The notes under the pieces: model-generated
Seen by the model: the letters and a program-made list of their open reading frames with translations, nothing else
What the model was told of the DNA's origin: nothing
Database searches by the model: none
IMG/VR virus record: IMGVR_UViG_3300031576_000019
Coordinates: 26,774-90,773 of that record
Length of the DNA: 64,000 bases
Source: a virus
Strand: one strand, 5' to 3'
Part shown: positions 1-64,000 of the stretch, piece after piece
How the letters are laid out: the number at the start of each line of letters is the position of its first letter
How positions within the stretch are numbered: position 1 is the first letter of the stretch
Program-made: the position numbers and the translations under genes

Positions 1-3000
1 TGGACCCATGTTGTGGAACGGGCGAGGCATTAGCCACCATAGAAAGGATGCGCGGTCCCGCAGAAACGTATGGAATAGAACTGTCGGACGTTCGTGAACT
101 AGAAGCAAAAACCCGTCTCACGACTACGATTTGTTGCGGTTACGAGTATTCCCAAATTACCGACGACACTTTTTCATTGGTACTTTTGAATCCGCCGTAT
201 GATGGCGAGGGAGACACAGGTGGTGGGGCAAGGATGGAAGAGACCTTCCTGCTCAACACCACCTCCCGCATCACACCAAGGGGTATTCTCCTTTATCTCA
301 TTCCCCACATCCGCTTGCACAATGAGAAGATTGCCCGCCACCTGGCTGGCTGGTATTCTGACCTGCGCTGTTTCAAATTTGCCAAAGAAGATTACGAGGT
401 CTTTGACCAAATCATCTTGTTTGGCGTGCGGCGGGCCGAATATAAGGCCCCAACCGCCGAGGCCCAAAACGAAATCCTCAATATCTGGTCGGTTGGGAAT
501 CTGGTAGACCGCTACGATGAAGTAGTTGGCGAGAAGGGGAAGGCTCACCGTGTAGCTGTTCCAGCACCCATGCCCTTCTTTGTTGCTGGGCAGGGTGAGT
601 ATGCCGTCCCTGATGCGCCTCTGCGCGGGCGGCATGGGGCTCCCTTCAAATTCCAATACCTAATTGTGTCTGACGAGGACAAGATTCGTGAGTCCGAGCG
701 GGCCGCAGGCCGACTCATCCGGGGCAACGCTTGGCGTGACCTCACTCCGCGTCTTGAGCCACTGGTAATTGAACCAGCCATGGAGCCCAAGAAGGGCCAT
801 ATCGCTATGCAGGTCAGTGGTGGTCTGCTTGGCACCAATCTCCTCAACGACCAGGGGCGCGTCATTCTCCTGAAAGGTTCGGTTATCAAGCGGTCCGTCA
901 CGAAGAAGGTAGTACAACCTGTAGACGAGGAGGGCGCGGAACCCCAGCCAGAGGAAGATGACGACAAAGAACATATGAATAAGGTAGAGATGGAGGAGCG
1001 TTTCTACACCAGTATGGCCGTGCTGTCGGAGGCCGGTGAACTCACCATTACCGAGGATGTATCGGAGGTCAAGGAACTGTTGGTCAAGCATGTGGCTCAA
1101 CTGGCCGATGTGGTTCAGGCCCGAAACCAGCCGCGCTACAGCATGAATCCTAAACCATGGGAGTGGGCTATCTTTGACAACCTCTCGCGTAGCCGACAAC
1201 TACCGGGCCGAAACGAAACGGGCTTGACCGACTTTCAGAAGCACTTGACCGTTGCAATGGGACGTTTGTGTCTGGCTGATGGGGCCGGGTTTATCAATGC
1301 GGAAATGGGAAGCGGCAAAACCACCATTGGTATCTCTATTGCTGAATATCTCAGTGCGGCCAAGACACGCAAGAATAAAGCGCCTGTTTATCCGGTCCTG
1401 GTCGTCGGACCTGGCATTGTTACTGGTAAAGAGAACTGGCCAAAGGAAATTCCCGAGGTCATCCCTGGCGCGAAAGCCCGAGTGATTGAAGTGGGAGCGA
1501 AAGCCGCTCCCAGGCCGATGAAGATTGGACAGTATCTTTTCTCCATCTTGGGATTACATCTCAATAAGTCCGACTTTGAAGGGAAGAATGCCTACGGATG
1601 CCTTAACTTGCTCAAAAGGATAACCTCCGAGCAGAAATTGCGCGTGCCCAAGGCTATTGCTAAAGCGGTAGAGTTTTCACTGCACGAGGCCGAGAAGCGC
1701 AAGCCTATTCGCCGACGCGGAGCTACTCATCCCAATCTGCTTGATGGTCGCATAGGTGGTTTCCTGTGGCTAGGACTGGATATGCCGCGCGACCCCGCTA
1801 CTGAGGATGACCGCCGCTACTCGGTCGCCCAATTTCTGGACGAGTACGCCAGTGGCGTAATGCCTCTCAAGTCCTTCGCTATTTTGTCGCACGAGACGGC
1901 CAAGCTGGGCCCAGGACGGGTGCCAGCCATCGTTGAGCGGAGCATCCTGAGTAGTAGTGACTCTATTGTGGTCTGCGCCTGTCCCATTTGTGGCACTCCG
2001 CTTCAAGATGTAGACCCTAAGACAGAGGAGAAGTTTTATATCACGCCCTCCAACTTGGAGGAGTGGATTGGCGCTAAACGCCGGTTCTGCGTGGCGCCCA
2101 TGCGTTCTCATAATGACAAGGCCCATCGGGCTGAGATCGGCAAGCGGATTTGGGACCCGGATAAGGGCAAGCATGTCGTGATGGTAAACGACGAACACGA
2201 CCAGCCCCATGTGTGCGGGAGTCCCCTGTTTTCGTACACCTATTACCGCCGAGAAGCGGCCGCCAGTTACATTGCCAAGAAAGCCAAGAAGAAGTTTGGC
2301 CTGATGCTAATGGACGAAATCCACAAGGCGAAGGCCAAGGGCACAGGCGTCGGGCAAACACTGACTCTGCTCAGCAACGCCATTCCCTATACCGTTGGTC
2401 TGACTGGAACTCTCTTTGGCGGATACAGCACATCCATCTTCTGGCTTCTCTATCGGCTAGCCCCGGAAGTGCGCCAAGAGTTTGGCTTCAACGACGAGCA
2501 ACGGTGGGTGGAACGTTACGGGCTTATCAAAAAGGTTTTCTATAGGGACAAGGAACTTGAGGAAGATGGTTCCTTTACCGGCAAGAAACACTTTGAAACC
2601 GTGACCGAACGGCCCGGCATCTCGCCCGCCATTGTTGGAACAGGATTGAAGTTCTGCTCCTTTAGCAGTCTCACTGACATTGGCTTGCCATTGCCTAAGT
2701 ATTCGGAGGAGATTGCCCGCATTGCTCCCTCGGACGATATGAAGAAACAGTATCTTGAGGCCGACAAGGGTGTTTATGATTGGGCTATCAGCCGAATGCA
2801 CGAACCGGGCGGCAAAGGTGCAATTGGCGTCTGGTTGACCTCGGCCCTCAATCGGCCCAGTTCAATGTGGCGCTATGAGAAGGTAACCTTCAAGGCTCGC
2901 ATCAGTGGCCGCGGCAAGTGGGCCATCCGGGCCGAAGAAGACGTGGCCGAGTTTGAGTCTGTGGTTCCTCCGGGTGGGATCGTGGTGGTGGACGGGAAAG

Positions 3001-3758
3001 AGATTTACAGGCCCGATTTATCAGTCCTGCTCCCCAAAGAAGATTGGCTGGCCACAACCGCTCGTAACGAGATGGTCCAGGGCCGCAAGACGCTGGTGTA
3101 TGTGCGTCAGACTGGCACCCGCGACATTCAGCCCCGACTTCAGGCGGTACTAGAAGCGCGCGGTTTGCGGGTAGGAATTCTGCGCCCATCCCTGGCCCCA
3201 GTCAAGCGTGCGACTTGGATTAAGCAGAACGCTCCCAAATTCGACGTTCTGCTGACCAATGCGCGCCTGGTGGAGGTCGGCCTGAACCTGACAATGTTCG
3301 CCACCGCAATCTTCTATGAACTGGAATGGTCGCTCTACACGCTCTGGCAGGCCATGCGTCGTCTGTATCGACCTGGCGCCCCTCTCCCGGTCAAGCTGTA
3401 CTTCCCGGTCTACACTGGCACGATGGAGGAGAAGGTCATTGACCTGATGGGGGCCAAGATGATGGCCGCTCAGGCCTTCTATGGCGATGAGGTGGGTGGT
3501 GCATTAGTGGAAGACGGTGACACCGGTGACTTACTGGAAGATTTGGTCCGTTCAGCCATGGGCGATCTAAAAATTGGACGGGCCGAGGGTCTTTTCTCGC
3601 TGGGTAATGACCTGCTGGTAACCGAAAGTCCGATGGGTAGTCCAACCGCCGTCAGCCCACGGATGAAGACTATGAGCGAGATGTTGGCTCTGGTCCAAAC
3701 TAGCGTCAGTCACAGGAAGAAGGTTGTCGTCCCCGACACCCAATTCTCGATGTTCTAA
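1..3758 (+). CDS. N6-adenine DNA methyltransferase (DUF6094-like) fused to an SNF2/SF2 helicase (DarB-like architecture); 5' end truncated by the window
   Basis: The frame is open from nt 3 and reads DPCCGTGEAL (SAM-binding motif I) before the ATG at 48. Also LLNPPY (amino-MTase motif IV), AEMGSGKT (Walker A), DEIH, LTGT and QAMRRLYRPG (helicase motif VI). Confidence 0.85.
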   Translation, partial: DPCCGTGEALATIERMRGPAETYGIELSDVRELEAKTRLTTTICCGYEYSQITDDTFSLVLLNPPYDGEGDTGGGARMEETFLLNTTSRITPRGILLYLIPHIRLHNEKIARHLAGWYSDLRCFKFAKEDYEVFDQIILFGVRRAEYKAPTAEAQNEILNIWSVGNLVDRYDEVVGEKGKAHRVAVPAPMPFFVAGQGEYAVPDAPLRGRHGAPFKFQYLIVSDEDKIRESERAAGRLIRGNAWRDLTPRLEPLVIEPAMEPKKGHIAMQVSGGLLGTNLLNDQGRVILLKGSVIKRSVTKKVVQPVDEEGAEPQPEEDDDKEHMNKVEMEERFYTSMAVLSEAGELTITEDVSEVKELLVKHVAQLADVVQARNQPRYSMNPKPWEWAIFDNLSRSRQLPGRNETGLTDFQKHLTVAMGRLCLADGAGFINAEMGSGKTTIGISIAEYLSAAKTRKNKAPVYPVLVVGPGIVTGKENWPKEIPEVIPGAKARVIEVGAKAAPRPMKIGQYLFSILGLHLNKSDFEGKNAYGCLNLLKRITSEQKLRVPKAIAKAVEFSLHEAEKRKPIRRRGATHPNLLDGRIGGFLWLGLDMPRDPATEDDRRYSVAQFLDEYASGVMPLKSFAILSHETAKLGPGRVPAIVERSILSSSDSIVVCACPICGTPLQDVDPKTEEKFYITPSNLEEWIGAKRRFCVAPMRSHNDKAHRAEIGKRIWDPDKGKHVVMVNDEHDQPHVCGSPLFSYTYYRREAAASYIAKKAKKKFGLMLMDEIHKAKAKGTGVGQTLTLLSNAIPYTVGLTGTLFGGYSTSIFWLLYRLAPEVRQEFGFNDEQRWVERYGLIKKVFYRDKELEEDGSFTGKKHFETVTERPGISPAIVGTGLKFCSFSSLTDIGLPLPKYSEEIARIAPSDDMKKQYLEADKGVYDWAISRMHEPGGKGAIGVWLTSALNRPSSMWRYEKVTFKARISGRGKWAIRAEEDVAEFESVVPPGGIVVVDGKEIYRPDLSVLLPKEDWLATTARNEMVQGRKTLVYVRQTGTRDIQPRLQAVLEARGLRVGILRPSLAPVKRATWIKQNAPKFDVLLTNARLVEVGLNLTMFATAIFYELEWSLYTLWQAMRRLYRPGAPLPVKLYFPVYTGTMEEKVIDLMGAKMMAAQAFYGDEVGGALVEDGDTGDLLEDLVRSAMGDLKIGRAEGLFSLGNDLLVTESPMGSPTAVSPRMKTMSEMLALVQTSVSHRKKVVVPDTQFSMF

Positions 3759-3982
3759 AGGTGATATAAATGGCAAGCAAGTTTGTTCGCACTGAACGCC
3801 GGGATGTCCAAGTCTTAACACTCATGTCCTACCATGTCCGACCTGGAGAGAATCAGTTCTTCTGTAAAACGCAACGGGCTTGAGAGTTGTGGGGGCCGAT
3901 GCCAGAAAGCGAAAACGTTTGTCGTCTTAGGCGTTGGCCTATTGACCGGATAATCTTTGTCGGCACAAAATAAGGAGCCATC

Positions 3983-4327
3983 ATGCGTTTGTACATTGCA
4001 ACTCGAACAGAAGAAGACGGACCACAAGTATCCGTTCAGGATGTCGAGAAAGCCACATCCTACCCACTCAAACATATACTCCGTCACTCGCCCAATGGCT
4101 TTGAGTGGCATTATGGCGGGAGCGGACCGGCGGACCTCGCGCTTAGTATCTTGGCCGATTACTTTGGTGAACAGGATATCGACCCCGCCAGTTTTCTCTA
4201 TAAGACTCGTTCCGAGCGTCTCTACCAAGCCTTCAAGTGGCGTTTCATTGCGCCTGCACCAAGAGGAGACTGGATTCTCGCGGAAGGAGATATTACCGCC
4301 TGGCTCAAACACGAGGGTGAAATCTAG
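3983..4327 (+). CDS. DUF6166-like protein
   Basis: HSPNGFEWHYGGSGPADLA signature; AAGGAG RBS upstream. Confidence 0.7.
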   Translation: MRLYIATRTEEDGPQVSVQDVEKATSYPLKHILRHSPNGFEWHYGGSGPADLALSILADYFGEQDIDPASFLYKTRSERLYQAFKWRFIAPAPRGDWILAEGDITAWLKHEGEI

Positions 4328-4366
4328 TTTCCCTCCAAGTTGGAGGGATTAGTTGCTTCGCAGAGT

Positions 4367-4394
4367 AGCCTCATAGAAATATGAGGCTCTTTTT
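4367..4394 (+). terminator. Intrinsic terminator
   Basis: agcctcata-gaaa-tatgaggct (9-bp stem, GAAA loop) followed by cttttt. Confidence 0.75.
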
Positions 4395-4408
4395 AGTTGG
4401 AGGTCTGT

Positions 4409-5059
4409 ATGCAAGAAGAAACAATCTACCCAACTGGGGACAAGCCCTATGAACGAGTCCTTCGCAATCCGCGAGGCTGTTCCCAACTCGAATTGTTGGT
4501 CACCATTGTAGGGGAAAGACCGGCCCGCAATCTACTCCAAGCAGCTGGCGATCTGTCTGGTATCTATCGCATGGGGGTACACGACCTGCTAGGCATAGAT
4601 GGCCTGGGAGAACGGCGGACCGCGATGATTATGGCCATACGTGAGGTAGCGAACCTTTCCATGGTTCCACTGGCCCGCTCGGTCACCGATTCAGCTGGTG
4701 CTGCCTATGCTCTGTTTCGCCCAAATTTCGTGGGCCGCGAACAGGAATATCTGTATGTTCTTTTGCTCGACACTCGCAATCGCGCTATTGGCCAGCCCAT
4801 TGAAATCTATCACGGGTCACTCAACACCTCGCTGATTCGGGTCAGCGAAGTTTTCTGCGTCGCGATCAAAGCCAATGCGGCCTCCATTGTGATAGCCCAC
4901 AACCATCCCAGCGGCGACCCCTCGCCCAGCCCCGAAGATGTGGCCGTGACCCGCGCCCTCATCGAAGCCGGGAAACTGTTGGATGTGGAGGTGCTGGATC
5001 ATCTGGTCGTTGGCGACAATCGCTTTGTATCAATGCAAGAACGCGGCCTGGCCTTCTAA
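4409..5059 (+). CDS. radC: RadC-family JAB/MPN domain protein
   Basis: HNHPSGDPSPSPED and LDHLVVG motifs; HhH-like GIDGLG; GGAGG before the ATG at 4409. Confidence 0.9.
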   Translation: MQEETIYPTGDKPYERVLRNPRGCSQLELLVTIVGERPARNLLQAAGDLSGIYRMGVHDLLGIDGLGERRTAMIMAIREVANLSMVPLARSVTDSAGAAYALFRPNFVGREQEYLYVLLLDTRNRAIGQPIEIYHGSLNTSLIRVSEVFCVAIKANAASIVIAHNHPSGDPSPSPEDVAVTRALIEAGKLLDVEVLDHLVVGDNRFVSMQERGLAF

Positions 5060-5073
5060 TTAGGAGGAATAGT

Positions 5074-5490
5074 ATGGATCCCATCACCGAAATCCAAACC
5101 GTCTTATGTGCAGCTGGCCAGGGGGAAGAACAGGCTATGGCGCTTGTTCACAAAATGTGCATAATTATTCACATGATTGACGACTCCCCTACTCTGCTTA
5201 AACGCGCCGAGACACTTCATGTTCGTTGGACCCTGCACGCCGCCCAGCTCCGCGTTCTTAGTACGTTCAAGTTTCTGCCAGATGAAAATCTCCACAACAC
5301 CGCCAAGGCTGAAGCCTATGAAGCCTGCGCGTGGCAGATGGGTGAGTTGATTTCTCTTATCAAAGGACTCAACTCATGTTCACCCCTAGCACTCTCCTCG
5401 AACGAACCATCGGAACAAACCAACTGGCTGCAGAAATCCTCATTGGCCTTGCCTACCACATCCCGATTGACCGCGCCAAGCGGTGGGTAG
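5074..5490 (+). CDS. Hypothetical early protein
   Basis: AGGAGG RBS; 3' part overlaps the next ORF. Confidence 0.5.
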   Translation: MDPITEIQTVLCAAGQGEEQAMALVHKMCIIIHMIDDSPTLLKRAETLHVRWTLHAAQLRVLSTFKFLPDENLHNTAKAEAYEACAWQMGELISLIKGLNSCSPLALSSNEPSEQTNWLQKSSLALPTTSRLTAPSGG

Positions 5491-5642
5491 AGCCTAGTCC
5501 GTTCACCATTTTTGCACTCAATTTAGAAGGGATAACCGACGCCGCCATTGCGCGGGAATTTGGCGTTTCGCCGGTTGTCGTGTTTCACCGCAAGGCGGTT
5601 ATTCGCCAAGTGACTGCCGACATCTTGGCGCTGGAGGAATAG
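5376..5642 (+). CDS. Hypothetical protein with a C-terminal HTH-like segment
   Basis: EGITDAAIAREFGVS pattern. Confidence 0.5.
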   Translation: MFTPSTLLERTIGTNQLAAEILIGLAYHIPIDRAKRWVEPSPFTIFALNLEGITDAAIAREFGVSPVVVFHRKAVIRQVTADILALEE

Positions 5643-5957
5643 ATGTTAGATCAGATACAGAGAATGGTCGGAGGAGCTCGCAGACAACTTTTCCCCACTC
5701 CCACCGAGACGCTCATCATGGACCTCGAGCGGTTTATTGAGCACATCGAGTCTACTCCCGGTCTAAAGCGGTGGGAAATTCGATTTCCCCGCAAAGCCGT
5801 TCGGCAGGCCAAGGCGGGTGAGATGGTTATATTGAAGCAATTTAACGCGCGCTTGGAACTCCGGGCGCGGAAGTGTAGTCTAGCGGTTTTTTACGATCTC
5901 GCTCACGATCCGCGCGGCGAGGATGGCATCATTGTTGAAAGGAAACGCAGCAGATGA
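5643..5957 (+). CDS. Hypothetical protein
   Basis: GGAGG RBS; tightly coupled to neighbours. Confidence 0.55.
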   Translation: MLDQIQRMVGGARRQLFPTPTETLIMDLERFIEHIESTPGLKRWEIRFPRKAVRQAKAGEMVILKQFNARLELRARKCSLAVFYDLAHDPRGEDGIIVERKRSR

Positions 5958-6145
5958 AGATTATCAAACTGACACTTGTAGTGTCAGAGGAGATCGTCGA
6001 TGATCTCTTGAACAATGTTATTCCGGGGGAGGTGGTTTATTACAGCACTCAGCCCGGTATTCTCACCACCGAGCTCCGCCACCGGATTGCCACTTGGGAG
6101 AATCTCGCGCGCCAAATTCAGACCCAGAAGGACAGCCAAGCATGA
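5954..6145 (+). CDS. Hypothetical protein
   Basis: ATGA overlaps at both ends. Confidence 0.5.
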   Translation: MKIIKLTLVVSEEIVDDLLNNVIPGEVVYYSTQPGILTTELRHRIATWENLARQIQTQKDSQA

Positions 6146-6537
6146 AAAACCTCGTCATTAGCAAGAGTTTTTCACATCTCTGGCCCGCGCCAGAGATTTT
6201 CGTTATCCCACTCACGGCCGAAAATGTGAGTTTCCTTAACCATCTATGTGTGAATGTGAGGCTAGATCTGACTGTGCTACTAACGATCTATCCCAGAAGC
6301 GAGTTTGTTGTTGAGGCGCGGGCCCTGTTTGCCATCCACGAAGATCGCCCAGAATCGCTGGACGAAACGTGGATGATTGTTGACCAACACGCGGAATTTC
6401 CCTCTAAGTTAGAGGGCGGCAACCAATATCTTGTGTGTGACCAAGAGGGCTTCACCCTCCGAGTCTATGCCGACGAGGGCGGTGACTATGCCGACTCCGA
6501 AGATATTGAGTGGAAAGTTCTGGAGCAAATCGAATGA
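6142..6537 (+). CDS. Hypothetical protein
   Basis: ATGA coupling; start reassigned to MKNLV. Confidence 0.55.
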   Translation: MKNLVISKSFSHLWPAPEIFVIPLTAENVSFLNHLCVNVRLDLTVLLTIYPRSEFVVEARALFAIHEDRPESLDETWMIVDQHAEFPSKLEGGNQYLVCDQEGFTLRVYADEGGDYADSEDIEWKVLEQIE

Positions 6538-6749
6538 AAACCGTCATTCTTATAAGGCAAACATCCGAGCCGTTTACAGATAACGAACGACAAGAGACAG
6601 CAAGAATTCTGCGAGCGTTGGCTGAACGTGTTGAACGGTTGCCATACTTCTCGCCAGGGGCCGATATGCCTCTTTTTGATAAGAATGGTGATGAGACAGG
6701 CTTCTGTACCGTTCTCACTGATACCGCCGTGTGGAGAATTGCAGAATGA
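6534..6749 (+). CDS. Hypothetical protein
   Basis: ATGA coupling; ARILRALAERV...PLFDKNG pattern. Confidence 0.55.
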   Translation: MKTVILIRQTSEPFTDNERQETARILRALAERVERLPYFSPGADMPLFDKNGDETGFCTVLTDTAVWRIAE

Positions 6750-7294
6750 CCCCCATGCAGAAGATCATCGAAACCATACTGGCTAATCACAACCTGCTTG
6801 GGGCCTTCAACGATCCCGAATGTCATGAGTTACACCTGAAACTGGAAAACAAGCCCTACATGCCACTCGTGATTGAGAAGGTCGGGGCTGACACCATATC
6901 TGTTTGTCACTTCTTTATACAAGAAGGCGATGTGATGTATGACCCAGAACTGACCTTCGGCTGGCTGGATTGGGTACCAACCTCAATTACCCAACATCCG
7001 CTGGGTCGGTACGCCGAGGTTTTCCGAGCTGTAGGTGACAACCCGCGAGCACTATGCGACTCCCAACTACTCAGAGAGTTGAAATCATTTGCAACGATGT
7101 GGGCTACAAACATCAAAGACCAAGGTTTTACCGGTGACAATGTGAAAGCCAAGAGTCTAAGCCACTCGCAGGTGACTGGAAAGCCGAATGTAGAAGACGA
7201 CTATGTTGAGCCAGCCATTCCGTTCAGTTTGCCTGACGATGCCGATATTCAGCCAGTCTATGACCAAGTAGATACAGGCTGGGGAATAGATTGA
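6746..7294 (+). CDS. DUF6908-like protein
   Basis: PYMPLVIE...ISVCHFFIQEGDVMYDPELTF resembles the family motif (from memory). Confidence 0.55.
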   Translation: MTPMQKIIETILANHNLLGAFNDPECHELHLKLENKPYMPLVIEKVGADTISVCHFFIQEGDVMYDPELTFGWLDWVPTSITQHPLGRYAEVFRAVGDNPRALCDSQLLRELKSFATMWATNIKDQGFTGDNVKAKSLSHSQVTGKPNVEDDYVEPAIPFSLPDDADIQPVYDQVDTGWGID

Positions 7295-7307
7295 CAGGTG
7301 AAGGATT

Positions 7308-7637
7308 ATGCCAGATTACAGATTGACCTATGCTCGCATAGTTATTATGGAGACTTACATCATCGGGGCCAAAGACCAGGAGGATGCTACGGAAATAGCC
7401 TTCAAGTTAGAGACAGAGGGAAAACTTGGCCTACAAAAGTGTCAAACGCGCCGCGCGCTGGATGGTTGGGAGCCCAAACAAGCCAGTTTAATCCGCGAGA
7501 TTGTGGACGATGACACGATCTGGGAGATTGAGAAATTGTCCGGCCTTGACTTTGATGCAGAAGACGAGAGTGTATTTCGAGCCGAAGCTGTTCACCTTGA
7601 GGCCGCTTACGAAGACCGGATAGGAGAACTAGAATGA
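7308..7637 (+). CDS. Hypothetical acidic protein
   Basis: RBS and ATGA coupling. Confidence 0.5.
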   Translation: MPDYRLTYARIVIMETYIIGAKDQEDATEIAFKLETEGKLGLQKCQTRRALDGWEPKQASLIREIVDDDTIWEIEKLSGLDFDAEDESVFRAEAVHLEAAYEDRIGELE

Positions 7638-8056
7638 GACTGCAACCTAGTGGTGCCTATTGCACTGGCGACCTCATTTGTGCCTATCGGTTAGAAGATA
7701 AGACGCGCAAGAACCAGTTTAGGAAAGATACGGTAGCCCTATTACGCGCAGTGGGCAAACTCATGTTGGAGCAAGGCTATGTTAAACAATCTGTCGCCTT
7801 CAATATGGGTGGCATAGCGGTTTCGGGGGATGCCCATGCCGAGTATCTCAACTTAAGCAATCTACAGGCCGTCTATTGCACCATCAATCAAACCTTTGTC
7901 GTTGGCCCGCGCGAAGACGGTATCTGCATTCGGGCCGTTATCCGTCAGTACAGTGATGCCCGCCCTAGATATGATGGCCCCAATCACTGGTTCTCCGGCG
8001 ATCTGGATGACGAGCAATTAGCGCGCGTTTTGATAAAGATAATGGAGACTCCATGA
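7634..8056 (+). CDS. Hypothetical protein
   Basis: Coupled ORF containing NMGGIAVSGD. Confidence 0.55.
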   Translation: MRLQPSGAYCTGDLICAYRLEDKTRKNQFRKDTVALLRAVGKLMLEQGYVKQSVAFNMGGIAVSGDAHAEYLNLSNLQAVYCTINQTFVVGPREDGICIRAVIRQYSDARPRYDGPNHWFSGDLDDEQLARVLIKIMETP

Positions 8057-8319
8057 TAAAACAACAAATTCGATTTAACGTTAGCGACAAAGATAGCTCT
8101 TCTCCCGCCCTCTGCCCTTGTCGTGTGACGGTTGACCAATACGGGAATATGGAGTTGTTCGTTGAGGGCTATGGCACCGCCGACTCAGAGGTGAGCAAAG
8201 GTCCCATTGCCCACCTAGAACTATGGCAGGGCCAACTGCGCTTATTGGTCTGGCCAGACATCAAAAACGAGGAACCCCTGATTATTGATCTGGGGCAGGC
8301 GCGGGAGTCGCTTCGATAA
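8053..8319 (+). CDS. Hypothetical protein
   Basis: Coupled ORF; LELWQGQLRLLVWPDI..EEP. Confidence 0.55.
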   Translation: MIKQQIRFNVSDKDSSSPALCPCRVTVDQYGNMELFVEGYGTADSEVSKGPIAHLELWQGQLRLLVWPDIKNEEPLIIDLGQARESLR

Positions 8320-8812
8320 CCGTAACCGGTTCTTCCTCCAAGTTGGAGGGATGATTAACCTGCTGACCGATGAAGGTGGGGTTGAACATGGCAATCTGCG
8401 GCTTGGCTTCTCCGCCCTCCGACTCATTATTACCGATGGCCTGGTCCAGAGTGTCCTTCAAGACGGCCCAAATGAACTTAGCGGCCGCCGTAGAATTCTC
8501 GATTGGTAGTCCTTCCCCTTGGGCAATCTTGCGTTGGTGCCGCACGATTTCGGGGAAGCCCATCACCGCCTCCAATTGAGCCGCCAAGATAATCCCCTTC
8601 TTCAACCGCCCCACCATATCCTGAACATCTGGCTTCGCCATCCAGCGATAGTAGGTGGCGCTATCCAGCCCATGCGCTTCAAGCGCCCGTGTAAGAGTAA
8701 AGCCGGGGCGCATCGCTAATGCGACCACCTGTAGCACCTCCTTGATACGTTTCAGGCGCGGCACATTTTCTAAATCAGCATTTTCAATCATTAGAGCGGG
8801 AGTGTTAGACAT
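8282..8812 (-). CDS. HTH protein; terminase small subunit-like or a regulator
   Basis: N-terminal HTH (LTRALEAHGLDSATYYRW), helical core and low-complexity tail, as in TerS. The only - strand gene in the early region. Confidence 0.5.
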   Translation of the reverse strand: MSNTPALMIENADLENVPRLKRIKEVLQVVALAMRPGFTLTRALEAHGLDSATYYRWMAKPDVQDMVGRLKKGIILAAQLEAVMGFPEIVRHQRKIAQGEGLPIENSTAAAKFIWAVLKDTLDQAIGNNESEGGEAKPQIAMFNPTFIGQQVNHPSNLEEEPVTVIEATPAPAPDQ

Positions 8813-8819
8813 AAGGGGA

Positions 8820-8873
8820 AGTATAAAGCAATTTGGTCAATCTGTGAATAAAGGTTCACGTTTCTGGTATGAT
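8820..8873. promoter_or_regulatory. Divergent sigma70-type promoters sharing a GTGAA-N6-TTCAC site (8844-8859)
   Basis: - strand: TTCACA(8848-8843)-17-TATACT(8825-8820), with the ATG 7 nt later. + strand: extended -10 TGgTATGAT (8865-8873). Confidence 0.65.
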
Positions 8874-9028
8874 GCTTTCAGAGGCAAATATGCAACCCCA
8901 AGAGTTCTTCACCATGCTCTCAATAATGCCTAATGACGAGGCCACTGTTGAGGAATGGCAGAGAGTTATTCGCTCTGCCAGTTGGTGGCTAACTTTCTTC
9001 AATGCACTTGACGACCAGGAAGACATCA

Positions 9029-9847
9029 ATGGCCAAAAATAGCAAGATTTCATGGTGCGATAACACCTTTAACGGCTGGATTGGTTGCACTGAGGTTGCG
9101 GAAGGTTGCGAGCATTGCTACGCGAAGTATCTCTCGGCCCGAATGAACTGGGCTGAGTGGGGCGATGACAAGCCGCGCTATCGCACCTCGGCTGCCAACT
9201 GGAAGAAGCCCTTGACTTGGGATAGAGCCGCCAAAAAGGAAGGCAAGCGCATCCGCAACTTCGCCTTCTCTCTGTCGGACGTGTTTGACGTGAGGGTGCC
9301 ATTTCAATGGCTTGTGGATTTTGGTCAACTGGTCAATGGAACAACCCACACTGACTGGTTGATTCTCACCAAGCGGTTCACTATCCCCAAGAAACATCCT
9401 AACGTATTTGACTGGTCAAAAGTCTGGCTGGGTTATTCAGTCGCCGGTCAGGAAGACCTGCACGGCTTTGACCACATCGCCGATATTCCATCCAAATACC
9501 GCTGGATTTCCTACGAGCCCGCCATTGGCCCGGTAGATTTTGAACCAGTTCTCAAAACGGGCCAACTCAACTGGATTGTAGTGGGTGGTGAAAGTAACCA
9601 ATACGACTCAGGGAAGCTTGTCCCAGCCAGGGCCTTTGATGTGAGCTGGGCCTACAGCGTTATTGCCCAGTGCCGAAAATATAAAGTCCCGGTTTTCGTC
9701 AAACAATTGGGGAGCAGGCCCTATCGCTCACCCCAACACAAAAAAGCCACCGGCTACAACATCTCGCTCAAGGATGGTCATGGGGCCGACCCATGGGAAT
9801 GGCCCGAAGATTTGTGGGTACAAGAGTTTCCTGACGAGGAATTTTAG
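9029..9847 (+). CDS. Phage Gp37/Gp68 family protein (DUF5131)
   Basis: ISWCDNTFNGWIGC...GCEHCYA, SLSDVF, LILTKR, SYEP, WIVVGGES and FVKQLG motifs. Confidence 0.9.
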   Translation: MAKNSKISWCDNTFNGWIGCTEVAEGCEHCYAKYLSARMNWAEWGDDKPRYRTSAANWKKPLTWDRAAKKEGKRIRNFAFSLSDVFDVRVPFQWLVDFGQLVNGTTHTDWLILTKRFTIPKKHPNVFDWSKVWLGYSVAGQEDLHGFDHIADIPSKYRWISYEPAIGPVDFEPVLKTGQLNWIVVGGESNQYDSGKLVPARAFDVSWAYSVIAQCRKYKVPVFVKQLGSRPYRSPQHKKATGYNISLKDGHGADPWEWPEDLWVQEFPDEEF

Positions 9848-9883
9848 TTGCTTCGCAGAATCTTTTTAGAAAGGAACTTTGGT

Positions 9884-10195
9884 ATGGGCATGCACTTCAC
9901 CACCATCACCGGCGTAACCGTCAACGAATTTTATGCAAATCAGCGAGCCGAGCTTGCGCGAGTATCTTGCCTCGCTATTCGCCGTCTCACCGGCAAGAAT
10001 CCCGCTCTGCTGGTGCGCATCACCAATTTCCGGGATTATTCGGCTTGGCTTCCTCTTCCCGTTGAGCCGCGCTCCACACTCGACTTCCGAGTGGTCAGCA
10101 AATTGGCCGAACTTCGTGATTGCCAGAGCCTGGATGAAGACCCAGACTTCAATCGCACCGAGGGTTGGTATAGCGAACTGACCACCGAGGACTAA
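9884..10195 (+). CDS. Hypothetical protein
   Basis: AAAGGA RBS; coupled to the next ORF. Confidence 0.45.
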   Translation: MGMHFTTITGVTVNEFYANQRAELARVSCLAIRRLTGKNPALLVRITNFRDYSAWLPLPVEPRSTLDFRVVSKLAELRDCQSLDEDPDFNRTEGWYSELTTED

Positions 10196-10401
10196 TGCCC
10201 CCTCACAAGACACCTCAGACGGATATTCGGAAACAGAAGGGGCAGGCTACCTATACCGAACGTCTTGACAATGTTGGCTTGACCATTTGCCCTGTCTGTG
10301 AGGGTGATTCTTTTGAGTTTGTCAACAATGGGGCCAAGTGCCTGACCTGCGGCGTCGTTTTTAGTGAGGACAGAGAGCAATTCCTATGGCAAAGCCAGTA
10401 A
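10195..10401 (+). CDS. Zn-ribbon protein
   Basis: CPVC...CLTC. Confidence 0.5.
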   Translation: MPPHKTPQTDIRKQKGQATYTERLDNVGLTICPVCEGDSFEFVNNGAKCLTCGVVFSEDREQFLWQSQ

Positions 10402-12215
10402 AGCGCCCCTATACGGTAGTGGATTTATTCTGTGGACACGGTGGTTTTACCCACGCGGCCGTACGGGCCATCAAGAAGCTGGGTGGTGTCATTGAACACT
10501 TCATCGCCGTCAATCATTGGGACGACGCCATTGCCACACATGAGGAGAATCACAAGTTCGCCACTCACTATCTCAGCAAGGTGCAGGAAGTCAAACCACG
10601 AGAGGCGGTCCCCTCGGGGCGGGTAGACATTCTATTGGCGGGGCCAGAGTGTACCTTCCACAGTAACGCTGCAGGTGAGCGCCCGATCAACGACCAAAGC
10701 CGTATCATGGCTTGGGCGATCCTGGATTGGCTAGAGAAGCTCTATATCAATTGCTTCATCATTGAAAACGTGCCAGAGTTTATGAAGTGGGGACCGCTGA
10801 ATGCTGACCAGAGCCGCAACAAAAAGATGCAGGGGGCAACCTTCCTGTCCTACATCACGGCGCTAGAAGCTTTGGGCTACAACGTCACCTACAAAGTCGC
10901 CAACTCGGCTGATTATGGGGGTGTCACCACCCGCCAGCGCCTATTCATCATGGGCCGCAAGAAGCATCTGCCTTTCCCGCTTTTCCCCGAACCAACTCAT
11001 ATCTCGCGCAAGAAACTAACCAAAAACAAATCGCAGTTCTCCATGGTTAGCATCAATCGGAAGCCCTGGCGGGCCGCGCGGGAAATCATTGACTGGGATG
11101 TGCCATCTTACTCTATCTTCATGTCCTCTGAAGATGCCCGAAAAGTTGGTGTGCGTCGGCCGCTGGCTCCGAATACCGTGCGTCGGGCCCTAACGGGTCT
11201 GTTTAAGTTTGGCCTGCCCGGAATCCAGATTGACGATATATCGGGCACGGTACAAAACCTCATGCCGTTCTTGGTGGGCGTAGGTGGGCCAACTGCTCAG
11301 CGCATCCCAAGCGATATTGACCTGCCCGTTCATACCTTACACGGCACTAACAATCTTGGCGGTTCTGAACCCTATCTGATAAAAATGTGCGGGTCGAACA
11401 ATGCGGCCGACGCTAATCTCCCCTCTCCAACTATTACAGCCGATGGTAACCACATTGGCCTGGCCCAGCCCTTTCTCTTGGGCCAGCAAAGCGCCGCACG
11501 GCCTCGGCCCACTAGCCAGCCCATCCCGACGATTGCAACGGCTGGCGCCATCAGCCTGAGCCAGTCTGTGGTCATGTTTGACCGAGGCGGAGATGATAAA
11601 TACTTTCGGGGAGCGCCCGATGATAGGCCATTAGGAACGCTGACCACTCAGATGGTTCCCAGCCTCATCACGCCCGAGGCCTGGATAGCGCAGGTGACTC
11701 ATGCATGCGGCGACCGCATCTTCCCACTCAATATCCCGCTTCTGACTTTTGCGGGTCATGGCGACATAGGGTTGTGTAATCCGTATGTCATGGCGACCGA
11801 CCAAACACATAGCCGAAGTGTGTCGGTTTACTCGTTAGATGGACCTGTCCTGACCATCACAACCAAGAACCGTTTGGTGCTGGCGACACCCTTTATTGCC
11901 CAGTTCAATGGCACGTCCATTGGTGGGTCAATTGACCGGCCCGTTGGTTCGTTCACTACCCGTGACCGGTTTGGCCTGTGCTTCCCGGTTTTCAGCGGAG
12001 GCTATCTGCTGGTAGACATTCTTTTTCGTATGTTCCAACCACATGAAATGGCCATGGCAATGGGCCTGCCACGAAGCTACAAGTTTATGAGTGTTGGCAT
12101 GGTCAAGGGCAAGCGGGTCGTGAAGAAAGCCAGCAAAAAGGATGCGACCAAAATGATTGGCAATGCGGTAGAAGGCCACGTTGGGTATCACCTGGTCCAT
12201 AGCCTGCTCTCCTAA
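10386..12215 (+). CDS. C5-cytosine DNA methyltransferase with an expanded, repetitive variable region
   Basis: DLFCGHGG (I), GPECTFHS (IV), IENV (VI), RQRLF (VIII), IGNAV (X). Confidence 0.9.
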   Translation: MAKPVKRPYTVVDLFCGHGGFTHAAVRAIKKLGGVIEHFIAVNHWDDAIATHEENHKFATHYLSKVQEVKPREAVPSGRVDILLAGPECTFHSNAAGERPINDQSRIMAWAILDWLEKLYINCFIIENVPEFMKWGPLNADQSRNKKMQGATFLSYITALEALGYNVTYKVANSADYGGVTTRQRLFIMGRKKHLPFPLFPEPTHISRKKLTKNKSQFSMVSINRKPWRAAREIIDWDVPSYSIFMSSEDARKVGVRRPLAPNTVRRALTGLFKFGLPGIQIDDISGTVQNLMPFLVGVGGPTAQRIPSDIDLPVHTLHGTNNLGGSEPYLIKMCGSNNAADANLPSPTITADGNHIGLAQPFLLGQQSAARPRPTSQPIPTIATAGAISLSQSVVMFDRGGDDKYFRGAPDDRPLGTLTTQMVPSLITPEAWIAQVTHACGDRIFPLNIPLLTFAGHGDIGLCNPYVMATDQTHSRSVSVYSLDGPVLTITTKNRLVLATPFIAQFNGTSIGGSIDRPVGSFTTRDRFGLCFPVFSGGYLLVDILFRMFQPHEMAMAMGLPRSYKFMSVGMVKGKRVVKKASKKDATKMIGNAVEGHVGYHLVHSLLS

Positions 12216-12224
12216 AGAAACATC

Positions 12225-12619
12225 ATGGCACAAGCTGGACTATTCGACACCTAATTCCAACAGCAGGATGCGATTGACCAAGACAAGGCTGACCGCTCCA
12301 TTCGGGAGGCGCACAAGAAGTCTTGGAAGTCGTCTTGGGAATGGAACGGACCAAGTGCGGACGACTGGATTCAGTTTGACTGTGTTCGGGCCATCTCGAT
12401 GGACGATGGCGAAAGCCACTTTGTCTATATGGCTCTGGCTTTCGTTATTGAGTATGACCCCGAGAGCGAAATATCCATTGTGGAATACTGGGGCGCGCCC
12501 CTCATCCTCTTAATGGACACAGGTTTATGCTTCTCCCAGAAGACATTTGGCCCCACGTCAAACTGATGCGTGGGGAAATCACGATTGAACAACTTGAAAA
12601 GATGAAGGTGAAACCATGA
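12225..12619 (+). pseudogene. Disrupted hypothetical gene
   Basis: ATG at 12225, in-frame TAA at 12252-12254, then ~100 open codons. An apparent frameshift in the C-run near 12498-12501 leads to a frame ending in an ATGA overlap with 12616. Confidence 0.5.
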
Positions 12620-12921
12620 GCGATACCATGAACTGGCCCCTAAAAGAAGGTTGGGTTTGTGAAGTCTGCGGGGAATTCCATGGGCTGACCTGCATGTCTA
12701 CCCACGCTTACTGTTATTGTAATCACTGTCATGTTCAATACTGGATGCGTGACTATGAAAATCTCCAATCTGTCGTGGACACACCTCTCCTGGACGTGGA
12801 GACGGGCTGGATCAATGCAGTTAAGGAGGGCTGGAAAGCGTGGCATCGCGCCATAGACGATTGGACCGAGGCCGATTGGGACAAGGCAAAAAGGTTGGCG
12901 AGTGTTGAGGAGCATCTATGA
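12616..12921 (+). CDS. Zn-finger hypothetical protein
   Basis: CEVC...CNHC. Confidence 0.55.
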   Translation: MSDTMNWPLKEGWVCEVCGEFHGLTCMSTHAYCYCNHCHVQYWMRDYENLQSVVDTPLLDVETGWINAVKEGWKAWHRAIDDWTEADWDKAKRLASVEEHL

Positions 12922-13253
12922 ACACTACCGCTTATCTTATCAACCGTGATGTGGCCATTGAACTCTACGATATTGGTCATCCCGCCATCCCTGGTGAGCG
13001 CGAATACCCACTTGAATTCTACCGGGTTATCTTTGAATTCGTCTCGGTTGACAACTGGGAAGATGTTGCTGGTTGCCTGAATGACTGGCGTGACCGCACT
13101 ACGGATGCTATTGCTGAACACACCCATCTGCAAGACTGGGAATATCACGACTTCTCTGGTGCAAACTTAGTCTTCTTCGGCCCTGACCAAAAGCACACCA
13201 TGATCGGTGGCTTTTCCATCGATGTCGAAATTCAAGGAACGAGCCCACTATGA
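12918..13253 (+). CDS. Hypothetical acidic protein
   Basis: GAGGAG RBS; ATGA coupling. Confidence 0.55.
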   Translation: MNTTAYLINRDVAIELYDIGHPAIPGEREYPLEFYRVIFEFVSVDNWEDVAGCLNDWRDRTTDAIAEHTHLQDWEYHDFSGANLVFFGPDQKHTMIGGFSIDVEIQGTSPL

Positions 13254-13639
13254 ACAACATCGAACTCAATCAACCGACCCAAAAGTTTATAAATTGGACA
13301 GACGAAATGCCCTTTTTTGTTATCTCCGACATCCTAAACGCGCGCCGCCGAGATGACCATCCATGGATGCGCTGTGGTCTGTGTGGCCACACTTTTGAAG
13401 CAGGTGATTGGGCACGGTAGCGTTTTGGAAATCCCAATATTTTTGTGTGTGCGGCCTGTGACTGTCCCAAAGATGAGATGCTGGCGAAGCAGGAGATACT
13501 CCGTGACCTTGTGCACCGTCTCTTTTGGGATTATTTGGCCAATAATGATAGTGGGTATCCGTCTCTTGATTTGAATTATCACTGGAACAAAGGCCAGATC
13601 GTCCGACCCTATTATCGCAATCCGAGAATAGGAAAATGA
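13250..13639 (+). pseudogene. Zn-finger gene interrupted by an in-frame TAG
   Basis: ATGA-coupled at both ends. Reads RCGLCGH...DWAR*RFGNPNIFVCAAC, with the TAG at 13418-13420 between the two CxxC pairs. Confidence 0.65.
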
Positions 13640-14406
13640 GCAACCGCTTCTATCTCCATCCCAACGGACACTATGTCCCATCCGTCACGACCATCACCTC
13701 CATCTTGGCCAAGCCAAGCCTGGAACGTTGGAAACAAGAACAAGTCATCGAGGCCGCTTTTGCCCTTGGTCCCGTCAGCGCCGACATGATTCTGGATACC
13801 GCCGCCCAGAAGAGTCGGGAAGCCACCGAATTTGGGACCCAGATACATGAGGCCTTGGCCCTCCTGCATCAGAATCTGCCTTGGTGGAATCACCCTGTTT
13901 GTGACGACCCGCGTGCTATTCCGATGCTGTTAACCTATAGAGATACTTTTCTCGTTCCATCCACCGTAGTGGATGGGCACAGACAAGTCGAACAACCTGT
14001 CTTCGGTATGACACCCAATGGTTTGGGCTACGCTGGCACGCCCGACCTGGTGTGTTACCTTCTTCCCGGCGCCATTATCAAGCGCACCCCTAAGGGCAGG
14101 AACATCCAAACCCATTGTCCTCCGCTCCTGGCCTATGCCATCATTGATGTCAAAACCTCCGATGCCATCTGGCCCGACTATGGCCTCCAACTTGGAGGCT
14201 ATGGAAGCATGTGCTCTATGCCTCCCACTTATCTTCTGTCTGTGCGGATGGACAAAAGCAGCTCTACTGATCTGGAGATAATATCTTGGCCAGTGAACGA
14301 AGCGATCCAGGCCTTTCTCAACTTGGTGCAACTCTGGTATTGGCTCAATCCTAAGGCCTGCGAGAGACAGACCAGGAGAATAGCAGACAGTACCATCAGA
14401 GCATGA
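13636..14406 (+). CDS. PD-(D/E)XK exonuclease (phage recombination exonuclease-like)
   Basis: PSVTTI, GTQIH, YAGTPD, IDVKTS and QLGGY motifs. Confidence 0.8.
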   Translation: MSNRFYLHPNGHYVPSVTTITSILAKPSLERWKQEQVIEAAFALGPVSADMILDTAAQKSREATEFGTQIHEALALLHQNLPWWNHPVCDDPRAIPMLLTYRDTFLVPSTVVDGHRQVEQPVFGMTPNGLGYAGTPDLVCYLLPGAIIKRTPKGRNIQTHCPPLLAYAIIDVKTSDAIWPDYGLQLGGYGSMCSMPPTYLLSVRMDKSSSTDLEIISWPVNEAIQAFLNLVQLWYWLNPKACERQTRRIADSTIRA

Positions 14407-14425
14407 GATTAGAACGCTTGTTTCA

Positions 14426-14453
14426 TAGACAATTATTCACATTCCCCTATAAT
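14426..14453 (+). promoter_or_regulatory. Promoter of the LexA-like gene, overlapping a half-degenerate GTGAA-N6-TTCAC site
   Basis: TAGACA-16-TATAAT; ACAATTATTCAC ends at 14440. Confidence 0.6.
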
Positions 14454-14494
14454 GATTGGAAACCCGTAAGAAAGAATCATCATAGGAGATATAA

Positions 14495-14782
14495 ATGCTT
14501 GACACACTGGAAGATGTCAAACCTCGCAACCGCCGCGCCCTGATGATTATTGTAGACTACTGGGAAAAGAACCGGATGGGCATGACTAACCCAGAGCTCA
14601 AAGACGCACTCAATACCGTCTACGCAGAAGGCTTGGTCAGCACCCAACAAACCCATCGGATTGTGGTAGACTTGCGAAATAATCAGCTTCTGGGCGACAA
14701 CCCCAGTGTTCATCGAAGCATCATCCCCACCGAACAAGCTGTCCGCCTGACCAAACGCTGGAAACGCAAAGCCTCCGTGTGA
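14495..14782 (+). CDS. Stand-alone LexA-type winged-helix DNA-binding protein (no peptidase domain)
   Basis: PRNRRALMIIVDY...GMTNPELKDAL...STQQTHRIVVDL...NPSVHRSI follows the LexA N-terminal domain pattern; AGGAG RBS. Confidence 0.6.
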   Translation: MLDTLEDVKPRNRRALMIIVDYWEKNRMGMTNPELKDALNTVYAEGLVSTQQTHRIVVDLRNNQLLGDNPSVHRSIIPTEQAVRLTKRWKRKASV

Positions 14783-14795
14783 GGGGGCTTTTTTT
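14768..14795 (+). terminator. Intrinsic terminator
   Basis: aaagcctcc-gtgtga-gggggcttt followed by a T-run. Confidence 0.7.
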
Positions 14796-14824
14796 ATCCT
14801 CTCCTATGTGAAAGATTATTCACG

Positions 14825-15469
14825 ATGGCAACCGAGCGTGACCTCCAACACCAAATCAAACGCACCTTCGAGGCCCTGGGCGGGCGGGCCCGGAAACGGA
14901 ATGACCTGGGCCATATGTTGCGCGCCCTGGGAAAAGCCAAGGCCGGCGCGGCACCCTCCGGCGAGCCCGACTACACGGCCACTCTGGACGGTCTGGCCTT
15001 TTATATCGAGGCCAAGGACTCCGACAGCGGAAGCGCCGGCCTCCGCTACTCGTTCAAGGAGCTCACGCCCGAACAGCGTGTCTTCCTACACCACTACGAA
15101 ACATATTCATATCTCTGGCTGTGGATGGGCCAGCGCATCAATAGCGCCGAATATCCTCTTAGGGCTTGGCTAATTCCTTGGCCAAAATACTATGCGGTTG
15201 AGGTAGAGTTCCGGGAGGCCGGTCTGTTAAGCATGGCCTATCTACACCCCAAAGAACTCAAACATCGGGAGCAAGGATTATCGGCGGTAAATAAACTTGG
15301 TTCCTATGAGCTTATCTGGTTCGGTGACGGCATCTGGCGCATTCCACCTCTACATGAACTTTGGCGCCGTTCCGCCGCGCTCCACTATCGTGAGCCCGAA
15401 CGGGGCCTGGAAAGCGAAGTTCATATTCGCCGTGTTCCCTCCAAGTTGGAGGAAGTCCATGTCGGATGA
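14825..15469 (+). CDS. Holliday junction resolvase-like (RecU/Hjc-type PD-(D/E)XK)
   Basis: E near the N-terminus, GEPDY, FYIEAK and LTPEQ motifs. Confidence 0.65.
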   Translation: MATERDLQHQIKRTFEALGGRARKRNDLGHMLRALGKAKAGAAPSGEPDYTATLDGLAFYIEAKDSDSGSAGLRYSFKELTPEQRVFLHHYETYSYLWLWMGQRINSAEYPLRAWLIPWPKYYAVEVEFREAGLLSMAYLHPKELKHREQGLSAVNKLGSYELIWFGDGIWRIPPLHELWRRSAALHYREPERGLESEVHIRRVPSKLEEVHVG

Positions 15470-16193
15470 AGCCGTCGGTCTCTATGAACAAATCCGTCAG
15501 GCCGCCAAGGCCGAGGTCTACGCCCGCTACCCCAGCGCCACCGAAACCGAGTGCGACGAGAGTATCCATCGCCAGGCCGAAGTGCTATTCGAGACTTTCA
15601 AGCGCACTGCCAGCCTCCGCACACTCGCCGACCGCTCCCTGCGCTGGCAGGCCGTTCACATCGCCGCCTCCGGTCTATGGGCCTACACCCCAGGCGAATA
15701 TGCTTCCCCCGAGGAGTTCATCTCCGAGGCCCTCGCCGCTGTCTGGGGCGATGAGCCCCAAGAGAGTTCTACCTATCACGACCTGATGAGCACAGTTAAG
15801 ATTGTTCAATACGCTAAAGCCGAAGGCATTGAGGGCGTAGACGCCCTGTGGACCGACAACCGAGTAGGCAACACCCGCGTCGCCATCCCATATCTCAATG
15901 CCTTGATGCAACAGTCCGAAGCCCACGCTCAGTTCCAACAGACTGTTCGAGATGTCCTCGCGCTCAATCACGCCGACTTTCGAGAAAAGTACCCCACCTC
16001 GCCTCGCTCCGGTCTGCCCGTCATGCCCGGTTGGAAATATGTTTTGCCCGACGGCCGCTGGTACCTTGTCGTAGAGGGCCAGTCCGAAGTACAGTATCAG
16101 TTTGCGCTCCGGGCCCTGGGCAACAAGCTCTCTGAGCATCATGGTACAGGTCAGGAAGAGTTTCTTTTCGCGCTTCAACGGAGGAAGATATGA
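15459..16193 (+). CDS. Hypothetical protein
   Basis: Start MSDEAV; its SD is supplied by the palindrome at 15438-15452. Confidence 0.6.
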   Translation: MSDEAVGLYEQIRQAAKAEVYARYPSATETECDESIHRQAEVLFETFKRTASLRTLADRSLRWQAVHIAASGLWAYTPGEYASPEEFISEALAAVWGDEPQESSTYHDLMSTVKIVQYAKAEGIEGVDALWTDNRVGNTRVAIPYLNALMQQSEAHAQFQQTVRDVLALNHADFREKYPTSPRSGLPVMPGWKYVLPDGRWYLVVEGQSEVQYQFALRALGNKLSEHHGTGQEEFLFALQRRKI

Positions 16194-16417
16194 ATCAGAC
16201 CCACGCCTTTGCACTTGCAGATGACGCTCAGAACCTTGTCATTCAATCACTTCGGCTGGGAGTCATTGCCAGTTTGCCCCAGGCCATAGATATATTTCGG
16301 GAGGCCATACAGTCTTACCCCCCTGACTGTCCACCGCCTGACCATGACTGGCCTGCAATTTGGGAGGGCCAAGCGTTACTCGTTGACCTGATTTATCAAG
16401 GCTTCACAAGCGCATAA
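16190..16417 (+). CDS. Hypothetical protein
   Basis: GGAGG RBS; ATGA coupling. Confidence 0.5.
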   Translation: MNQTHAFALADDAQNLVIQSLRLGVIASLPQAIDIFREAIQSYPPDCPPPDHDWPAIWEGQALLVDLIYQGFTSA

Positions 16418-16469
16418 ACTGCGCGAGCTCTGTCTCCTCCAGGTTGGAGGAAAGACCGAGCCGCCCGGT

Positions 16470-16500
16470 GTGAATAATCTTTCACAACCTGTGGTATAAT
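16470..16500 (+). promoter_or_regulatory. Promoter of the replication operon with a GTGAA-N6-TTCAC site
   Basis: GTGAATAATCTTTCAC (16470-16485), then TGgTATAAT (16492-16500). Confidence 0.7.
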
Positions 16501-16516
16501 CCTTTTACAAACGCCG

Positions 16517-16656
16517 TTTGGCAGCGGCCATGAGTGACACAGGACCCCCAAAGACCTCTCGCATGGTCTGTTGGTTTGTTAGGCCACCCCACTTGTCCTG
16601 TGTGGGGCTGCCAAATAGGCCGACAGCTAATAGACCAGCCGAGAGGTCTTTGGTTT
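16517..16656 (+). ncRNA. Structured leader / P4-CI or P1-C4-like antisense RNA candidate
   Basis: 14-bp stem 16548-16561/16640-16653; internal segments complementary to upstream 16517-16525 and 16537-16545. Confidence 0.55.
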
Positions 16657-16669
16657 AGAAGGAGAGAAT

Positions 16670-17293
16670 ATGTTTTCTTTTAGAGTAGAAGCCAGAGGGG
16701 TTCCGTTCTCAATTTGGTACCCCGAGGGGATTATGGTTGACCCAGACCAGATTGATCCAAGTAATTCTAAGCATATACAGGCTCTCGCCGAGATAATTGT
16801 CTACTACAAGAAAAACAAGGCGGGTTTCAACCTAGAATCTATGATGGGGTGTGGGGACGAGTTCTACTATTTTGGTAGCCCAGAACAAATGAAGGATGTG
16901 ACAGAACTTTATGAAACCGTTGTGCGCGAAGGATGCGATATAAGCACAGATGCTCTAGCGCAGGCAAAGAAGATAAGGGATGTTTACTATGGCTTCACTC
17001 CCAAACCCGTAAGGCCCCCCAAGGCTAGGCCAGAAAAGTCGAGACACGGTTTTGTGTACTTGCTTAGGTCGGACACTGGATATTGGAAGATTGGCCGAAC
17101 GGTCAACCCCGCCAGTCGCGAAAAAACATTTGGTGTGAAACTCCCCTTCGTTGTTCGGTTTGAGCATCTAATTGAAACCAATGACATGATCGCTCTTGAG
17201 CTTCGCTTACACAACCACTTCTCCAAAAAGCGTGTAGATGGCGAGTGGTTTGATCTATCCTCCGAAGACACAGCCTACATCAAGAGCCTATAA
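16670..17293 (+). CDS. GIY-YIG (T5orf172/MUG113-type) domain protein
   Basis: GFVYLL...WKIGRT, LELRLH and GEWF motifs. Confidence 0.85.
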   Translation: MFSFRVEARGVPFSIWYPEGIMVDPDQIDPSNSKHIQALAEIIVYYKKNKAGFNLESMMGCGDEFYYFGSPEQMKDVTELYETVVREGCDISTDALAQAKKIRDVYYGFTPKPVRPPKARPEKSRHGFVYLLRSDTGYWKIGRTVNPASREKTFGVKLPFVVRFEHLIETNDMIALELRLHNHFSKKRVDGEWFDLSSEDTAYIKSL

Positions 17294-17297
17294 GCCC

Positions 17298-18299
17298 ATG
17301 AGCATTTCACTCCTCGCAAAAGTTTTCTACATTGATCCAAAGACCTGCGATCAACCAGAGAAGTGTGTTCTCTCGGCCCTGGCTGACCATGCCAACGATG
17401 AGGGTTACTCTGTCTGGCCTAGCAATGCGCGGCTGGCCTGGAAATCCTCAATGAGCGTGCGTGGTATTCAAAAGGTGATTGACCGACTGATCGAGAAGAA
17501 GTTTGTAGAGATTGTCAGAGAGGCAAATAATGGGCGAACAACTAACGAATATCGTCTTGTGGTTGAAGAAATTGAGGCGGTTTCGGCCAATCATAAGGAT
17601 AGGTTTTTTGATGGGCCAGATGGTCTTACCCACGAACCCCGTTCAGGGGCACCCCTGAACCCCGTTCATCCCACCCCTGAACCCCGTTCACCCGAACCAT
17701 CATATAAGCCATCAAAAGAAACACCAGAAACGGAGAATGACAAAACCGGTCATTCTCCGGCTTCACATAATCTTTCACATCTGAGGCCACAGATAATGGA
17801 GGTTCCAAGCCATCTCAAGGTAAAAGAAAAGATGACCTATACAGGTCGATGCGATCAGTGTGAACAAATAATCACACAGTCTGATTTGGCCTGCCCGGGG
17901 CAAGGCTGTGGGCGTCCAGTTCAATGGATTGGGGGTCGGACGAAGAAAGAGACGGGTAGGGTCACAAAACCCGCCTACGGCCCGCTCAGCGCGTTTACGC
18001 TCAAAGTGCTCAAGTTTGCCCAGGGGACCGTAGACTACAAGTTTGACTGGCCGTCTCCGATGAAGGGCCAAACTTCCTCCAACTTGGAGGGACGCTTCCT
18101 ATCCTTTGAACAAAGCCTGGGTGAGGCGAAAGTTATGTCAATTATCGAAAAGTGTGGGCAGGTCGGAGATAAGGGACTGGGACTCCTCAAGCACGCTATC
18201 AACTGCCTGGCGACCAATTCCGACCCGACCGCCAGGGGCCAACGGCCAGTTGCTTCGCAGAGTCTTGAAACGAAAGGAGAAATAGATTGGGACGCTTAG
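17298..18299 (+). CDS. Phage replication initiator (N-terminal winged HTH, internal Zn ribbon)
   Basis: VLSALADHAN..G..WPSNARLA...TNEY; iterons inside the gene; directly upstream of the helicase. Confidence 0.75.
   Translation: MSISLLAKVFYIDPKTCDQPEKCVLSALADHANDEGYSVWPSNARLAWKSSMSVRGIQKVIDRLIEKKFVEIVREANNGRTTNEYRLVVEEIEAVSANHKDRFFDGPDGLTHEPRSGAPLNPVHPTPEPRSPEPSYKPSKETPETENDKTGHSPASHNLSHLRPQIMEVPSHLKVKEKMTYTGRCDQCEQIITQSDLACPGQGCGRPVQWIGGRTKKETGRVTKPAYGPLSAFTLKVLKFAQGTVDYKFDWPSPMKGQTSSNLEGRFLSFEQSLGEAKVMSIIEKCGQVGDKGLGLLKHAINCLATNSDPTARGQRPVASQSLETKGEIDWDA
17634..17690. repeat. Iteron-like direct repeats (candidate replication origin)
   Basis: GAACCCCGTTCA at 17634, 17657 and 17679 (23- and 22-bp spacing) inside the initiator gene, as in lambda O. 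Confidence 0.7.
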
Positions 18300-19276
18300 T
18301 GCAATCCGCCGATTTGACGTATCTCACTCCTGACACCCTTACGGCCGGGCTGGATTACATTGATTATATCCAGAAGAACCAAGGCCGCGCCATCGAGTTA
18401 CCTATTGCCTCTCCGCTCGTTCAGGATTACTGCCCACCCGTCATTCCTGGCCATATCATGCTGGTTGTGGCCCAAAGTCATAATGGCAAGACGGAGTTTC
18501 TGGAAGCTCTGGCAAAGCATAATGCCCTGCGCGCCGCCAAGCATAACCCCAAGGCCGTAGTAGCCTTTGTACATCTTGAGGAAAACATTCAGGATGCCAG
18601 CCTCAAGCAAATCTCACGGCTGTCTGGCGTGCCCATGGGAAAGTTGGCCCGCGGCGAAGTCAATCTTGCCGACCTGCGCCTCAATCCAGAACTCAACAAA
18701 ATCAACGATGCTCCTATCGCTCGGATTGCCGTCAGCATGAGAACGGGCGACAGCCAGTACACCGCCAAGCGATTATATCGCCCTGAAATCCATCGCCAGT
18801 TGAAGGCACTCGAAAGCGAGGGTTGGGAGATCGTCCTGCTTATTGTGGACTATCTCACCGCTCTGCCGACCGACGCCAAGGATGACGAGGAGCGGCGCCT
18901 GAAGGTGCGTGAGGATTTATACGAGTTCCGAGACTGGGGGAATGCCATGCGCTTTCCAGTAGCCTCTGGTAGCCAAGCCAAGCAGAAGCTAGAAGGCGCT
19001 CCTGCACCAGGCATTATGCTTCCCGGTCTTTATGACATTACTGAGAGTAAAGATGTGGCCGAACGATCCGATAGAGTCTATACCTTCTGGATGCCCAAGA
19101 CCACAAACTTGCTTGGCAAGACTTTTGACTTTGGTAAACACACTTTGCGTGTGACCAACGACCTCATTCTCATGCGCGTGTGCAAGCAAAAGGGTGGCTT
19201 GCAATCTGGACGTATCTTTATTTGTCGGTGGAATTATGCTACTGGCACCATTGAGCTTCATCCCGAATACAACTAG
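18287..19276 (+). CDS. DnaB-like (SF4) replicative helicase
   Basis: AQSHNGKT Walker A, HLEE, LLIVDYL, SQ and AERSDRV motifs. Confidence 0.8.
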   Translation: MGRLVQSADLTYLTPDTLTAGLDYIDYIQKNQGRAIELPIASPLVQDYCPPVIPGHIMLVVAQSHNGKTEFLEALAKHNALRAAKHNPKAVVAFVHLEENIQDASLKQISRLSGVPMGKLARGEVNLADLRLNPELNKINDAPIARIAVSMRTGDSQYTAKRLYRPEIHRQLKALESEGWEIVLLIVDYLTALPTDAKDDEERRLKVREDLYEFRDWGNAMRFPVASGSQAKQKLEGAPAPGIMLPGLYDITESKDVAERSDRVYTFWMPKTTNLLGKTFDFGKHTLRVTNDLILMRVCKQKGGLQSGRIFICRWNYATGTIELHPEYN

Positions 19277-19279
19277 CCT

Positions 19280-20305
19280 ATGGACAAACTCTCGCAAGCC
19301 CACATAGGCCAGGCCAAGAGCGCCGACGTTTTGTCATTGGCCAGTCAAATGACCAAGCTCAAGAAGAAGTCCAACTCGCCTCATTTTGGTGAGGAATGGA
19401 AGGGGCCTTGCCCTCGCTGTGGTGGCGAGGACCGGTTTGCGGTTCGGACAGGTATCAACCGTTGGGCTTGTCGCCAGTGTACTGGCATCAACAAGGATTG
19501 CTGGTTTGACGCTATTGCCTTGATTTGGTTCATTGAGACTTGGCAAACACGGCCACAGGGTAAAGACTTTATCTGGTGTGTCAACTCTATCCTCGACAAG
19601 AAACTGCCTACCGCTCCAACACCTGAACCTGAAGACTCGGCTGGCCGACAAGAAGCCTTGGCCCGCTTTACCAACACTGAGCTCTGGCAGGAACTTCACC
19701 GGCGCATGACCCAAGAGAACAGGGATTGGTGGACGGCGCGCGGCGTGCCGCCCGTCTGGCAGGATAAGTTCACCCTTGGCTTCACGCCCGACTGGACCGT
19801 GCAATATCACGAGAAACCGTATCATACACCCGCTTACTCAATCCCATATCGAAGCCTCGAAAACAAAGTTCACAATCTACAATTCCGACTCACCAACCCA
19901 CCCGCGCCTGGTGACAGGTATCGTTGGATAGGAAAACTTGGCGCCTCGTTTTTTGTTGGCCAGCCCGAGATGGGCCTGACCGAAGAAGTCTTTATCGCCG
20001 AGGGCGCTATCAAGGCGATGGTCTTCATCAGCGAGTTTGTACAGGGCCAGCAGGTGCTCGCTACGCCTACCAATGGTTCCTGGGCTGGCATGCCCGACGC
20101 CATCAAGGGCAGGGTCAAGCGGGCTTGGATTATCCTTGACCCCGACAGCAACCATCGCGCCCACGGCTTAGGTAATGAGATTGGTCGGGATGTAGCCCGC
20201 ATCATCACTCTGCCTGCCAAGCTGGACGATCTGATCTTGCACGGCATGGAATATAGGGACTTTGACCGGATGCGCTATTTTGCCCGCCCGCCCCGTTTGA
20301 TATGA
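19280..20305 (+). CDS. Primase (Zn ribbon + TOPRIM)
   Basis: GPCPRCGGEDRF...CRQC, IAEGAIKA and LDPD motifs. Confidence 0.85.
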   Translation: MDKLSQAHIGQAKSADVLSLASQMTKLKKKSNSPHFGEEWKGPCPRCGGEDRFAVRTGINRWACRQCTGINKDCWFDAIALIWFIETWQTRPQGKDFIWCVNSILDKKLPTAPTPEPEDSAGRQEALARFTNTELWQELHRRMTQENRDWWTARGVPPVWQDKFTLGFTPDWTVQYHEKPYHTPAYSIPYRSLENKVHNLQFRLTNPPAPGDRYRWIGKLGASFFVGQPEMGLTEEVFIAEGAIKAMVFISEFVQGQQVLATPTNGSWAGMPDAIKGRVKRAWIILDPDSNHRAHGLGNEIGRDVARIITLPAKLDDLILHGMEYRDFDRMRYFARPPRLI

Positions 20306-20347
20306 ATAATGGTTCACTTTTGAGGTACAATCCCTCCAAGTTGGAGG
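20302..20347 (+). promoter_or_regulatory. Promoter combining both palindromes
   Basis: ATGAATAATGGTTCAC (20302-20317), TACAAT (20326-20331), CCTCCAAGTTGGAGG (20333-20347). Confidence 0.6.
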
Positions 20348-20359
20348 AGAGACCAAGAC

Positions 20360-20737
20360 ATGAACATCACCATCCACTGCCCCTACTGCCGTAAAGATAA
20401 GCACATCACCGATCATCGCGGCTCGTGGCCCAAGCGCTGTCGGGATGAGGCCTGTCGGCAAGCTCATAATCGCGCATACATTAAGGCACGGCGGGCCAAT
20501 CCCCAACCCATCAAAGCTCATCGTAAGCGCAAGTCAGGTGAACGCCTGACGACCTTCTATATCGTTAGTGACCCTGACACGGAAATAGGTTTCCTGTCGG
20601 GCGCGCGTATTAATGCGGTCGAGGCGACACTTGAACTTGGATGCTTCTCTCCTAACACTATCCTCAAACAAGCTGGACACCATTTCCGAGTAACTGGTGA
20701 GATTGGTAGTAATCAGACTCTACAGGAGATACCATGA
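20360..20737 (+). CDS. Zn-finger basic protein
   Basis: CPYC...CRDEAC. Confidence 0.55.
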   Translation: MNITIHCPYCRKDKHITDHRGSWPKRCRDEACRQAHNRAYIKARRANPQPIKAHRKRKSGERLTTFYIVSDPDTEIGFLSGARINAVEATLELGCFSPNTILKQAGHHFRVTGEIGSNQTLQEIP

Positions 20738-21225
20738 ATATTGATATTGAAATCCAATTGCTTCGGGCATTGGTGGAAAATCTACCCACCTATCGCCAAC
20801 AACGGCAATGTTCATCCAAAGGAGGCAAGGGCGGGCAGGCAGTATTGATCGTGATGCCCTTTCAGAAAATCCTCACCGACAAATCCCGCGAGATGCGCCT
20901 GGACTGTCTCAAACTCATATTTCCCTTTGGCCCGTCTGGGCCTGTCACTAGCACCAACAGTCTCAGTGACGCTGAGACGCATGTGCTTATCAACTACTTC
21001 TATGATGTCGATAATGGCGAAGGCGTTACAGCCTCCACCCAACTCTCGGCAGAGGCTTGGAGCCTCATTCCTCTTCTTGAACAACAGGTGTTGGAGAATG
21101 GCCGTCAAGCGCTGATTGCACAGGGCCAACTTGAACTGCCAGTGGTTAACCCTGACCCCTTCTCCCAATTCTACGCTTTATCTCTGACCGAAAAGCGGGC
21201 CCTGATGTACGGAGAACCTGAATGA
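20734..21225 (+). CDS. Hypothetical protein
   Basis: AGGAG RBS; coupled to neighbours. Confidence 0.55.
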   Translation: MNIDIEIQLLRALVENLPTYRQQRQCSSKGGKGGQAVLIVMPFQKILTDKSREMRLDCLKLIFPFGPSGPVTSTNSLSDAETHVLINYFYDVDNGEGVTASTQLSAEAWSLIPLLEQQVLENGRQALIAQGQLELPVVNPDPFSQFYALSLTEKRALMYGEPE

Positions 21226-21407
21226 ATAACCAGTGGGAATATCGCTACGCCAGCACAACCTCATTCTCGGTTAGCCCGGAAAAGTTTTTGACGCTTCTTA
21301 ACAAACTTGGCCAGGAAGGCTGGGAAGTCGTCTGCAATCTGCCATTTGAGCGTTTGCTTCTCAAACGCCAACTTGATACCGAAATTCCGATAGAGGAGGA
21401 AAGATGA
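21222..21407 (+). CDS. DUF4177-like small protein
   Basis: WEYR...LNKLGQEGWEVV...LKR. Confidence 0.7.
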   Translation: MNNQWEYRYASTTSFSVSPEKFLTLLNKLGQEGWEVVCNLPFERLLLKRQLDTEIPIEEER

Positions 21408-22327
21408 TTATCGCTATTGACGTTGACGACACCGTAGCCGAACTGGTCCCGGCCTGGTTGAATGCTTACAATGACAAATACTCTGGTGATGGCCCAGACT
21501 TGAAGTATGACGAGATCGCTTACTGGACCGCCATTCCTGATAAAGCCAGATGCGGGGCAAAAGTCTATAACCTACTAACCAGTGATCTCTATAACAACGT
21601 GAAGCCAATCAATGGCGCGTGTCAGGCTGTAGACAAGCTTGTTTCCGCTGGTCACGAAATCTGGTTTGCCACAACCGCCATGAGAGAACACGCTGGAGCA
21701 AAAGCGACCTGGCTTCGACGGCACAGTTTTATCAACGACATCTATTCGCCTGAAACTATCGCTCCCATCTACATTGAGACACCCGACAAGACTCGTCTCA
21801 GAGCCGACATCATTGTGGACGACAAACCAGAGACGGTTGAGAGGTTTCCCGGCTACGCCATTTTGTACGATAGGCCCTGGAATCAGGAGTGTCGGACAAT
21901 CCGACGCGCGCACAATTGGGAAGAGGTGTTGAAATTCATTGGTGACATTGAGCCACTCAACAAGGCTCAACAAGGCTCAACTGGTCAGAGAGAGCGTTTC
22001 CGACATACTACCGAGGACCGGTGCCCGGAACAGACTCAAGCGTTCCGAGAACTCATCGAGGCTATGTATCAGACCCATCTCGACAAAAATGCTGATTATT
22101 CACCAGCTAACATTTTGGCGACTGGCCAGGTTGGATTAGTCACGCGGTTGTGGGACAAGACGGCTCGTCTCCTTAACCTGCAAGGGTTTCGGTTCTCCAT
22201 TGAAGAGGCGGGCACCTATGAGCCACCACGCCAACCCAAGAACGAGTCCATCGAAGATACCTATATGGACCTGGCTGTGTATGCCCTTATTGGCCTGATT
22301 GTGCGCCAAGGCAAATGGGGCAAGTGA
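21404..22327 (+). CDS. HAD 5'(3')-deoxyribonucleotidase fused to an Nmad1/DUF1599-like helical domain
   Basis: N-terminal IAIDVDDTV, IVDDK and PWN; C-terminal KNADYS...RLWDKTARL...ESIEDTYMDLAVYALI. Confidence 0.8.
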   Translation: MIIAIDVDDTVAELVPAWLNAYNDKYSGDGPDLKYDEIAYWTAIPDKARCGAKVYNLLTSDLYNNVKPINGACQAVDKLVSAGHEIWFATTAMREHAGAKATWLRRHSFINDIYSPETIAPIYIETPDKTRLRADIIVDDKPETVERFPGYAILYDRPWNQECRTIRRAHNWEEVLKFIGDIEPLNKAQQGSTGQRERFRHTTEDRCPEQTQAFRELIEAMYQTHLDKNADYSPANILATGQVGLVTRLWDKTARLLNLQGFRFSIEEAGTYEPPRQPKNESIEDTYMDLAVYALIGLIVRQGKWGK

Positions 22328-22335
22328 AGCCAACC

Positions 22336-22527
22336 ATGAAATACCACTACCTATATGTGTTGAGTGAAAATCCCATTAATCCCTTGTATCCACCGCGCGT
22401 GCTTGTAGATATTGAGGCGAGTGGTCAATTAACCCTGACGCCGCTCAACGAACTAAGCGATCTGGGCTGGAATGTGCTTTGTCAAATCTCTGGCACTGGC
22501 CCTGACCTGGTTTACTTGCTCAAATGA
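22336..22527 (+). CDS. Hypothetical protein
   Basis: Fills the gap; ATGA coupling. Confidence 0.4.
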   Translation: MKYHYLYVLSENPINPLYPPRVLVDIEASGQLTLTPLNELSDLGWNVLCQISGTGPDLVYLLK

Positions 22528-22979
22528 CTCCTCAACGCGCCACCCTCAAGGCCCTGAAACTGGAAACAAACCGTCGCTTCATCGCCCCCAACCCACACCC
22601 ACCCTCAGACCGAGGGTGGGTTAGTCTCGGCGCTATCCCTAAACGCGCGGGTTACTACAACCAATGTGAGCTCTGTGGGGCTTTCGGTTTCAACCTGCGT
22701 TTTGATCTGCATGAAGTAATCGTTACGCGGGCTGATGTGCGTGGAAATAAGGCCCTTGGCGAAATGATAACAGAGGCCGAGGAGAACACGCTCCTCGTCT
22801 GTCAGCATTGCAACTCCGGCGTGGCAAATCGAGCCGAGGGTCACCGCGACTTTCTCGTGGGAAAACTGGTTGAACAGTACGGCTTCGCCAAAGTCTATAA
22901 CTGGGTAGCGGGCTTGCCCATGAAGAACAAGCAGGAATATCTGGAAAGGGTCCAGGCCCACAATTGCTCCAAAACGTGA
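22524..22979 (+). CDS. HNH/NinG-like Zn-binding protein
   Basis: CELC...LHE...N...CQHCN. Confidence 0.55.
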   Translation: MTPQRATLKALKLETNRRFIAPNPHPPSDRGWVSLGAIPKRAGYYNQCELCGAFGFNLRFDLHEVIVTRADVRGNKALGEMITEAEENTLLVCQHCNSGVANRAEGHRDFLVGKLVEQYGFAKVYNWVAGLPMKNKQEYLERVQAHNCSKT

Positions 22980-23005
22980 ACTATTGTTCACGTTTCTGGT
23001 ATAGT
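22972..23005 (+). promoter_or_regulatory. Promoter with an extended palindromic operator
   Basis: aaacGTGAACTATTGTTCACgttt, then TGgTATAGT. Confidence 0.7.
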
Positions 23006-23043
23006 ACGGCTATCTGTTACTCACTTATCTTTCAGGAGAAAGT

Positions 23044-24054
23044 ATGTCATACACCGTAACTTCAAGCAGAAACGTGAACATGCGGAACAAAAAGATTATT
23101 CTGTGGGGCGGCCCCGGTTCGCGCAAGACGGAAACAGTCCTTCGGAACTTCCCGAATGTCTTGCTCATTGATAGCGAGGGGAACTCAGACCAGTGTGTAG
23201 ATGTTCCAGAAATCCCGGAATTTCTACAAGTCAAGACCAAGGATGTTGAGGTGGCCCGCCAGATATTAGTGGATGTGGGCACAAGCAAAGCCAAAATGCC
23301 AGATGGTCAACTGATTGAGACGGTCTGCATTGACTCCGAAACTCTTTTGTGGTGGGTGCGCCAAGAGTTTGGCGCTAATGTCGCCGAAAGCCGGGCCGTG
23401 CGCTACAACCGTAGCAAAGACGAGGCTAATATGACACAGGCCGATTGGAATATCTCCAAGCGGCCACTCAAAGAATTCCACACTTCATTGGCCAATTGCC
23501 CGGTGCGCTACATTGTGTTGATTGGACGTGAGAAGGACCAATATGTCCAACGTCCAGGCTCCTCAAAGCCTGACGATAAAATCAAAGTTGGTGTAGAAGC
23601 CGACTTGATGAAGGGAACTGACTATGAAGCTAATCTCAGTTTCCGGTTTGGTTACGAGGATATTTTGGCCGAGAACCAAGCCCCAAAACCGGGGCCGTGG
23701 TTTTGTGAAGTCACCAAGGTGCAGGGTTCGCTCGGAAAAGAACTTGCCAAAGGCAAGCGTTTCAAGGAGTTTCCTTGGAGCATTATCCAGAAACACAGTC
23801 AGGTCTTGAAGCCATCTGTTGGCGCCGAGACGAGCGATGCGGGCACGGGTAGGGCGGGCGCAGAGGCGCTAGAGTCGGCCAGCAAGACCGAGGAGTGGAC
23901 GAAGGCGGAAGCGGGTGTCAAGCGCAAACGGTTTGAGTTGGAGGCCCAATCCATCACTCCCAGCTGGAAGAAAGTCTTCACCGACGCCAAGTTAGGGTAT
24001 GACCCCGACAAAGAAGCCGAGTTGCTGGAGTTGCTTCGTAAGAGTGTTGCCTAA
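23044..24054 (+). CDS. AAA_24 / Sak4-like ATPase recombinase
   Basis: GGPGSRKT, LLIDSE and VCIDS motifs. Confidence 0.75.
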   Translation: MSYTVTSSRNVNMRNKKIILWGGPGSRKTETVLRNFPNVLLIDSEGNSDQCVDVPEIPEFLQVKTKDVEVARQILVDVGTSKAKMPDGQLIETVCIDSETLLWWVRQEFGANVAESRAVRYNRSKDEANMTQADWNISKRPLKEFHTSLANCPVRYIVLIGREKDQYVQRPGSSKPDDKIKVGVEADLMKGTDYEANLSFRFGYEDILAENQAPKPGPWFCEVTKVQGSLGKELAKGKRFKEFPWSIIQKHSQVLKPSVGAETSDAGTGRAGAEALESASKTEEWTKAEAGVKRKRFELEAQSITPSWKKVFTDAKLGYDPDKEAELLELLRKSVA

Positions 24055-24069
24055 GATGGAAGAAGGAGC

Positions 24070-24342
24070 ATGAGTGACCCTGCGGAGGAATTCCAAGCAC
24101 TCTTTCAAAGGCAGGCTTTAGCAGATCGACTACTCAATCGGGCGCGACTTGTGATAGAGGCGTTTCTCAGAATACACATCCAAGAAGCCATCTACCCCAC
24201 CGAGAACGAGCTAGCCGCGGGGTGCGCCACTTGGATTAGCAATCATGAGTCGCCCCGATTGGGCTGTCCTCAGGAGGAACTCGCGCAAGTGTTGTACCTA
24301 ACTTATCTGCTTGGTTATTTCCGTGGAGTAAAAGAGATATGA
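24070..24342 (+). CDS. Hypothetical protein
   Basis: AAGGAG RBS. Confidence 0.5.
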   Translation: MSDPAEEFQALFQRQALADRLLNRARLVIEAFLRIHIQEAIYPTENELAAGCATWISNHESPRLGCPQEELAQVLYLTYLLGYFRGVKEI

Positions 24343-25085
24343 GCACATTCACCTCTAACTTGGAGGGAAAACTACTCGACATAATCAGCGCGACTACACC
24401 CTGGCTGGCGCCACTCATGCCAGCCTACATGGCCTGGTACAACATGATCCACGTCTTGGAGTGGCCTCCTTTGTTGGCCTTTTTTGGGGCGACTACTATT
24501 GAATTCTTGGGCCTAAGCACCGTCCATACCACATTCCAGTTCTGGACGTACAACGAGGCCCGTCAGTATCGCTTCCAGACGGCCTTGGACAGCCTTACAA
24601 AGAACAAGCGTGCTAAGAAGGCCGTCCGGGGGGCATCCGGCCTTGCCAAGACGCGCCTGACGGCCTTAGCGGGGGGCTTTTACCTGACTCTCGTAATTGT
24701 GGTGAACGTAATCCTGGACTTGAAGTCACCCCCAGAGCAGATTATAGCCAAAGTCCTGCTCTCGCTGATTTCCATTGTGGCCGCTATTACGCTAGCTCTG
24801 CGCGCTCAACACAAGCGTCAGTTGGCCGAAGTGGAACAGTTGCGAGAGAACCGTAGAGTTGCAAGGGTGGTTTCACGGAAACCAAATGAACCAGTAATAG
24901 TTGCACCCCAACGGGCCAAAGACAAAGTGCGGGATTACTTGGCGGGGAACCCCAACATGGCCCATAGACCCACCGAATTGGCTCGTCTTCTGGGCCTCAG
25001 TGAGGGTACGGTTAAGTCGGCTATTCATAGAATGGAAAAAGTAAACAACAATGATGCGCTAATCCCTTCTGTAATCGTGAGTTGA
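24339..25085 (+). CDS. Membrane protein with a C-terminal HTH
   Basis: About 4 hydrophobic segments; PTELARLLGLSEGTVKSAI. Confidence 0.65.
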   Translation: MSTFTSNLEGKLLDIISATTPWLAPLMPAYMAWYNMIHVLEWPPLLAFFGATTIEFLGLSTVHTTFQFWTYNEARQYRFQTALDSLTKNKRAKKAVRGASGLAKTRLTALAGGFYLTLVIVVNVILDLKSPPEQIIAKVLLSLISIVAAITLALRAQHKRQLAEVEQLRENRRVARVVSRKPNEPVIVAPQRAKDKVRDYLAGNPNMAHRPTELARLLGLSEGTVKSAIHRMEKVNNNDALIPSVIVS

Positions 25086-25338
25086 ATGGCGGAGTAAAAG
25101 AGGCACCGCTCTCAAAGAAGGCCCAGGCATGTGCCCGCGACCATGCCTATTACGAATGCACTGCCATTGAGTGCATCCAAAACGCTATCACAAAAAGCCA
25201 CAAACGCCCATTGCACAAATGAGGCACAAGAATCGCTCAGGATCACCAGAAGTTTCGCCAGGGTGACACACTTGGGTCCGTCGCGAATAGTCTAGAAACA
25301 GAAAACGTCTGCTTGAGAACAGAGTAGGAAGTGGTGAA

Positions 25339-25794
25339 ATGACATTTGATGAGTTTTTCGACGGTGAAAAGGGTAGTCTGGTTGACATTGCCTATACAAA
25401 GGCCGAGTGCAGAGAAATTGAAGATGCGTTTAGAATCGTCTTTCAGTTCGCCCGGGCCACTACGCTGGAAGAGTGCGTGAAAATAATCCGCCAATGTGCG
25501 AAAGATTGGGCCATGTTGTCGAACGTTGAACTAGATGAAAAATATGGCGAGCTGGACTCAGCCACCGTAGCGGAGCTCGCTATCGCCGTCATTGAATCTA
25601 CCGCAAAACCGATTGAATTTGTAGTAGAGGAGGTAGAAGAATGTATGTGTGAACACTCTTTCAGTGTCCACTCCTCTGGTGGGTGCTCCAAATGTGGCTG
25701 TCTTTGGGCGGAGACATGGGAAGACTATATGTCTCGTAGAGAGAATGAGGCCTCCCCCACCCTGCCGAAAAGCCCTTCCGGGGCCCAAGAGTAG
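25339..25794 (+). CDS. Hypothetical acidic protein with a Cys cluster
   Basis: CMCEH...H...CSKCGC. Confidence 0.5.
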   Translation: MTFDEFFDGEKGSLVDIAYTKAECREIEDAFRIVFQFARATTLEECVKIIRQCAKDWAMLSNVELDEKYGELDSATVAELAIAVIESTAKPIEFVVEEVEECMCEHSFSVHSSGGCSKCGCLWAETWEDYMSRRENEASPTLPKSPSGAQE

Positions 25795-26559
25795 GGGGTT
25801 TTGGACAACCAAATGGCCAAGAAAACCAAAACAACTAAAACAACCACTCCAAGAGCGCGTCTAAAACTTCTACATAACGAGCTCAGGTTTCTCCAGATGC
25901 GCGAGTGTCAACGCAGTATGCTGGCAAAAAGGAAGACAACATGGACATCTTGATGAGCACTGTCTTTTGCGCGACCTGTAGCATCCCCTTTACCGCCGCC
26001 AGTGATTTTATTGAGCGCCGCCAACAAGATCACGCTACGTTTTGGTGTCCGGCTGGACACGCAAACTGCTTCAATTCCCCGTAACGCAATAGCACCCGAG
26101 CCGGGGAGAAGTGAGACGAAATGAAATTTAGATTTCAATTAGGTCGACGGGCAAATCGAGAATAGGAATTTATCTTTGCTATTACTGTGCCAAATTCCAT
26201 CTAATCAAGCGCCAGAACCTTCTTGGCATTATTCTGACAATGTAGTTGCTCGTCAACAATTGGTCCGGGCCGCGATGTTACTTGTTCGCCGTAAACGCGC
26301 CAGTCTTAAAAAGAGGAAAACTGCCATTTGAAATAATGTAGTTGCAAGTGAAATTAATGTGCCGAACCTCATATTATGATATTCAGTACAGCACGCCAGA
26401 CTCCTACCTCACCTAAAGCGAGACCTCGAGAAGGGCTAGGGCGCGCACGCGCCGGAAAGAAAACGAAGACGCCCTGAAAGAATAATCTAGTGCCCCACCT
26501 ACACATTACTGGTGAAATTTTGCGCTGGAATAACATGCCCGAATAAATGGGCGGTCTTA

Positions 26560-28032
26560 TCAAGCCAAATTATCAAGAGTAAGTCTAAGCTCACCTTGCA
26601 TGACATAAACAGCCGGTAGAGCCGTTCTTATAATATCAATCGCCTCTCCCAGATCCCCATCAAAAAGACCGGGCGCGCGCAGAATCTCCAGCGCCTCATC
26701 AATATCCATACTCTCAAGGGCCTCGTTGGTAATCAGATTCAAGCCCGCAATTTCAGCCCTGAGCGCCTCGGCTTTGCGCGACTTCTCTTTCACTTGGTCT
26801 TCTAAGACGACGCGCGCACCCTGGAATACCAGCGATTCAATAGACCTGGAAAACCCCGCAATCTCGTTATCCAGCATGGCAAGTTCTCCTTGCAGACGGG
26901 TCAGACCCTTGGCGGTTTCCGGTCCGACGCTAAAAGAGTCGTCGGCATAGTACGCCTCCAATTCTTCGCGCGTTACACTCCTAAACATATCTTCCAGGGC
27001 CTCCACAATTTTGTGCTCATACATTGAATTGGAGACATGAGGAATCTCCATCCCCGAATTCCGGGAGGCTACCCGGTTGAGGTAATGGGCGCACCCATAA
27101 TTAGGAATACTCCGACCCCTAATCCAGCTGACTCCCCCTCGCCGCATCGGGCCACCACATAAGCCACAAAACAAAAAGTCCCGGAAAGGAGAACTCTGCC
27201 ACCGGCCACGCGGGTGTTCACGCCGACGCCGAGCAATCTCCAATTCCACCCTTAGACAAGTCTCGGCATCCCACATCTTGGGATGCCGGCCAGGAGACAG
27301 GACTCCGTTATAGACCGAGAAACCCCTATACCAAGGGCTATTGATAATCCTCGTCACATGGCCGTATTTGAGTTGACGGCTACTTCCAGGCGGGAGCGGC
27401 AAGCGCCGCCATATTTCAATGTAGGACATGCCAGACAATAGATACTCGGCCAGCGTAGTAAACCACATTCGCCAGCCCTCATCAATGACATACCCCACCG
27501 TCTTTCCAGAATCATCCCGGACACTGTTGTAGCCAATCGCGCCGTTCCCGCCATGGTGCATCCCGCGTTTAGCTCGCCCCTCATGGCCCATTCGTATCCT
27601 GTCCCGGATTCGATCCAGTTCCATCTTGTTGACTGCCGCTAAAAGGTAAAATGTCCGCAGGTCAAAATTACCGGAAACCAGGATAACCTGTATGCGTGTC
27701 TGTTCAAGCATATCCCCAAATGGAACGGCGGGCCGCACTCCCCGACACAGCCGATCATCCGTCCTGGCATAGATCAACTCATACTTCTGAGCGTAGCCGT
27801 CTGCAATCAGACGCAGAAACTCCGGTCGATCAGCCCGCTCACCCCCTGGTTCTACCCAGCGCCTCCCCACTCGATAGCGCTTGTTGTCCACATACTGGTC
27901 AATAATTTCTACCCCATCCCTGATCGCACGCTTGCGCGAGTCCTCCAGCTGAACCGGGATGGAGACTTTATCCTCCCCGCCCTGTCCCTCGCTGTCACTT
28001 ATCCTGGCGTAGACAACGCCTCTCTTGCTCAT
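26560..28032 (-). CDS. Large serine recombinase (integrase-type)
   Basis: YARIS catalytic Ser, RPEF, DRLCR, recombinase domain, Zn ribbon (CGLCG...YGC) and coiled coil. Confidence 0.9.
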   Translation of the reverse strand: MSKRGVVYARISDSEGQGGEDKVSIPVQLEDSRKRAIRDGVEIIDQYVDNKRYRVGRRWVEPGGERADRPEFLRLIADGYAQKYELIYARTDDRLCRGVRPAVPFGDMLEQTRIQVILVSGNFDLRTFYLLAAVNKMELDRIRDRIRMGHEGRAKRGMHHGGNGAIGYNSVRDDSGKTVGYVIDEGWRMWFTTLAEYLLSGMSYIEIWRRLPLPPGSSRQLKYGHVTRIINSPWYRGFSVYNGVLSPGRHPKMWDAETCLRVELEIARRRREHPRGRWQSSPFRDFLFCGLCGGPMRRGGVSWIRGRSIPNYGCAHYLNRVASRNSGMEIPHVSNSMYEHKIVEALEDMFRSVTREELEAYYADDSFSVGPETAKGLTRLQGELAMLDNEIAGFSRSIESLVFQGARVVLEDQVKEKSRKAEALRAEIAGLNLITNEALESMDIDEALEILRAPGLFDGDLGEAIDIIRTALPAVYVMQGELRLTLDNLA

Positions 28033-28092
28033 CTCGAATCTCCTCCAACTTGGAGGGAATCTAGCACAAGAGTCCTAAAACGCAAAACCGGC

Positions 28093-28413
28093 CTATTCAG
28101 CCGGTTGATAGACTTGCATATTCGGTCGAACTGTCCAGTCAGGGGACGCAAGTTGGGATACCCAAATCCTATTGCCCACATAGACATGGCGGGAGATGTA
28201 GGCCAGGTCAGCCAACGGCGAGCCAAATGTTTCTAGTTTCCTGACAAACTCGTTCTGGCGCAGACCGATCTGCAGGAGTAGATCGCTAGCCACCTTCCAC
28301 TCGCCTTGCGAACACAATCCCTCGCCCTCCATCTCCTTGCGTGAAATAGGCAACCGGGCGTGCGAACGAAACACCATTGCCTCCAATACCCGATCCAACC
28401 GATTAGCATCCAT
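28093..28413 (-). CDS. Hypothetical protein upstream of the recombinase
   Basis: AAGGAG RBS. Confidence 0.55.
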   Translation of the reverse strand: MDANRLDRVLEAMVFRSHARLPISRKEMEGEGLCSQGEWKVASDLLLQIGLRQNEFVRKLETFGSPLADLAYISRHVYVGNRIWVSQLASPDWTVRPNMQVYQPAE

Positions 28414-28482
28414 CTCAATCTCCTTCTACTTGTCATAATTATATCCCAAGTATATCCCAAATCGAGACTTGGGATATCTGCT

Positions 28483-28851
28483 CTACTCAGGCTTGGCCTC
28501 GGTCACCATAACCGGACCGAAGATGTTCAGGTCACGCACAGCGTCTTCAAGATAGGCAGTCAGAACAAGGCTGTCAATCCTGGGGAAACCCAAACGTTCC
28601 AATTCGGCCTCAATAAAGGTCAGCGCCGCGCGCTTTTTGATTAGTCCTTCCTCGGACGCGAAATACTGTTCGGCATAACCAACCCCGGTACGGATAACCG
28701 AAGACAGCAATTGACGTTGAGTTTCCGTGGCGTTGGCTTTCAGCCAATCACCCACGCCCAACTTGATGGTTGCAATCCAAGTCGCGCCCGCGCCTACGAG
28801 CAGGACCAGAATTGAGACAATGACACCGTTGATGAGAGATGCGAATTCCAT
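28483..28851 (-). CDS. Holin (LL-H-like)
   Basis: N-terminal TM segment; GVGYAEQ...G..KK..A...LEDAV pattern. Confidence 0.75.
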   Translation of the reverse strand: MEFASLINGVIVSILVLLVGAGATWIATIKLGVGDWLKANATETQRQLLSSVIRTGVGYAEQYFASEEGLIKKRAALTFIEAELERLGFPRIDSLVLTAYLEDAVRDLNIFGPVMVTEAKPE

Positions 28852-28863
28852 GAGAGTTCTCCT

Positions 28864-29124
28864 TTATTTGTTGCGTAGACGTTCAACTTGGTTGGCAGCC
28901 TGGCGCAGGGCTTTGGCAAACTCGCGCGCCTGTGCTGGTGAATAGCCCGCTGTTAGGATAGGCTTGGGGAACCTCACCACCACCCGATCTTTATACTCAA
29001 AGCACTCAAATCGAATCGGCCCCTCATCACCAGGCAGAGACAGGATATCCTCTACGGTCTCTTTCATCTGCGAATCCATCGCGGCCTGCACAGCGTGGTC
29101 AACTAAAAAATTAGAACTTTCCAT
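28864..29124 (-). CDS. Hypothetical protein
   Basis: GGAG RBS before MESSNF. Confidence 0.5.
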   Translation of the reverse strand: MESSNFLVDHAVQAAMDSQMKETVEDILSLPGDEGPIRFECFEYKDRVVVRFPKPILTAGYSPAQAREFAKALRQAANQVERLRNK

Positions 29125-29126
29125 GT

Positions 29127-30140
29127 CTATTCTCCGGTATAACCTTTGCCAATCTGAACGGCCAACTCCTGGCCCTCCAACCGGCATACTAATCGTCCGC
29201 CCATCTTCAAGAAACGGGCCGGGATAATCTCGCTCCAATCCAGTGAGTAGCGCGCAAAGCCAAGGCCATGCACCCAGTTGGTCCAGGAACGTTTCATTTT
29301 CTTATAGTGTGGATGCAGATCGCACAGACACCCACACTCCAAACCCTCAATCCCGTTGTCCATCACCACATGAGCAAAGCGGTGGTTATGGCCCACCATC
29401 ACCGAGCGTACCACCCGTCCCCGCCGATTGCCCGAGTCCGCAATCTCTGCCCGCACCGACTCGCCCGGCAGACTCTTTATTTTTGAGCCGTGGATGACCC
29501 GCAAGGTGTCGCCAGCCAAGAAGGCTTCAATTAACCGGCTTTCATCAATCGCAACCAGATTGTGGAATTTCAATTCATCAATCTCGGCTAGCTCAGGGGC
29601 CTTCCTGTAAATAAATCGCTGGTAGCGGGTATAAGTGTGATTGTCCATCACCCACCAGACCTCCGCATCCGGGGCCGCACTTTGCAGAGCTCGCCGCTTC
29701 AACTTTTCGTCCTTCAGCTCATCGGCTACCGAATAACGCGGTCCGTCCGGTGCAAACTCGCCCAGCGTCTCAAAATCCATTGCGTCATTACCCCAAGTAA
29801 TATGATTGGGAGCCATCAACTCAATGCACTTGAGCGCCAGTTCCCACGCATACGGGTCAGCGTATAGGCCATGGGCATCGGTCGGGTTAGCCAACATCAA
29901 CACCTCTTTCCCCACCGGGGGCTGATATTCTGCTATTCGATGATTGGAAACAGCAGAAGCAGTATTGAGGGCTACGGGAGTAAAGGTGGTTGGAAGGTGA
30001 TACTGACGATATTCCCTTAGTCGGCGAGAGAGCGTCTCGGGCCGCATTCCCAAACTTGCGGCAGTGGCAGAAACATCAAGACTACTATTACTGACCAGCT
30101 TAGTCTTTTGTTCATCTGTCAAATCAGTCCATGTCGCCAT
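29127..30140 (-). CDS. Calcineurin-like metallophosphoesterase with an N-terminal HTH
   Basis: TDAH, GND, DNH, IHG, GHNHR and GCLC motifs; AASLGMRPETLSRRL. Confidence 0.8.
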   Translation of the reverse strand: MATWTDLTDEQKTKLVSNSSLDVSATAASLGMRPETLSRRLREYRQYHLPTTFTPVALNTASAVSNHRIAEYQPPVGKEVLMLANPTDAHGLYADPYAWELALKCIELMAPNHITWGNDAMDFETLGEFAPDGPRYSVADELKDEKLKRRALQSAAPDAEVWWVMDNHTYTRYQRFIYRKAPELAEIDELKFHNLVAIDESRLIEAFLAGDTLRVIHGSKIKSLPGESVRAEIADSGNRRGRVVRSVMVGHNHRFAHVVMDNGIEGLECGCLCDLHPHYKKMKRSWTNWVHGLGFARYSLDWSEIIPARFLKMGGRLVCRLEGQELAVQIGKGYTGE

Positions 30141-30547
30141 TAAGGTCCTTTCAATAGAACATGCAAGCGTTGCAAGATGCCAGTTTCATAAAACAGGAAG
30201 ACTACCAAAACCATGCTTGCAATATCCTGAATTGCCCTGCGCGGATTAGCCTGAAACGCCGCCATCCATGACTTGTGTTGCGGGTTATCCGGCTTCAAGT
30301 GGGTCGCCATTAAAGTCTTCAACTCCTGCACCGACTCCGCCGTGTTCTGAGTCGCCTTGAGAATCGTCACCAGTTCCTTCTGGTGTTGCTCCGTTTCCTC
30401 CCGAAGCACCGTCACCGTCTCCAACAGGCCCGGCCGGCCGTTCCCCTCCAATAGGCGAGCGATCCGCTCCGTCGAGGCTGTCAGCGTTTCCAGATGCGCC
30501 TCCATCCGGCCCAGTCGCGGACTGGGCCGGGGTTTGATTTGTGGCAT
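30140..30547 (-). CDS. Coiled-coil protein with a C-terminal TM segment (lysis-module associated)
   Basis: LLEGNGRPGL, coiled coil and hydrophobic C-terminus. Confidence 0.55.
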   Translation of the reverse strand: MPQIKPRPSPRLGRMEAHLETLTASTERIARLLEGNGRPGLLETVTVLREETEQHQKELVTILKATQNTAESVQELKTLMATHLKPDNPQHKSWMAAFQANPRRAIQDIASMVLVVFLFYETGILQRLHVLLKGP

Positions 30548-30848
30548 GAGCAATGTCCTGTTCTTTCTTTAGCCCCGCCTTGAACTTCTCAGCCCGTAGT
30601 CCATCCCGGATGATTTGCAAAATGTCAATCACCTCATCAAACGAGATGTTCTGCGACCCAACAATGCGGAACTCCTTGGTCAGCGGTTTGAAGAAAAATC
30701 CAAAGAATTTCTCGGTGGACACAATCTCAAACGCCATCTGCTCAATCGCGGCCAATTGCGTCTCTGGATTATCACTGCCCGTCATCTCGGCCATCCGTTG
30801 CGCGAACTGTTGCTTCTGGTTTCCCCGGTTGCGTGCGCCTTTGCTCAT
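30285..30848 (-). CDS. Hypothetical protein; its acidic tail overlaps the next gene
   Basis: AGGAGA RBS with a GTGAA-N6-TTCAC site just upstream. Confidence 0.5.
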   Translation of the reverse strand: MSKGARNRGNQKQQFAQRMAEMTGSDNPETQLAAIEQMAFEIVSTEKFFGFFFKPLTKEFRIVGSQNISFDEVIDILQIIRDGLRAEKFKAGLKKEQDIAHATNQTPAQSATGPDGGASGNADSLDGADRSPIGGERPAGPVGDGDGASGGNGATPEGTGDDSQGDSEHGGVGAGVEDFNGDPLEAG

Positions 30849-30900
30849 AGTGTCTCCTGTGAATAATATTTCACAATTCTACTTTTTTGGGGGGAATTTG

Positions 30901-32325
30901 TCAACTCAATTTCCGTCGCCGTATATGTTTCTCCAGCGCCCCCAGGGTGGGGTAGAGCACATGGCGCGCGCGCTTGGAATAGTCCAATTCCAATCCAGCG
31001 ATAAGAACACCGGTCGCCAGTAGTGAGTCTACGTCGGGCCGGAAGCCCTCGGTCGGCCCACCAGACAGCGGATTCACAAATTGTGGATCAAGGGCCTTGC
31101 TGTTTGCATGCGCGTCAAGGGCTGGGATACCATTCGGCCAATTGTTTGGGCCAATGGTTGTCCAAAAGGCTTGATCGCCACCTAAGTCTAGTGAGTTCCC
31201 ATCCGCTCCTTTGGCAATGGTGTTGTAGCGCAGGATACCACCTGAGGGGTCAGGTCGTCCCACTGCAACCAGGTCAAAGTCAATGGAATACAGGAAGGGT
31301 TCAGTAATAGTGTTGTACTCAATGGTCACGTTGGCCCAGGTATTACCGTTGTTGACGTTAGCCGCGCTATGCCAATAGTGAATCCCACGCCCACACTTGG
31401 CCAGAATGTTGTTTGAGACAGAAATCTTATAAAGTGTCCCATCCCCATTGGCCTCATTGGCCATCATCACACCATGCGCGGGTCGAGCATCCCGATAGTA
31501 GGTCGTATTGGTAGAGTAGCAATAGTTGTCCTTGATGGTGACGTAATCCGTCGTCACGCCCTCCTCGCACGGCGCATCAAGATAGAAGCAGGTGCTCCAC
31601 ACATCATGGATGATGTTTCCAAACGCCGAGCCAGTGCCGTGATAGAAGTTGATGCCCTCACCCCACGACAGGGAAACGTTGTTACCCGTAATTAGCCAGC
31701 GCCGCGAAACATGCCCATCTGGCCAGTTGAAGCATGAGATGACGCTGGCCCAGCCACTTCCACCGAGGGCATTGTTCTCGTTCTCCATTACACAGTTGTA
31801 AAGGCGGTTCGAGATAACGGCAATATCGTCGCCGCTCCCGCCAATAGCCCGCCGTTCGATTTCAAACAGCGTATTATTTGATATGATAATGCAGGCGCAG
31901 GATGTAACCGAAATGCCCCGCTCGGTTGAGTTCTTGAATGTCATTCCGTCCAGGATGCAATAGCTGGCTGACGAGAACCGCACCAGTGAATCGTTGGCCG
32001 CCAGCGTTGCCGAAACTCCGTCAATAATCACTGGCCCGTCTCCGGCCGCCTTGAAGATAACCCAGGCCGTCACTGTTCCTACCGAGGTAATCGTCTGCAT
32101 TCCCGAAGGCGTATAAGTCCCGCCATGCACCAGTATCACCGTCCCCGCCCCCGCCACCTGACTCGCCTTCTGCAAAGTTGCGTATGGCGCGGCCAAGCTG
32201 CCGATACCTGTCGTGTCGTTCCCTGTCCCCACCCCGGGCGGCGGGGATGAAGTTGGAGCGACGTGCAACTCAACGGGTATCGGCAGGCCACCCCCTTCGC
32301 CAAACAAAATTAATTGAACTAACAT
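30901..32325 (-). CDS. Right-handed beta-helix protein (pectin lyase-like; tailspike/depolymerase candidate)
   Basis: GSLAAPYATLQKA, VHGGTY and repeated I.NN stacks. Confidence 0.75.
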   Translation of the reverse strand: MLVQLILFGEGGGLPIPVELHVAPTSSPPPGVGTGNDTTGIGSLAAPYATLQKASQVAGAGTVILVHGGTYTPSGMQTITSVGTVTAWVIFKAAGDGPVIIDGVSATLAANDSLVRFSSASYCILDGMTFKNSTERGISVTSCACIIISNNTLFEIERRAIGGSGDDIAVISNRLYNCVMENENNALGGSGWASVISCFNWPDGHVSRRWLITGNNVSLSWGEGINFYHGTGSAFGNIIHDVWSTCFYLDAPCEEGVTTDYVTIKDNYCYSTNTTYYRDARPAHGVMMANEANGDGTLYKISVSNNILAKCGRGIHYWHSAANVNNGNTWANVTIEYNTITEPFLYSIDFDLVAVGRPDPSGGILRYNTIAKGADGNSLDLGGDQAFWTTIGPNNWPNGIPALDAHANSKALDPQFVNPLSGGPTEGFRPDVDSLLATGVLIAGLELDYSKRARHVLYPTLGALEKHIRRRKLS

Positions 32326-32340
32326 GGATGAATTTCTGGC

Positions 32341-33057
32341 CTATCGCCAGATCGGCCACAACGTTCCCATGTCGGACAACGAAATCGGAATGTCCCACAC
32401 AGCCACCTGCCCAATAAAGCCATCCCAGACGCTGTTACTGGCTTGACGACAGCCAAGATTACAGCGCAAGGTGCTCAGACTACCGGTATACGCCGCCGTA
32501 ATAGCTGCTGTTCCCTCTACTCGACCATTGAAAATGGCCTGCATCAGCAAGCGCGAGAAGGACCAAATCATCCCCATCATAAAGGGCGTATCCCAAGAAC
32601 CCATATTCCCCCGCACCACTTGCGCCGAACCCGCGCCTCCAACATAGTTCCAATTCACTTGGGCCAAGGCGTCGTCACCTGTCATAAATACACCGTTGTT
32701 ACTGTCTACTTCAATCCGTAGAAGATTCTTGGACAGACCACTGCTCCAGACCGCAGTGCTGGAGGGTTTGGCAAAAACAACCGCTGCGCCCTCCTGGCCA
32801 TTGAATATCGTGTTGAGGGCTGAGGAATAGACATTGATCTGACTCGCTGAACCGCCCCCGGCAAACGATGCACAGCGCCGTCCGTCCCCGAGAGTAGGTT
32901 GGTCAAGGGTGACAGATGTGGCAACAGCATCGGCTAGGTGACCGGTGCAATCCTTGATAGCCGTTCCTGCCCGCTCCTCACATACCCAATGTGCAATGCG
33001 ATGGCCAGGAGCAATAGTCGCAATCCGGTCATAGAGTTCGTAATTTCTATTGGGCAT
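32341..33057 (-). CDS. LamG/concanavalin-like domain virion protein
   Basis: W..EERAGT..D and WDGFIGQVAVWD..LS. Confidence 0.7.
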   Translation of the reverse strand: MPNRNYELYDRIATIAPGHRIAHWVCEERAGTAIKDCTGHLADAVATSVTLDQPTLGDGRRCASFAGGGSASQINVYSSALNTIFNGQEGAAVVFAKPSSTAVWSSGLSKNLLRIEVDSNNGVFMTGDDALAQVNWNYVGGAGSAQVVRGNMGSWDTPFMMGMIWSFSRLLMQAIFNGRVEGTAAITAAYTGSLSTLRCNLGCRQASNSVWDGFIGQVAVWDIPISLSDMGTLWPIWR

Positions 33058-34065
33058 TTAGGCTTTGGGTCGCTTGAAGATTAGACGGAACTCAAACACC
33101 TCTGCCGAGACGGGCACATAGGCATTTCGCACCACGAGCAGTCCGTATATGTCTTGCAGACTTCCAGTACACTTGAGGGGAAGACTGAGACCCTGAACGG
33201 GGAAGATCACGTTTCCGTCCGCGCCCGCCGTAGCATCCCCCACATAGTAAGCGTTGAGTGGGATCACCCCAATCAGAGTGGCCAGCTCGGCATCCGTGGG
33301 TGTAAACAAGGCGTTGTCATTGTCGGGTGTCACCGAGGCGTCAAACAGCCAAAGCTCAAATTGGCCCTTGAGTGTTTGGTTTGCGCCGTCAATCAAGATG
33401 GCCCCAACAACTTCATTAGATCCGGCCGGAAGCGGCGTCACACCCGTAAAGGTAATTTTTACTGGCGCACTGGTGCTGTTGGTGACAGCATCTCCCGCCG
33501 CATAGGTGGTTGTATTGGCTGGCCGAGTAAAGCTAGCGTTTACCGAGGGTGTATCACCCTCGTAGATGTAGAGCCGATTGAGAGCATCAAAGATGGGCAG
33601 AGTATATTCACCATCAGCCGATGGCAACGATGCTGGCACGTCTTTACGGACACCCATAACCGCCACCCCTTTATCAGTTGACGCATGGGCGGAATCCTCC
33701 GTGTGCATGATGTCTTCATCACTGGCGAGTGTGACAGCTAGTGCATTCGCTTTGGTTTTCTGCCCCAGACTGACAGGAAGAAGCGCAATCAGACTGGTAA
33801 TACGTTGAGCGATGCGTTGCAGGCGCCCATTAAGGCCGCTGGAAGCTGTGTCGGAAGCTGGAGCCGTTTCAGTCAGTGCGCCCGTGATGGCGCCAATGGC
33901 AACATCGGTTACAGTCTTAGCATCATCCGTGCCCGAAAATTCAACCAGGCCCACTGGCGCAATATGAACACTCGCATCACCCGAATAAGTTACTTGCCGG
34001 GTAGCGATCTTGCTCCCGGAGGGTACGGTTGAGACAGTCGTTTGGGTCGTAAGATTATCAGCCAC
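33058..34065 (-). CDS. Virion structural / tail-fibre-associated protein
   Basis: Thr/Ala-rich; TRPANTTTYAAGDAV; position in the tail module. Confidence 0.55.
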   Translation of the reverse strand: MADNLTTQTTVSTVPSGSKIATRQVTYSGDASVHIAPVGLVEFSGTDDAKTVTDVAIGAITGALTETAPASDTASSGLNGRLQRIAQRITSLIALLPVSLGQKTKANALAVTLASDEDIMHTEDSAHASTDKGVAVMGVRKDVPASLPSADGEYTLPIFDALNRLYIYEGDTPSVNASFTRPANTTTYAAGDAVTNSTSAPVKITFTGVTPLPAGSNEVVGAILIDGANQTLKGQFELWLFDASVTPDNDNALFTPTDAELATLIGVIPLNAYYVGDATAGADGNVIFPVQGLSLPLKCTGSLQDIYGLLVVRNAYVPVSAEVFEFRLIFKRPKA

Positions 34066-34077
34066 AGAACACTTCCT

Positions 34078-35010
34078 TTACACAAATACGGATGCGGACA
34101 CCCAATAGTCAGGGGTCGCACTAATTTGAATCCAGCCATCCAGCGTGATACGCGAGATCAGACATTCCCAAGTGACGTTTCGTAGGACATTGATTTCTTT
34201 TCCATGCGGCTTGTCACAAACCGGGAAATTTTGAAGAATAGGCTTTCGGCGCTTGCCAGACAGGAAGGCCCACTTGGGTGGTAGACCTCCACGCGCATTC
34301 ATATCAACATTGCCCGCAATCCCAAGCACACGCCCGCCAGCTGAATACTGCCAGGTATGCCACTTATTCCATTGGCCAAAGAGACTGGGCCCGATTTCAT
34401 TGTAGCCCGCTACCCACAGTGGGAAGGCCGAGAAGTCCTCACCTCCAGTACAGTAGTTCCAAGCCCAGCCATTCGTGTACAAGATAGGTTGAGTGCGCCC
34501 GTCCAGCCATTCCTCTAGGTGAAATAGCGCCAGACCAAGTTCTTTAGTGTATGCGCGTTGGTCAATCGTCTCATAACCCTCACCAACCTTGCGAGGCTCC
34601 ACATCCCATACCGGAGGCAACTCACCCCTATCCCCCTCCAAGTTGGAGGAAAACCAGTCGGCTTGGGTGACGCCTTTTGTGCCGGCAATATGATAGTGAT
34701 ACGCCTGTCGGGGGATACCTACTCGTTTAGCCTCAGCCCAGTTGCGCTTAAATTGGGTGTCCAGGCCCGTAATGCCCAGCGTGGCCCGGATAGCGACAAA
34801 CGCTGGATTAGCTTGGGCCAGTTTGTCCCAATCAATCACACCCTGATGCCTTGATACATCCAGGCCAAGTCCTATTCTGGGTGGCAGAACAATCGGGGCA
34901 GGCGGCGAAATAATCGGAGGCACCGGAACCAGCCTCAGAATGGCATAGCCCTCTTGAAAAGCATCGTAGGGAACATCAATGACGGGAATATCAGGGGGAA
35001 AGTCAGGCAT
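34078..35010 (-). CDS. GH25 muramidase endolysin
   Basis: GLDVSRHQG, AYHY, DVE, LWVAGY, WQYS and VDMN; AAGGAG RBS before the ATG at 35010. Confidence 0.9.
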   Translation of the reverse strand: MPDFPPDIPVIDVPYDAFQEGYAILRLVPVPPIISPPAPIVLPPRIGLGLDVSRHQGVIDWDKLAQANPAFVAIRATLGITGLDTQFKRNWAEAKRVGIPRQAYHYHIAGTKGVTQADWFSSNLEGDRGELPPVWDVEPRKVGEGYETIDQRAYTKELGLALFHLEEWLDGRTQPILYTNGWAWNYCTGGEDFSAFPLWVAGYNEIGPSLFGQWNKWHTWQYSAGGRVLGIAGNVDMNARGGLPPKWAFLSGKRRKPILQNFPVCDKPHGKEINVLRNVTWECLISRITLDGWIQISATPDYWVSASVFV

Positions 35011-35063
35011 CAGTTTATCTCCTTGTGAACAATTATTCATATAATAGGGCAAAAAGAAAGGGT

Positions 35064-38000
35064 CTACCCCACCACGCTCAACTCAACCGCACTAACCTGC
35101 GCCGTGCCAGCAAAGGTGTCCCCCGCCACATTACCATCCCGAAAGAGACGGAATCCAACCGCATCACCTTCGGAGAAACTTGAAAGTGACATCGTGCCAC
35201 TATTAGTTCCTACCCGGTTGACCACACCCGGGCCAGAGACAAATAGATTTACAGAAGCAGTCGCCGAGCCTGGCAAGTCTGTTCCGCTCACGAGCCGCCG
35301 CACCTCGCCCACAAAGTTGCACTGTCCAGTATCGGTGGTAGATGGCGACCACCATATCTTAACTGTCAGCGTGCGACCTGACCAACCACGCGGTAGAGAA
35401 ATGTTCCAGTCTGTGATTGAATCCAACCCATTGTCTAAATATTGGATGAAACCATTGTTTGAGAATGAACCAAGAGTAACGCCTACTCCCAGATGCGCCG
35501 CCGAGTGGATCAGCCCAACACGCGGCTGTCCGAGCGGCACCGTCCTGGACGCATCGTTAATGAAATAAGGCCAGGACTGAGTTGAATCAGCAAACAGGCG
35601 AACGTAGTTGGCTGGTGGGCTTGCTGGAGCTGCGATTTCCCGAAAGTCTATGACTCCTTCGGGAACGGTTGTTGTAGGCGCAGTGCCTACGACTAGGCCA
35701 GCGCCTGTAAGAGTCAGGTAGTTAACATCCGCTCCAGCACCCGCCGAATCGCAATGGAGCACAAGCGAGACAGGGGTTGCGCCGCCACTATAGGAAGCGA
35801 GTAGCTCAAGCAGGCCTTTTCCACTGTTAGCCGATGTTTCGCCAGCAGACTGAATCTGTAGAGACGAAACGGGCCGACCTGACGACATAGGGCCGTGTAG
35901 AAGTTGACCGGCATAAGTGGCGACGCCCGCCGAAGAACTGTGGGTCTGTAGGAAGGTCTTGGTCACCCCACCTAGAGTGTCGACAAACCTAAGCGCCTTA
36001 GCGTCTTCGTAAGCTAAATTGCCAACCAGGATTTCCAAACCTGTGTTGCCAATTCGAATACTATCCCCACCAGCGATAATGTAACCAGAAGTATCAATAT
36101 AAGCCTGTGTAGTCGTCCCACCCCGGAAGTTGAACCTCCCCAAACTCTGGTCCCAGAATAGATTGGCTTTGCTGGCCGAGTTATCCCCAATCAAAATATC
36201 GCCCGCCGCAAAGACCGAGGCTTCTCCATTGTAGGTTTGTGCGTTGTTGAAGATCACTAGAGCGGTAGAGGACGGGGTGGCAATATCTCGGCCAATGAAC
36301 ACATCGCCATCCGCTTGAAGGTCAATTGCGACGGTCGTTCCCGTCCTAAGTCTAAGTCCCAAAGGGGTAATCTTTAGATTTGGCTTGGCGGATGTGTTAT
36401 CTCCAATCAGAACATCTCCAGAACTCATGCTCTCGGAATTGTAGGTCTGGGCTATATTGAAAATGGCCAGATTGGTAGTCGCCGGTGCGCTTACATCCCT
36501 GCCTACCAGAATATCACCATTAGCCCTCCACTGCCCAATGCGTGTACCAGCACCATTAAGGATACGTAGGCCATTGATTACATCTACTGTCAGGCTGGTC
36601 TTTCCTGTGCCATATTCACCCAGACCAATGCCATAAGTATCAGAAACGTAATCGTATGAACCATTTAGATTTCCCAGCCGCGCGCGCAAGGCCTGAATTG
36701 CCCAGGGCGCTCCTAAGTGTGTCACCATACTTAGATTAGGGGCCGCTCCAATTGCGCCATCCGCTGACTGCGATATCACCCCCGCACCCGACTGACCATA
36801 GTTCACTATGGCGACACCCTTGCGGAAGGTATAGTTCGTGCCAATAGCGGGTGACCGCTTAGCTATGCCGAGCCTCCAGTAAGTCGTTTGGTCTACCTTG
36901 CCGACCACTAATCCCCAAAATGCGCCCGTTGCCGGGTCCTTGATGTACACCACATCCCCCACTGTCCACAACGCTCCGGCTGTCGCATGGGTGATCCCAT
37001 CTGGGTCAGTCACGTCTACATTGACAGCCGACAGGTCCCACGGCCAAGCCTTGCCACTCCCAGAGTTATAAAGAACGGTGTACTCTGCGTCACCTAAAGC
37101 CCGTCGCCAGACCGACACTTCATCAATCCGCCCATTCATATAGGCCGACCCATTGGTACGCCCAATCTCAAATGCCTTAGTGCTGTCCTGAGCCCCTACC
37201 GTATGCGCGGTGGCGTCTGCGAGGCCATTTACCTTAATGGCAATCTGGTCTATCCCAGCATAGTGCTGACCGAAGATGTAATACCAAGTAGACATAGCAG
37301 GTGAACCAAACACATTCGCCACAACGATTGTTTGGGTGGTGCCATTGGAAACCCGGAACTGGAAGCGGTCACCCGCGCTATCATATTCAAGCGAATACTC
37401 GGTCGCCGAGGCCCCACTCCCATTACACTTTGACACCAGCCCGCGCGATGATGCCTTCGACGACAAGTATACCCAGCACCCAATGGTAAAATCCACATCT
37501 CCAAACGAAAGCGGCGCATTGTCAACAATGGATAGATATTCGCTGCTACCCGAGTCGAAACTCGCCGCCGTCCCCTGTTTGCCAGTCGCGCTGGTCGCCG
37601 TGTTATTGTCAGTCAAATCCAGCGCGTTGACGGCGTTAACATCCACGCGCGCTCCGCTTGTCTCCTCCAATTTCCAGTGACCCTCTAGGCCGTTCCAATA
37701 AGTATCATCAACGGTTGTGAAGTCAGCCCGCGCTACTCCCACCGCTTTGGCCACAATGCTGGTGCCGCCCGTCGCTTGGATAGAGTTGGTTGTAAAGGTT
37801 GAAACCGTGAATGCGCCGCGCGCCTTGATATTGTTGAACTCAGCGTCGCCCGTCACTCCATCCAAATTGAAGCCCTGTAAGCCCGCCAAGAAGGTGCTGG
37901 TGCGAATGCGCTTGTTGGCCCCATCAATGTCAATCGCCGGATTCCCGGCCCCGACCTTGAGTGTGCCCAGAAAGAAACCGGTCGTCGCATACAGATCTCC

Positions 38001-38816
38001 AGTCGGGGTAACTCTGAACGGAGCTGTCGCCCGGTTAGCGTAAGTAGCGCCCCCGTAAAAGGGATAATCCAAAGGCGCCAATCCGGCGCTGGTCGCATTT
38101 ATGCCAGTGTCCTTTACCAATCGATCCGATGCAATCGTCCACCCACCAATCGTCCCGCCCGTCGCCGTGATATTGCCATTGGTGTCCAACGTAAAGTTGG
38201 TGGCCTTGATGAGCAACTTGTCGCCATCCCATTGCAGATAGCTGTTGACACTAGAGAATAGGGAGAGTTTGGCCTTGTCGGTAATTGGGTCCCAACCCAG
38301 CCAGACACCCGCCAGATTGCCGTACTGGTCAGGTGGCGCTTCACCAAAGCCAATCCAACCATCACTGTTCAGTTCCGAGTTGCGCTGGAAAATCCGGTCC
38401 GAGTCAATCTCCCACCCGCCAATTGAACCCGTCTCGGCCTCCAAATGGGTTGTGTCATGTTGATGGGTCTGGTCAGCCTTGAGCGCCAACTGTGAGGTTA
38501 TTTCGGTCTCGGTATAGTAAAGATTGTCATGCGCGTGGGTAGCGACTATGGACGCACTGGCCTGAGTGAGTGCGGCCGCCGAACTGCGCCCCGACACTCC
38601 CACCATCGAACCATCCCGGAAGCGGAGCAGGTAGACTTTATCCCCCGCCGCTACCGTTTGGGCCCCACCAATCACCGGCACATTGTCGAGAATGTTCCCG
38701 GTAGATTGAAGTCGGATACGGATAGTGTTCAGCCCCACCGCCTCCACCTTGCCTATGTCGTAGCGGCGGTCAAGTTCGGCATGAATAATACGGCGCAGTT
38801 CTTCAATTTGTATCAC
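35064..38816 (-). CDS. Tail fibre/spike protein with a LamG domain
   Basis: GSIGGW repeats, RLGNLNG, LamG (GRIDEVSVWRRAL). Confidence 0.7.
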   Translation of the reverse strand: MIQIEELRRIIHAELDRRYDIGKVEAVGLNTIRIRLQSTGNILDNVPVIGGAQTVAAGDKVYLLRFRDGSMVGVSGRSSAAALTQASASIVATHAHDNLYYTETEITSQLALKADQTHQHDTTHLEAETGSIGGWEIDSDRIFQRNSELNSDGWIGFGEAPPDQYGNLAGVWLGWDPITDKAKLSLFSSVNSYLQWDGDKLLIKATNFTLDTNGNITATGGTIGGWTIASDRLVKDTGINATSAGLAPLDYPFYGGATYANRATAPFRVTPTGDLYATTGFFLGTLKVGAGNPAIDIDGANKRIRTSTFLAGLQGFNLDGVTGDAEFNNIKARGAFTVSTFTTNSIQATGGTSIVAKAVGVARADFTTVDDTYWNGLEGHWKLEETSGARVDVNAVNALDLTDNNTATSATGKQGTAASFDSGSSEYLSIVDNAPLSFGDVDFTIGCWVYLSSKASSRGLVSKCNGSGASATEYSLEYDSAGDRFQFRVSNGTTQTIVVANVFGSPAMSTWYYIFGQHYAGIDQIAIKVNGLADATAHTVGAQDSTKAFEIGRTNGSAYMNGRIDEVSVWRRALGDAEYTVLYNSGSGKAWPWDLSAVNVDVTDPDGITHATAGALWTVGDVVYIKDPATGAFWGLVVGKVDQTTYWRLGIAKRSPAIGTNYTFRKGVAIVNYGQSGAGVISQSADGAIGAAPNLSMVTHLGAPWAIQALRARLGNLNGSYDYVSDTYGIGLGEYGTGKTSLTVDVINGLRILNGAGTRIGQWRANGDILVGRDVSAPATTNLAIFNIAQTYNSESMSSGDVLIGDNTSAKPNLKITPLGLRLRTGTTVAIDLQADGDVFIGRDIATPSSTALVIFNNAQTYNGEASVFAAGDILIGDNSASKANLFWDQSLGRFNFRGGTTTQAYIDTSGYIIAGGDSIRIGNTGLEILVGNLAYEDAKALRFVDTLGGVTKTFLQTHSSSAGVATYAGQLLHGPMSSGRPVSSLQIQSAGETSANSGKGLLELLASYSGGATPVSLVLHCDSAGAGADVNYLTLTGAGLVVGTAPTTTVPEGVIDFREIAAPASPPANYVRLFADSTQSWPYFINDASRTVPLGQPRVGLIHSAAHLGVGVTLGSFSNNGFIQYLDNGLDSITDWNISLPRGWSGRTLTVKIWWSPSTTDTGQCNFVGEVRRLVSGTDLPGSATASVNLFVSGPGVVNRVGTNSGTMSLSSFSEGDAVGFRLFRDGNVAGDTFAGTAQVSAVELSVVG

Positions 38817-41800
38817 GAGATAAACTTCCTTGAGCCAATGGTCAGGCTTAGATTTCCGGGTGAAAACGTGAAATCGTAGCCATTGACGATGACGGTCTTT
38901 AATACCGCTCGACTGGTGGCTACCAGAGTGTACGAGATGACAACCTTATCCTCATTCTCAATGTTGAGGATTGCCCCAACCTCCATGCCATGCGTCTCAA
39001 TGCTCTCCTTGATCTCTCTAAACATACGGGTAGCCATATCCGCCGCCTGAGCGGCCGTTGACCGCGACATCTGCCGGATACCCATCACAAAGCCGTAGTC
39101 CGCCATCAGTCCTGGGTCCATCACCTCTACAATCTCATCCGCATAAATCCGCAGGAACGATACCGCCTCGGTAATGTTCTCCGAATCGGAGTCGCGCAGG
39201 GTCGTAGTAGTGAGCGTGTTCAGCACATCACGCGTGTCAAATACCGAAAAGTACAGGCTTCCTCCTGATTTAGAGAAATACTTGATAGGTCGATCCTGAA
39301 TCGCATTGCCAATCAGTTGTAGACCGGCCACATCATTGTCAATGCTAAAACCATCCCGGCGCATATCTAGTTCGGGCACCCGCAGATTGTAGAGCGTGCC
39401 AGTCGCCTGTTGAAAATAGATGTAGTTGAGTGCGCTGGCATTAAAGAGAGTCGTGTAAAAGGTTGCCGCATGAGCATTGTTGACATAGACCGTGATGAAG
39501 TTTCCCGTGGCCACAACCCGGATCAGCACAAAACTTGATGCGCCAATGATATCCGTGGGAAGTGTGTGCGACTCCACATAATTGGTAAAATCGGTGTTCT
39601 GATAGAGCCGGCAATAATATGTGCCGGAGGTGTTTTCAATCCGCATTACCAACCCTGTTGAATTGGAGTTGGCCCGGAAGCGGAGCGACACCCAATTTCC
39701 CGTTGCAATAGGGGCCGAAGTAAAATGAGCGGTAAAGTCTTTGCGGGTAAGGCTGGCGGCCTGAATGGCGCTTGTGGATGTGCTGGAAGTCAAAGAATAG
39801 GCAGAGCCAAAGGTCGGTAAACGCGCACCAGCCATATAGGTCGTCCGTGTCAGGACGCTCTCAATGTTCTCGTCTGGCACATAGTCCAACGCCATGAAAG
39901 ATTCAAGTTGGACAAACTCATCACAAAACGTAAAGGCGAGAGCCTGATCGGGATGAGCGACCGGAGAGGTGTCACCCCATCCCCGCACACAATTATAGAG
40001 ACAGGGCGCGATATTAGCCGTCATAGTTTCGGGGTCCCCAAAGATACGTCGGCTTGGGCTCTCGGCAACGTCTGGAATGTTAGAGGCACAGTGAACACGC
40101 AGGGTCGCTCCGGCTGGATATTCAATATTTTGGCCCGGCAGGGCGTAAGTCGTCAGGTCAATCCGATAGGTGATGCCCGGAATGGCGCACTCAGGAAAGG
40201 TGACTGCATAGTTCTTGTAGCCGAAAACCTCGTCATTTGGATTGGTGGGTGTGGTGACCTTTAGGTCTACACGATGGTCATAGCCCTCAATCGCTTGTGG
40301 AAACCAGACTTCACCCGGAAGTCGCTCGGCGGCCCAGGCAAAACCGGTGTCGTTCATGTCGGGCACGTTACTGTAAGTCGTCTTAGCCCCGTAGTATATT
40401 TCCTCGTCTTCAATCTGAACATAACCGGATGACGGAACCTCGCTCCAGCGCGAATCCCCATATACACGCAGAGCAATAGTGTTGGACATTTTGTCCAAGC
40501 CGTAAGAATAAAAATTGAGCGGCGCAATCCGGGCAAATACGCCTACCTTCCCTTTGCCATTGTCACTCGGACAAATCAATTGTAGCGACTGTCCACCCGG
40601 AAGAGTGGAGTCTACCCAATCCTGAGTAATCTTGGGCAACCCCCAATTCATTAGTGTCGTGGCGTCGGTGGTCAAGTAACACCGGAATTTTCCGCCTGTA
40701 TGCACAAAACGCATACGGTAATTCACGTTGACACTGACTGTTGCTGAGGCAATAGCGATGGAGGTGTAAATCCCATCCCGGCATCTCTGAAACAGGAGAT
40801 TGTTGGTCGTGCCCTTCGTGATGCGAAAGACCAGGAAATTCTTGTTGTCTACTCCTAAACCAATCAGCCCAACACTGGAAGATTCGGCCGTCACTGTGCC
40901 CCGAAACGAAACCTTGGCGCTAATGTCGAAGTCCTCGGTCTCATTCGGGGAGGTTGAGAACGCAATCCCATCTACCGTCTGAGAACTATAGTTAAGCGTG
41001 CCACTCACATTGGGGATCAGGCTAAGGTCATCAATATAGCAAGTGCCGGTTGAGGCGTCGTCAAAGAAAATCCGCACATAGTTACCAGTGGCCGAGTCTA
41101 CACTCGGCGTAAATCCTGTCGAAAGCGTGGCCCATTCAGTAGTCACATCCGTCTGATCTACCACTACGCTGGCCGCCGCACCCGCCACACCCCAGTTACC
41201 ACCTGCCTCTAATCTTATCGTCTTGGCTCCGCCTGCAATCGCCGTGATGTGTATCTTGACCTCAATGGTATAGGCGGTGTCTTTTAGGACAGCCGGAAGT
41301 GACCGCGACACCCCAAAATTGGCAGTAGTAGCCCCACCTGTCTTGGAAATCCGCATGGAGTAACTGCCGCTGTAGTATTGGTCTGGATTGAAACCGTAAG
41401 TGCCGGTTGCCCCCGTATCGTACTGTGACCACTCGGCGTTGTACAACGGAGCCTCAAAACCCGTATTCCCACCCGCCATATTCGCGGCCATTGCAATCCA
41501 CGAGTCTCCGTGGACGACGTATAGACTGTCCATCAAATCGCAAGGGTCAAAGTGTTTGAGTTGGCTGTTGAGCGCGCGATAGACTGGCGACTTATAATCC
41601 TTAAGGCGTGTGAACAAACGGTCACGCAGGTCAAGTCTCAGCGTCTCTTGGCCAGCACTGGTCGCGCGTTCCACACCACCAATGACACCCTGTAAAACAG
41701 TGACATATTCGTCACCCGCTGTAGTTTTATAGCCCAGTTCAATCTGGACTTCCGAACCCTTCTTCACGATAGCATGATTGAGATAAGTGCCATCGCCGTT

Positions 41801-43024
41801 GGCCAGCGCCAAGGTGCCCGAAGGCGAAGTACCTGTCCCTGGTGAATTGTGGGTGATTTCCAGAACATCTGCGCTTGGCACCACCAGTTTGCGTGTTGCA
41901 TTGTCACCAGTCTCGTCCAGAATAGTTGTGGTGTCCGTCCGATAGACGCGCACCATCCCCACACAGTAGAGATAATTTCCAACTTGGTGTATCTTGCCCT
42001 TGATTTCTGTGGCTGTGATGGGCAGGCCAAACTCAATAAAACTATCCCGATCCAGGGCGGTCCAATCAACACCGTTGGGGGAGTGTAACAAAACTTCCAT
42101 TTCGGGTGAGTACCCATTCTGGTTGTCCCGCTTAATACGAGCCGTCAAAACAATTTTGCCATTGATAATTGAGGCCCGACAAGGGTAAAACTTGGTATAT
42201 TCGTCGGGGAAGATGGGACGCGGATCGCCCCAGTTGCCCTGATAGCACGACACCGCATAATGACGATTCGTGTTGCCCTGACTGTAAATGATCAATGCGC
42301 CGCCTTTTGCCAATCCGTCTGTGTCAGGCAACGGCACAGCATCAAAGAAGGTGGTGCTATAGAAGCCTGCTCCCGTCGCCAATGGAGGAAAGGTCGTAGT
42401 GCCATAAATGCGGCGCGGCATCTCCGAAGTGCTCCATACCCCGCCCGCCAATACCACCCGTTCAACACGTACCGCCCATCCATAGATTGAGCAGACATAC
42501 AGCTCGGCGGTGGTGGCCGAGACGGCCACAGGCGCAATCGTGTAGGACGAACTTCCAAAAGCAAGATTCAAGAGCACGGCAACAGTCGGTGCGCTCCATG
42601 TGACCCCATCATCCACCGAAGTCTTGAAGTTAAGGAACTGTCCACTCGCATAATAGAGATAGATCGTTCCATTGGTCGCCTGAATGAGTCCTGGATTACA
42701 GTAGTTTTGAGTGGTAGTGGCCAAGTTGGTCCAAGCCACTGTCCAGTTGGAGGCAGTGCTGGGCGTGACCACGCGCTGGACGTGCAGACCCACCGTTCCG
42801 GTATAGGCGCGTAGAATCGTGCCCGCCTGAGTAGCCAAACTGTCTCCATAGCAAAAACGCTCTCCCAGTGTGGTCACCTCGTCGCCTGGAAGACCAAAAG
42901 GATTACTGGGAGTAATGGCAAAGAAATCCCAATCCATTAGCGTGTTCCGCACAGTTACGCGCGCTAATGGATAGCGATGATTGGCCAGTCCTGCATCTTT
43001 GAGAGTAGTGCTTATAGTTCTCAT
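38813..43024 (-). CDS. Large tail-tip/hub protein with an Asp-box and carbohydrate-binding-like modules
   Basis: SVDDGVTW Asp-box, VQIELGY hub-like segment, NTGFE CBM-like start. Confidence 0.65.
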   Translation of the reverse strand: MRTISTTLKDAGLANHRYPLARVTVRNTLMDWDFFAITPSNPFGLPGDEVTTLGERFCYGDSLATQAGTILRAYTGTVGLHVQRVVTPSTASNWTVAWTNLATTTQNYCNPGLIQATNGTIYLYYASGQFLNFKTSVDDGVTWSAPTVAVLLNLAFGSSSYTIAPVAVSATTAELYVCSIYGWAVRVERVVLAGGVWSTSEMPRRIYGTTTFPPLATGAGFYSTTFFDAVPLPDTDGLAKGGALIIYSQGNTNRHYAVSCYQGNWGDPRPIFPDEYTKFYPCRASIINGKIVLTARIKRDNQNGYSPEMEVLLHSPNGVDWTALDRDSFIEFGLPITATEIKGKIHQVGNYLYCVGMVRVYRTDTTTILDETGDNATRKLVVPSADVLEITHNSPGTGTSPSGTLALANGDGTYLNHAIVKKGSEVQIELGYKTTAGDEYVTVLQGVIGGVERATSAGQETLRLDLRDRLFTRLKDYKSPVYRALNSQLKHFDPCDLMDSLYVVHGDSWIAMAANMAGGNTGFEAPLYNAEWSQYDTGATGTYGFNPDQYYSGSYSMRISKTGGATTANFGVSRSLPAVLKDTAYTIEVKIHITAIAGGAKTIRLEAGGNWGVAGAAASVVVDQTDVTTEWATLSTGFTPSVDSATGNYVRIFFDDASTGTCYIDDLSLIPNVSGTLNYSSQTVDGIAFSTSPNETEDFDISAKVSFRGTVTAESSSVGLIGLGVDNKNFLVFRITKGTTNNLLFQRCRDGIYTSIAIASATVSVNVNYRMRFVHTGGKFRCYLTTDATTLMNWGLPKITQDWVDSTLPGGQSLQLICPSDNGKGKVGVFARIAPLNFYSYGLDKMSNTIALRVYGDSRWSEVPSSGYVQIEDEEIYYGAKTTYSNVPDMNDTGFAWAAERLPGEVWFPQAIEGYDHRVDLKVTTPTNPNDEVFGYKNYAVTFPECAIPGITYRIDLTTYALPGQNIEYPAGATLRVHCASNIPDVAESPSRRIFGDPETMTANIAPCLYNCVRGWGDTSPVAHPDQALAFTFCDEFVQLESFMALDYVPDENIESVLTRTTYMAGARLPTFGSAYSLTSSTSTSAIQAASLTRKDFTAHFTSAPIATGNWVSLRFRANSNSTGLVMRIENTSGTYYCRLYQNTDFTNYVESHTLPTDIIGASSFVLIRVVATGNFITVYVNNAHAATFYTTLFNASALNYIYFQQATGTLYNLRVPELDMRRDGFSIDNDVAGLQLIGNAIQDRPIKYFSKSGGSLYFSVFDTRDVLNTLTTTTLRDSDSENITEAVSFLRIYADEIVEVMDPGLMADYGFVMGIRQMSRSTAAQAADMATRMFREIKESIETHGMEVGAILNIENEDKVVISYTLVATSRAVLKTVIVNGYDFTFSPGNLSLTIGSRKFIS

Positions 43025-43461
43025 ACGGTCTGCTCAAAGGTAATAGTGATGTAGTACCAAGCGAGTGTGCCCGTTAAGTTATAGGTCACGTTTTCTACTG
43101 AAAGGTCGCCGGTGAGGAAAATACTTACACTATCTCCGATCCCGTCACCGTCTGTGTCCACGTTGGAGAAAAAGGTGATGATGGTTGAAGGTGAACCGTT
43201 GGGATTGCTATAAGCGAAGAAGCTCTCTAAGTCGGCCCGCGTGCCATAGTTTGAGTCCAGCTCCGTGTGGCGCAACTTGACGGTCATTTGCCACCGCTTC
43301 ACAATCGGCCCGTACTGCACATCAGCATCCCCAGTTAGAGCGCGGGTGACCGTCTGTATCTTGGACTGAATCGGCAAAGGGCCCGCCAAGACCCTCAGGC
43401 GTTTATCCAAAGTGCTGGTTGAATTGCGAAACCGACAATACGCGAGTGTGGACGCGGCCAC
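43021..43461 (-). CDS. Distal tail (Dit-like) protein
   Basis: Size and position between the tape measure and the hub. Confidence 0.5.
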   Translation of the reverse strand: MAASTLAYCRFRNSTSTLDKRLRVLAGPLPIQSKIQTVTRALTGDADVQYGPIVKRWQMTVKLRHTELDSNYGTRADLESFFAYSNPNGSPSTIITFFSNVDTDGDGIGDSVSIFLTGDLSVENVTYNLTGTLAWYYITITFEQTV

Positions 43462-43530
43462 AGAAACAGTCCTTTCCTATAGAAAGTTTAGCGATTGCTA
43501 TTCATCTGTAGTCTGTATCTTGGGGCAAAG

Positions 43531-44262
43531 CTAATCTTTGGGGAAGTTCAATTTTGCTTTTGAGCCACGTAATTCTTTGGCCATGGCGTCGTAGGCGTGG
43601 GCGGCCTTAACGGGGTCGGTGAAATGGCCCAAGAAGATGTTCTTTCCGTTTTTCTCAATGCCACATCTCCAAGCATTGTTTCTTCCACCCGCCCAAGAGA
43701 CACCTCTGTAGCCACTGGTGTTGTTGGAAGGAATTGTGGAGTTCCTCTTCTGAGGAGCCTCGGAAACTTGGTCGGGGAAATTGAGGACGGCCCATTGACC
43801 ATGTAGTTCGCGGGCGGCTATATCATAAGCACGAGCGGCTTCTTCGGGCGTATTAAACACACCGAGATGATGGTACTTGTGGTTGGCGGTAATGCTTGCC
43901 TGCCACGCCTTGTTATTCAGATATACGCCTTTGTAACCGCTAATCGTATGCTGTCGTCCTCGTCTGTTTTGCATATTCTGGCATTGGGTTGCTAGACGGA
44001 GATTGTCACGGCGGGTATCAAGGGTATTTCTGTTTTTGTGGTCAACCTTCTCAGAACTCAGAAGCCCTCGATCCAACATACGTTCCATAACAAGACGGTG
44101 CAAAGATTTCTTTCTCCTCTTGCCCATCTCGTATCTTTGTGTAATCGCGTAAATGTGCAGTCCATTTGATGTGTATGGACACCATACAAGTTCGCATAAA
44201 TCCGCATCCTCATCATCTATCAAGAAGGTAAACGGAGTATTTTGAGTGAGTATCTCAACCAT
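43531..44262 (-). CDS. HNH endonuclease with two AP2 domains (homing-endonuclease type)
   Basis: VDHKNRNTLD.R..NLR; two SGY(K/R)GV...HLG.F...AA.AYD..A.EL.G..A.LNFP-type units. Confidence 0.9.
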   Translation of the reverse strand: MVEILTQNTPFTFLIDDEDADLCELVWCPYTSNGLHIYAITQRYEMGKRRKKSLHRLVMERMLDRGLLSSEKVDHKNRNTLDTRRDNLRLATQCQNMQNRRGRQHTISGYKGVYLNNKAWQASITANHKYHHLGVFNTPEEAARAYDIAARELHGQWAVLNFPDQVSEAPQKRNSTIPSNNTSGYRGVSWAGGRNNAWRCGIEKNGKNIFLGHFTDPVKAAHAYDAMAKELRGSKAKLNFPKD

Positions 44263-44268
44263 CTCAGC

Positions 44269-44316
44269 CTCTGTTTGCTATCTGTTTCATTAGGAGTAAA
44301 ATATGAACATGGAAAC
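44269..44316. repeat. 48-bp perfect direct repeat, copy 1 (copy 2 at 53417-53464)
   Basis: ctctgtttgctatctgtttcattaggagtaaaatatgaacatggaaac is identical at both loci. Confidence 0.95.
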
Positions 44317-44413
44317 AATCATGCCATACCTATGTATGGGCTTTGTTCTTCTAATTTCGCTCGTCGCTATTGTGGGCGCAATGGCCTTGCTTGGAAAAAT
44401 TATGCACGGCTAG
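44303..44413 (+). CDS. 36-aa single-TM peptide (type I toxin-like), copy 1
   Basis: AGGAG RBS; MNMETIMPYLCMGFVLLISLVAIVGAMALLGKIMHG; paralogue at 53451. Confidence 0.7.
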   Translation: MNMETIMPYLCMGFVLLISLVAIVGAMALLGKIMHG

Positions 44414-44651
44414 AACACTCATCATTCTCACCCAGGATGGCGCATAACAGCGCCATCCCCTCCCATAACTTCGGGAAGTCTCGGTCAGCAAGAGGTACGC
44501 CCTTCTTCGGAAACGTCTGGCGGGCCAAGTCGAAATGGCGGCGAGCCGTCTGCAACTCGCTTATCTCCCGCGATGAGTTCCACTCTCTGAAGTGCTGGAG
44601 TCCTGTGTCGCCCAGGGCAAAAGAAGCCTCGGCAGTAAAAGTAGTCTTCAT
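44400..44651 (-). CDS. Hypothetical 83-aa protein
   Basis: AGGAG RBS and its own consensus promoter. Confidence 0.6.
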   Translation of the reverse strand: MKTTFTAEASFALGDTGLQHFREWNSSREISELQTARRHFDLARQTFPKKGVPLADRDFPKLWEGMALLCAILGENDECSSRA

Positions 44652-44687
44652 GTTTGTCTCCTGTATGGGTTGGCCGATAATCTGCCC

Positions 44688-44763
44688 ATAGTATCACACA
44701 CATCATTGTGTGTCAAGACACACAATGAGTTTCATTGACAAAACCTGTATGTTAGTGCATAAT
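44688..44763. promoter_or_regulatory. Back-to-back sigma70 promoters with a palindromic operator
   Basis: - strand: TTGACA(44716-44711)-17-TACTAT(44693-44688). + strand: TTGACA(44735-44740)-17-CATAAT(44758-44763). Palindrome tcattgtgtgtc-aa-gacacacaatga at 44703-44728. Confidence 0.8.
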
Positions 44764-44770
44764 GACACAT

Positions 44771-44965
44771 ATGCCTACCCGAGTGAGAATTCCATTTTCG
44801 ACAACCCTTGACCCCGACATCTTGGATGCGGCACGAGCAAAGTCAGAGGAAACTGGCCTGCCACTATCTACGGTGGTTGAGAGATTTCTGGCTCACTGGG
44901 TCAATGGGGGTTCTGTCCCCCCCAAGCAGGCGGTAGAGAGAGGACATCCACCAAGATCAAAATAA
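44771..44965 (+). CDS. Ribbon-helix-helix DNA-binding protein, probably leaderless
   Basis: FSTTLDPDIL..A...SEETGLPLSTVVERFL; ATG 7 nt after the -10 box. Confidence 0.7.
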   Translation: MPTRVRIPFSTTLDPDILDAARAKSEETGLPLSTVVERFLAHWVNGGSVPPKQAVERGHPPRSK

Positions 44966-45000
44966 CTCTACCCAATCCCTCCAAGTTGGAGGGATTTTTG

Positions 45001-48000
45001 TTAGAGCGCGCTCTGACGACGAAGCGTCTTAGCTTGCCGCCGCTCAATCCTGGCCGCAATCTGATCACCGTCCAGAATAACATAAACATCGCCATATCCG
45101 CCATTTCCCTCCAACTTGGAGGAACCAGGGCGGGGAAGGTCAGGGGGTTGACTATTCAGGGGGTAAATCGAAACATATTCATCCTCATACTCGCCTACTC
45201 GAAGCAGTTGGTTTTTGGTTGCCAAGAACTGACGGCCCGAAGCAACTGGAATAGCCTCTTCGCCGCCACTATTTGAACTACCACCCGTAGCGGGCGGGAC
45301 ATAGTTCGGTGGGTGAGCCACATTCGCGGCATCTTCCAGACTGGCATTACCCAGCCACTGGAACATATTCCACAGCCAGTCACCGACGCCATTGTAGAAC
45401 TTGGCCGAGGTGTCCATCATATAGCGCAGGCCAGCTTCGTTCTCGCCCTGTTTTCGGCCAAGTTCTGTGGCGGCCGCTTGGGCATCTTTCATTAGTTTGG
45501 CATAGTGTAGACCGGAACCAATACCCGCCAGCTGGTTCTCCTGCTGGAGCTTCCAATGCGTGCGCTCCAGGTTTCGCTGTTCATCCTCAATCGCTTCGCT
45601 CTCCGCCAGCCAGCCCCGCTGTGCCGCAATCCGGTCAGACTCTAACGCCTGATTTTCATAGAAGTTTCCCTTTTCCATGTCCATGCGTTGCATCGAGAGC
45701 TTGAACATTTCCTCTGACCGGTTCTGTTCAACCGCTAGACGCTCCACCTGGGTCTTGAATTGTTCCGCCGCCCGGACGGTTTCAGTCTTGTAGCGGTCAT
45801 CCTCATCCTTCCACAACTTGCGCTGTCGTGACTCAACTTTGTTTTGCTGTGTCTCCTCGGCGTTGTGGTCAAGGGTGGTGCGCTTCTTTTGCCTTTCAAG
45901 TTGACGCCGATCCCGGCCCGTCGAGAAACGGATGTCCTCATCAATATCCTCCATCGCCCAACCAAAGTGCTGTTGGTTTTGACCGCGCTGGAAGGCAAAG
46001 TCTTGTGATTGCCAGTTGCGTGATTGGGCGCTTTGCATCCGACCAAAGGAGAAATCCTCTAACTGATAGCCCCGTTGAAGGTTGACCTGCTGGCCCCGGA
46101 AGGAGAAATCTTCTTGTTGCCAACCCTGTTGTGTCACAGCCTGGGCACGGTTGAAGTCCCAGCCAGCCTGGAATTGTCGGCCACGCATCTCTAGTCCGCG
46201 CTGAGAGAAGGCTAGATTACCTTGCGCCTGAGTCCGTTGGAGTTGGGTTGACTCATCCTGTAAGGCCCACATTCCACGGCCTTCCTGAATGGCCGAGGCG
46301 GTGCCGCCATTGATGGACCAGGGTAAAGCCTCGCCAGGTTTATAAACTGCACTCCCAGCATAAGCACCCAGTCCCTGTCCTGTCGTAAAGGCCATCCCAA
46401 TCTTTACGCCTCGAGCCGAGATACCAGACGAGGCCGCTTGTGACTGGTATGACAAGTCACTCATATAATCCTGCAGCCCCCACATACCACCATAGGTTTG
46501 GCCAACCGCATTTGGCTTGCCCTGACCCACTAGGGCCGCCTGAACCGGAGCAGAGAAATTCTTGAATGACCCCGCGATCAGCGGACTGACCTGCCCACCA
46601 GCACTCAAAATGCTATTGGTGAATAGGCTCATACCTGCCGAGCCGGTCCGCCCACCCGTCTGGTTGGTCACCCATGAGCCTGGCCCACCCATTTGAGCGC
46701 CCGCCATACTCATCGCATTGGCATTGCCTGACAATACACCCTGGGCGATGAGAGCTTCTTGGGGAGTGGCATTCCTCATCGCAACGGCTAGGTCGGCGGC
46801 CCCCTGCTCACCCATAAACTGTCCTAAGCGACCCCGAACATTCTCGCCCAGACTGCGCTGATAACTCGAAGCACCAGACATGGCTAGAGCGTAGGACTTG
46901 GCTCCCGCACCACCCAGGTCAAGCGCCGAAGCCTGAAATAGCTGGCCAAAGCGGCCGGCCCGCTGGGGGTCCTCGGCTAAGAGATTGGAAAAGTTATCTA
47001 CATTCGCAAGCCCCTGTCCTTCCAGCATTGAACGGATAGATTCAAAGCGGCCTCGTTGCACCATTCCTTGGCGACCCAAACCATAGGCGGTCGCATCACC
47101 CTCTGCTGTTCCAAGATCGGCCTGCTTGGTAAATTCAGTTATTCCGCTCCACTTGAATCCGCCTGCTAGTCCCTCCTCTAATTGCCCAAATATACTTTCT
47201 ACCAAACCATGAATAAACTTATCTCGACCAGCCAATTCGCCGGACCGAATTGCTCGGTCAAAGTTCACCTCCTGACCCTCCATCGCCAATAAATTCTCCA
47301 TCCCCAAGCCGCGCGAAGCCGCCCTCATTTGTTCGGGTGTGTATTTTTCAAGAGCGGCATAGGATTTCTGATAGGCCGTATCCATGCTGCCGCCAAGTCC
47401 GGCCTGAAGTTGTTCTGCGAACTGTTCGGGGTCGACGCCTGCCTGCATAGCCCGGAGAATTTTTTCCTCAGTCCCCTTCCAAAACTCTACTGGGGATTCT
47501 TCGCCTCCCTTGCCAGGGCCACGCCAAGCATCTGGGCCCTGCATATAATTCTGGGCTCGTGCCAGACGGGTAGAGATGCCCACGGCTACATCTTCGTCCA
47601 CACCCAAGCGAGCCATCGTGGATTCGTATCCACCAACGCCCGTTACCGCCCGTTGACGCATATAACGCGCACGATCCTCATACGACATTCCCGCCAAATC
47701 GAATTGCGACATCCCCGCCGCCACCTGCGTCTCCTCACCCACCATTTGTTGCGCGCCCGCCGATTGGCTAAACAACCACTGCCCAACTACTCCGCCCCCC
47801 AGTGCATCTCCCAAGCTCAACTGTCCAATACCCTTGTCGCCACCGTAGGTGTTATAGAGCATCTCGTTGAAGTCTTTGGGACTCTTTACATAGTGCGAGG
47901 CAGCACTCATTGCGCCAATACTGCTCGTAACTCCTCCCGCGATAACTCCAGCTGGAATAGCAAGTGGGCCCAGTATTGGCGCGGTCAACATGCCCGTCGC

Positions 48001-51000
48001 AATACCCATCCCAACGCCAGGGCCAAGAACTCCACCAATAACCGAGGCCATATTGTTTCCGCCCATCCCAGATACACCACTGACTACATCGCCCCATGTG
48101 TTGGCCATTGCGTACTGAACCCCCGCTTGCGCTTGTGCAAACTGACCAGCATAGCGTGATGTGGCCAGTCCCGTTCCCCCAAAACCAAGACCGGCCAGTG
48201 CCTGTCCAATGCGTGTGTTAGATTGAGACTGGCCAGACAATGCCTCTAGTGCGGGAGCTGTGACCTGCTGCATGGTCCACGGGAGGTACTGCGCCGACAT
48301 TAGCGCCTGACTCGTGCGATTAAGTTGGGCTAGTGGAGAACGGTCGGACATCGCTTCCGCTTGTGACACCGCCTCACCACTCAAAATACCCGCATCGCTC
48401 AGGCGCTTGGCAAATCTCTCGAGACTAGAGGCATCCGAGCGAGTGCCAGTGGTGGCACCCAAAAACAATTGACGACGCTCCATTTCCATCTCACGGTACT
48501 TCTCAGCCACTTGGGGTGAGACAGCCCCCAGTCGCATCTCAATTGCTTTAGCCGCAGAAGGATAGGCGTCTTTGCTAAAATCCAAATTCCCCCCTGCGAC
48601 ATCGGCCATGACCCCGACCCCGACACCATGCTTTTCGAGAAATTTTCCTTGCTTCTCTGTTAAATCCACAAGCCGGTCCTGATATTTGAGCTGTCGGGCC
48701 TGCACATAATTTAGCCGTTCTCCGGTTTCGCGCATGTTTCTAAAAGTAGCCGTCAGTTCTGTGGATTCCTTTATCATCCCGCCCATGTCTGCCTTCGCAA
48801 AGGCTTCTCCCGCTTGAGCCAGAGTCATCTTGGCTGTCTTGGCCCCACCCGGTCCGCCGCCTGCTTTGCCAGCCCGATAATCGGCAAAGCTCTTTTTGAC
48901 GCTCTCTTCCGTATCGCCCAGCGCCTCCGGTCCGTGTTCCAAGAACCACGCCTTTTCCCCACTATCGTCGGATAATTTCCACGGATCGATGGAAGAAACG
49001 ATATTTTTTAGCGAGCCCATTACACTCGGCTCGGACAGACGACCCGGTGCCTGGAGGGCTCCCCGAATTTTATCGAATGCCTTAAGGGGAACGCTATCGC
49101 GGGCAAACGACCCCTCGGCCCCCCTCATGCCCATCAAGTCCATCGTTGAGAAGTCACCTGTTTCGGTCAGACTCTTAAGGGCCTGAATCATCCGGGTCGT
49201 TTGTTGTGGACCCAGATTCATTTCGTTTAGAGCGTTTTGTTCGGCCTGCTCCTTCATAGCGTATTTAGAATACGATGCCGTTGCCTGAGCCACCTTTGGA
49301 ATAAAATTAGGGTCAGTCGGGTCGTAGAGAGCCGGATTAATAAACGACTGGCCCTGACGGAAACGCTCTGCCCCACCACCCACCTTCTTCTCGGCCTCCG
49401 ACACCATTCGTCTAGCCTCATCCGGTGACATCTTCTCCAGGTTGCGAAGATGCTTGGCCTCGGTCGGCATAATTTTGGCTAAGAGTAAATTGTCTGGATT
49501 TCCCAGTGAGGCATTGGATAATTTGGGAATGGCAAAGTTCAACTTCTTGGCCCAAGTTGCCAGCGTATTGTGGCCGAACATTGTCTCGCCCTTGACGGGA
49601 TAATCTCCAGTCGCGCGAGGATTGATCGCCATTCCGGTCAACCTCCCAAATCGTTGAAGGAAGTCCTCCGCCTGTGGCGCTACAATCATATTGGCCAAGG
49701 TGTTGGGCAGGTCAATCCTGTTCTCGCCCGGTTCAGGCTTGCCGCTATAAAAGCGCACCGTTTCATGGAGGCGCATCCCAAACTCGGCCCAATCAGCGTC
49801 CTTGTCTCCTAAGGGCGCTTTCTCGATCTTCCAGCGCGCGGCCGCCATGGCTTTGATAGCCGTTGGTAAAGTTCCCAACTGTCCCGCCTCGCCCCATGGA
49901 TCACGGCCCAGGACTATTCCCATTGAATTGGCAATCCAACCCGCCTTCTTCGAGGCATCCATCCCCTGCGCCTTGGCGAGTTGTGTCCGTAAGAACGCTT
50001 GTTTCTGTGGGTCATTAATAACCAGTGGAACAAGAGCTGAGGCGTCAGAAAACTCGGGAGCCGTCATCAGCGCTGTCAGCGCATCGGTCATACCCGCATT
50101 TCGGCCACCACCAGCAGCCTTGGTCATAATGCCCGAAACCTTCTCGCCCGGCTTGGGCGCTACGCCCGCTGTAGCCGGTTGCATCCGGTCACGCACAGCC
50201 ACGAGTTTCTCAAAGGCCCCCGAAAAGGCTTCGCTATCCAGCATCTTTTGATAAGCCGGAAGTACAACCTGATTGAACTGGTCTTGTCCGCCCGATAGAA
50301 CAGACAGCACGCGCCCAAAGTTGAACTCTTTGCCCATACCCGCCTTGTACTCCAGCGTCTCGGCCAAAGCCTTCTGAACCGCCTCGGGAGTTGTATGTCC
50401 AAAGGTTCCCAGTTTGTCAACCATCCCCAGCATAGAGGTCTTCAATCTCTCAAAGTCATATTTGCCGGTACTTTTATCAAATCCCCACTCCCGCGCATCT
50501 TTGGCCCACTTGTTGATTTCTTGGGTGCCGAGACCAGAGAACTTCTCGTCCATGAGTTTCTGGCGATTTACAACCTCGTCCGAACTCATCCCTGGCCGAA
50601 TGCCGTTGGCCCGGACCACAAATGCGCGGCCAGTCCGCTGAACACTCAATGCGCCAATACCCGAAATGCCAGACGCATCCGGGTCAAAGTCGCCGATGTT
50701 GATAGACTGAACCTCTTTGTTCAACAAAATCCCGTCGGGGAGATTTGAGGGTGTCACTCGCAAATTGAGCAGGTTGGCATCCGAAATGTTGGGGTTGCGC
50801 CAGGTGTAAGCCCCCACGTTGTTTTCGCGCAGGTAACTCTTAAGCGCCAGAAGTTCCGGGGGTGTCCGAACTTTGAACATTCGCATGAGTTGGGCATCTC
50901 CCAACCGCATCTCGTTAATTGGAACATCCTGAACGCCCGGAAGCGCAGATACCGGACCACCGGTGGCGTTCCTGGGATAGAAGGATGTCAGCGCCTTGTG

Positions 51001-53364
51001 TGTACCCTTTGAGCCATACATTTCTGCCACAGAAGCGCGATGCTTCTGTACCAGTTCAATGGGCACTTCCTGACCCGTCGCCTTGAGCATCAACATCTCC
51101 AAGGCGCTGGTAGCATAAGTGGAACTGTCATTTTCCAGGCCAACAAAACCATCGTCATTGGCCAAGTCTTTTCCCATCCCGCCTCCCAAGGCATAGCGCA
51201 GGTTGCGAACAGATGGCAAGGGGAGAGATTGTTTCACACCGTTCTCAGTATAGGTCATCATAAGTGGCGACCGCGCCTGATGGCGCATGTCAGCCTTGCT
51301 TGCCCCGTTCATCTCTCCCAGAAAGCCCATGGCCGATTCAAGACCATCCAGGAATTCATGTGGCGTAGGAGTTCCCGATCCAGCGTGTCCCTGTAAGGCA
51401 CTGGACAGAGCGGCCTCTGGTAGTTGGGAGGCGTCTAAATCAATCCCGCGCCGAGGCGTGATATTGGGAGCACCGGACATGACTGCCCCAGCGTTGATGA
51501 TCTCGCCGTAAATATCCTGCTTGCCTATACTCTGGCGACTCAGTTGAGAAAATGAACGCGGGTCAGTCTTTGCCATACGCATGGCAACTTCCATTGACAC
51601 CTTTCCGGTTGACCATGGCCAAGCACCAGAACGTGAAAGGGTCTTGGCAAATGGCATTGACATGACCTGTTGACCAGCCGCATTAGTCTTAGCTGAGTTA
51701 CTAATGATGTAGCGTGCCGCCTGTTGAATAGCGGGCAAGTTGGATTCCGTCCATTGGGGAGCTCCGGTCGAGGGATCAATGAGCGCGGCTAGGGCCGGAT
51801 GGTCCCACCCCTCGCGTGCGCCAAAGCCCTCAATCATTGACTGAACACCTGCCAGTGGATTCTTGAAAAAGTCATTGGGTGAAACAGCAAAACCTTGGAA
51901 GCCCCGAGGAGCAAATCCATAGTTTTGTTCGTGGTGTGCCACAAAGACCTTGCTCCCCTCGTGGAACAAGCCATAGTTCCCCTCACCCACTCGTTGTCGG
52001 ACAGCGGTTTCGAGGAAGTCGCGCATCCCACCTTCAATCCGCCGAGTGGCGCCCACCTGTGTCTCATCCCAACTACCCGTACTTCGCCCAAAATGTGGAA
52101 CAGGTGTATCTCGGCCCCCGACTGTGCCCCGCCAGAAACGCTCATTCTTGAATTGGCCCGCCATCCCGTGTGTGCGCCACGCCGTCTGCCGTTCAAGCGA
52201 AACCTGCTGGCCAACCGAAACACCCATACCCGCGGGCATGGATGGATCAAACAGAATGTTGAAGACCTGCGCTTGTCGACCAGTAACGGGTGAACCATCC
52301 GGCGCATATTCCACAATTCGCGTATTGATTTCAGGAACGCTCAGCCTCCCGCCCGTCATACCTCGACCCACATCCCGGTAGCCCGAGACTTGCATGTGTT
52401 TCATCATCTTCATCTCATCACCGGGCTTCTTGTAATTCAGATAACTCACTCGCCCCCTTGAATCCCGCGATGACATCATCCCCTGATAAGTCATTTGCCC
52501 GGTATCAAATCCGTAGACATCATTTGGGTTCCGTGTCCCAAGTGGCGAGCCATCGGAAGATGCGAACTGACCACTCAGATCAGGATTGACCAAGTTTCGC
52601 TTATTGAAGATGCGGTCATTAGGATTTTGGGTTTCGGGGAAGAATTGGGTTGAAGCGATACGCCCCAGTCGGTAGTTACTTTGTGGGGTAAAGGGGTCAA
52701 CATATTGGCCCTCACGCTGTCCAGCCACAAATCGTGGGCCACTCTCTGTCTGACCTGGAGTAGACATCGCCTTGTAGTGTGCGCCCACATCTCTTAATAC
52801 CAGCCGACGCAGAGTATCGTACTGTGTCTCGCCAGGCTCGGATACGATTGATCTTCCGCCTAAATGTAGCCCGCCCGTCGAATCGCGCCAGAGACGCATA
52901 TCCATTCGGTTCTGGCCAGCGATGTTGACCGTTGCATACGCATCCCCGCCCATGGATTTTTGAGGTGGCAAACGCAGGGAAACATCTGCGCTTGGAAACT
53001 TTGCGCGTAAGTCGGCTTCAAGTTTTCGCACCAAGTCGTTGGTGCTGGTCGGCTTGTAACGGTCACTTGTAGACGGGAAAGCATCAAAGCCTGTATCAGC
53101 ATCATCAGGCTCAAGCATCCCCTCATCTTGAATGGGCTGGAAACGAAAAGGGACTTGTGGAATGCGAGATTGCTGAACTCGTGGTGATTGCTCGTACCCC
53201 CCATAATGCGCGTCCGTAGACAACCGCGAGTTAAGGCTTTGGTAGACGGCATCGTAGAGAGTTGGCGGTACCTCACCACGCTCAAAAAGTTCGGCCAGCT
53301 CAGAAAATGCGGTTGTAGGGTTTTGGGCGAGATGCGCTGTCAGACGCTCGGTTGTCCAAGACAT
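45001..53364 (-). CDS. Tape-measure protein with a putative N-terminal two-barrel RNA polymerase domain
   Basis: Follows the tail chaperones. Has Gly-rich hydrophobic segments, 18-aa (W/Y)Q..DF repeats and a C-terminal VGEYEDEYVSIYPL. WRNP...NIGDFDPD at 50802-50677. Confidence 0.8.
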   Translation of the reverse strand: MSWTTERLTAHLAQNPTTAFSELAELFERGEVPPTLYDAVYQSLNSRLSTDAHYGGYEQSPRVQQSRIPQVPFRFQPIQDEGMLEPDDADTGFDAFPSTSDRYKPTSTNDLVRKLEADLRAKFPSADVSLRLPPQKSMGGDAYATVNIAGQNRMDMRLWRDSTGGLHLGGRSIVSEPGETQYDTLRRLVLRDVGAHYKAMSTPGQTESGPRFVAGQREGQYVDPFTPQSNYRLGRIASTQFFPETQNPNDRIFNKRNLVNPDLSGQFASSDGSPLGTRNPNDVYGFDTGQMTYQGMMSSRDSRGRVSYLNYKKPGDEMKMMKHMQVSGYRDVGRGMTGGRLSVPEINTRIVEYAPDGSPVTGRQAQVFNILFDPSMPAGMGVSVGQQVSLERQTAWRTHGMAGQFKNERFWRGTVGGRDTPVPHFGRSTGSWDETQVGATRRIEGGMRDFLETAVRQRVGEGNYGLFHEGSKVFVAHHEQNYGFAPRGFQGFAVSPNDFFKNPLAGVQSMIEGFGAREGWDHPALAALIDPSTGAPQWTESNLPAIQQAARYIISNSAKTNAAGQQVMSMPFAKTLSRSGAWPWSTGKVSMEVAMRMAKTDPRSFSQLSRQSIGKQDIYGEIINAGAVMSGAPNITPRRGIDLDASQLPEAALSSALQGHAGSGTPTPHEFLDGLESAMGFLGEMNGASKADMRHQARSPLMMTYTENGVKQSLPLPSVRNLRYALGGGMGKDLANDDGFVGLENDSSTYATSALEMLMLKATGQEVPIELVQKHRASVAEMYGSKGTHKALTSFYPRNATGGPVSALPGVQDVPINEMRLGDAQLMRMFKVRTPPELLALKSYLRENNVGAYTWRNPNISDANLLNLRVTPSNLPDGILLNKEVQSINIGDFDPDASGISGIGALSVQRTGRAFVVRANGIRPGMSSDEVVNRQKLMDEKFSGLGTQEINKWAKDAREWGFDKSTGKYDFERLKTSMLGMVDKLGTFGHTTPEAVQKALAETLEYKAGMGKEFNFGRVLSVLSGGQDQFNQVVLPAYQKMLDSEAFSGAFEKLVAVRDRMQPATAGVAPKPGEKVSGIMTKAAGGGRNAGMTDALTALMTAPEFSDASALVPLVINDPQKQAFLRTQLAKAQGMDASKKAGWIANSMGIVLGRDPWGEAGQLGTLPTAIKAMAAARWKIEKAPLGDKDADWAEFGMRLHETVRFYSGKPEPGENRIDLPNTLANMIVAPQAEDFLQRFGRLTGMAINPRATGDYPVKGETMFGHNTLATWAKKLNFAIPKLSNASLGNPDNLLLAKIMPTEAKHLRNLEKMSPDEARRMVSEAEKKVGGGAERFRQGQSFINPALYDPTDPNFIPKVAQATASYSKYAMKEQAEQNALNEMNLGPQQTTRMIQALKSLTETGDFSTMDLMGMRGAEGSFARDSVPLKAFDKIRGALQAPGRLSEPSVMGSLKNIVSSIDPWKLSDDSGEKAWFLEHGPEALGDTEESVKKSFADYRAGKAGGGPGGAKTAKMTLAQAGEAFAKADMGGMIKESTELTATFRNMRETGERLNYVQARQLKYQDRLVDLTEKQGKFLEKHGVGVGVMADVAGGNLDFSKDAYPSAAKAIEMRLGAVSPQVAEKYREMEMERRQLFLGATTGTRSDASSLERFAKRLSDAGILSGEAVSQAEAMSDRSPLAQLNRTSQALMSAQYLPWTMQQVTAPALEALSGQSQSNTRIGQALAGLGFGGTGLATSRYAGQFAQAQAGVQYAMANTWGDVVSGVSGMGGNNMASVIGGVLGPGVGMGIATGMLTAPILGPLAIPAGVIAGGVTSSIGAMSAASHYVKSPKDFNEMLYNTYGGDKGIGQLSLGDALGGGVVGQWLFSQSAGAQQMVGEETQVAAGMSQFDLAGMSYEDRARYMRQRAVTGVGGYESTMARLGVDEDVAVGISTRLARAQNYMQGPDAWRGPGKGGEESPVEFWKGTEEKILRAMQAGVDPEQFAEQLQAGLGGSMDTAYQKSYAALEKYTPEQMRAASRGLGMENLLAMEGQEVNFDRAIRSGELAGRDKFIHGLVESIFGQLEEGLAGGFKWSGITEFTKQADLGTAEGDATAYGLGRQGMVQRGRFESIRSMLEGQGLANVDNFSNLLAEDPQRAGRFGQLFQASALDLGGAGAKSYALAMSGASSYQRSLGENVRGRLGQFMGEQGAADLAVAMRNATPQEALIAQGVLSGNANAMSMAGAQMGGPGSWVTNQTGGRTGSAGMSLFTNSILSAGGQVSPLIAGSFKNFSAPVQAALVGQGKPNAVGQTYGGMWGLQDYMSDLSYQSQAASSGISARGVKIGMAFTTGQGLGAYAGSAVYKPGEALPWSINGGTASAIQEGRGMWALQDESTQLQRTQAQGNLAFSQRGLEMRGRQFQAGWDFNRAQAVTQQGWQQEDFSFRGQQVNLQRGYQLEDFSFGRMQSAQSRNWQSQDFAFQRGQNQQHFGWAMEDIDEDIRFSTGRDRRQLERQKKRTTLDHNAEETQQNKVESRQRKLWKDEDDRYKTETVRAAEQFKTQVERLAVEQNRSEEMFKLSMQRMDMEKGNFYENQALESDRIAAQRGWLAESEAIEDEQRNLERTHWKLQQENQLAGIGSGLHYAKLMKDAQAAATELGRKQGENEAGLRYMMDTSAKFYNGVGDWLWNMFQWLGNASLEDAANVAHPPNYVPPATGGSSNSGGEEAIPVASGRQFLATKNQLLRVGEYEDEYVSIYPLNSQPPDLPRPGSSKLEGNGGYGDVYVILDGDQIAARIERRQAKTLRRQSAL

Positions 53365-53416
53365 ACAGATACAACCTCTCAAAAGAGGGGGATGGGGTGA
53401 ACATATCCTTTGTAAT

Positions 53417-53464
53417 CTCTGTTTGCTATCTGTTTCATTAGGAGTAAAATATGAACATGGAAAC
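53417..53464. repeat. 48-bp perfect direct repeat, copy 2
   Basis: Identical to 44269-44316. Confidence 0.95.
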
Positions 53465-53576
53465 TACGTTGCCCGAAATGATTGCCATCGCAATATGTTT
53501 CGGGTTTGTGTGGGTGATCGTGATGGGAATCCTGGCTATCCTGATGGCCCTTGTCGGAAAGGTCATCAATGGCTAG
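53451..53576 (+). CDS. 41-aa single-TM peptide (type I toxin-like), copy 2
   Basis: MNMETTLPEMIAIAICFGFVWVIVMGILAILMALVGKVING; same RBS as copy 1. Confidence 0.7.
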   Translation: MNMETTLPEMIAIAICFGFVWVIVMGILAILMALVGKVING

Positions 53577-53725
53577 AACTCTCGTTACGCTTACCAAAGA
53601 TTTGGCACAACAGCGCCATTCTCCTCCAACTTGGAGGAGATGAGAGGTTGCTATTCTTTTGAGGGCCAATCTAATCTTCGGGGAAATTCGCCAAAATGCT
53701 TCTTGGCACGCTTGGAAACAATCTC

Positions 53726-53753
53726 AAACAGGGGTTATTCACCCCTGTTTATT
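53726..53753 (+). terminator. Hairpin, probable terminator of the antisense peptide transcript
   Basis: aaacagggg-ttattca-cccctgttt followed by att. Confidence 0.55.
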
Positions 53754-54007
53754 CAATTGGCGTTGTGCTTTGGAAAACTCCATTACATTCATAAATGCAA
53801 TCAAGCATACCATTTGCATATAGAACTGGTCATTTAGCCCGCCACTCTCGGGTAGCGTGTGAAATTTCTCAACCTGTTCAGCGAGCGCCCACAGGGACGG
53901 GAAGGGGATTTTAGGGAGAGGGCCAACATTCTCTTGGAAGCGGCCAAGTTCAGCGGTGTATCGAAGCACCTCGTCCTGAATATGCTCGGTAATCTCCCCG
54001 ATTATTT
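53739..54007 (-). CDS. Tail assembly chaperone extension (gpT-like, -1 frame)
   Basis: Lies in the -1 frame relative to 54002-54430 and has no good start of its own; LPESGGLNDQ motif. Confidence 0.6.
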
Positions 54008-54430
54008 TCCACCGTCTGGCCCCCACTGAAGGTTGACTTCCACCACCTTCTCGTGGATTTCGTTGGCAACTTCAGGAGGAAGCAGGCCCCAAGCTTTGGC
54101 AAACGCCAATGAGTTCATCGCCAGACGCTTGGTGTTGTTGGAGTTGGTGGCAAACTTGAACAGCGGTTCACCATCTGGGCCTTCAATGTTGCAATCCGCA
54201 ATGGTCAGCTCGACTTCGGTGCGCCGAACCTCCTCCATTGAGACTTTCTGTTTCAATTCAAACTGGTCATTGCCCTCCGTCCACACCCGTGAGGCTTCGG
54301 CGAAGAGTTCACCGCGCTTTTCGTGTTGTGCTTGGCGGGCCTGACGAATAGTGACAAAGGCTTCACCAGTGGGGTCAGCCTTTATTAGTTTGAGGACTTT
54401 CTCGGTGGGAAGGTCAATCTTGAGTGCCAT
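54002..54430 (-). CDS. Tail assembly chaperone (gpG-like)
   Basis: Between the tail tube and tape-measure genes; AGGAG RBS. Confidence 0.7.
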   Translation of the reverse strand: MALKIDLPTEKVLKLIKADPTGEAFVTIRQARQAQHEKRGELFAEASRVWTEGNDQFELKQKVSMEEVRRTEVELTIADCNIEGPDGEPLFKFATNSNNTKRLAMNSLAFAKAWGLLPPEVANEIHEKVVEVNLQWGPDGGK

Positions 54431-54461
54431 TGTAGCGTCTCCTATGAAATATGGACATAGT

Positions 54462-54491
54462 AACGTGGGGGAGTCTAGACTCCCCCACGTT
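54462..54491. terminator. 30-bp perfect palindrome after the tail tube gene
   Basis: aacgtgggggagtct|agactcccccacgtt; no long U-run on the - strand. Confidence 0.5.
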
Positions 54492-54503
54492 CTTTAGAAC
54501 AAG

Positions 54504-55847
54504 CTAGTAAGCAGCGTACTCATTCACCCAGGTCAGGCTGGCATAGTCACCAGTGGCAGGCAGAACCGCTTGACCCTGCAGTTGGAGCGATAAGAAACCA
54601 CCGCCTTCTAGTTGAGGTGAGCTTTGCGGAGTCCAAGTGACGGCCGAGGCCAGCATCTGGAGTGAATACGGAATGGTGCCCGCAGTCGTCGGGACATTCT
54701 TGGGAGCCAGAAGTTTTACGTCCAGGTCCGTCTCAAACGGCGCAGGGTCCCAGACCGTGCCAGAACCCATCATCAACTTCTTGTACAGGGCCTTGTCATT
54801 CCACTTAAGCGTGGCTTGTAGTGTCAGTGAGCGTGACAACACCGCAAAATCATCGGGAAAGGGTGACCCGATAATCATTTCTTGTTGCGGGCTAGTGGTG
54901 TTATTGGCGAATGTCCAAGTCAGGTTGAGAATGGGCAAAGCACTAGCTGAGTAGTTCGGCAGTTTAATGTAACCATTGGCGACACACGAGAGCGGCACGC
55001 TCTTGTAGTCTTCGAGTCCCCCCAGCCACGTCCAGGAAGTAAGCGTGGCACCTTCCTCCCAAACAGGTTCACGGCCCGTCACATCTACACGGGCCGAGAT
55101 AATGCCGTTCTGAGGAGCGTTGATCCGCAGGCCGTTCAACCGACAGTCTTTCCCAATCTCACCAAGGCCATTTGTGGCATCATTGGGTGGCAACAGCTTG
55201 CGAACAGAAATCCAAGGGATGTCGTCGGTCAGGGTGTTGAACTTGGCGACATGACTGTTGCTTTGGTAGAAACCAGTCGTAAAACTGCCTGAGCCAGTTG
55301 CGGCGGAGGTCACGTTGATACCGGTGACGGTCTTGTACTCTTTGACGGAGAGTTTCACGCCACCGGCCACCGTCAGCGTAAAACCCGCCTCGGTGATAAC
55401 CGCATCCGAATCGTCGGTGCCCGAGATGGTAAATGTCACCGTTCCGGTGAAGCCAGTAGGGGTAAACAGAATACGTCGCGCGCTGGGCGGTACAGTGAAG
55501 CCAGTCGTTGTATTCGCCACCACGACCGCATCAATGGCGGCATGGATTCCCGCCGCGCTGATAGCGCCCGGTGTAGTCACCACCTGACCCATAGTGGCTT
55601 TGAACAACCAGCCAAGATCGCCCTGCAGGCGCGGTTGGATAGTGGCTCCGCCTGCGACAAACGCGCCACCCTTATATTGGCCGGTCGGAATAATTGCTCC
55701 GCCAACCTCCAAGGGAAAATTCTTCATATCCTGCACTGGGCCAAAGTCGATTTGGGATGCCATGTGCCGATACCAGGAAGTGGCGAGGGTGCCTTTGGCG
55801 GATTGCATTCCAAAGCCCCACATGCCAGATTGAGCTGTTTGAGTCAT
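54504..55847 (-). CDS. Major tail tube protein
   Basis: Position, beta-rich composition and strong AAGGAG RBS. Confidence 0.7.
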   Translation of the reverse strand: MTQTAQSGMWGFGMQSAKGTLATSWYRHMASQIDFGPVQDMKNFPLEVGGAIIPTGQYKGGAFVAGGATIQPRLQGDLGWLFKATMGQVVTTPGAISAAGIHAAIDAVVVANTTTGFTVPPSARRILFTPTGFTGTVTFTISGTDDSDAVITEAGFTLTVAGGVKLSVKEYKTVTGINVTSAATGSGSFTTGFYQSNSHVAKFNTLTDDIPWISVRKLLPPNDATNGLGEIGKDCRLNGLRINAPQNGIISARVDVTGREPVWEEGATLTSWTWLGGLEDYKSVPLSCVANGYIKLPNYSASALPILNLTWTFANNTTSPQQEMIIGSPFPDDFAVLSRSLTLQATLKWNDKALYKKLMMGSGTVWDPAPFETDLDVKLLAPKNVPTTAGTIPYSLQMLASAVTWTPQSSPQLEGGGFLSLQLQGQAVLPATGDYASLTWVNEYAAY

Positions 55848-55908
55848 TGAGAAAACTCCTTGCTAAGAGTGAACATGCGAAGCGGTTCACATTCTTAGCC
55901 GTAAAAAA

Positions 55909-56460
55909 CTAGGGATTTTGATGGGTCTGAACCTGATAACGCATGTGTCCACGCCAGATATGGGCGCTTGGCCCGCCACCCTCAATCATACGACTGGTGA
56001 CATTGACGACCTGAATGGCTGTCTCACCAAAGGAATCGGTTAGGGCCAGGACACGCGGTGACTTTCGCATGGCATGTTGAATCCGGGAGGCTGTGACCAT
56101 TGCAATCTCGCGCGCACGCACCTGGTCCTCTTTGGTCTTGATACCAAAGTAGGCCCAATCTACGGTCCCGCGCCGCCACCACGACTCGCCCCCACCAATT
56201 TCGTAGGGTTGAGTGCGAATGGCCCAGACAGCGATGGCGGGACGGATGTTGACCGCAACGTTAGCGTCTTCCCAGTCCTCGGGTGCTTGTGGATCGCCAA
56301 TGTTCACGGTGACCGAGATGCGAAGTTTCACAGGGTTATCGAGCAGTTTCCCGCCCTTCACCACCGAGATTTCTTCATCATCCGCCAAGGCGGCGACCGC
56401 TTCCTGGATGTCCAGCACGAAAGCCTCAACAATAAGCGAGGGCAGGGCCTGTTCGTCCAT
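55909..56460 (-). CDS. Tail completion/terminator protein
   Basis: Synteny. Confidence 0.5.
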   Translation of the reverse strand: MDEQALPSLIVEAFVLDIQEAVAALADDEEISVVKGGKLLDNPVKLRISVTVNIGDPQAPEDWEDANVAVNIRPAIAVWAIRTQPYEIGGGESWWRRGTVDWAYFGIKTKEDQVRAREIAMVTASRIQHAMRKSPRVLALTDSFGETAIQVVNVTSRMIEGGGPSAHIWRGHMRYQVQTHQNP

Positions 56461-56465
56461 CTAGC

Positions 56466-57134
56466 CTAGCCCTCCCAACCCGAGCGGTCCTGAGGAGAAT
56501 ACTCGCTCATCTTGCTGTCATAGCGTTTGAAGCAGTAGCCGGAAAACTCCAACAGCGGGTTGTCGGTAGGCTTACCAAGGTCAGACCTGATCTTGTATTG
56601 GCCCAGCACCGAGGCTTGATAGGCCGGCTTGGCCGCGAGCAAATGGAGCATGTACCACTTGAGCGGCTCCTCCATCCAGCGATCCACCGCCAGCACATCC
56701 TCCTCCCGCTCAACGCGACTCCAGTAACCCCAATAGCGGATGTCCACTGTGTAGGTTGCCGGAATCTTGGACGGGAAGTTGAGTTGGGAAGTTGGCCAGC
56801 GATAGTATGGGTACTGACCGGACACGGTAGTGGTCGGCAGACTTTCGCCAGGCCCCAAGACCACCTTTACGGCTCCAACGATACTGATTGTATCGTTGAT
56901 GGTGATTGGGCCAAGGTCCACCACATCATCGGGAAGTTGAAGTATGGTGGCCTCGGTCGTTAGGGTCGTTGAAAAGACCTTTTCTTGGGCAGTGTGGGCC
57001 GTAATGTTAATCAGAGCGTCATTGATGGCATCCAGCAAATCGTCATCACTAAAGGAAACCTTAGTGAGATCGGTCCGGATGTTGTCATCCAACACCCGGA
57101 GCACGCGATTACGCAGGTTCAGCCAGCTAATCAT
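56466..57134 (-). CDS. Head-tail adaptor protein
   Basis: LRNRVLRVLDD...FSDDDLLDAINDAL pattern; follows the capsid gene. Confidence 0.65.
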   Translation of the reverse strand: MISWLNLRNRVLRVLDDNIRTDLTKVSFSDDDLLDAINDALINITAHTAQEKVFSTTLTTEATILQLPDDVVDLGPITINDTISIVGAVKVVLGPGESLPTTTVSGQYPYYRWPTSQLNFPSKIPATYTVDIRYWGYWSRVEREEDVLAVDRWMEEPLKWYMLHLLAAKPAYQASVLGQYKIRSDLGKPTDNPLLEFSGYCFKRYDSKMSEYSPQDRSGWEG

Positions 57135-57137
57135 TGG

Positions 57138-58541
57138 CTAGGGGGCAATCACGCCACCCGGTTTGGGCAGGCTCACGGCGAAGAAATACAGCATGAACAT
57201 GTTTGGTTCCGCCATATTCACGCCAATCAGTTCGTCGTAAGTGAAGCGCCAGACGGACTCGAAGTCGTCCACTGGCTTTGGCTCGTAGAGTTTCAGCGGC
57301 TCCAGGACCTTGCCCTTCACCCCACCACGCGAACCCAACACCAGGGCGAACCCAATGTGCTTGCCGCGTGTGACGTAGGCATACAGGGTCTTGTCCACGT
57401 TGCCGGTCACCGACTTGCCATTGAACGCGGCAGTATAGGGAATGCTCACCGGTCGGTCAAAGGAAATGGTGTTGTTGGTGGCGTCCACCGCCACAATGCG
57501 CCGGACGATGGTACGGCCATCAAAGGGATCAACACCACCGGTCACACCATAAGCCGCCGAAGTCTTGGTATGAATGGTCACAAAATCATTGATGTTGTAA
57601 TCATTCGTCGCAAAATCTTCCAGTTTCAGGTAGTGGGTGACGGCTTTCTGACCGACTTTCCACACACCGTCCACCAGAGTCGTGACCGGATCGGGCGCAC
57701 CGTCACCCACATTGATGGGCTCAATGACACCGAACTGCTTGGTAATCGCTCCACAGTTGTAGAGCACATTTGGGTTGATGCCGAACTTGTCCGAGGGAGC
57801 CGCGACAAAGCGGATACCCTTGAAGGTACCAATTTCATTGCGAATGGCTTGCCCGGCATAAATCTGCGCGTCGCGCCACATCGAGGCCTCGTTCTGTGAG
57901 GCGGTGGCAATGGTTGCAAACAGATCATAGGCCGCGCCCGGCGGGATGATGGCCACCTTGGCGCTCGCCTGGTCACCTGGAATCACCGGTGAACCCGTAT
58001 TGCCCAACACAAAGTTGAACAAGTTCACTTTGTCCAGCTCAAACTTGGCGGTAACGGTCGCAAAGTCGGTAGCCACCCCGGAGTAAATCCAGTAGTTCTT
58101 GGGGCCTTTGAACCACACATTTCTCGACAAGGCTTCGTGTAAGCGCACAATATGGTCACCCAGAACTTCGCGCATCATGGGCTTCCAGTCGTTCCCGCCA
58201 CTCAGCTTCCATTGCTGAAAGTAGCTGGACGACTTGTGGACTTGCACTTTCCCGCCGTAGCGGTCCACCGCAAACTGACGCGACCGGCTATCGGGCACAT
58301 AAGCCGCGTCAATGTAGTTGGCCGTCAACGGGATCGGATTGTGATCCACATCACCCTCAAACAGCTCAAACTCGGTGATGTCCTGAGTGCGGAACTGCGA
58401 GATGTCGGCATCCCAATCCACCAGGGGCGTATAGAGCGAGATGCGCCGGAAGGCAAGCGCCACCTCGGGGTGGTATACCGCCCACTTGTTTTGGTCAATC
58501 ACCCCAATGGGGTTGAGGTCGTAAAATTGTTCGAGAGACAT
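57138..58541 (-). CDS. Major capsid protein
   Basis: Size, synteny, strong RBS and EIGTFKGIRFV (HK97-fold-like). Confidence 0.75.
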   Translation of the reverse strand: MSLEQFYDLNPIGVIDQNKWAVYHPEVALAFRRISLYTPLVDWDADISQFRTQDITEFELFEGDVDHNPIPLTANYIDAAYVPDSRSRQFAVDRYGGKVQVHKSSSYFQQWKLSGGNDWKPMMREVLGDHIVRLHEALSRNVWFKGPKNYWIYSGVATDFATVTAKFELDKVNLFNFVLGNTGSPVIPGDQASAKVAIIPPGAAYDLFATIATASQNEASMWRDAQIYAGQAIRNEIGTFKGIRFVAAPSDKFGINPNVLYNCGAITKQFGVIEPINVGDGAPDPVTTLVDGVWKVGQKAVTHYLKLEDFATNDYNINDFVTIHTKTSAAYGVTGGVDPFDGRTIVRRIVAVDATNNTISFDRPVSIPYTAAFNGKSVTGNVDKTLYAYVTRGKHIGFALVLGSRGGVKGKVLEPLKLYEPKPVDDFESVWRFTYDELIGVNMAEPNMFMLYFFAVSLPKPGGVIAP

Positions 58542-58555
58542 TGAAAGTGCTCCTT

Positions 58556-58575
58556 GTGTGAATAATTATTCACAC
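58556..58575. promoter_or_regulatory. Perfect 20-bp palindromic site abutting the capsid RBS
   Basis: gtGTGAATAATTATTCACac. Confidence 0.75.
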
Positions 58576-58577
58576 GC

Positions 58578-59060
58578 CTATTTCACCATGCCCTTGCGCA
58601 CCGTTGGGCCGTTGTAACCACCTAAGATCACATGCAGTTCCAACTTGCCCGAAGTGGCGCCGGTGGCAAAGGTACAAATGAGCTGGTCGGCGACCGCGTA
58701 AAAACGCCCGCCCTTGGCATAGCCGTTCAGGGTGTGTGTGCCAGCGATGTCGCGTCCAAGTTGGCGGCTGTCACAAACAGCATCGAGGGTGGTTGTGCTG
58801 AGATCAACGGTCTGGAGAAATCCGTCATCGTCCGCCGCATCACCAATCTTGACGGTCGGCGTGCCGCCCGCAAAGACCGTCGCTACACGCGCGCAGACGC
58901 CCTTGATCCACTGACCACCCTCCACTGGAACACGGTAAACGTTGGCCACTAAATCTGTGGTGAGAATGTTGAAAACTTTCTCATAATCCTGATAGGCCAG
59001 AGACGCATTGTCGCTGGACCCGGGACGCGGAGAGAGCTTTACTTGAGAATCGTGAGGCAT
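58578..59060 (-). CDS. Head decoration/cement-like protein
   Basis: F.GGTPTVKIGD..D.DGF pattern; between the scaffold and capsid genes. Confidence 0.55.
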   Translation of the reverse strand: MPHDSQVKLSPRPGSSDNASLAYQDYEKVFNILTTDLVANVYRVPVEGGQWIKGVCARVATVFAGGTPTVKIGDAADDDGFLQTVDLSTTTLDAVCDSRQLGRDIAGTHTLNGYAKGGRFYAVADQLICTFATGATSGKLELHVILGGYNGPTVRKGMVK

Positions 59061-59072
59061 CGTAAAAACTCC

Positions 59073-59684
59073 TTATTGTTTCAGTAGGGCTTGGTGCTCG
59101 GCATACAGTCCGTCATACTTCACCATTTCGCCCAATCTTAGAGCGGCGGTCATTTCTCGAAACACCAACTCTTTGGTACGAGCGGCTGTGGAAGCAGGGG
59201 CGGCCGGGGTGGCGCCAACGCCCTGAGTGTTGATCACTCCTTGCGCCCGCAGGCGGTCGGAGAAGACCTTAAGCAAGCCTTTTAGTTCATCGCCTTTGCC
59301 AACCGGGAGCAACTTGTCCTTCTCAAAAGGCAGAAGTTCGGGAAACTCAGTAGCGATAATGTGTAAGCGGTCGCGCGCAGAAGTCGCTCCCTCCAAGTTG
59401 GAGGAGAGTTCGGCAACCCGCTTTTCAAGGGCCATCTGAGTAACCGTTAGAGCCTCCCGTTCACCGGTGAGTTTCTTGTTCGCTTCTTCCTGGTCATGGA
59501 GTTTGACCTGTTGCGCTTGAAGCTCAGCCTGCGTCTGCTGGAATTTGCCTTGCAATCCTGTGAACCGACGCAGATTTTCTTCGGATTGCTTCTGCCAATC
59601 TGGTTGGCCTCCGGTAGATGAAGCGGTTGAGCCGTGTTCACCTGCAGCGGGCACAATAGTTTCTGGCGTAGTCGGCTGAGTCAT
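59073..59684 (-). CDS. Scaffolding protein
   Basis: DWQKQ...RF.GLQ, long coiled coil, synteny. Confidence 0.65.
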   Translation of the reverse strand: MTQPTTPETIVPAAGEHGSTASSTGGQPDWQKQSEENLRRFTGLQGKFQQTQAELQAQQVKLHDQEEANKKLTGEREALTVTQMALEKRVAELSSNLEGATSARDRLHIIATEFPELLPFEKDKLLPVGKGDELKGLLKVFSDRLRAQGVINTQGVGATPAAPASTAARTKELVFREMTAALRLGEMVKYDGLYAEHQALLKQ

Positions 59685-59764
59685 ATCGAAAATCTCCTAT
59701 GTGATGGCAATTCGGCCCCAGCGGGCTTCCCGTTGCTGTTGGCCGTCAATCAACGTTTTTATCT

Positions 59765-60121
59765 TTACGTTCCAGCCAGTATCACGCGCACATTCGCTTG
59801 TGTGCCACTGGCGTTGCTGACCTTGATGCTCGTCACGGTCAATCCTGTCAACAGAAGTTGCTTGGTCAGGATAGCAGGTGTAAAGTCGTTGAGCTTGATC
59901 GAGATAGCCTGATCCGAAATGATAAGTAGAGCCTGAACGGTGCTTAGTCCACCCAGGCCAATGATCTGATCCGTGACACCGGTAGCTACTTCAACAAACT
60001 GCTGGTCCGACTCATCGTAAGCTTGAGCGGTCAACGCTAACGACTCGTAGCCAAAGATAGTAGTTTGACCTGTCCGCCTAAGTGTCATTGAGAAGGCGAT
60101 GTCTACAGCAAGAGCGGCCAT
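59765..60121 (-). CDS. Hypothetical virion protein
   Basis: Coupled to the portal gene. Confidence 0.55.
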   Translation of the reverse strand: MAALAVDIAFSMTLRRTGQTTIFGYESLALTAQAYDESDQQFVEVATGVTDQIIGLGGLSTVQALLIISDQAISIKLNDFTPAILTKQLLLTGLTVTSIKVSNASGTQANVRVILAGT

Positions 60122-60124
60122 TGA

Positions 60125-61711
60125 TTATTCTCGTGCCTCAGCGTTGGGTGGATGACCACCCTTAAGCTTTATCTCATCGGGAGTGGCCATAATAGGCTGG
60201 GGTTTACTGGCCGCCTCCAAGTTGGAGGCGGCCTCGGCCTGTTCCTTGATGCGCTTTAGTTCGGCTTGAATATCTGGCACAGTTCCTAATCGCTCCAGCA
60301 TCATCTCGAGTGAGATGCCTTTTTCTTGTAGCAATCTCACCAGTTCATCCACTAATTGTTGGCGGTCCACCGGCACCATGGGCGACCAGATCTGACGCTT
60401 ACGGAGGCCCAGATGGGCTTGAGTGATGCCTGCTCGACCGCGCAAGGCCAGGATTTTCAGCGCCATCTCTGCCCGTGCGCTGCGCGCCTCAGACCAGTTG
60501 ACGCGCTCACTCTGAACATGCGCCAGAAGCGGCCACATACGCGAGTAAAGGGTCTGCCCGCTCCGCTGTGAGCCTTCTTCCAAGCCATAAGCAATCTCCG
60601 GCGTCATCAGCGTAATGCGGATGGATTGCAAAAGATGATTGGTAAAGACCTGTGAACCTTCTGGTAATTTGGGCGAATCCAGCCGCTTGATATCCGGTTC
60701 GGGGTCACTGCTAGTTGTGGCTCGGCCAGCATCAATGTAGGGCTGACCATTCTCAAAGGTCTTCATCCGAGGCGTGTTCTTGATGTTTTTGGCCCAGATG
60801 AGGCTATGCACGCCAAATGAAATGGCATCTCCTACATCTGCCTCGCGCGCGTTCAGTTCTTTGATTTGCCCAATCGCTGATGGAACCAGTGAGTTGCCCC
60901 AGAAGTTCGCCGTGCGCTCATGCGGGTTATAGAGCATTGGACAGAAGCCCCAGTCATGGGTGCCCTTGATGGGCTTGCCCTCGGCATCTTTAGCGTCCTG
61001 CCCATCCACCCTTACCCAATACTCATCACGCGACCACCATTCCTCATAGTTCACAGTGTCATCGGTCACCTGAACACCGTAGCCATCGGCTTGCGCCTTG
61101 GTAATCGGCATCTTGATCCAGGCTTCGGTCAGGTCCCAGTAATTCTTCCCCTGCCAGCGTGCATGAAAGTAGCGCGGGTCAAAATACTCGTAGCGGATGC
61201 CAGTCGGGAGAAGTGGATTGCTGGGTTCCCAGCCCACCTTTAGCACGACTCCACCTAATGCTTGAATAGACACGCCCATGTCAATGTCAGCTGCACGGGT
61301 GTGATTCTCGTACTCAATCTGCTCCAGAACGAGCTCGGCTTGACGGGCCAGTTTCCGACCCGCATCATCAGCCTCACCCGCCTCGTTGAACCTGGGCTCA
61401 ACGATGGTCCTAACCAGCGGGCCACTCGTGTCCGGTACCTCACCCCACAAGGCGTAGGCGTGTAAGCGTGCCGCCAGAGCGGTCGGATTCATCTGGAGCG
61501 GGTATTTGAGTGGAAAAGTCCCATCTTTCAATGGGCGAGTCTTGTCTTCTTCTTTCAAGGCCTCGCCCGTAAACCAGCGCCACCACTCATTTATCTCGGT
61601 CTGGCGTGCTTGCCATTCTTGTAATTCGGCGTCACTAAGTCCCCCTGGTCCATCATCACGGCCCAGAAGTTTGCTCAGGAAAATTTTTAGATTGGCTTCA
61701 GCAGGATTCAT
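60125..61711 (-). CDS. Portal protein (SPP1 gp6-like)
   Basis: 528 aa; HDWGFCP, FWGNSL, TPEIAYG...SGQTL and acidic helical C-terminus. Confidence 0.8.
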   Translation of the reverse strand: MNPAEANLKIFLSKLLGRDDGPGGLSDAELQEWQARQTEINEWWRWFTGEALKEEDKTRPLKDGTFPLKYPLQMNPTALAARLHAYALWGEVPDTSGPLVRTIVEPRFNEAGEADDAGRKLARQAELVLEQIEYENHTRAADIDMGVSIQALGGVVLKVGWEPSNPLLPTGIRYEYFDPRYFHARWQGKNYWDLTEAWIKMPITKAQADGYGVQVTDDTVNYEEWWSRDEYWVRVDGQDAKDAEGKPIKGTHDWGFCPMLYNPHERTANFWGNSLVPSAIGQIKELNAREADVGDAISFGVHSLIWAKNIKNTPRMKTFENGQPYIDAGRATTSSDPEPDIKRLDSPKLPEGSQVFTNHLLQSIRITLMTPEIAYGLEEGSQRSGQTLYSRMWPLLAHVQSERVNWSEARSARAEMALKILALRGRAGITQAHLGLRKRQIWSPMVPVDRQQLVDELVRLLQEKGISLEMMLERLGTVPDIQAELKRIKEQAEAASNLEAASKPQPIMATPDEIKLKGGHPPNAEARE

Positions 61712-61965
61712 CGAGCAATCGGACGCTCATAGCGACTTGTTACCGGTCGAGCATAGCGTGATGGCTCACCGTCAGCGTGGATTTGATCCGACAGCAAGTA
61801 GCTTCGGACACCCGAAATCAGGTTTATAAGCCAATCACACAGTCCGACAAGGAACAGTCGCATAGGAAATAAAAAGACAGATTCTCATCAACGGCTTGCG
61901 CCGAGACGTAAATCTGTCTCTTATGTCTGGCATTATGAAGGGTTATCTATGGCCTGTCAAGGGCC

Positions 61966-62268
61966 TTATAAGTTGGCCTCCACCTTTAAGCTGGCCACGG
62001 CGCTGTGCCATTTCCCGGCCGGTGTCTCCACATAACCCTGCACCTTCCAATTGCCAGAGGTCGACAGGTCATTTGCAATAGTATCGTAGTAAATCTTGCC
62101 ATCGGTGCCTGTGGTTAGGAAGATAGCGGATTTCTCAAGCGTTGTGCCGGTCGGTGGCTTAAGGAAGATTTTCCTCACCGTTGCCGCAGAAATGTTGACT
62201 GGAATCTTATCCTCATCAATCAGCTTGAGAATAATTCGAGTACCAATATCACCAACCTGTATACTCAT
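61966..62268 (-). CDS. BppU-N-like beta-sandwich virion protein
   Basis: GDIG..I, NISAAT, DGKIYY, DL..SG.WKVQ. Confidence 0.6.
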   Translation of the reverse strand: MSIQVGDIGTRIILKLIDEDKIPVNISAATVRKIFLKPPTGTTLEKSAIFLTTGTDGKIYYDTIANDLSTSGNWKVQGYVETPAGKWHSAVASLKVEANL

Positions 62269-62389
62269 ATCAGCATCTCCAACTCTATCAAGGCACAGTA
62301 AGACAGGATAAAATTCCAGCGCACAGCCAAATATCTCTCAATTTCGATAAATTGAGTCATGTAAACTTCAATTTCAACAACTTCATCGC

Positions 62390-63826
62390 TCATCGTTCAA
62401 CCTGCCTTTCCGTTTGGACGCCCAGGAATAAAGTAAACTCAAGTTCCTTGCGCCAGACCGTTCCAGCATTAAGTGATCCGCTCTCAAACAGATTGTTCTG
62501 ATCTGCCCCGACCAGCACAACCAACAGACTTGTCGTTTCGGAAAGCACATAATTGTCGCTGACCACCCGGCTAACAATCAGCCCAGCCGTCTCGGACAAG
62601 CCGATGGTGTCAGTGGCGACATTCAGTATCTCCCGTCCAGCCTGTTCACCAAGAACAAAAGCGTCCGTCCCAGAAAATATCGCCAGCAAGCCAGATGTAT
62701 CTGAGATTACAAAGGTGTCCACCCCCGACACACTTACCGACAGAGCTGCCGCTTCGGATAGAGTGCCAGCGTCAACGCTCAAAAGCGTCAACTCAATCAG
62801 GGCTTGCTCAGTAAGCGTAACTGTATCGGCCCCGAAAAATATCGCCAACAGACCCGCGACTTCCGAGAAACCAAAGGCTTCAACACCTGCAAGAGTTACA
62901 GTCGACGAAGCCGTTGCGCTTGCCAGAAACTGGTCTGAACCAGTCAAACCAATCTGGCCCACATCCGTCAGGGCCCCGCTATCCGTCGCAGAAAGAATCC
63001 CTAACAGGCCAGAGGTATCCGAGGTCGCAAACGTCTCGGCCCCTGACACGCTTACTATAAGAATTGCAGTTTCAAGGAGAGCCGAAGTGTCTGAACCCGA
63101 AACCGCTAATTCAATGAGTGCTTGTTCGGTCAACGTGCTCGTCTCGACCCCAGAGAGACTCGCAAATGAACCAGCGACCTCTAAGACACCAAAGGTCTCG
63201 ACACCTGTTAGAGTGGTAGTTAGAGAAGTCGCTTCACTGAGTGAGAGCAGGTCTAAGCCAACCAGACTGATTTGGCCTGTGTCTGCCAAGGCCCCGCTAT
63301 CTGTACCAGATAAACTGACCGACAGCCCCACCAGCTCGTTTGCCGAGAATTGCTCGGTCCCCGTCAGGCTTGCCTCCAAGTTGGAGGAATCGGAAAGGGT
63401 TACCCCATCAGTCCCCGTCAGTTGCGCCAGAAGTGCCGCAATGTCGCTCAAGGCTAAGGTGTCACTCCCAGCAGACACCACAACCAGACCACCCGCCTCA
63501 GATAGACCAAAAGTCTCAGCGCCCGAAATATCAATCTGAGCGACCTCCCCAACAGCCAGAACATCGCTCCCCGTTAATGCTACGACCAGACTTATGGCCT
63601 CAGATAGGGTGTAAGTCTCATTCCCCGCAATATCGACCCGACCACTCTCAGTTAGACTTAAGGAATCGGTTGCCGAAAGTGTTACGGTCAGACTAGACGA
63701 CTCGGCCAGCGCGAAACTATCTACCCCCGCAACGTCTATCCGAGCGGCTTCGCCTAAACTGCTAGAATCGGAGCCAGCCAGGTTAGTTGTATCCGAGACA
63801 GAGTAGCCAAAGAAAACACGAAGCAT
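62390..63826 (-). CDS. Ser/Thr/Ala-rich protein built of ~18-22-aa repeats
   Basis: Recurrent SG.(D/E)T..LSE units. Confidence 0.7.
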   Translation of the reverse strand: MLRVFFGYSVSDTTNLAGSDSSSLGEAARIDVAGVDSFALAESSSLTVTLSATDSLSLTESGRVDIAGNETYTLSEAISLVVALTGSDVLAVGEVAQIDISGAETFGLSEAGGLVVVSAGSDTLALSDIAALLAQLTGTDGVTLSDSSNLEASLTGTEQFSANELVGLSVSLSGTDSGALADTGQISLVGLDLLSLSEATSLTTTLTGVETFGVLEVAGSFASLSGVETSTLTEQALIELAVSGSDTSALLETAILIVSVSGAETFATSDTSGLLGILSATDSGALTDVGQIGLTGSDQFLASATASSTVTLAGVEAFGFSEVAGLLAIFFGADTVTLTEQALIELTLLSVDAGTLSEAAALSVSVSGVDTFVISDTSGLLAIFSGTDAFVLGEQAGREILNVATDTIGLSETAGLIVSRVVSDNYVLSETTSLLVVLVGADQNNLFESGSLNAGTVWRKELEFTLFLGVQTERQVER

Positions 63827-64000
63827 TTAGGCGGTGGTCGGAATTGAGAATGCGTAGTCCGCCCACTCCTTTGGAACGGTCTGATCAATAAACTGCACAA
63901 AGACAACATCATTGTTCATCTCGGTCGCCGAGAGCGTCACCAGCACGCCCGCTTTCCCAGAACCATCCGCCACCGGCAAGGTGCCCAAATCGGTGTAGAC
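63827..64000 (-). CDS. C-terminus of a virion-type protein (truncated by the window)
   Basis: Open frame ...VLVTLSATEMNND...IPTTA*, abutting the next ATG. Confidence 0.6.
   Translation of the reverse strand, partial: VYTDLGTLPVADGSGKAGVLVTLSATEMNNDVVFVQFIDQTVPKEWADYAFSIPTTA

Follow-up and report, generated by a model that had tools for sequence, protein, structure and literature searches.

The 15-bp palindrome CCTCCAA(G/C)TTGGAGG that is dispersed through the genome of this phage probably forms an array of high-affinity docking sites on duplex DNA, each read by a candidate sequence-specific protein with two-fold (dimeric) symmetry, most likely one encoded by the phage itself. Such an array would cover the whole phage chromosome rather than control particular genes; it might mark, load or organise the DNA so that it can be packaged, replicated or brought under global expression control. 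The phage (G000) is an uncultured one of 91 kb, probably of Chloroflexota, for which no close relative was found in phage databases, either by DNA or by portal protein. The window analysed comprises 64,000 nucleotides, bases 26,774 to 90,773 of its 90,773-bp virus record; coordinates are those of the window unless marked as genome.

A palindrome dispersed along the phage chromosome

The window contains 15 exact copies of the palindrome and the full 90,773-bp record 25, about one site per 2–4 kb along the entire chromosome, with denser copies in the early region. The gaps between sites in this genome are not significantly even (P 0.18). All 15 perfect copies of the original prediction were recovered where it had placed them, and its claim of a count far above chance holds, with no copy in 100 dinucleotide shuffles of the window. 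Allowing up to two mismatches gives 19 matches in the window against 0.35 expected:

2047–2061, exact, centre C; inside the methyltransferase-helicase ORF 48–3758 (+), read as SNLE
4332–4346, exact, centre G; intergenic, 5 nt past the stop of ORF 3983–4327 and 20 nt ahead of a terminator-like hairpin (4367–4388)
6401–6415, variant CCTCTAAGTTAGAGG; positions 5 and 11 changed, dyad kept
8335–8349, exact; in the small-terminase-like HTH gene 8282–8812 (−), SNLE, 53 nt before the stop
14184–14198, exact; exonuclease ORF 13636–14406, LQLG within the conserved YGLQLxGY motif
15438–15452, exact; overlap of ORFs 14825–15469 (SKLE frame) and 15297–16193, probably serving as SKLE at the 3' end of the former
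16436–16450, one-mismatch variant (A7 to G); intergenic
18076–18090, exact; replication initiator ORF 17238–18299 (HTH_36 and DnaD_N), SNLE
20333–20347, exact; intergenic, beginning 1 nt after a TACAAT −10-like hexamer, its GGAGG lying 12 nt before the ATG of ORF 20360–20737
24352–24366, one-mismatch variant (C5 to T); codons 5–9 of the HTH gene 24339–25085
28042–28056, exact; intergenic, 9 nt upstream of the serine integrase (resolvase) ATG on the − strand, its GGAGG forming the integrase ribosome-binding site; direct GAATCT repeats on both flanks
34635–34649, exact; inside ORF 34078–35052 (−), SNLE
44978–44992, exact; intergenic, 9 nt beyond the tape-measure stop, dyad of 23 bp, then a T run
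45108–45122, exact; 3' end of the tape-measure ORF 45001–53382 (−), SKLE
53623–53637, exact; inside ORF 53379–53669 (−), LQVG
58753–58767, two-mismatch match CGTCCAAGTTGGCGG; changes non-symmetric
59390–59404, exact; ORF 59073–59684 (−), a head-module protein common to relatives, SNLE
60214–60228, exact; C-terminal tail of the portal ORF 60125–61711 (−), SNLE, dyad of 25 bp
63373–63387, exact; inside ORF 62390–63826 (−), SNLE

Five credible variants were counted across the whole record. The variants of the window are those at 6401, 16436, 24352 and 58753; the first is a symmetric double change that keeps the dyad, as had been described before, while the last is possibly a chance match because its changes are non-symmetric. 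Where a single position differs, the change is C>T or A>G when read on the coding strand, as mutational bias commonly produces, and positions 5 and 11 may just be tolerant. On its flanks the site shows weak symmetric preferences, A-T-Y-Y to the left and R-R-A-T to the right, so that it spans about 21 bp. Four of the 25 copies have an additional dyad of 4–6 bp, with unrelated sequences in three of them, and the two long extensions reported earlier, 25 bp at 60209–60233 and 23 bp at 44974–44996, were both confirmed.

Selection on the DNA and origin of the copies

Selection acts on the DNA. Eleven of the 15 window copies are located within ORFs, in agreement with the two thirds given originally, and in the whole record 18 copies are in ORFs and seven fully or partly outside. 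Of the 18 genic copies, a mean of 0.2 survived when codons were shuffled synonymously (300 shuffles, proteins kept). The encoded peptides are correspondingly in excess: 12 of the 14 S[NK]LE peptides of the proteome are encoded by the motif, against about 0.8 expected from composition, as are five of the six LQ[VL]G peptides (about 1.3 expected). Both results support the DNA-level selection that was first proposed from the peptides. The resolvase, one of the genes named at that time as carrying S(N/K)LE, does not do so, its copy at 28042 being upstream of the start codon.

Alignments indicate that the copies were written by substitution and not by insertion. The portal copy at 60214 shows no indel against 17 portal homologues, and neither does the copy at 14184 against homologues of the exonuclease, one of which has a match to Pfam PF12705. 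Two copies have 6-bp direct flanks. At one of them, 14184, these flanks coincide with conserved codons of the nuclease motif (YG...YG) and, as neither alignment contains an indel, a miniature mobile palindromic element was rejected as the source. New sites would thus arise by point substitution wherever the sequence tolerates them, possibly in non-coding DNA first and then in segments that can be read as S-N/K-L-E or L-Q-V/L-G.

Related phages carry their own palindromes

The dispersed palindrome is a trait of the lineage, with a common design and varying sequence. Relatives were found via portal, capsid or terminase similarity, and their palindromes include CGGAACGTTCCG (28 copies), TTCCG-NSN-CGGAA (26 copies), TTCCAA-S-TTGGAA (nine copies) and TTCCG-RYRY-CGGAA, among others. 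Of the portal homologues, P0002–P0020 have 45–53% identity, and P0010 (49%) lies on a 91-kb contig. Most versions have TCC/GGA on the outside and either a G:C pair or a YR step in the centre. The odd-length versions have S in the centre (G415, 9 of 9; L192, 8 of 8; G409, all 25 listed sites; L172; L184), and the even-length versions have a central YR step (CG in G405, RYRY in G412–414, CR in G410; L161). If a protein and its site diverge together, a different palindrome in each relative under a common design is the expected outcome. The spacing of the half-sites varies by 1–2 bp between relatives, which is unusual for one dimer family. In seven of seven genomes the variation in gap length is below the random mean (combined P 2e-4 over six of them). 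The identical coordinates and 1972-bp gap seen in G410 and G413 were dismissed as positional conservation; the sequences are not similar and the agreement is a coincidence.

The phages that bear palindromes have almost only head and packaging genes in common. To these are added the single-strand binding protein and some small families, few in number, which are also present in G406, a palindrome-free phage. G415 was found through the motif alone: it has the 11-bp core TCCAASTTGGA in common with G000, its capsid protein matches that of G000 at E 2e-151, and only the head/packaging module is common to both. BLASTP, phmmer and HMM searches over six-frame ORFs returned little beyond head/tail genes and that binding protein, and no non-structural protein common to all palindrome-bearing phages. 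In G409, two tandem pairs of sites lie a short way upstream of genes; their centres are 21 and 24 bp apart, and one pair precedes an extended −10-like sequence. This is an operator-like geometry.

Probable duplex recognition by a dimer

How is the palindrome read? The central base of every one of the 25 copies is G or C (on the plus strand, G in 13 and C in 12) and never A or T, and the sense strand has G in ten and C in 15 (P 0.42), so there is no relation to gene direction. G:C and C:G are one and the same base pair across a dyad but different bases in a single-stranded loop, and the centre rule therefore favours the duplex. Together with the lack of strand bias and the weak hairpins of the relatives, the equivalence of G and C at the centre favours a protein of two-fold symmetry that recognises double-stranded DNA. 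Of the functions originally put forward, a site bound by a dimer is retained as the best reading.

There is a small chance that the element acts as a hairpin, be it an RNA stem-loop (3'-end protection, processing, termination or a boxB-like site) or a DNA hairpin or cruciform (priming or an N4-type promoter). The G000 site can be drawn as a 6–7 bp stem with the loop A-S-T, its core has a folding energy of −10.2 kcal/mol in RNA form and −6.6 in DNA form, and every lineage version allows a stem with a 3–4 nt loop. The extended dyads, mostly of unrelated sequence, fit a hairpin better than a duplex dimer. T runs follow the extended-dyad copies at genome 13372, genome 21969 and window 44978, as in terminators, and several intergenic copies are situated just past a stop codon and ahead of a terminator (genome 25445, window 4332). 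Moreover, the variant at 6401 is a compensated double change and all four single-mismatch variants of the record would remain G·U-paired in the sense RNA, both of which likewise fit a hairpin better. However, mutational bias and tolerance at positions 5 and 11 could explain the variants, the centre is indifferent to the transcribed strand, and the folds of the relatives are weak (−3 to −6 kcal/mol, and −3.3 in G415, which has the same 11-bp core). Termination or cleavage would do harm at the 18 copies inside ORFs, and the sites lack the orientation bias that a promoter or priming signal needs. Hairpin promoters of the N4 virion RNA polymerase have a short stem and a 3-nt loop; there are three of them, upstream of early genes, and they are strand-specific. 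The G000 site resembles them in allowing a 5–7 bp stem closed by a 3-nt loop, but it is present in 25 copies, mostly genic and without strand bias: 15 copies fit the orientation needed by an N4-type promoter and ten do not (P 0.42). The speculative link to N4 promoters through an RNA polymerase in the tape measure thus finds no support in the strand relation, the mostly genic location or the weak hairpins of relatives. As for co-occurrence with a giant tape measure, G407 has one and no palindrome, and the N-terminal parts of the tape measures could not be aligned by BLASTP.

Lysogeny and host repeats

That the sites are immunity-repressor operators silencing the whole prophage, like the Cluster A stoperators or the dispersed phiC31 repressor sites, seems very unlikely to us. 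G000 does have a serine integrase, the copy at 20333 overlaps a −10/start region and that at 28042 the integrase ribosome-binding site, copies are denser in the early region, and the tandem pairs of G409 are just upstream of genes. Nevertheless, most copies are far from promoters and no Cro/CI-type repressor gene was recognised. The genome of G405, which is complete, has 28 copies of its own palindrome and no detected tyrosine or serine recombinase, whereas G407 has a tyrosine integrase and no palindrome; the array is therefore not tied to lysogeny, and the stoperator-like silencing suggested at first is not upheld. Stoperators are many near-identical short sites over a phage genome, bound by one phage protein, and to that extent they are alike. 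They are asymmetric, oriented with transcription and tied to the immunity repressor (PMC4351075), in contrast to the perfect and unoriented dyads described here.

It is even harder to see the sites as read by a host protein, or as copies of an iterated host repeat (of the HIP1, uptake-sequence, Chi or nucleoid-protein type) with each phage matching its own host, and we regard this as highly improbable. No conserved phage reader was found, the portal relatives lie in Chloroflexota assemblies, and the differing palindromes of related phages could mirror differing hosts. Against this, a repeat of the host chromosome, the outcome that had been named as contradicting a phage function, was not seen: the exact motif gave only two single matches in 401 Chloroflexota genomes, a sample of the phylum that need not include the phage's own host. 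It is likewise absent, even at one mismatch, from four assemblies with portal relatives, and 79 other viral contigs have one chance copy each.

Candidate readers and the packaging module

Pfam or PHROGs searches on about 70 ORFs mostly gave no match and named few DNA binders among about 60, and a PDB sequence search found nothing. Only a few HTH proteins are candidates for the reader, of which two are listed:

8282–8812 (−), 176-aa HTH protein with small-terminase-like architecture
24339–25085 (+), 248-aa protein with a C-terminal HTH and weak Sigma70_r4_2 and HTH_24 matches

The initiator (17238–18299) and a sigma-like protein of 484 aa (genome 14190–15644) are further candidates.

A reader of the ParB/KorB kind was rejected: a six-frame search for ParB_N (PF02195) at E 0.01 or better found none in G000, G405, G406, G407, G409, G412 and G415, and no GERRxRA motif was found in real ORFs; a very divergent form would escape these searches.

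As a special case of the docking sites, the palindromes could be read by the DNA-packaging machinery, through the small-terminase-like HTH protein, as pac-like marks along the genome, such that terminase could start on, or recognise, phage DNA anywhere. We consider this version doubtful. In its favour, the trait is independent of lysogeny and follows the head/packaging module, nearly all that the bearers have in common, G415 included. The top fold matches of the 176-aa protein are small terminases, and two of the 33 members of its family match Sf6_terminase. In several pac phages the pac site is at the 3' end of the small terminase gene, and a palindrome is found within the 3' end of the HTH gene in G000 and 13 bp beyond it in G409, where the palindrome is that phage's own. 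The 127-bp terminal repeat of the record has the length of a common assembler k-mer, and the genome may therefore be circularly permuted. Against it, all fold matches are weak (E above 0.1), some 29 kb separate the HTH gene, which runs on the strand opposite to its neighbours, from the large terminase gene, and G000 and G409 alone among the loaded genomes have this family. A copy near a given gene in both of two phages is expected by chance in about 3% of cases at these densities. Finally, known pac phages use one site, and here there are 25.

A more specific proposal, which we offer as a conjecture with the odds well against it, is a lattice of evenly spread palindromes whose reader is neither a ParB/KorB clamp nor a repressor but a fast-evolving protein of the packaging/head module, such as the small terminase. 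Any stretch of phage DNA could then be known as self, for example in packaging initiation, and site and reader would co-diverge under a fixed design.

Comparison with known systems

The closest precedent is the 17-bp dyad repeat of Cluster O mycobacteriophages, TGTTCGG-NNN-CCGAACA, with 34 copies in Corndog, for which a dimeric DNA-binding protein was predicted and no function assigned (PMC4351075). The two arrays have in common invariant inverted arms and tens of copies genome-wide, between and inside genes, unoriented with respect to transcription and denser in non-structural regions; Cluster O phages also lack an integrase, and none was detected in G405. They differ in sequence, phage lineage and host phylum, the relatives here being in Chloroflexota assemblies. 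The centre is mostly TTT/AAA in Cluster O and always G:C here. Furthermore, Cluster O has one repeat in five near-identical genomes, whereas distant relatives here have different palindromes of common design. Dispersed exact palindromes in phages have thus been on record without explanation since Cluster O in 2015, and the present array is of the same kind in an unrelated lineage. Many relatives here each have their own sequence under one design rule, and selection is strong enough to reshape proteins. Since these relatives are many and their sites differ, they offer a natural series in which co-variation could point to the reader, and the lineage allows a test of chromosome-wide marks for packaging, organisation or global control in phages.

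On the IncP plasmid RK2, OB sites are repeated along the replicon, near and far from promoters. Their core is TTTAGCSGCTAAA, and a sliding-clamp model has been described for KorB (PMC11790492). KorB-OB, and in a wider sense ParB-parS and Noc-NBS, resemble the present array in having a palindrome of 13–16 bp with a central G/C, repeated on one replicon, and a dimeric reader that acts over the whole molecule. In contrast to KorB and ParB systems, no ParB/KorB N-terminal domain was detected in G000 and its six searched relatives, the replicon is a phage and not a plasmid, and the sites are mostly within genes.

Selection on the palindrome in G000

The palindrome array is a real, strongly selected and lineage-wide feature. 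The original prediction of perfect copies of the 15-bp palindrome CCTCCAASTTGGAGG throughout the genome holds: the window has 15 matches, whereas 100 dinucleotide-preserving shuffles gave none. Variants do exist in the window as claimed, but where three had been counted, a search allowing two mismatches gives four further sites (chance expectation 0.35). The window spans bases 26774-90773 of a 90,773-bp IMG/VR record (G000), which as a whole contains 25 exact copies and five credible variants. Sites are denser in the early region (about one per 2.7 kb) than in the late region (one per 5.4 kb). The central base is G or C in all 25 copies (13 G and 12 C on the + strand).

With genes called by our own simple longest-ORF heuristic, 18 copies lie wholly inside ORFs and seven lie partly or fully outside, an enrichment outside ORFs (binomial P = 1e-4) for a genome in which the same call leaves about 5% non-coding. 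Shuffling synonymous codons within genes retains a mean of 0.2 of the 18 genic copies. The motif encodes 12 of the 14 S[NK]LE peptides in the proteome, where composition predicts about 0.8 such peptides, and five of the six LQ[VL]G peptides (about 1.3 predicted). It has therefore shaped the proteins, as the original prediction argued, and selection acts on the DNA. In an alignment of 18 portal proteins, SNLE stands opposite AELA, AEIE and similar residues, without gaps, in a variable C-terminal helix. The exonuclease copy (window 14184) falls within YGLQLxGY, a box conserved across the family, one homologue of which has Pfam PF12705; the codons of this box account for the 6-bp direct flanks of the copy. 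The copies originated by substitution. Direct 6-bp repeats (GAATCT) also lie on both sides of the palindrome before the integrase start (window 28036-28062).

Palindromes across relatives

No close relatives of G000 were found in phage databases. Searches of viral, genome and metagenome collections gave phages with portals 26-53% identical to that of G000, mostly as partial contigs, and many of them have a dispersed palindrome of their own.

Dispersed palindromes in relatives of G000 (G, genomes or contigs; L, loci)
G405 (83.7 kb, complete): CGGAACGTTCCG, 28 copies
G409 (52.6 kb, partial): TTCCG-NSN-CGGAA, 26 copies
G410: TTCCTG-CR-CAGGAA, 6-7 copies
G411-G414: TTCCG-RYRY-CGGAA, up to 10 copies per 21 kb
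L192: TTCTGC-S-GCAGAA, 8 copies
L172: TTTGCAC-NSN-GTGCAAA, 5 copies
L184: CCTCCAC-RSY-GTGGAGG, 3 copies
L161 (portal 51% identical): CCTCCAT-YG-ATGGAGG, 2 copies
G415: TTCCAA-S-TTGGAA, 9 copies, 11-bp core identical to that of G000

Most versions keep the outer TCC/GGA; odd-length sites are centered on a G:C pair and even-length ones on a pyrimidine-purine step. G415 came to light solely through a single exact occurrence of the G000 motif, and the capsid proteins of the two phages match at E 2e-151. Dispersed palindromes of this kind are absent from G406 and G407, relatives with complete genomes. At least five copies of a 5+5 palindrome occur in seven of 57 portal relatives vs. one of 48 unrelated viral contigs (the latter at least 8 kb long), and the trait is therefore enriched in the lineage, yet not exclusive to it. 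Such palindromes may be widespread among phages. Among unrelated IMG/VR contigs, L059 carries TTCGCA-N-TGCGAA x5, and three related AT-rich ones (L037, L044 and L083) carry GTAGATCTAC x3. Within G409 (L139-L141), 11 symmetric TTCCGT-S-ACGGAA sites accompany 12 copies of the asymmetric TTCCGAGACGGAA, ten of which share one orientation on the + strand regardless of gene strand.

Duplex or hairpin

The original prediction left a choice between a dimer site and a hairpin. Recognition of the duplex palindrome by a symmetric dimer, the putative reader, is the likelier part of that proposal, and we consider it somewhat probable. G and C are equally frequent at the center of the G000 sites, A or T never occurs and the transcribed strand has no bearing (read along the sense strand, 10 centers are G and 15 are C; P = 0.42), all of which favors the duplex, as does the same center rule in relatives with different arms. 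Symmetric flank preferences and the tandem pairs of G409, 21 and 24 bp apart, point the same way. The hairpins of the relatives are weak (-3 to -6 kcal/mol), including those of G415 with its G000 core, which also favors the duplex. A hairpin role is unlikely. In its favor is the extension of the palindrome by its flanks, already noted in the original prediction: four G000 copies carry 4-6 bp of additional dyad, unrelated in sequence in three cases, and some of the extended copies resemble terminators built on the palindrome. A compensated double change in one variant also fits a hairpin, as do four single variants that would preserve G.U pairing in the sense RNA, but on the coding strand these single changes read C>T or A>G, which is a common mutational bias, and pair 5/11, hit in three variants, may simply be tolerant. 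Certain intergenic copies have probably taken on a second role as terminator stems or ribosome-binding sites; the GGAGG of the palindrome precedes the integrase start (window 28042) and the start at genome 26138.

Candidate readers and known systems

Pfam and PHROGs name few DNA binders in G000, and neither a ParB_N domain nor a GERRxRA box was found in the searches for a reader. The candidates are:

window 8282-8812, - strand: 176-aa HTH protein, small-terminase-like; family matches HTH_23 and HTH_Tnp_1
window 24339-25085: 248-aa protein with a C-terminal HTH
window 17238-18299: initiator
484-aa sigma-like protein

A special case of dimer recognition is a reader that is itself a packaging protein. 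It is attractive because the palindrome-bearing phages have little in common beyond head and packaging genes and because a palindrome stands at the 3' end of the terminase-like HTH gene in both G000 and G409, which have four non-structural proteins in common, this one included. The family has an Sf6_terminase match in two of 33 members, and the model of the protein most closely, if weakly, resembles small terminases. We nevertheless regard a packaging reader as improbable. The HTH gene and the large terminase gene (genome 4287-5840) are about 29 kb apart, and the former is encoded on the strand opposite to its early-gene neighbors.

The 17-bp repeat of Cluster O mycobacteriophages is the nearest known parallel, with invariant arms and 34 copies, unoriented, between and inside genes of phages without an integrase; its authors predicted a dimeric binder and left the function of the repeat unexplained (PMC4351075). 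KorB with its OB sites on RK2 is the best-understood system working this way (PMC11790492), although its defining protein was not found in searches of G000. The array lacks a defining feature of N4 hairpin promoters, and the suggested link to them is not supported; it likewise lacks one of stoperators.

Role of the array and the host

Nor is the array linked to lysogeny. G000 has a serine integrase; no tyrosine or serine recombinase was detected in G405, with its 28 copies, and G407, which does encode a tyrosine integrase, lacks a palindrome. These observations speak against the stoperator-like silencing once suggested. In each of the seven genomes tested, the gaps between sites vary less than the random mean. 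The chance of gaps as even as those observed is 0.034 for G405, 0.013 for G415, 0.023 for G412, 0.030 for G413, 0.13 for G409 and 0.18 for G000 (combined over six genomes, P = 2e-4). Such evenness points to a role in which the chromosome has to be covered, not one in controlling individual genes.

The portal relatives sit on contigs of Thermoflexales, Anaerolineae and Caldilineaceae assemblies, and the host of G000 is therefore probably a member of the Chloroflexota. The exact motif has two single matches across 401 Chloroflexota genomes and is absent, even at one mismatch, from all four assemblies with portal relatives; 79 other contigs among 2.9 million viral contigs carry it, one copy each. 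As far as tested in genomes of this phylum, the motif is not a host repeat, the alternative that had been raised against a phage function.

Other sequence features

The ends of G000 (bases 1-127 and 90647-90773, the latter window 63874-64000) form a terminal repeat of exactly 127 bp. This is a common largest assembler k-mer, and the repeat may reflect only the assembly of a circular or permuted genome closing on itself, with no true physical repeat. A promoter-like unit, (G/A)TGAA-N6-TTCAC followed by TTTT-N3-4 and a TAnnAT hexamer, occurs at window 20300-20332 and genome 15700-15740 (L142); at the former, a palindrome begins 1 nt past the hexamer (window 20333). G406 (80.2 kb; L130-L134) has about 15 copies of the asymmetric cAGAACCGA(A/C)TATG, mostly 15-25 nt upstream of a ribosome-binding site and in the direction of the gene, which looks like a phage-specific promoter or leader. 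The ORF at genome 26138-26668 (L143:6138-6668) matches NUMOD4 and HNH_3 in Pfam and groups by phmmer with window 43531-44262 (- strand), several G406 ORFs and two G405 ORFs; by these matches they are probably homing endonucleases. Giant tape-measure ORFs of about 2,260-2,935 aa occur in G000 (window 45001-53382, - strand), G405, G407, G409, G411 and G412, alignable over the C-terminal ~350 aa only, and that of G409 has at residue 990 a DFDED motif in a context resembling the DFDPD of G000.

What the first reader, a model, noticed from the sequence alone, without database searches (positions are those of the whole stretch)
44269..53637. Two paralogous antisense membrane-peptide genes bracket the tape-measure/RNAP gene
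Seen: ORFs of 36 and 41 aa (44303-44413 and 53451-53576), below the ORF-track cutoff, on the strand opposite the late operon. They share a 48-bp identical leader/RBS/start and a C-terminal MAL(L/V)GK(I/V).(H/N)G*, while the hydrophobic core has diverged. Similarity continues past the stop (ctagaac.ctc...aacagcgccat), with a 9-bp hairpin at 44435-44458. Known: type I toxins and some superinfection-exclusion proteins are single-TM peptides of this size. Inference: type I TA-like maintenance modules silenced by opposite-strand RNA, or exclusion peptides acting on tape-measure-mediated injection. The direct repeat could also let the ~9-kb TMP-RNAP block be deleted or swapped as a unit.
Basis: partly seen in the sequence, partly recalled or inferred. 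Interest (0 to 1): 0.72.

Follow-up and report, generated by a model that had tools for sequence, protein, structure and literature searches.

The report
Paired antisense membrane-peptide genes in phage
Two related 36- and 41-residue membrane-peptide genes with an identical 48-base start region lie on the opposite strand on either side of a phage's giant tape-measure gene. They look like real, self-contained add-on genes of a familiar kind, and their role is untested.

Summary
A 48-bp exact direct repeat (44269-44316 and 53417-53464) occurs only twice in the 90.8-kb phage genome. Each copy heads a + strand ORF (36 and 41 aa) encoding one hydrophobic helix. The ORFs are very likely coding. The + frame scores BLOSUM 66 against 38 or less in the other five frames. 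Second codon positions change least, there are 7 synonymous codon changes, the 15-nt indel is in frame, and the stop is shared. None of 20,000 column shuffles reaches the score. Each unit carries a conserved sigma-70-like promoter match, an AGGAG ribosome-binding site and a 3' hairpin. GC is 45-46% against 53-55% nearby. Thirteen distant relatives have no room for unit 2 between the tail chaperone and tape-measure genes. The best reading is two paralogous moron-type cassettes for small inner-membrane peptides. Unit 2 sits where HK97's gp15 exclusion moron sits. The family is an orphan: no homologue appeared in 5.8 or 1.84 billion proteins, and no Pfam, NCBIfam, PADLOC or Rfam match. A type I toxin reading is not excluded, but I found no dedicated antitoxin promoter or known family. 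The idea that the repeat swaps or deletes the tape-measure gene has no support. The function is inferred, not shown. The scan holds no look-alike on other DNA.

The parts
44269..44316 (+). Copy 1 of the 48-bp identical leader. It holds the -35-like TTGCTA (44275-44280), AGGAG (44292-44296), the -10-like TAAAAT (44297-44302) and the first codons (ATG at 44303 and 44309).
44303..44413 (+). Peptide gene 1: 36 aa, one hydrophobic helix. An in-frame TAA lies two codons upstream.
   Evidence: called as a gene in the protein collection (P0002)
44414..44480 (+). Conserved 3' block of unit 1, with a 9-bp GC-rich hairpin at 44435-44458 and a decayed copy of the genome-wide palindrome.
53417..53464 (+). 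Copy 2 of the 48-bp identical leader. It holds TTGCTA (53423-53428), AGGAG (53440-53444), TAAAAT (53445-53450), and ATG at 53451 and 53457.
53451..53576 (+). Peptide gene 2: 41 aa, one hydrophobic helix, with 5 extra codons relative to gene 1.
   Evidence: P0001
53577..53641 (+). Conserved 3' block of unit 2: a small hairpin at 53603-53618, then an extended copy of the 15-bp genome-wide palindrome (core at 53623-53637).
53725..53751 (.). An 11-bp-stem hairpin between the chaperone genes and unit 2. It is terminator-like on the minus strand and could bound the + transcript of unit 2.
45001..53364 (-). The bracketed giant tape-measure-like gene (ATG at 53364; 2787 aa).
   Evidence: no family hit
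43531..44262 (-). HNH-AP2 homing endonuclease gene. Its start codon lies 6 nt from the left edge of unit 1, and its ribosome-binding site overlaps the repeat's first bases.
44400..44651 (-). An 83-aa orphan helical (TPR-like) gene, convergent with peptide gene 1 with a 14-nt 3' overlap. It has its own TTGACA-17-TACTAT promoter (44716-44688) and an AGGAG site. Its transcript would run antisense across unit 1.
53739..54430 (-). Two overlapping tail-chaperone-like ORFs downstream of the tube gene (54504-55847) in the direction of transcription.

Best explanation
The two units (about 44269-44480 and 53417-53641) are paralogous, self-contained moron-type cassettes. Each encodes a small single-pass inner-membrane peptide, with a predicted acidic N-terminus outside and a Lys-bearing C-terminus inside. 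They were added to intergenic gaps on either side of the tape-measure gene and read against the late tail operon. Shown: they are duplicates, the + frame is under protein-level constraint, and unit 2 is an insertion relative to distant relatives. Inferred: host RNA polymerase transcribes them from the conserved TTGCTA-N16-TAAAAT element, independently of the operator-controlled promoters. Translation would start at the AGGAG-led ATG, or leaderlessly at the second ATG, which lies 7 nt after the -10. This would happen early in infection or from a prophage. Late-operon read-through, and the 83-aa gene's transcript at unit 1, would then cover them with antisense RNA and shut them off. The most likely role is a membrane-level accessory function such as blocking DNA entry by related phages, as with HK97 gp15. 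That role is by analogy only.
For: The exact 48-bp repeat occurs only twice in the genome.
Coding signature: BLOSUM 66 in the + frame against 38 or less in the other frames. Codon-position differences are 16/8/22. There are 7 synonymous codon changes, an in-frame 15-nt indel and a shared stop. None of 20,000 column shuffles reaches the score or the hydrophobicity, at only 50.5% nucleotide identity.
These are two of only four small ORFs in the 91-kb genome that have both a ribosome-binding site and a strongly hydrophobic segment.
The promoter-like hexamers and AGGAG are identical in both copies.
GC is 45-46% against 53% for the genome and 55% for flanking genes.
In 13 relatives the chaperone ORF, or its frameshift extension, ends within 54 nt of the tape-measure start. 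Here the gap is 374 nt.
The original moron, HK97 gene 15, encodes a small inner-membrane exclusion protein and lies between the tail chaperone and tape-measure genes (PMC3594210).
A serine recombinase of 490 aa makes lysogeny plausible.
Against: No homologue exists outside this genome, so conservation across phages could not be tested.
The promoter match is only 9 of 12, a level common by chance. It also conflicts with use of the AGGAG site, which lies inside its spacer.
The 3' hairpins lack T-runs.
The untranslated flanks are more conserved (100% and about 70%) than the coding core (50%). This points to an RNA- or DNA-level constraint that this model does not explain.
There is no expression data. 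The exclusion role rests on position and size alone.
Confidence: 0.5

Rival explanations
1. Type I toxin-antitoxin-like modules. The peptides are membrane-damaging toxins whose mRNAs are held silent by complementary RNA: a dedicated small RNA, late-operon read-through, or the 3' end of the 83-aa gene's mRNA.
For: The peptides are under 70 aa with one transmembrane segment. They are duplicated, and similarity extends beyond the coding sequence, as in zorO/zorP and other families (criteria in PMC2887945). The 5' leader is perfectly conserved. The + strand RNA of unit 2 is unusually structured (z -5.4). Unit 1 has a convergent 3' overlap with a well-promoted minus-strand gene. Type I loci are known on prophages (hokW-sokW, PMC8621323; yonT on SPbeta).
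Against: The scan found no sigma-70-like minus-strand promoter inside or just beyond either unit. No Rfam antitoxin RNA or other RNA family matched in 43000-55000. No Pfam or NCBIfam toxin family matched. The hok-like 5'-3' pairing proposed by RNAalifold is no better than 6.6% and 17% of random genome windows. The C-terminal tails (GKIMHG, GKVING) lack the cluster of charged and bulky residues typical of these toxins.
Confidence: 0.17
2. The conserved unit works mainly at the nucleic-acid level on the minus strand. It would be a structured leader, processing site or internal control element ahead of the tape-measure and homing-endonuclease genes, and the + strand ORFs would be secondary or incidental.
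For: The repeat lies directly upstream of two minus-strand start codons (6 nt and 52 nt away). The flanks are more conserved than the ORF core. The shared 3' hairpin is slightly more stable as minus-strand RNA in both copies (-20.5 against -18.5 and -9.5 against -6.1 kcal/mol). A terminator-like hairpin at 53725-53751 precedes the tape-measure gene, which might then need its own control element.
Against: The frame-specific protein signature in the + frame is strong (p < 5e-5 by column shuffle). The minus-strand frames are not conserved and contain stops. No minus-strand promoter match lies in the block. The other leftward promoters I read off are sigma-70-like, carry a GTGAA-N6-TTCAC site, and do not resemble the repeat. 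The distance from the repeat to the downstream start codon differs between the copies.
Confidence: 0.13
3. The direct repeats are recombination handles that let the 9-kb tape-measure block be excised or exchanged, or they are a by-product of homing-endonuclease-driven duplication with no function of their own.
For: The direct repeats span 9148 bp. An HNH-AP2 homing endonuclease gene abuts unit 1.
Against: Forty-eight bases is a short substrate, and deletion would remove an essential tail gene. Relatives keep the giant gene at the same locus, so it is not a mobile cassette. Outside the 48 bp the copies are old and diverged, yet they keep the reading frame. The nearest endonuclease relatives are only 45-46% identical.
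Confidence: 0.05

Closest known systems
HK97 gene 15 moron (gp15, YebO-like superinfection-exclusion protein)
   Same: A small inner-membrane protein gene added as an independent unit between the tail assembly chaperone and tape-measure genes, and absent from related phages (PMC3594210). Unit 2 occupies the same junction.
   Different: There is no sequence relationship: no YebO or any other Pfam hit. Here the gene is antisense to the tail operon and duplicated, with a second copy beyond the tape-measure gene. It is half the size or less. Exclusion activity is untested.
Type I toxins found as duplicated loci (zorO/zorP, ibs/sib, ldr/rdl; yonT and bsrG on the SPbeta prophage; hokW on the Sp5 prophage)
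   Same: Hydrophobic single-helix peptides under 70 aa. Paralogous copies with similarity extending into untranslated regions. A conserved 5' leader and overlap with opposite-strand transcription (PMC2887945).
   Different: I found no dedicated antitoxin RNA, no family match and no charged or bulky C-terminal cluster. The copies are 9 kb apart rather than tandem in one intergenic region.
T5 Llp (early lipoprotein that blocks the phage's own receptor and is encoded beside a tail gene). This comparison is from my own knowledge and was not checked here.
   Same: An envelope-targeted exclusion gene embedded in the tail-gene region and expressed apart from the late genes.
   Different: Llp is a lipoprotein with a signal peptide. 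These peptides have no lipobox: the conserved Cys is preceded by L or I and comes before the helix, not after a signal sequence.

Membership tests
Moron (independent accessory transcription unit in a phage late operon) | Present as extra DNA absent from related phages at the same junction | tested here: met
   The gap between the chaperone genes and the tape-measure start is 374 nt here and 54 nt or less in 13 relatives. Those relatives are distant (tube protein 30-43% identical). The junction of unit 1 could not be compared.
Moron (independent accessory transcription unit in a phage late operon) | Base composition differs from neighbouring genes | tested here: met
   The units are 45-46% GC, against 53% for the genome and 55% for the tape-measure and tube genes. 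Being largely non-coding could also lower GC.
Moron (independent accessory transcription unit in a phage late operon) | Own promoter and terminator | tested here: inconclusive
   TTGCTA-N16-TAAAAT is conserved in both copies but matches only 9 of 12 positions. The 3' hairpins have no T-run. The hairpin at 53725-53751 could end unit 2's transcript. No transcript data exist.
Type I toxin-antitoxin system | Small (70 aa or less) hydrophobic peptide with a transmembrane segment | tested here: met
   36 and 41 aa, with mean Kyte-Doolittle hydropathy of 2.7-2.8 over the best 18 residues.
Type I toxin-antitoxin system | Dedicated antisense or trans-acting small RNA antitoxin | tested here: not met
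   The scan found no minus-strand promoter match in or next to the units. No Rfam family matched. No complementary site of 10 nt or more with regulatory context exists elsewhere in the genome. Long antisense transcripts remain possible, so absence is not proven.
Type I toxin-antitoxin system | Homology to a known toxin family (Hok, Ldr, Ibs, TisB, Fst, TxpA, BsrG and others) | tested here: not met
   Pfam and NCBIfam gave no relevant hit at E up to 10. Full HMMER against 1.84 billion proteins found only the two copies.
Type I toxin-antitoxin system | Toxicity on overexpression, relieved by the RNA | not testable with these tools
   Needs expression assays.
HK97 gp15 / YebO family | Sequence homology | tested here: not met
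   No Pfam hit. The protein atlas scores were at chance level, 0.81 or less.
Superinfection-exclusion protein | Blocks infection or DNA entry when expressed | not testable with these tools
   Needs a host and a superinfection assay. The host is unknown: no relative was found in 185,579 species genomes.

The most novel reading that the evidence does not exclude
The two cassettes and the late operon form a reciprocal antisense switch. Early or prophage-expressed toxin-like membrane peptides are shut off by late read-through. Their own transcription and the identical 48-nt leader, targeted by a shared factor, delay or tune expression of the tape-measure gene and the homing endonuclease. Under this reading the peptides act on the channel that the tape-measure protein forms in the inner membrane.
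Probability: 0.1. Interest if true: 0.65.

Novelty: new member of a known kind. Interest (0 to 1): 0.38.

Why it matters
Small membrane peptides are routinely missed in phage annotation. Some of them decide whether a cell can be superinfected or survives. Here the duplication itself supplies internal evidence of coding for an orphan family, which is rare for ORFs this short. One copy sits at the junction where the first moron, an exclusion gene, was described. If the peptides prove to block DNA entry or to be toxic, they would add a new sequence family to that class. They would also give a compact reagent for studying tape-measure-mediated genome delivery. If not, they remain ordinary accessory genes.

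Tried and rejected
1. Close relatives for a conservation test. GenBank phages gave no match by DNA or by tube protein. IMG/VR gave no match to the tape-measure N-terminus or to the leader pattern. One genome per prokaryote species gave no match. The tube-protein relatives fetched are only 30-43% identical.
2. A hok-like 5'-3' fold-back. RNAalifold paired the leader with the conserved 3' block. The duplex energies (-13.0 and -10.8 kcal/mol) are matched by 6.6% and 17% of genome windows. In unit 1 a local -18.5 kcal/mol hairpin competes with it. I rejected this as evidence.
3. A trans-acting complement. The only 12-nt match, at genome position 7237, is another gene's start-codon context.
4. The minus-strand 96-aa ORF at 53379-53669 as the real gene. 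It has no ribosome-binding site, its composition mirrors the peptide, and its frame is not conserved in copy 1.
5. A third paralogue. None was found.
6. Lipoprotein. There is no lipobox.
7. The protein atlas and PADLOC gave nothing for the peptides.
8. An RNA-polymerase identity for the giant gene. Pfam over the whole ORF and PDB sequences over its first 1300 residues gave no match. I did not test it by fold.

Full report
**Setting.** The window is bases 26774-90773 of a 90,773-bp IMG/VR phage record with 127-bp direct terminal repeats. It has no detectable relative among GenBank phages, either by DNA across the region or by tail-tube protein. Genes from about 26.5 kb to the window's end run on the minus strand. 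Around the finding, the minus-strand order is as follows.
- Tail tube, 54504-55847 (PF18906).
- Two overlapping chaperone-like ORFs, 54002-54430 and 53739-54026.
- A strong hairpin, 53725-53751.
- A 374-nt gap.
- A giant ORF, 45001-53364.
- A 738-nt gap.
- An HNH-AP2 homing endonuclease, 43531-44262 (PF13392 and PF00847; phrog_99 at 3e-55).
- A 146-aa ORF, followed by large lectin-like tail proteins.

The giant ORF has no Pfam or PHROG hit. I call it tape-measure-like from its position, its size, its glycine-rich hydrophobic segments, and the 2200-2900-aa ORFs at the same place in relatives. Pfam over the whole ORF and PDB sequences over its first 1300 residues gave no RNA-polymerase match. 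That claim belongs to another note and I did not pursue it by fold.

**The observation.** It is correct in every particular.
- The 48-bp block at 44269-44316 and 53417-53464 is identical. It is found only twice in the genome, and no shuffle gives even one copy.
- It leads into + strand ORFs of 36 aa (44303-44413) and 41 aa (53451-53576).
- The peptides align with 17 invariant positions: MNMET, a Pro, C-x-GFV, and MAL-GK---G before the stop.
- DNA similarity continues about 65 nt past the stop at roughly 70% identity. This stretch includes AACAGCGCCAT, which is unique to these two sites, a hairpin, and a copy of the genome-wide palindrome that is decayed in unit 1.

**Are they genes?** The duplication allows an internal test.
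- After the identical part, the two ORFs are only 50.5% identical in nucleotides. Even so, the + frame gives a BLOSUM62 score of 66 with no internal stop. The other five frames give 38 or less, and four of the five contain stops.
- Differences fall 16, 8 and 22 on codon positions 1, 2 and 3. Seven codons differ synonymously. The single indel is 15 nt, in frame, and the stop is shared.
- None of 20,000 shuffles of the alignment columns reaches the observed score or the hydrophobicity of both peptides.
- An in-frame TAA two codons upstream of the first ATG fixes the N-terminus.
- AGGAG lies 6 nt before the first ATG.
- In the whole 91-kb genome only four small ORFs combine such a site with a strongly hydrophobic 18-residue stretch, and these are two of them. 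There is no third paralogue.
- Gene callers had already called both (P0001 and P0002).
- The minus-strand 96-aa ORF across unit 2 has no ribosome-binding site and is not conserved in unit 1, so I reject it.

I conclude with about 80% confidence that these are real coding paralogues.

**Anatomy of a unit.**
- Within the identical block lies TTGCTA-N16-TAAAAT, the only promoter-like element conserved between the copies.
- The match is 9 of 12, which is weak by itself. The conserved block begins 6 nt before the -35 hexamer.
- AGGAG sits inside the spacer, so promoter and ribosome-binding site cannot both serve one transcript. From this promoter the RNA would begin at the A of the second ATG, 7 nt after the -10, giving a leaderless message. 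The neighbouring RHH gene has the same geometry: TTGACA-17-CATAAT, then 7 nt, then ATG, with no ribosome-binding site.
- The phage's main promoters carry a GTGAA-N6-TTCAC site. The units lack it, so they would escape that control.
- Downstream, unit 1 has a 9-bp GC hairpin. Unit 2 has a weaker homologous hairpin, the palindrome, and 85 nt further on the 11-bp-stem hairpin at 53725-53751.
- The + strand RNA of unit 2 is unusually structured (z -5.4). Unit 1 is not clearly so (z -2.05).

**Origin.**
- The units are 45-46% GC, against 53% for the genome and 55% for the flanking structural genes.
- In 13 metagenomic and viral relatives (tube protein 30-43% identical) the second chaperone ORF, or its frameshift extension, overlaps or ends within 54 nt of the giant gene's start. 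The 374-nt gap holding unit 2 is therefore an insertion in this lineage.
- The other side of the giant gene is a patchwork of additions. It holds a divergent pair (an RHH-like gene on the + strand and an 83-aa helical orphan on the minus strand) sharing a 26-bp perfect palindrome, then unit 1, then the homing endonuclease. Another first-stage note (e1-6005016) describes that pair in the same way.

**What they are not, as far as can be tested.**
- No homologue of the peptides was found by word search of 5.8 billion proteins or by full HMMER over 1.84 billion representatives.
- There is no Pfam, NCBIfam or PADLOC family. The protein atlas gave only chance-level neighbours.
- No Rfam family matched in 43000-55000.
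- There is no lipobox.

**Mechanism.** The best-supported reading is two moron-type cassettes for small single-pass inner-membrane peptides, expressed apart from the late operon and against it.
- Late transcription reading through from the tube and chaperone genes would be fully complementary to the mRNA of unit 2.
- The well-promoted 83-aa gene, which overlaps peptide gene 1 by 14 nt at the 3' end and has no terminator before the endonuclease gene, would cover unit 1.
- So the peptides are most plausibly made early or from a prophage and silenced late. A 490-aa serine recombinase (Resolvase plus a zinc-ribbon recombinase domain) at 26560-28032 makes a temperate life cycle possible. No tyrosine integrase is present.
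- The role I favour, at about 30%, is interference with genome entry of related phages. This is by analogy with HK97 gp15, a small inner-membrane protein whose moron lies between the tail chaperone and tape-measure genes (PMC3594210). This step is inference only.

**Rivals.**
- The type I toxin reading fits the generic criteria of Fozo and colleagues: 70 aa or less, a transmembrane segment, duplication, and similarity beyond the coding sequence (PMC2887945). However, no dedicated antisense promoter, known family or significant fold-back pairing was found, and the C-terminal tails are only mildly polar.
- A mainly nucleic-acid function on the minus strand would explain one oddity: the flanks (100% and about 70% identity) are better conserved than the coding core (50%). 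It cannot explain the frame-specific signature.
- The recombination-handle idea has no support.

**What remains unexplained.** Why are 48 nt, spacer included, perfectly identical when the rest has diverged to saturation? The options are recent local gene conversion, a bound factor, or an RNA target. I could not decide between them.

**Verdict.** This is a real feature, correctly observed. It is a new orphan family of a known kind of phage accessory gene. Its function is untested. Interest is moderate.

Noticed in passing
window 44688-44996: A divergent mini-module. An RHH-like 64-aa gene (44771-44965) has a TTGACA-17-CATAAT promoter, no ribosome-binding site and an ATG 7 nt after the -10, so it is probably leaderless. 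An 83-aa TPR-like orphan (44651-44400) has a TTGACA-17-TACTAT promoter. The two share a 26-bp perfect palindrome (44703-44728). The RHH gene ends at an extended palindrome with a T-run (44974-44996), which also follows the tape-measure stop. RHH Pfam hits are below threshold (E 0.007).
   Followed up: partly
window 43531-44262 (-): A free-standing HNH-AP2 homing endonuclease lies between the tail genes. Its ribosome-binding site overlaps the first bases of the 48-bp repeat. The nearest IMG/VR relatives are only 45-46% identical.
   Followed up: partly
whole genome; in the window e.g. 44978, 45108, 53623: The 15-bp palindrome CCTCCAA(C/G)TTGGAGG occurs 25 times in 90.8 kb, inside genes as well as between them. 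One copy lies just 3' of peptide gene 2, and a decayed copy lies 3' of gene 1.
   Followed up: partly
window 26560-28032 (-): A 490-aa protein with an N-terminal Resolvase domain and a zinc-ribbon recombinase domain just below Pfam's cut-off. It is a likely large serine recombinase, so the phage may be temperate. There is no tyrosine integrase.
   Followed up: partly
window 53375-53388 (-): A small hairpin (CCTCT-TTTG-AGAGG) contains the only ribosome-binding-site-like sequence ahead of the tape-measure ATG at 53364. It could limit translation initiation.
   Followed up: no
window 53668-53694 (-): A weak minus-strand promoter-like pair, TTGGCG-N15-TAGATT, lies between the hairpin at 53725-53751 and unit 2. 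I read it by eye, and it is below the scan's criteria. If active, it would drive both the tape-measure gene and an antisense RNA over peptide gene 2.
   Followed up: no
genome 8490-8699 and 9649-9846 (left of the window): Two further small ORFs (69 and 65 aa) have ribosome-binding sites and C-terminal transmembrane segments. They lie in the early arm and are unrelated to the peptide pair.
   Followed up: no

Follow-up and report, generated by a model that had tools for sequence, protein, structure and literature searches.

A giant tape-measure protein of an uncultivated, apparently temperate phage contains a homologue of the RNA polymerase beta' catalytic barrel and probably carries a virion RNA polymerase

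Results

A tape-measure gene fused to an RNA polymerase-type module

An uncultivated 91-kb phage encodes, in a single open-reading frame, a giant tape-measure protein whose N-terminal part bears the conserved RxP...DxDxD signature of two-barrel RNA polymerases (RNAPs), within a segment homologous to the catalytic barrel of the bacterial beta' subunit. Taken together, the evidence below makes it probable that the first ~1300 residues of the tape measure are a single-chain two-barrel RNAP with an intact Mg-binding site, which would be carried in the virion and act at infection. On sequence grounds we would class it as a new family within a kind already known, that of virion RNAPs fused to a tape measure, and as the second such family after that of Thermus phage P23-45. 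Coordinates refer to the window, a 64,000 nt stretch of IMG/VR record IMGVR_UViG_3300031576_000019, and residue numbers count from an in-frame TTG at 53382 (2793 aa), which equals ATG numbering +6. The fusion gene, its main parts and its upstream neighbours are:

45001..53364 (-), tape-measure/RNAP fusion gene, 2787 aa from the ATG at 53364, stop at 45001-45003
49483..53085 (-), N-terminal module, ~aa 100-1300, alignable in all five homologue clusters and holding every RNAP-type motif
47917..48015 (-), Gly/Ala-rich hydrophobic membrane-like segment, aa 1790-1822
45943..46200 (-), Gln-rich tandem (R/Q)xQxxDFxF repeats, aa ~2395-2480, within the C-terminal half that determines length
54504..55847 (-), tail tube protein gene (Pfam Phage_tube_2, E 1.7e-8), upstream of the fusion gene
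53379..54430 (-), three small ORFs of 142, 95 and 96 aa in the tail-assembly chaperone position, flanked by the tube gene and the giant gene

A single unbroken ORF forms the giant gene, with the tail tube gene and the chaperone-position ORFs upstream of it. Positions 45001-53382(-) of the window translate as a single open frame of 2793 codons from the TTG; the ATG at 53364, with GAGAGG ahead of it, is the likely start codon, and the 2787-aa product from this ATG is identical to database protein P0002. The strings YTWRNPNI and EVQSINIGDFDPDASGI, which an earlier note on this DNA had read from the letters, both lie in the translated frame. Searches of the whole giant protein against Pfam, PHROG, NCBIfam and PDB sequences returned zero matches, the tape-measure part included, and the C-terminal 1094 aa had no tblastn match in 50,697 phage records; the tape-measure assignment was made from gene order and sequence features, independently of any family model. 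The gene sits between the tail tube/chaperone-position genes and the distal tail/receptor-binding genes, with 1403-aa and 1250-aa proteins containing carbohydrate-binding domains encoded downstream, and its product has the traits of a tape measure, being long, with a C-terminal part that is rich in repeats and in Gly/Ala/Gln and includes hydrophobic segment(s). Gly/Ala-rich hydrophobic membrane-like segments are typical of tape-measure proteins. The C-terminal half is also common to other giant tape-measure-like proteins (P0008, P0010 and P0011). The first two of the chaperone-position ORFs overlap in a -1 arrangement; a search for a canonical slippery heptamer (XXXYYYZ) at these small ORFs found none, and a tail-chaperone frameshift there was rejected.

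The catalytic signature is invariant in all homologues

The beta'-type catalytic barrel and its two motifs are located as follows:

50668..50961 (-), beta'-type catalytic barrel DPBB-A, aa 808-905, GGPV..VPINEMRLGDAQLMRMF ... WRNPN ... GDFDPD, with an HHalign match to beta'
50791..50799 (-), RxP element R862-N-P864, aligned with beta' R425-A-P427 and unchanged in every homologue, the distant P0008 among them
50677..50691 (-), metal-binding DxDxD, D898-F-D900-P-D902, with three invariant Asp and P, V or A at position 4

The Arg (R862, at 50799-50797) and DFDPD (at 50691-50677) are exactly where the earlier note placed them, 36 positions apart from R862 to D898, compared with 35 from R425 to D460 in Escherichia coli beta'. 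The proposed upstream barrel strands, PRNATGGPVSALPG..VPINEMRLG, are likewise present, and G808 and G809 within this region are invariant in homologues. The arrangement R862-N-P864, 33 residues, D898-F-D-P-D902 satisfies the filter [RK]xPx{20,100}DxDxD, that is [RK]xP followed 20-100 residues on by DxDxD, which the authors of the P23-45 study used for two-barrel RNAPs (PMC10770324 Suppl. Data 4). By a rough estimate ~0.15 such occurrences are expected by chance in a protein of this length, so the motif alone is not rare, and what raises the observation above chance is its conservation in homologues together with the profile match to beta'.

HMMER, run exhaustively over 1.84 billion representatives, recovered only five other homologue clusters (P0003-P0007). 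Since all are single-ORF giants of 2719-3586 aa, at 27-31% identity, the fusion itself is conserved. Only ~32 of ~1200 aligned columns are invariant in this close family, and conservation of the Arg and the three Asp had been named beforehand as the feature on which the polymerase reading should stand or fall: every homologous giant found keeps R862, P864, D898, D900 and D902 unchanged. The other DxDxD of the giant protein, DIDED at 2479, is not conserved in homologues. A distant relative, P0008 (3475 aa), aligned with the family over 356 columns (Prob 94.7%) and retains ERNP...GGDVDAD; its locus (record G001, an IMG/VR provirus) has the same portal-adaptor-tube-giant-gene order. P0010 and P0011 carry DADGD/DLDGD at about residue 1000. 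Word-indexed searches returned only the giant protein itself and relatives of its C-terminal part, and no locus for the close family turned up when IMG/VR, JGI metagenomes and GTDB genomes were scanned.

The fourth residue of the motif varies. The DFDPD remarked on in the earlier note is present, with a CCG Pro codon (codons GAC TTT GAC CCG GAT), but the Pro is no family feature: the variants are DFDPD, DFDVD (twice), DFDAD (twice) and DLDPD, with DVDAD in the distant P0008, and position 4 is never Gly across the six close members.

Profile comparison with bacterial beta'

The aa 780-960 family profile matched a 63-sequence beta' profile in HHalign with Prob 77% and P 2e-5 over 97 columns, and the residue pairing predicted from the sequence in advance was reproduced, with R862/P864 on R425/P427 and D898/900/902 on D460/462/464. 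In a column-shuffle control (n=100) the maximum score was 23.9 against a real score of 40.8, and 0 of the 100 shuffles reached 60% of the latter. Against E. coli beta' alone the family gave P 7e-4. Single sequences, the validated gp96 of P23-45 included, scored only P ~0.03-0.3 against the beta' profile, so the family profile was essential to the comparison. When this profile was compared with PDB sequences, the best non-lectin matches were to RNAP gamma (the beta' N-terminal half) in the same region, at a non-significant E of 0.7-1.6. None of the other beta'/beta Pfam domains was detectable in the giant protein. As judged by profile, the aa 808-905 segment is homologous to the beta' catalytic barrel; with the single-ORF homologues and the invariant signature, this match bears out the fusion of an RNAP catalytic module with a tape measure that the earlier note had proposed.

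Candidate second barrel and bridge helix

Four further conserved elements are candidates for the remainder of a two-barrel core:

51949..51960 (-), E475-G-S-K478, candidate Lys motif of a beta-type barrel, with G476 and K478 invariant (compare beta GNKG and gp96 GLKG)
51862..51864 (-), K507, invariant basic residue 29 aa after K478, a conceivable counterpart of beta R1106 (NPLGVPSRMN)
51619..51636 (-), S-R584-S-G586-A-W, invariant Arg/Gly block, family consensus SRSGAYSW
50293..50388 (-), long helix, aa 999-1030, with invariant G1017, N1021 and R1024, candidate bridge helix (compare gp96 AGQLTTSFLGL)

The Lys-motif comparison was made with the alignment in the PMC10770324 supplement. FHEGSKV, which the earlier note had offered as one candidate for the second-barrel Lys site, is present and its K478 is invariant in homologues, the role staying that of a candidate. 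The invariant K478, K507 and R584 all lie upstream of the DxDxD, where a beta-type barrel is expected, and the R584/G586 block resembles either beta ARSTGPYS or the gp96 duplex-binding helix RRENIYR, each a candidate equivalence. Compared by HHalign with a 64-sequence beta profile, with the gp96 family and with YonO, the segments aa 440-640 and aa 455-620 gave nothing significant. We infer from the position and invariance of these residues that a second barrel may be present.

AlphaFold2 produced low-confidence models both for aa 401-1300 (6-row alignment) and for aa 690-1130 (7-row alignment), with mean pLDDT of 47.6 and 50.5 respectively; both predicted the aa 999-1030 helix, at low confidence. 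Foldseek of these low-confidence models against the PDB gave no match at E <= 0.001, with a few RNAP large subunits, uncounted, among the rows at E > 1. VIA-align wide, run on the same low-confidence models, returned only helical-bundle matches (Z < 6) to the helical part and no significant RNAP match, and an ESM Atlas feature search gave no usable match.

The evidence from the catalytic site bears directly on one alternative, that the N-terminal module had a two-barrel RNAP as its ancestor and no longer polymerises, having taken on a structural or other role such as a plug, a DNA/RNA-binding anchor at the entry pore or a tape-measure assembly domain. The missing Gly at position 4 in the six close members and second-barrel lysines that could not be placed with confidence fit such a history, as do the phage's own operator-controlled host-type promoters and the lack of a candidate promoter motif in common with G001 (see below). 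Relic enzymes, however, usually lose such active-site residues, whereas the three Asp, the Arg and the Pro are invariant here at 27-31% identity and are found in P0008 as well. We thus regard a non-polymerising descendant as unlikely, and the invariant Asp triad weighs in the same way against the inactive relic that the earlier note had allowed for. Phage phi14:2, which is crAss-like, has an active enzyme with DFDID. Position 4 is also other than Gly among the RNAP motifs listed for crAss-like phages, namely DFDID and DDDPD (PMC10770324), the latter entered for a crAss-like RNAP in that study's Supplementary Data 4.

Genome context and proposed mode of action

The phage appears temperate, a call made on the basis of this gene:

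26560..28032 (-), large serine recombinase, integrase candidate (Pfam Resolvase and Zn_ribbon_recom)

The earlier description of the phage as apparently temperate also agrees with an 11-copy operator that adjoins host-type extended -10 promoters, and with the classification of the distant relative as a provirus by IMG/VR. Host-type promoters, 11 of them linked to the operator, serve most operons. No other ORF of >= 60 aa has an RNAP-like DxDxD, and PF04997 has no match in the 90.8-kb genome, which gives no sign of a second phage RNAP. A scan of the larger ORFs found a DnaD-like initiator and a DnaB-like helicase, and no DNA polymerase or primase family match, which is weak evidence of absence as it covers a subset of ORFs. 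No candidate promoter motif was common to the phage and its distant relative G001.

Separately, the genome contains, at 12972-45024 in genome numbering, a strand-polarised TTGCTTCGCA motif whose template strand forms a GCGAAGC mini-hairpin. As a shared promoter motif it was rejected, since it is not enriched in the G001 record.

By analogy with P23-45 gp96 we propose an infection sequence for the module as a virion RNAP. The polymerase would enter the virion during assembly as a portion of the tape measure and would leave the tail together with it at infection; anchored at an envelope channel formed by the tape measure, it would then transcribe a few first-entering genes, before or independently of the host RNA polymerase, and this transcription may help to pull the DNA in. 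The remaining genome would be expressed by the host RNA polymerase from sigma-A-type promoters under a phage repressor. Several points count against this reading: the 3D models are of low confidence and gave no significant RNAP match, profile comparison did not detect the second barrel, and family models recognise no part of the protein; a temperate phage that already uses the host RNAP has no obvious need of one in its virion, the genome has no partner non-virion RNAP, the motif Gly is replaced at position 4 in all close members, and a domain of ~1300 aa would have to pass through the tail tube.

The module might instead be an active two-barrel polymerase with a job other than early-gene transcription, making replication primers, copying RNA in the manner of QDE-1 or doing no more than power DNA entry as a motor driven by transcription. 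Two-barrel enzymes do include QDE-1, which is RNA- and DNA-dependent, and PolD (PMC10770324), and both the host-type promoters of most operons and the missing DNA polymerase/primase match among the larger ORFs scanned are in keeping with such a job. Yet the scan, having taken in only part of the ORFs, makes the primase absence a weak argument; the best profile match is to a transcriptase, beta', and the RxP element is typical of RNAPs; and it is pre-early genes that gp96 transcribes, which by architecture is the one tape-fused homologue to have been characterised (PMC10770324). This makes another job quite unlikely. A chance motif in a fast-evolving tape measure whose N-terminal region is unrelated to polymerases is very improbable: the estimated chance expectation, the absence of Pfam, PHROG, NCBIfam and PDB sequence matches and the uninformative structure models would allow it, but RxP...DxDxD is invariant in all homologues where the other DxDxD is not, no shuffle approached the beta' score, and the residues paired with beta' exactly as predicted.

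Discussion

Wider reading and significance

The tape-fused virion RNAP is so far known from one small group of hyperthermophilic Thermus phages. A second family, if true, would show the architecture to be more general, this one being sequence-unrelated and coming from an uncultivated 91-kb phage that is apparently temperate and lacks a second phage polymerase. The two-barrel polymerase tree would gain a very divergent branch in which the fourth motif residue varies, and there would be another system in which to test how a tail can carry a large enzyme and eject it, whether transcription and genome entry are coupled, and why a phage that uses the host RNAP packs its own polymerase.

More tentatively, and with some doubt on our part, the fusion of a two-barrel RNAP to a tape measure may be a solution that recurs, perhaps through independent evolution, among siphovirus-like phages whose tape measures are giant, temperate ones included, and no oddity of Thermus phages. 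P0008, and perhaps P0010 and P0011, would suggest a wider superfamily, and the catalytic barrel of the family may be closer to cellular beta' than to gp96. Starting from a phage-specific signal, for which TTGCTTCGCA is a candidate, an injected polymerase could in a temperate phage express a few genes ahead of the lysis-lysogeny decision or else drive the entry of DNA.

Comparison with known systems

The closest parallel by architecture is gp96 of Thermus phage P23-45, the N-terminus of which is an active, virion-borne RNAP (PMC10770324). As in gp96, a giant tape-measure ORF lies downstream of the tail tube gene and has the RNAP module at its N-terminus, the motif is at a similar depth (DFDGD at 779 in gp96, DFDPD at 898 here), the local sequences are alike (FTFRNP...N.E....DFD.D), and a membrane-like segment is found further downstream. 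The best local HHalign match in gp96 is the DFDGD region itself (FTFRNP...VDFDGD; 59 columns, P ~2e-3). HHalign found no similarity outside these 59 motif columns, and tblastn and HMMER gave no match in either direction; with similarity confined in this way, membership in the gp96 sequence family was rejected, and at the level of sequence the two are not detectably related beyond the active site. The polymerase part of gp96, searched against the 50,697-record phage collection, matched only Thermus phages. The proteins also differ in length (2787 aa here, 5002 aa in gp96) and in motif position 4, which is non-Gly here, and a Pfam search found no metallopeptidase domain in the giant protein. Unlike P23-45, the phage described here has no gp64-like second (non-virion) RNAP, looks temperate and is recorded as an uncultivated IMG/VR genome; some gp96 relatives also differ in RNAP content (PMC10770324).

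With YonO of SPbeta and gp66 of phi14:2, a crAss-like phage, the giant protein shares a single polypeptide carrying the RxP...DxDxD signature, and gp66 is virion-borne and part of a very large protein. Neither YonO nor gp66 is fused to a tape-measure protein, unlike the protein described here. HHalign of the family against the single YonO sequence gave no match, single sequences being low-powered in such a comparison.

The best profile-profile match of the giant protein is the catalytic double-psi barrel of bacterial beta' (E. coli ~345-470). The R-to-D spacing of 35-36 residues is shared, and the upstream GGPV..VP.NE..L....MF resembles beta' VGP..(C)GLP..MA.ELF. In contrast to beta', the module here is part of one chain, joined to a virion protein, with Pro, Val or Ala in place of Gly at position 4.

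A giant open-reading frame in tape-measure position

The source is an IMG/VR virus record of 90,773 bp with a 127-bp terminal repeat, rated complete; the window spans its bases 26774-90773 and carries a structural module on the minus strand.

Structural module (window coordinates, strand, feature)
60125-61711, minus, SPP1-type portal gene
56466-57134, minus, SU10-type adaptor gene
54504-55847, minus, tail tube gene
53379-54430, minus, three small ORFs in chaperone position, between the tube gene and the giant ORF
45001-53382, minus, giant ORF
43531-44262, minus, HNH endonuclease with two AP2 DNA-binding domains, directly 3' of the tape-measure gene
minus, two very large proteins with carbohydrate-binding domains, after the HNH-AP2 gene
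minus, GH25 lysin gene
minus, large serine recombinase gene

On the plus-strand arm are genes for a DnaD-like initiator, a DnaB-like helicase, RadC and methyltransferases. The HNH-AP2 gene looks like a homing endonuclease gene that entered the tail module, and small antisense ORFs on the plus strand (44242-44965 and ~53400-53637) flank the tape-measure gene. In the chaperone position, a 142-aa ORF and the next, 95-aa ORF (53739-54430, minus) share a -1 overlap, as G/GT pairs of tail chaperones do, but lack an XXXYYYZ slippery heptamer.

The giant ORF translates without stops over 2793 residues from a TTG; the likely start is the ATG at 53364, after a GAGAGG ribosome-binding site, from which the 2787-aa product is identical to database protein P0002 (residues here are counted from the TTG, ATG numbering being lower by 6). 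Pfam, PHROG, NCBIfam and PDB-sequence searches with the whole protein recognised no part of it, and the tape-measure label therefore rests on gene order, a Gly/Ala-rich hydrophobic segment (aa 1790-1822), Gln-rich DFxF repeats (aa ~2400-2480) and a C-terminal part resembling other giant proteins at the same gene position.

Conservation of an RNA polymerase-type signature

The earlier note had read an RNA polymerase catalytic motif in this protein, and every string it quoted was found in the translation with exact coordinates: R862 lies at 50799-50797 and D898-F-D-P-D902 at 50691-50677, with CCG as the Pro codon. The spacing also agrees: 36 positions separate R862 from D898, and 35 separate R425 from D460 of E. 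coli beta'. By our estimate ~0.15 [RK]xP...DxDxD matches are expected by chance in a protein of such length, which is not rare, and conservation was the decisive sequence test that the motif is beyond chance. We searched 1.84 billion cluster representatives exhaustively with phmmer, taking aa 301-1500 as the query, and obtained only five further clusters (P0003-P0007, one or two sequences each, from 20-91 kb contigs), all 2719-3586 aa long and 27-31% identical. All five keep DxDxD (DFDVD, DFDVD, DFDAD, DLDPD and DFDAD), whilst the other DxDxD of the giant protein, at aa 2479, is not kept. About 32 of the ~1200 N-terminal alignment columns are invariant, among them R862, P864, D898, D900 and D902, such that the Arg and three Asp the note had proposed to check hold in every homologue; G808-G809, K478, K507, R584/G586 and G1017/N1021/R1024 are likewise invariant. 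The Pro, a variant the note did not recognise, is not a family character, as this position is P, V or A among homologues, and PMC10770324 already gives DDDPD as the motif of a crAss-like RNA polymerase.

Homology to the beta' barrel

We built profiles of the bacterial polymerase subunits beta' (63 sequences) and beta (64 sequences) from rpoB-rpoC loci, and compared them using HHalign with a family profile of the giant protein and P0003-P0007. Residues 780-960 matched beta' over 97 columns (Prob 77%, P 2e-5), with WRNPN set on NRAPT and GDFDPD on ADFDGD, the same residue pairing that the note had proposed. The full 1200-residue family profile had its top match at the same place (P 2.4e-4), as did the comparison with E. 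coli beta' alone (P 7e-4). As a control we repeated the alignment with match columns set at 50% gaps: the real score was 40.8, whilst 100 column-shuffled versions reached 16.3 +/- 2.3 on average and 23.9 at most. The R862...D902 signature also satisfies the filter by which the P23-45 authors accepted two-barrel polymerases. Judged by these profile comparisons, the catalytic motif region is homologous to the beta' barrel.

Profile comparison with beta, gp96 (the tape-measure-fused virion polymerase of Thermus phage P23-45) or YonO (the single-chain polymerase of SPbeta) revealed no second barrel. From a visual comparison of the motifs with the structure-based alignment of the P23-45 supplement (PMC10770324) and with E. 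coli beta, we hypothesise that EG.K (K478) may be the GNKG/GLKG strand, N..IK (K507) the counterpart of NPLGVPSR, and SRSGAYSW (R584) that of beta ARSTGPYS or of the gp96 duplex-binding helix. The bridge helix may be represented by a long predicted helix at aa 999-1030, which contains the invariant G1017/N1021/R1024. Mean pLDDT was 47.6 and 50.5 in two AlphaFold2 runs (6- and 7-row alignments), and these low-pLDDT models found nothing significant among known folds (Foldseek, VIA-align).

More distant giant proteins extend the picture. P0008 (3475 aa) has the C-terminal part in common with the giant protein, also shares aa 755-1125 with the family profile (Prob 94.7%, P 6e-8, 356 columns, HHalign), and retains ERNP...GGDVDAD; its locus, in an IMG/VR record classed as provirus, has the same portal-adaptor-tube-small ORF-giant gene order. 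P0010 (3200 aa) and P0011 (2838 aa) are tape-measure-like, share the C-terminal part only, and carry DADGD and DLDGD near residue 1000 with weak N-terminal family-profile matches; they may be further tape-fused polymerase families, and are leads only.

Promoters, repeats and lifestyle

GTGAA-N6-TTCAC occurs 11 times in the genome against 0.075 expected, mostly between genes (window 8844, 14808, 16470, 22976, 30859 and 58558, and five sites before the window), and several copies have a GGTATAAT-like extended -10 element 8-9 bp downstream. It looks like one operator for host-type promoters genome-wide, and the bulk of transcription therefore probably falls to host RNA polymerase, controlled by a phage repressor. 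These operator-linked promoters and the serine recombinase support the earlier view of a temperate phage.

A second element, (AG)TTGCTTCGCA(GA), has ten copies where ~0.35 per strand are expected, all of them in the rightward arm and on its plus strand.

Copies of (AG)TTGCTTCGCA(GA)
genome 12972, 15825, 15896, 18310, 18739, 20349, 22434, plus, before the window
window 4354, 9849, 18251, plus, inside the window

Many lie 10-45 nt upstream of start codons and the complement holds a stable GCGAAGC mini-hairpin. The element may be a promoter or RNA signal specific to the phage; the provirus record encoding P0008 shows no enrichment of it.

Separately, a 15-bp palindrome, CC-TCCAA[G/C]TTGGA-GG, is present in 25 copies in the 90.8-kb genome (~0.04 expected), roughly evenly spaced, within and between genes, on both strands and in differing frames. 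Fifteen are in the window (2049, 4334, 8337, 14186, 15440, 18078, 20335, 28044, 34637, 44980, 45110, 53625, 59392, 60216 and 63375) and 10 upstream of it; one falls within the tape-measure gene, at its 3' end, one just past its stop, and some have extended stems and a T-run.

Comparison with known tape-fused polymerases

The giant protein has the architecture of gp96, a polymerase module and a tape measure in one ORF. Virions contain gp96 at full length; it transcribes the pre-early genes and has a proposed role at the tape-measure pore as DNA enters (PMC10770324). We observe that the giant ORF is a fusion, that its active-site signature is conserved and that the motif region is homologous to the beta' barrel, and infer packaging, ejection, activity and promoter choice by analogy: the giant protein would bring a single-chain RNA polymerase into the cell along with the tape measure, transcribe a few first-entering genes, possibly from TTGCTTCGCA as its phage-specific signal, and might assist DNA internalisation, before host polymerase would take over control. 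No second RNA polymerase-like ORF was found in the whole genome; a 212-aa ORF in the early region (genome 13562-14200, plus, before the window) has a Pfam match to RVT_3, a 'reverse transcriptase-like' domain that resembles RNase H.

Against gp96, alone or in a three-sequence profile including TSP4, the top match of the family profile is the catalytic region (FTFRNP...VDFDGD), covering only 59 columns (P about 2e-3). YonO gave no signal against the family, and the best match of the catalytic barrel is cellular beta', in an uneven comparison of 63 beta' with 3 gp96-type sequences. On sequence homology, companion polymerase and metallopeptidase domain, the giant protein does not qualify as a gp96 family member. 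In a 50,697-record phage collection the giant protein had no match, whilst the gp96 polymerase part matched Thermus phages only, and a full-text literature search for further tape-fused polymerases returned only the P23-45 paper. As the giant protein shares the architecture of gp96 yet falls outside its family, we class it as a new family of an already known type, the tape-fused RNA polymerase.
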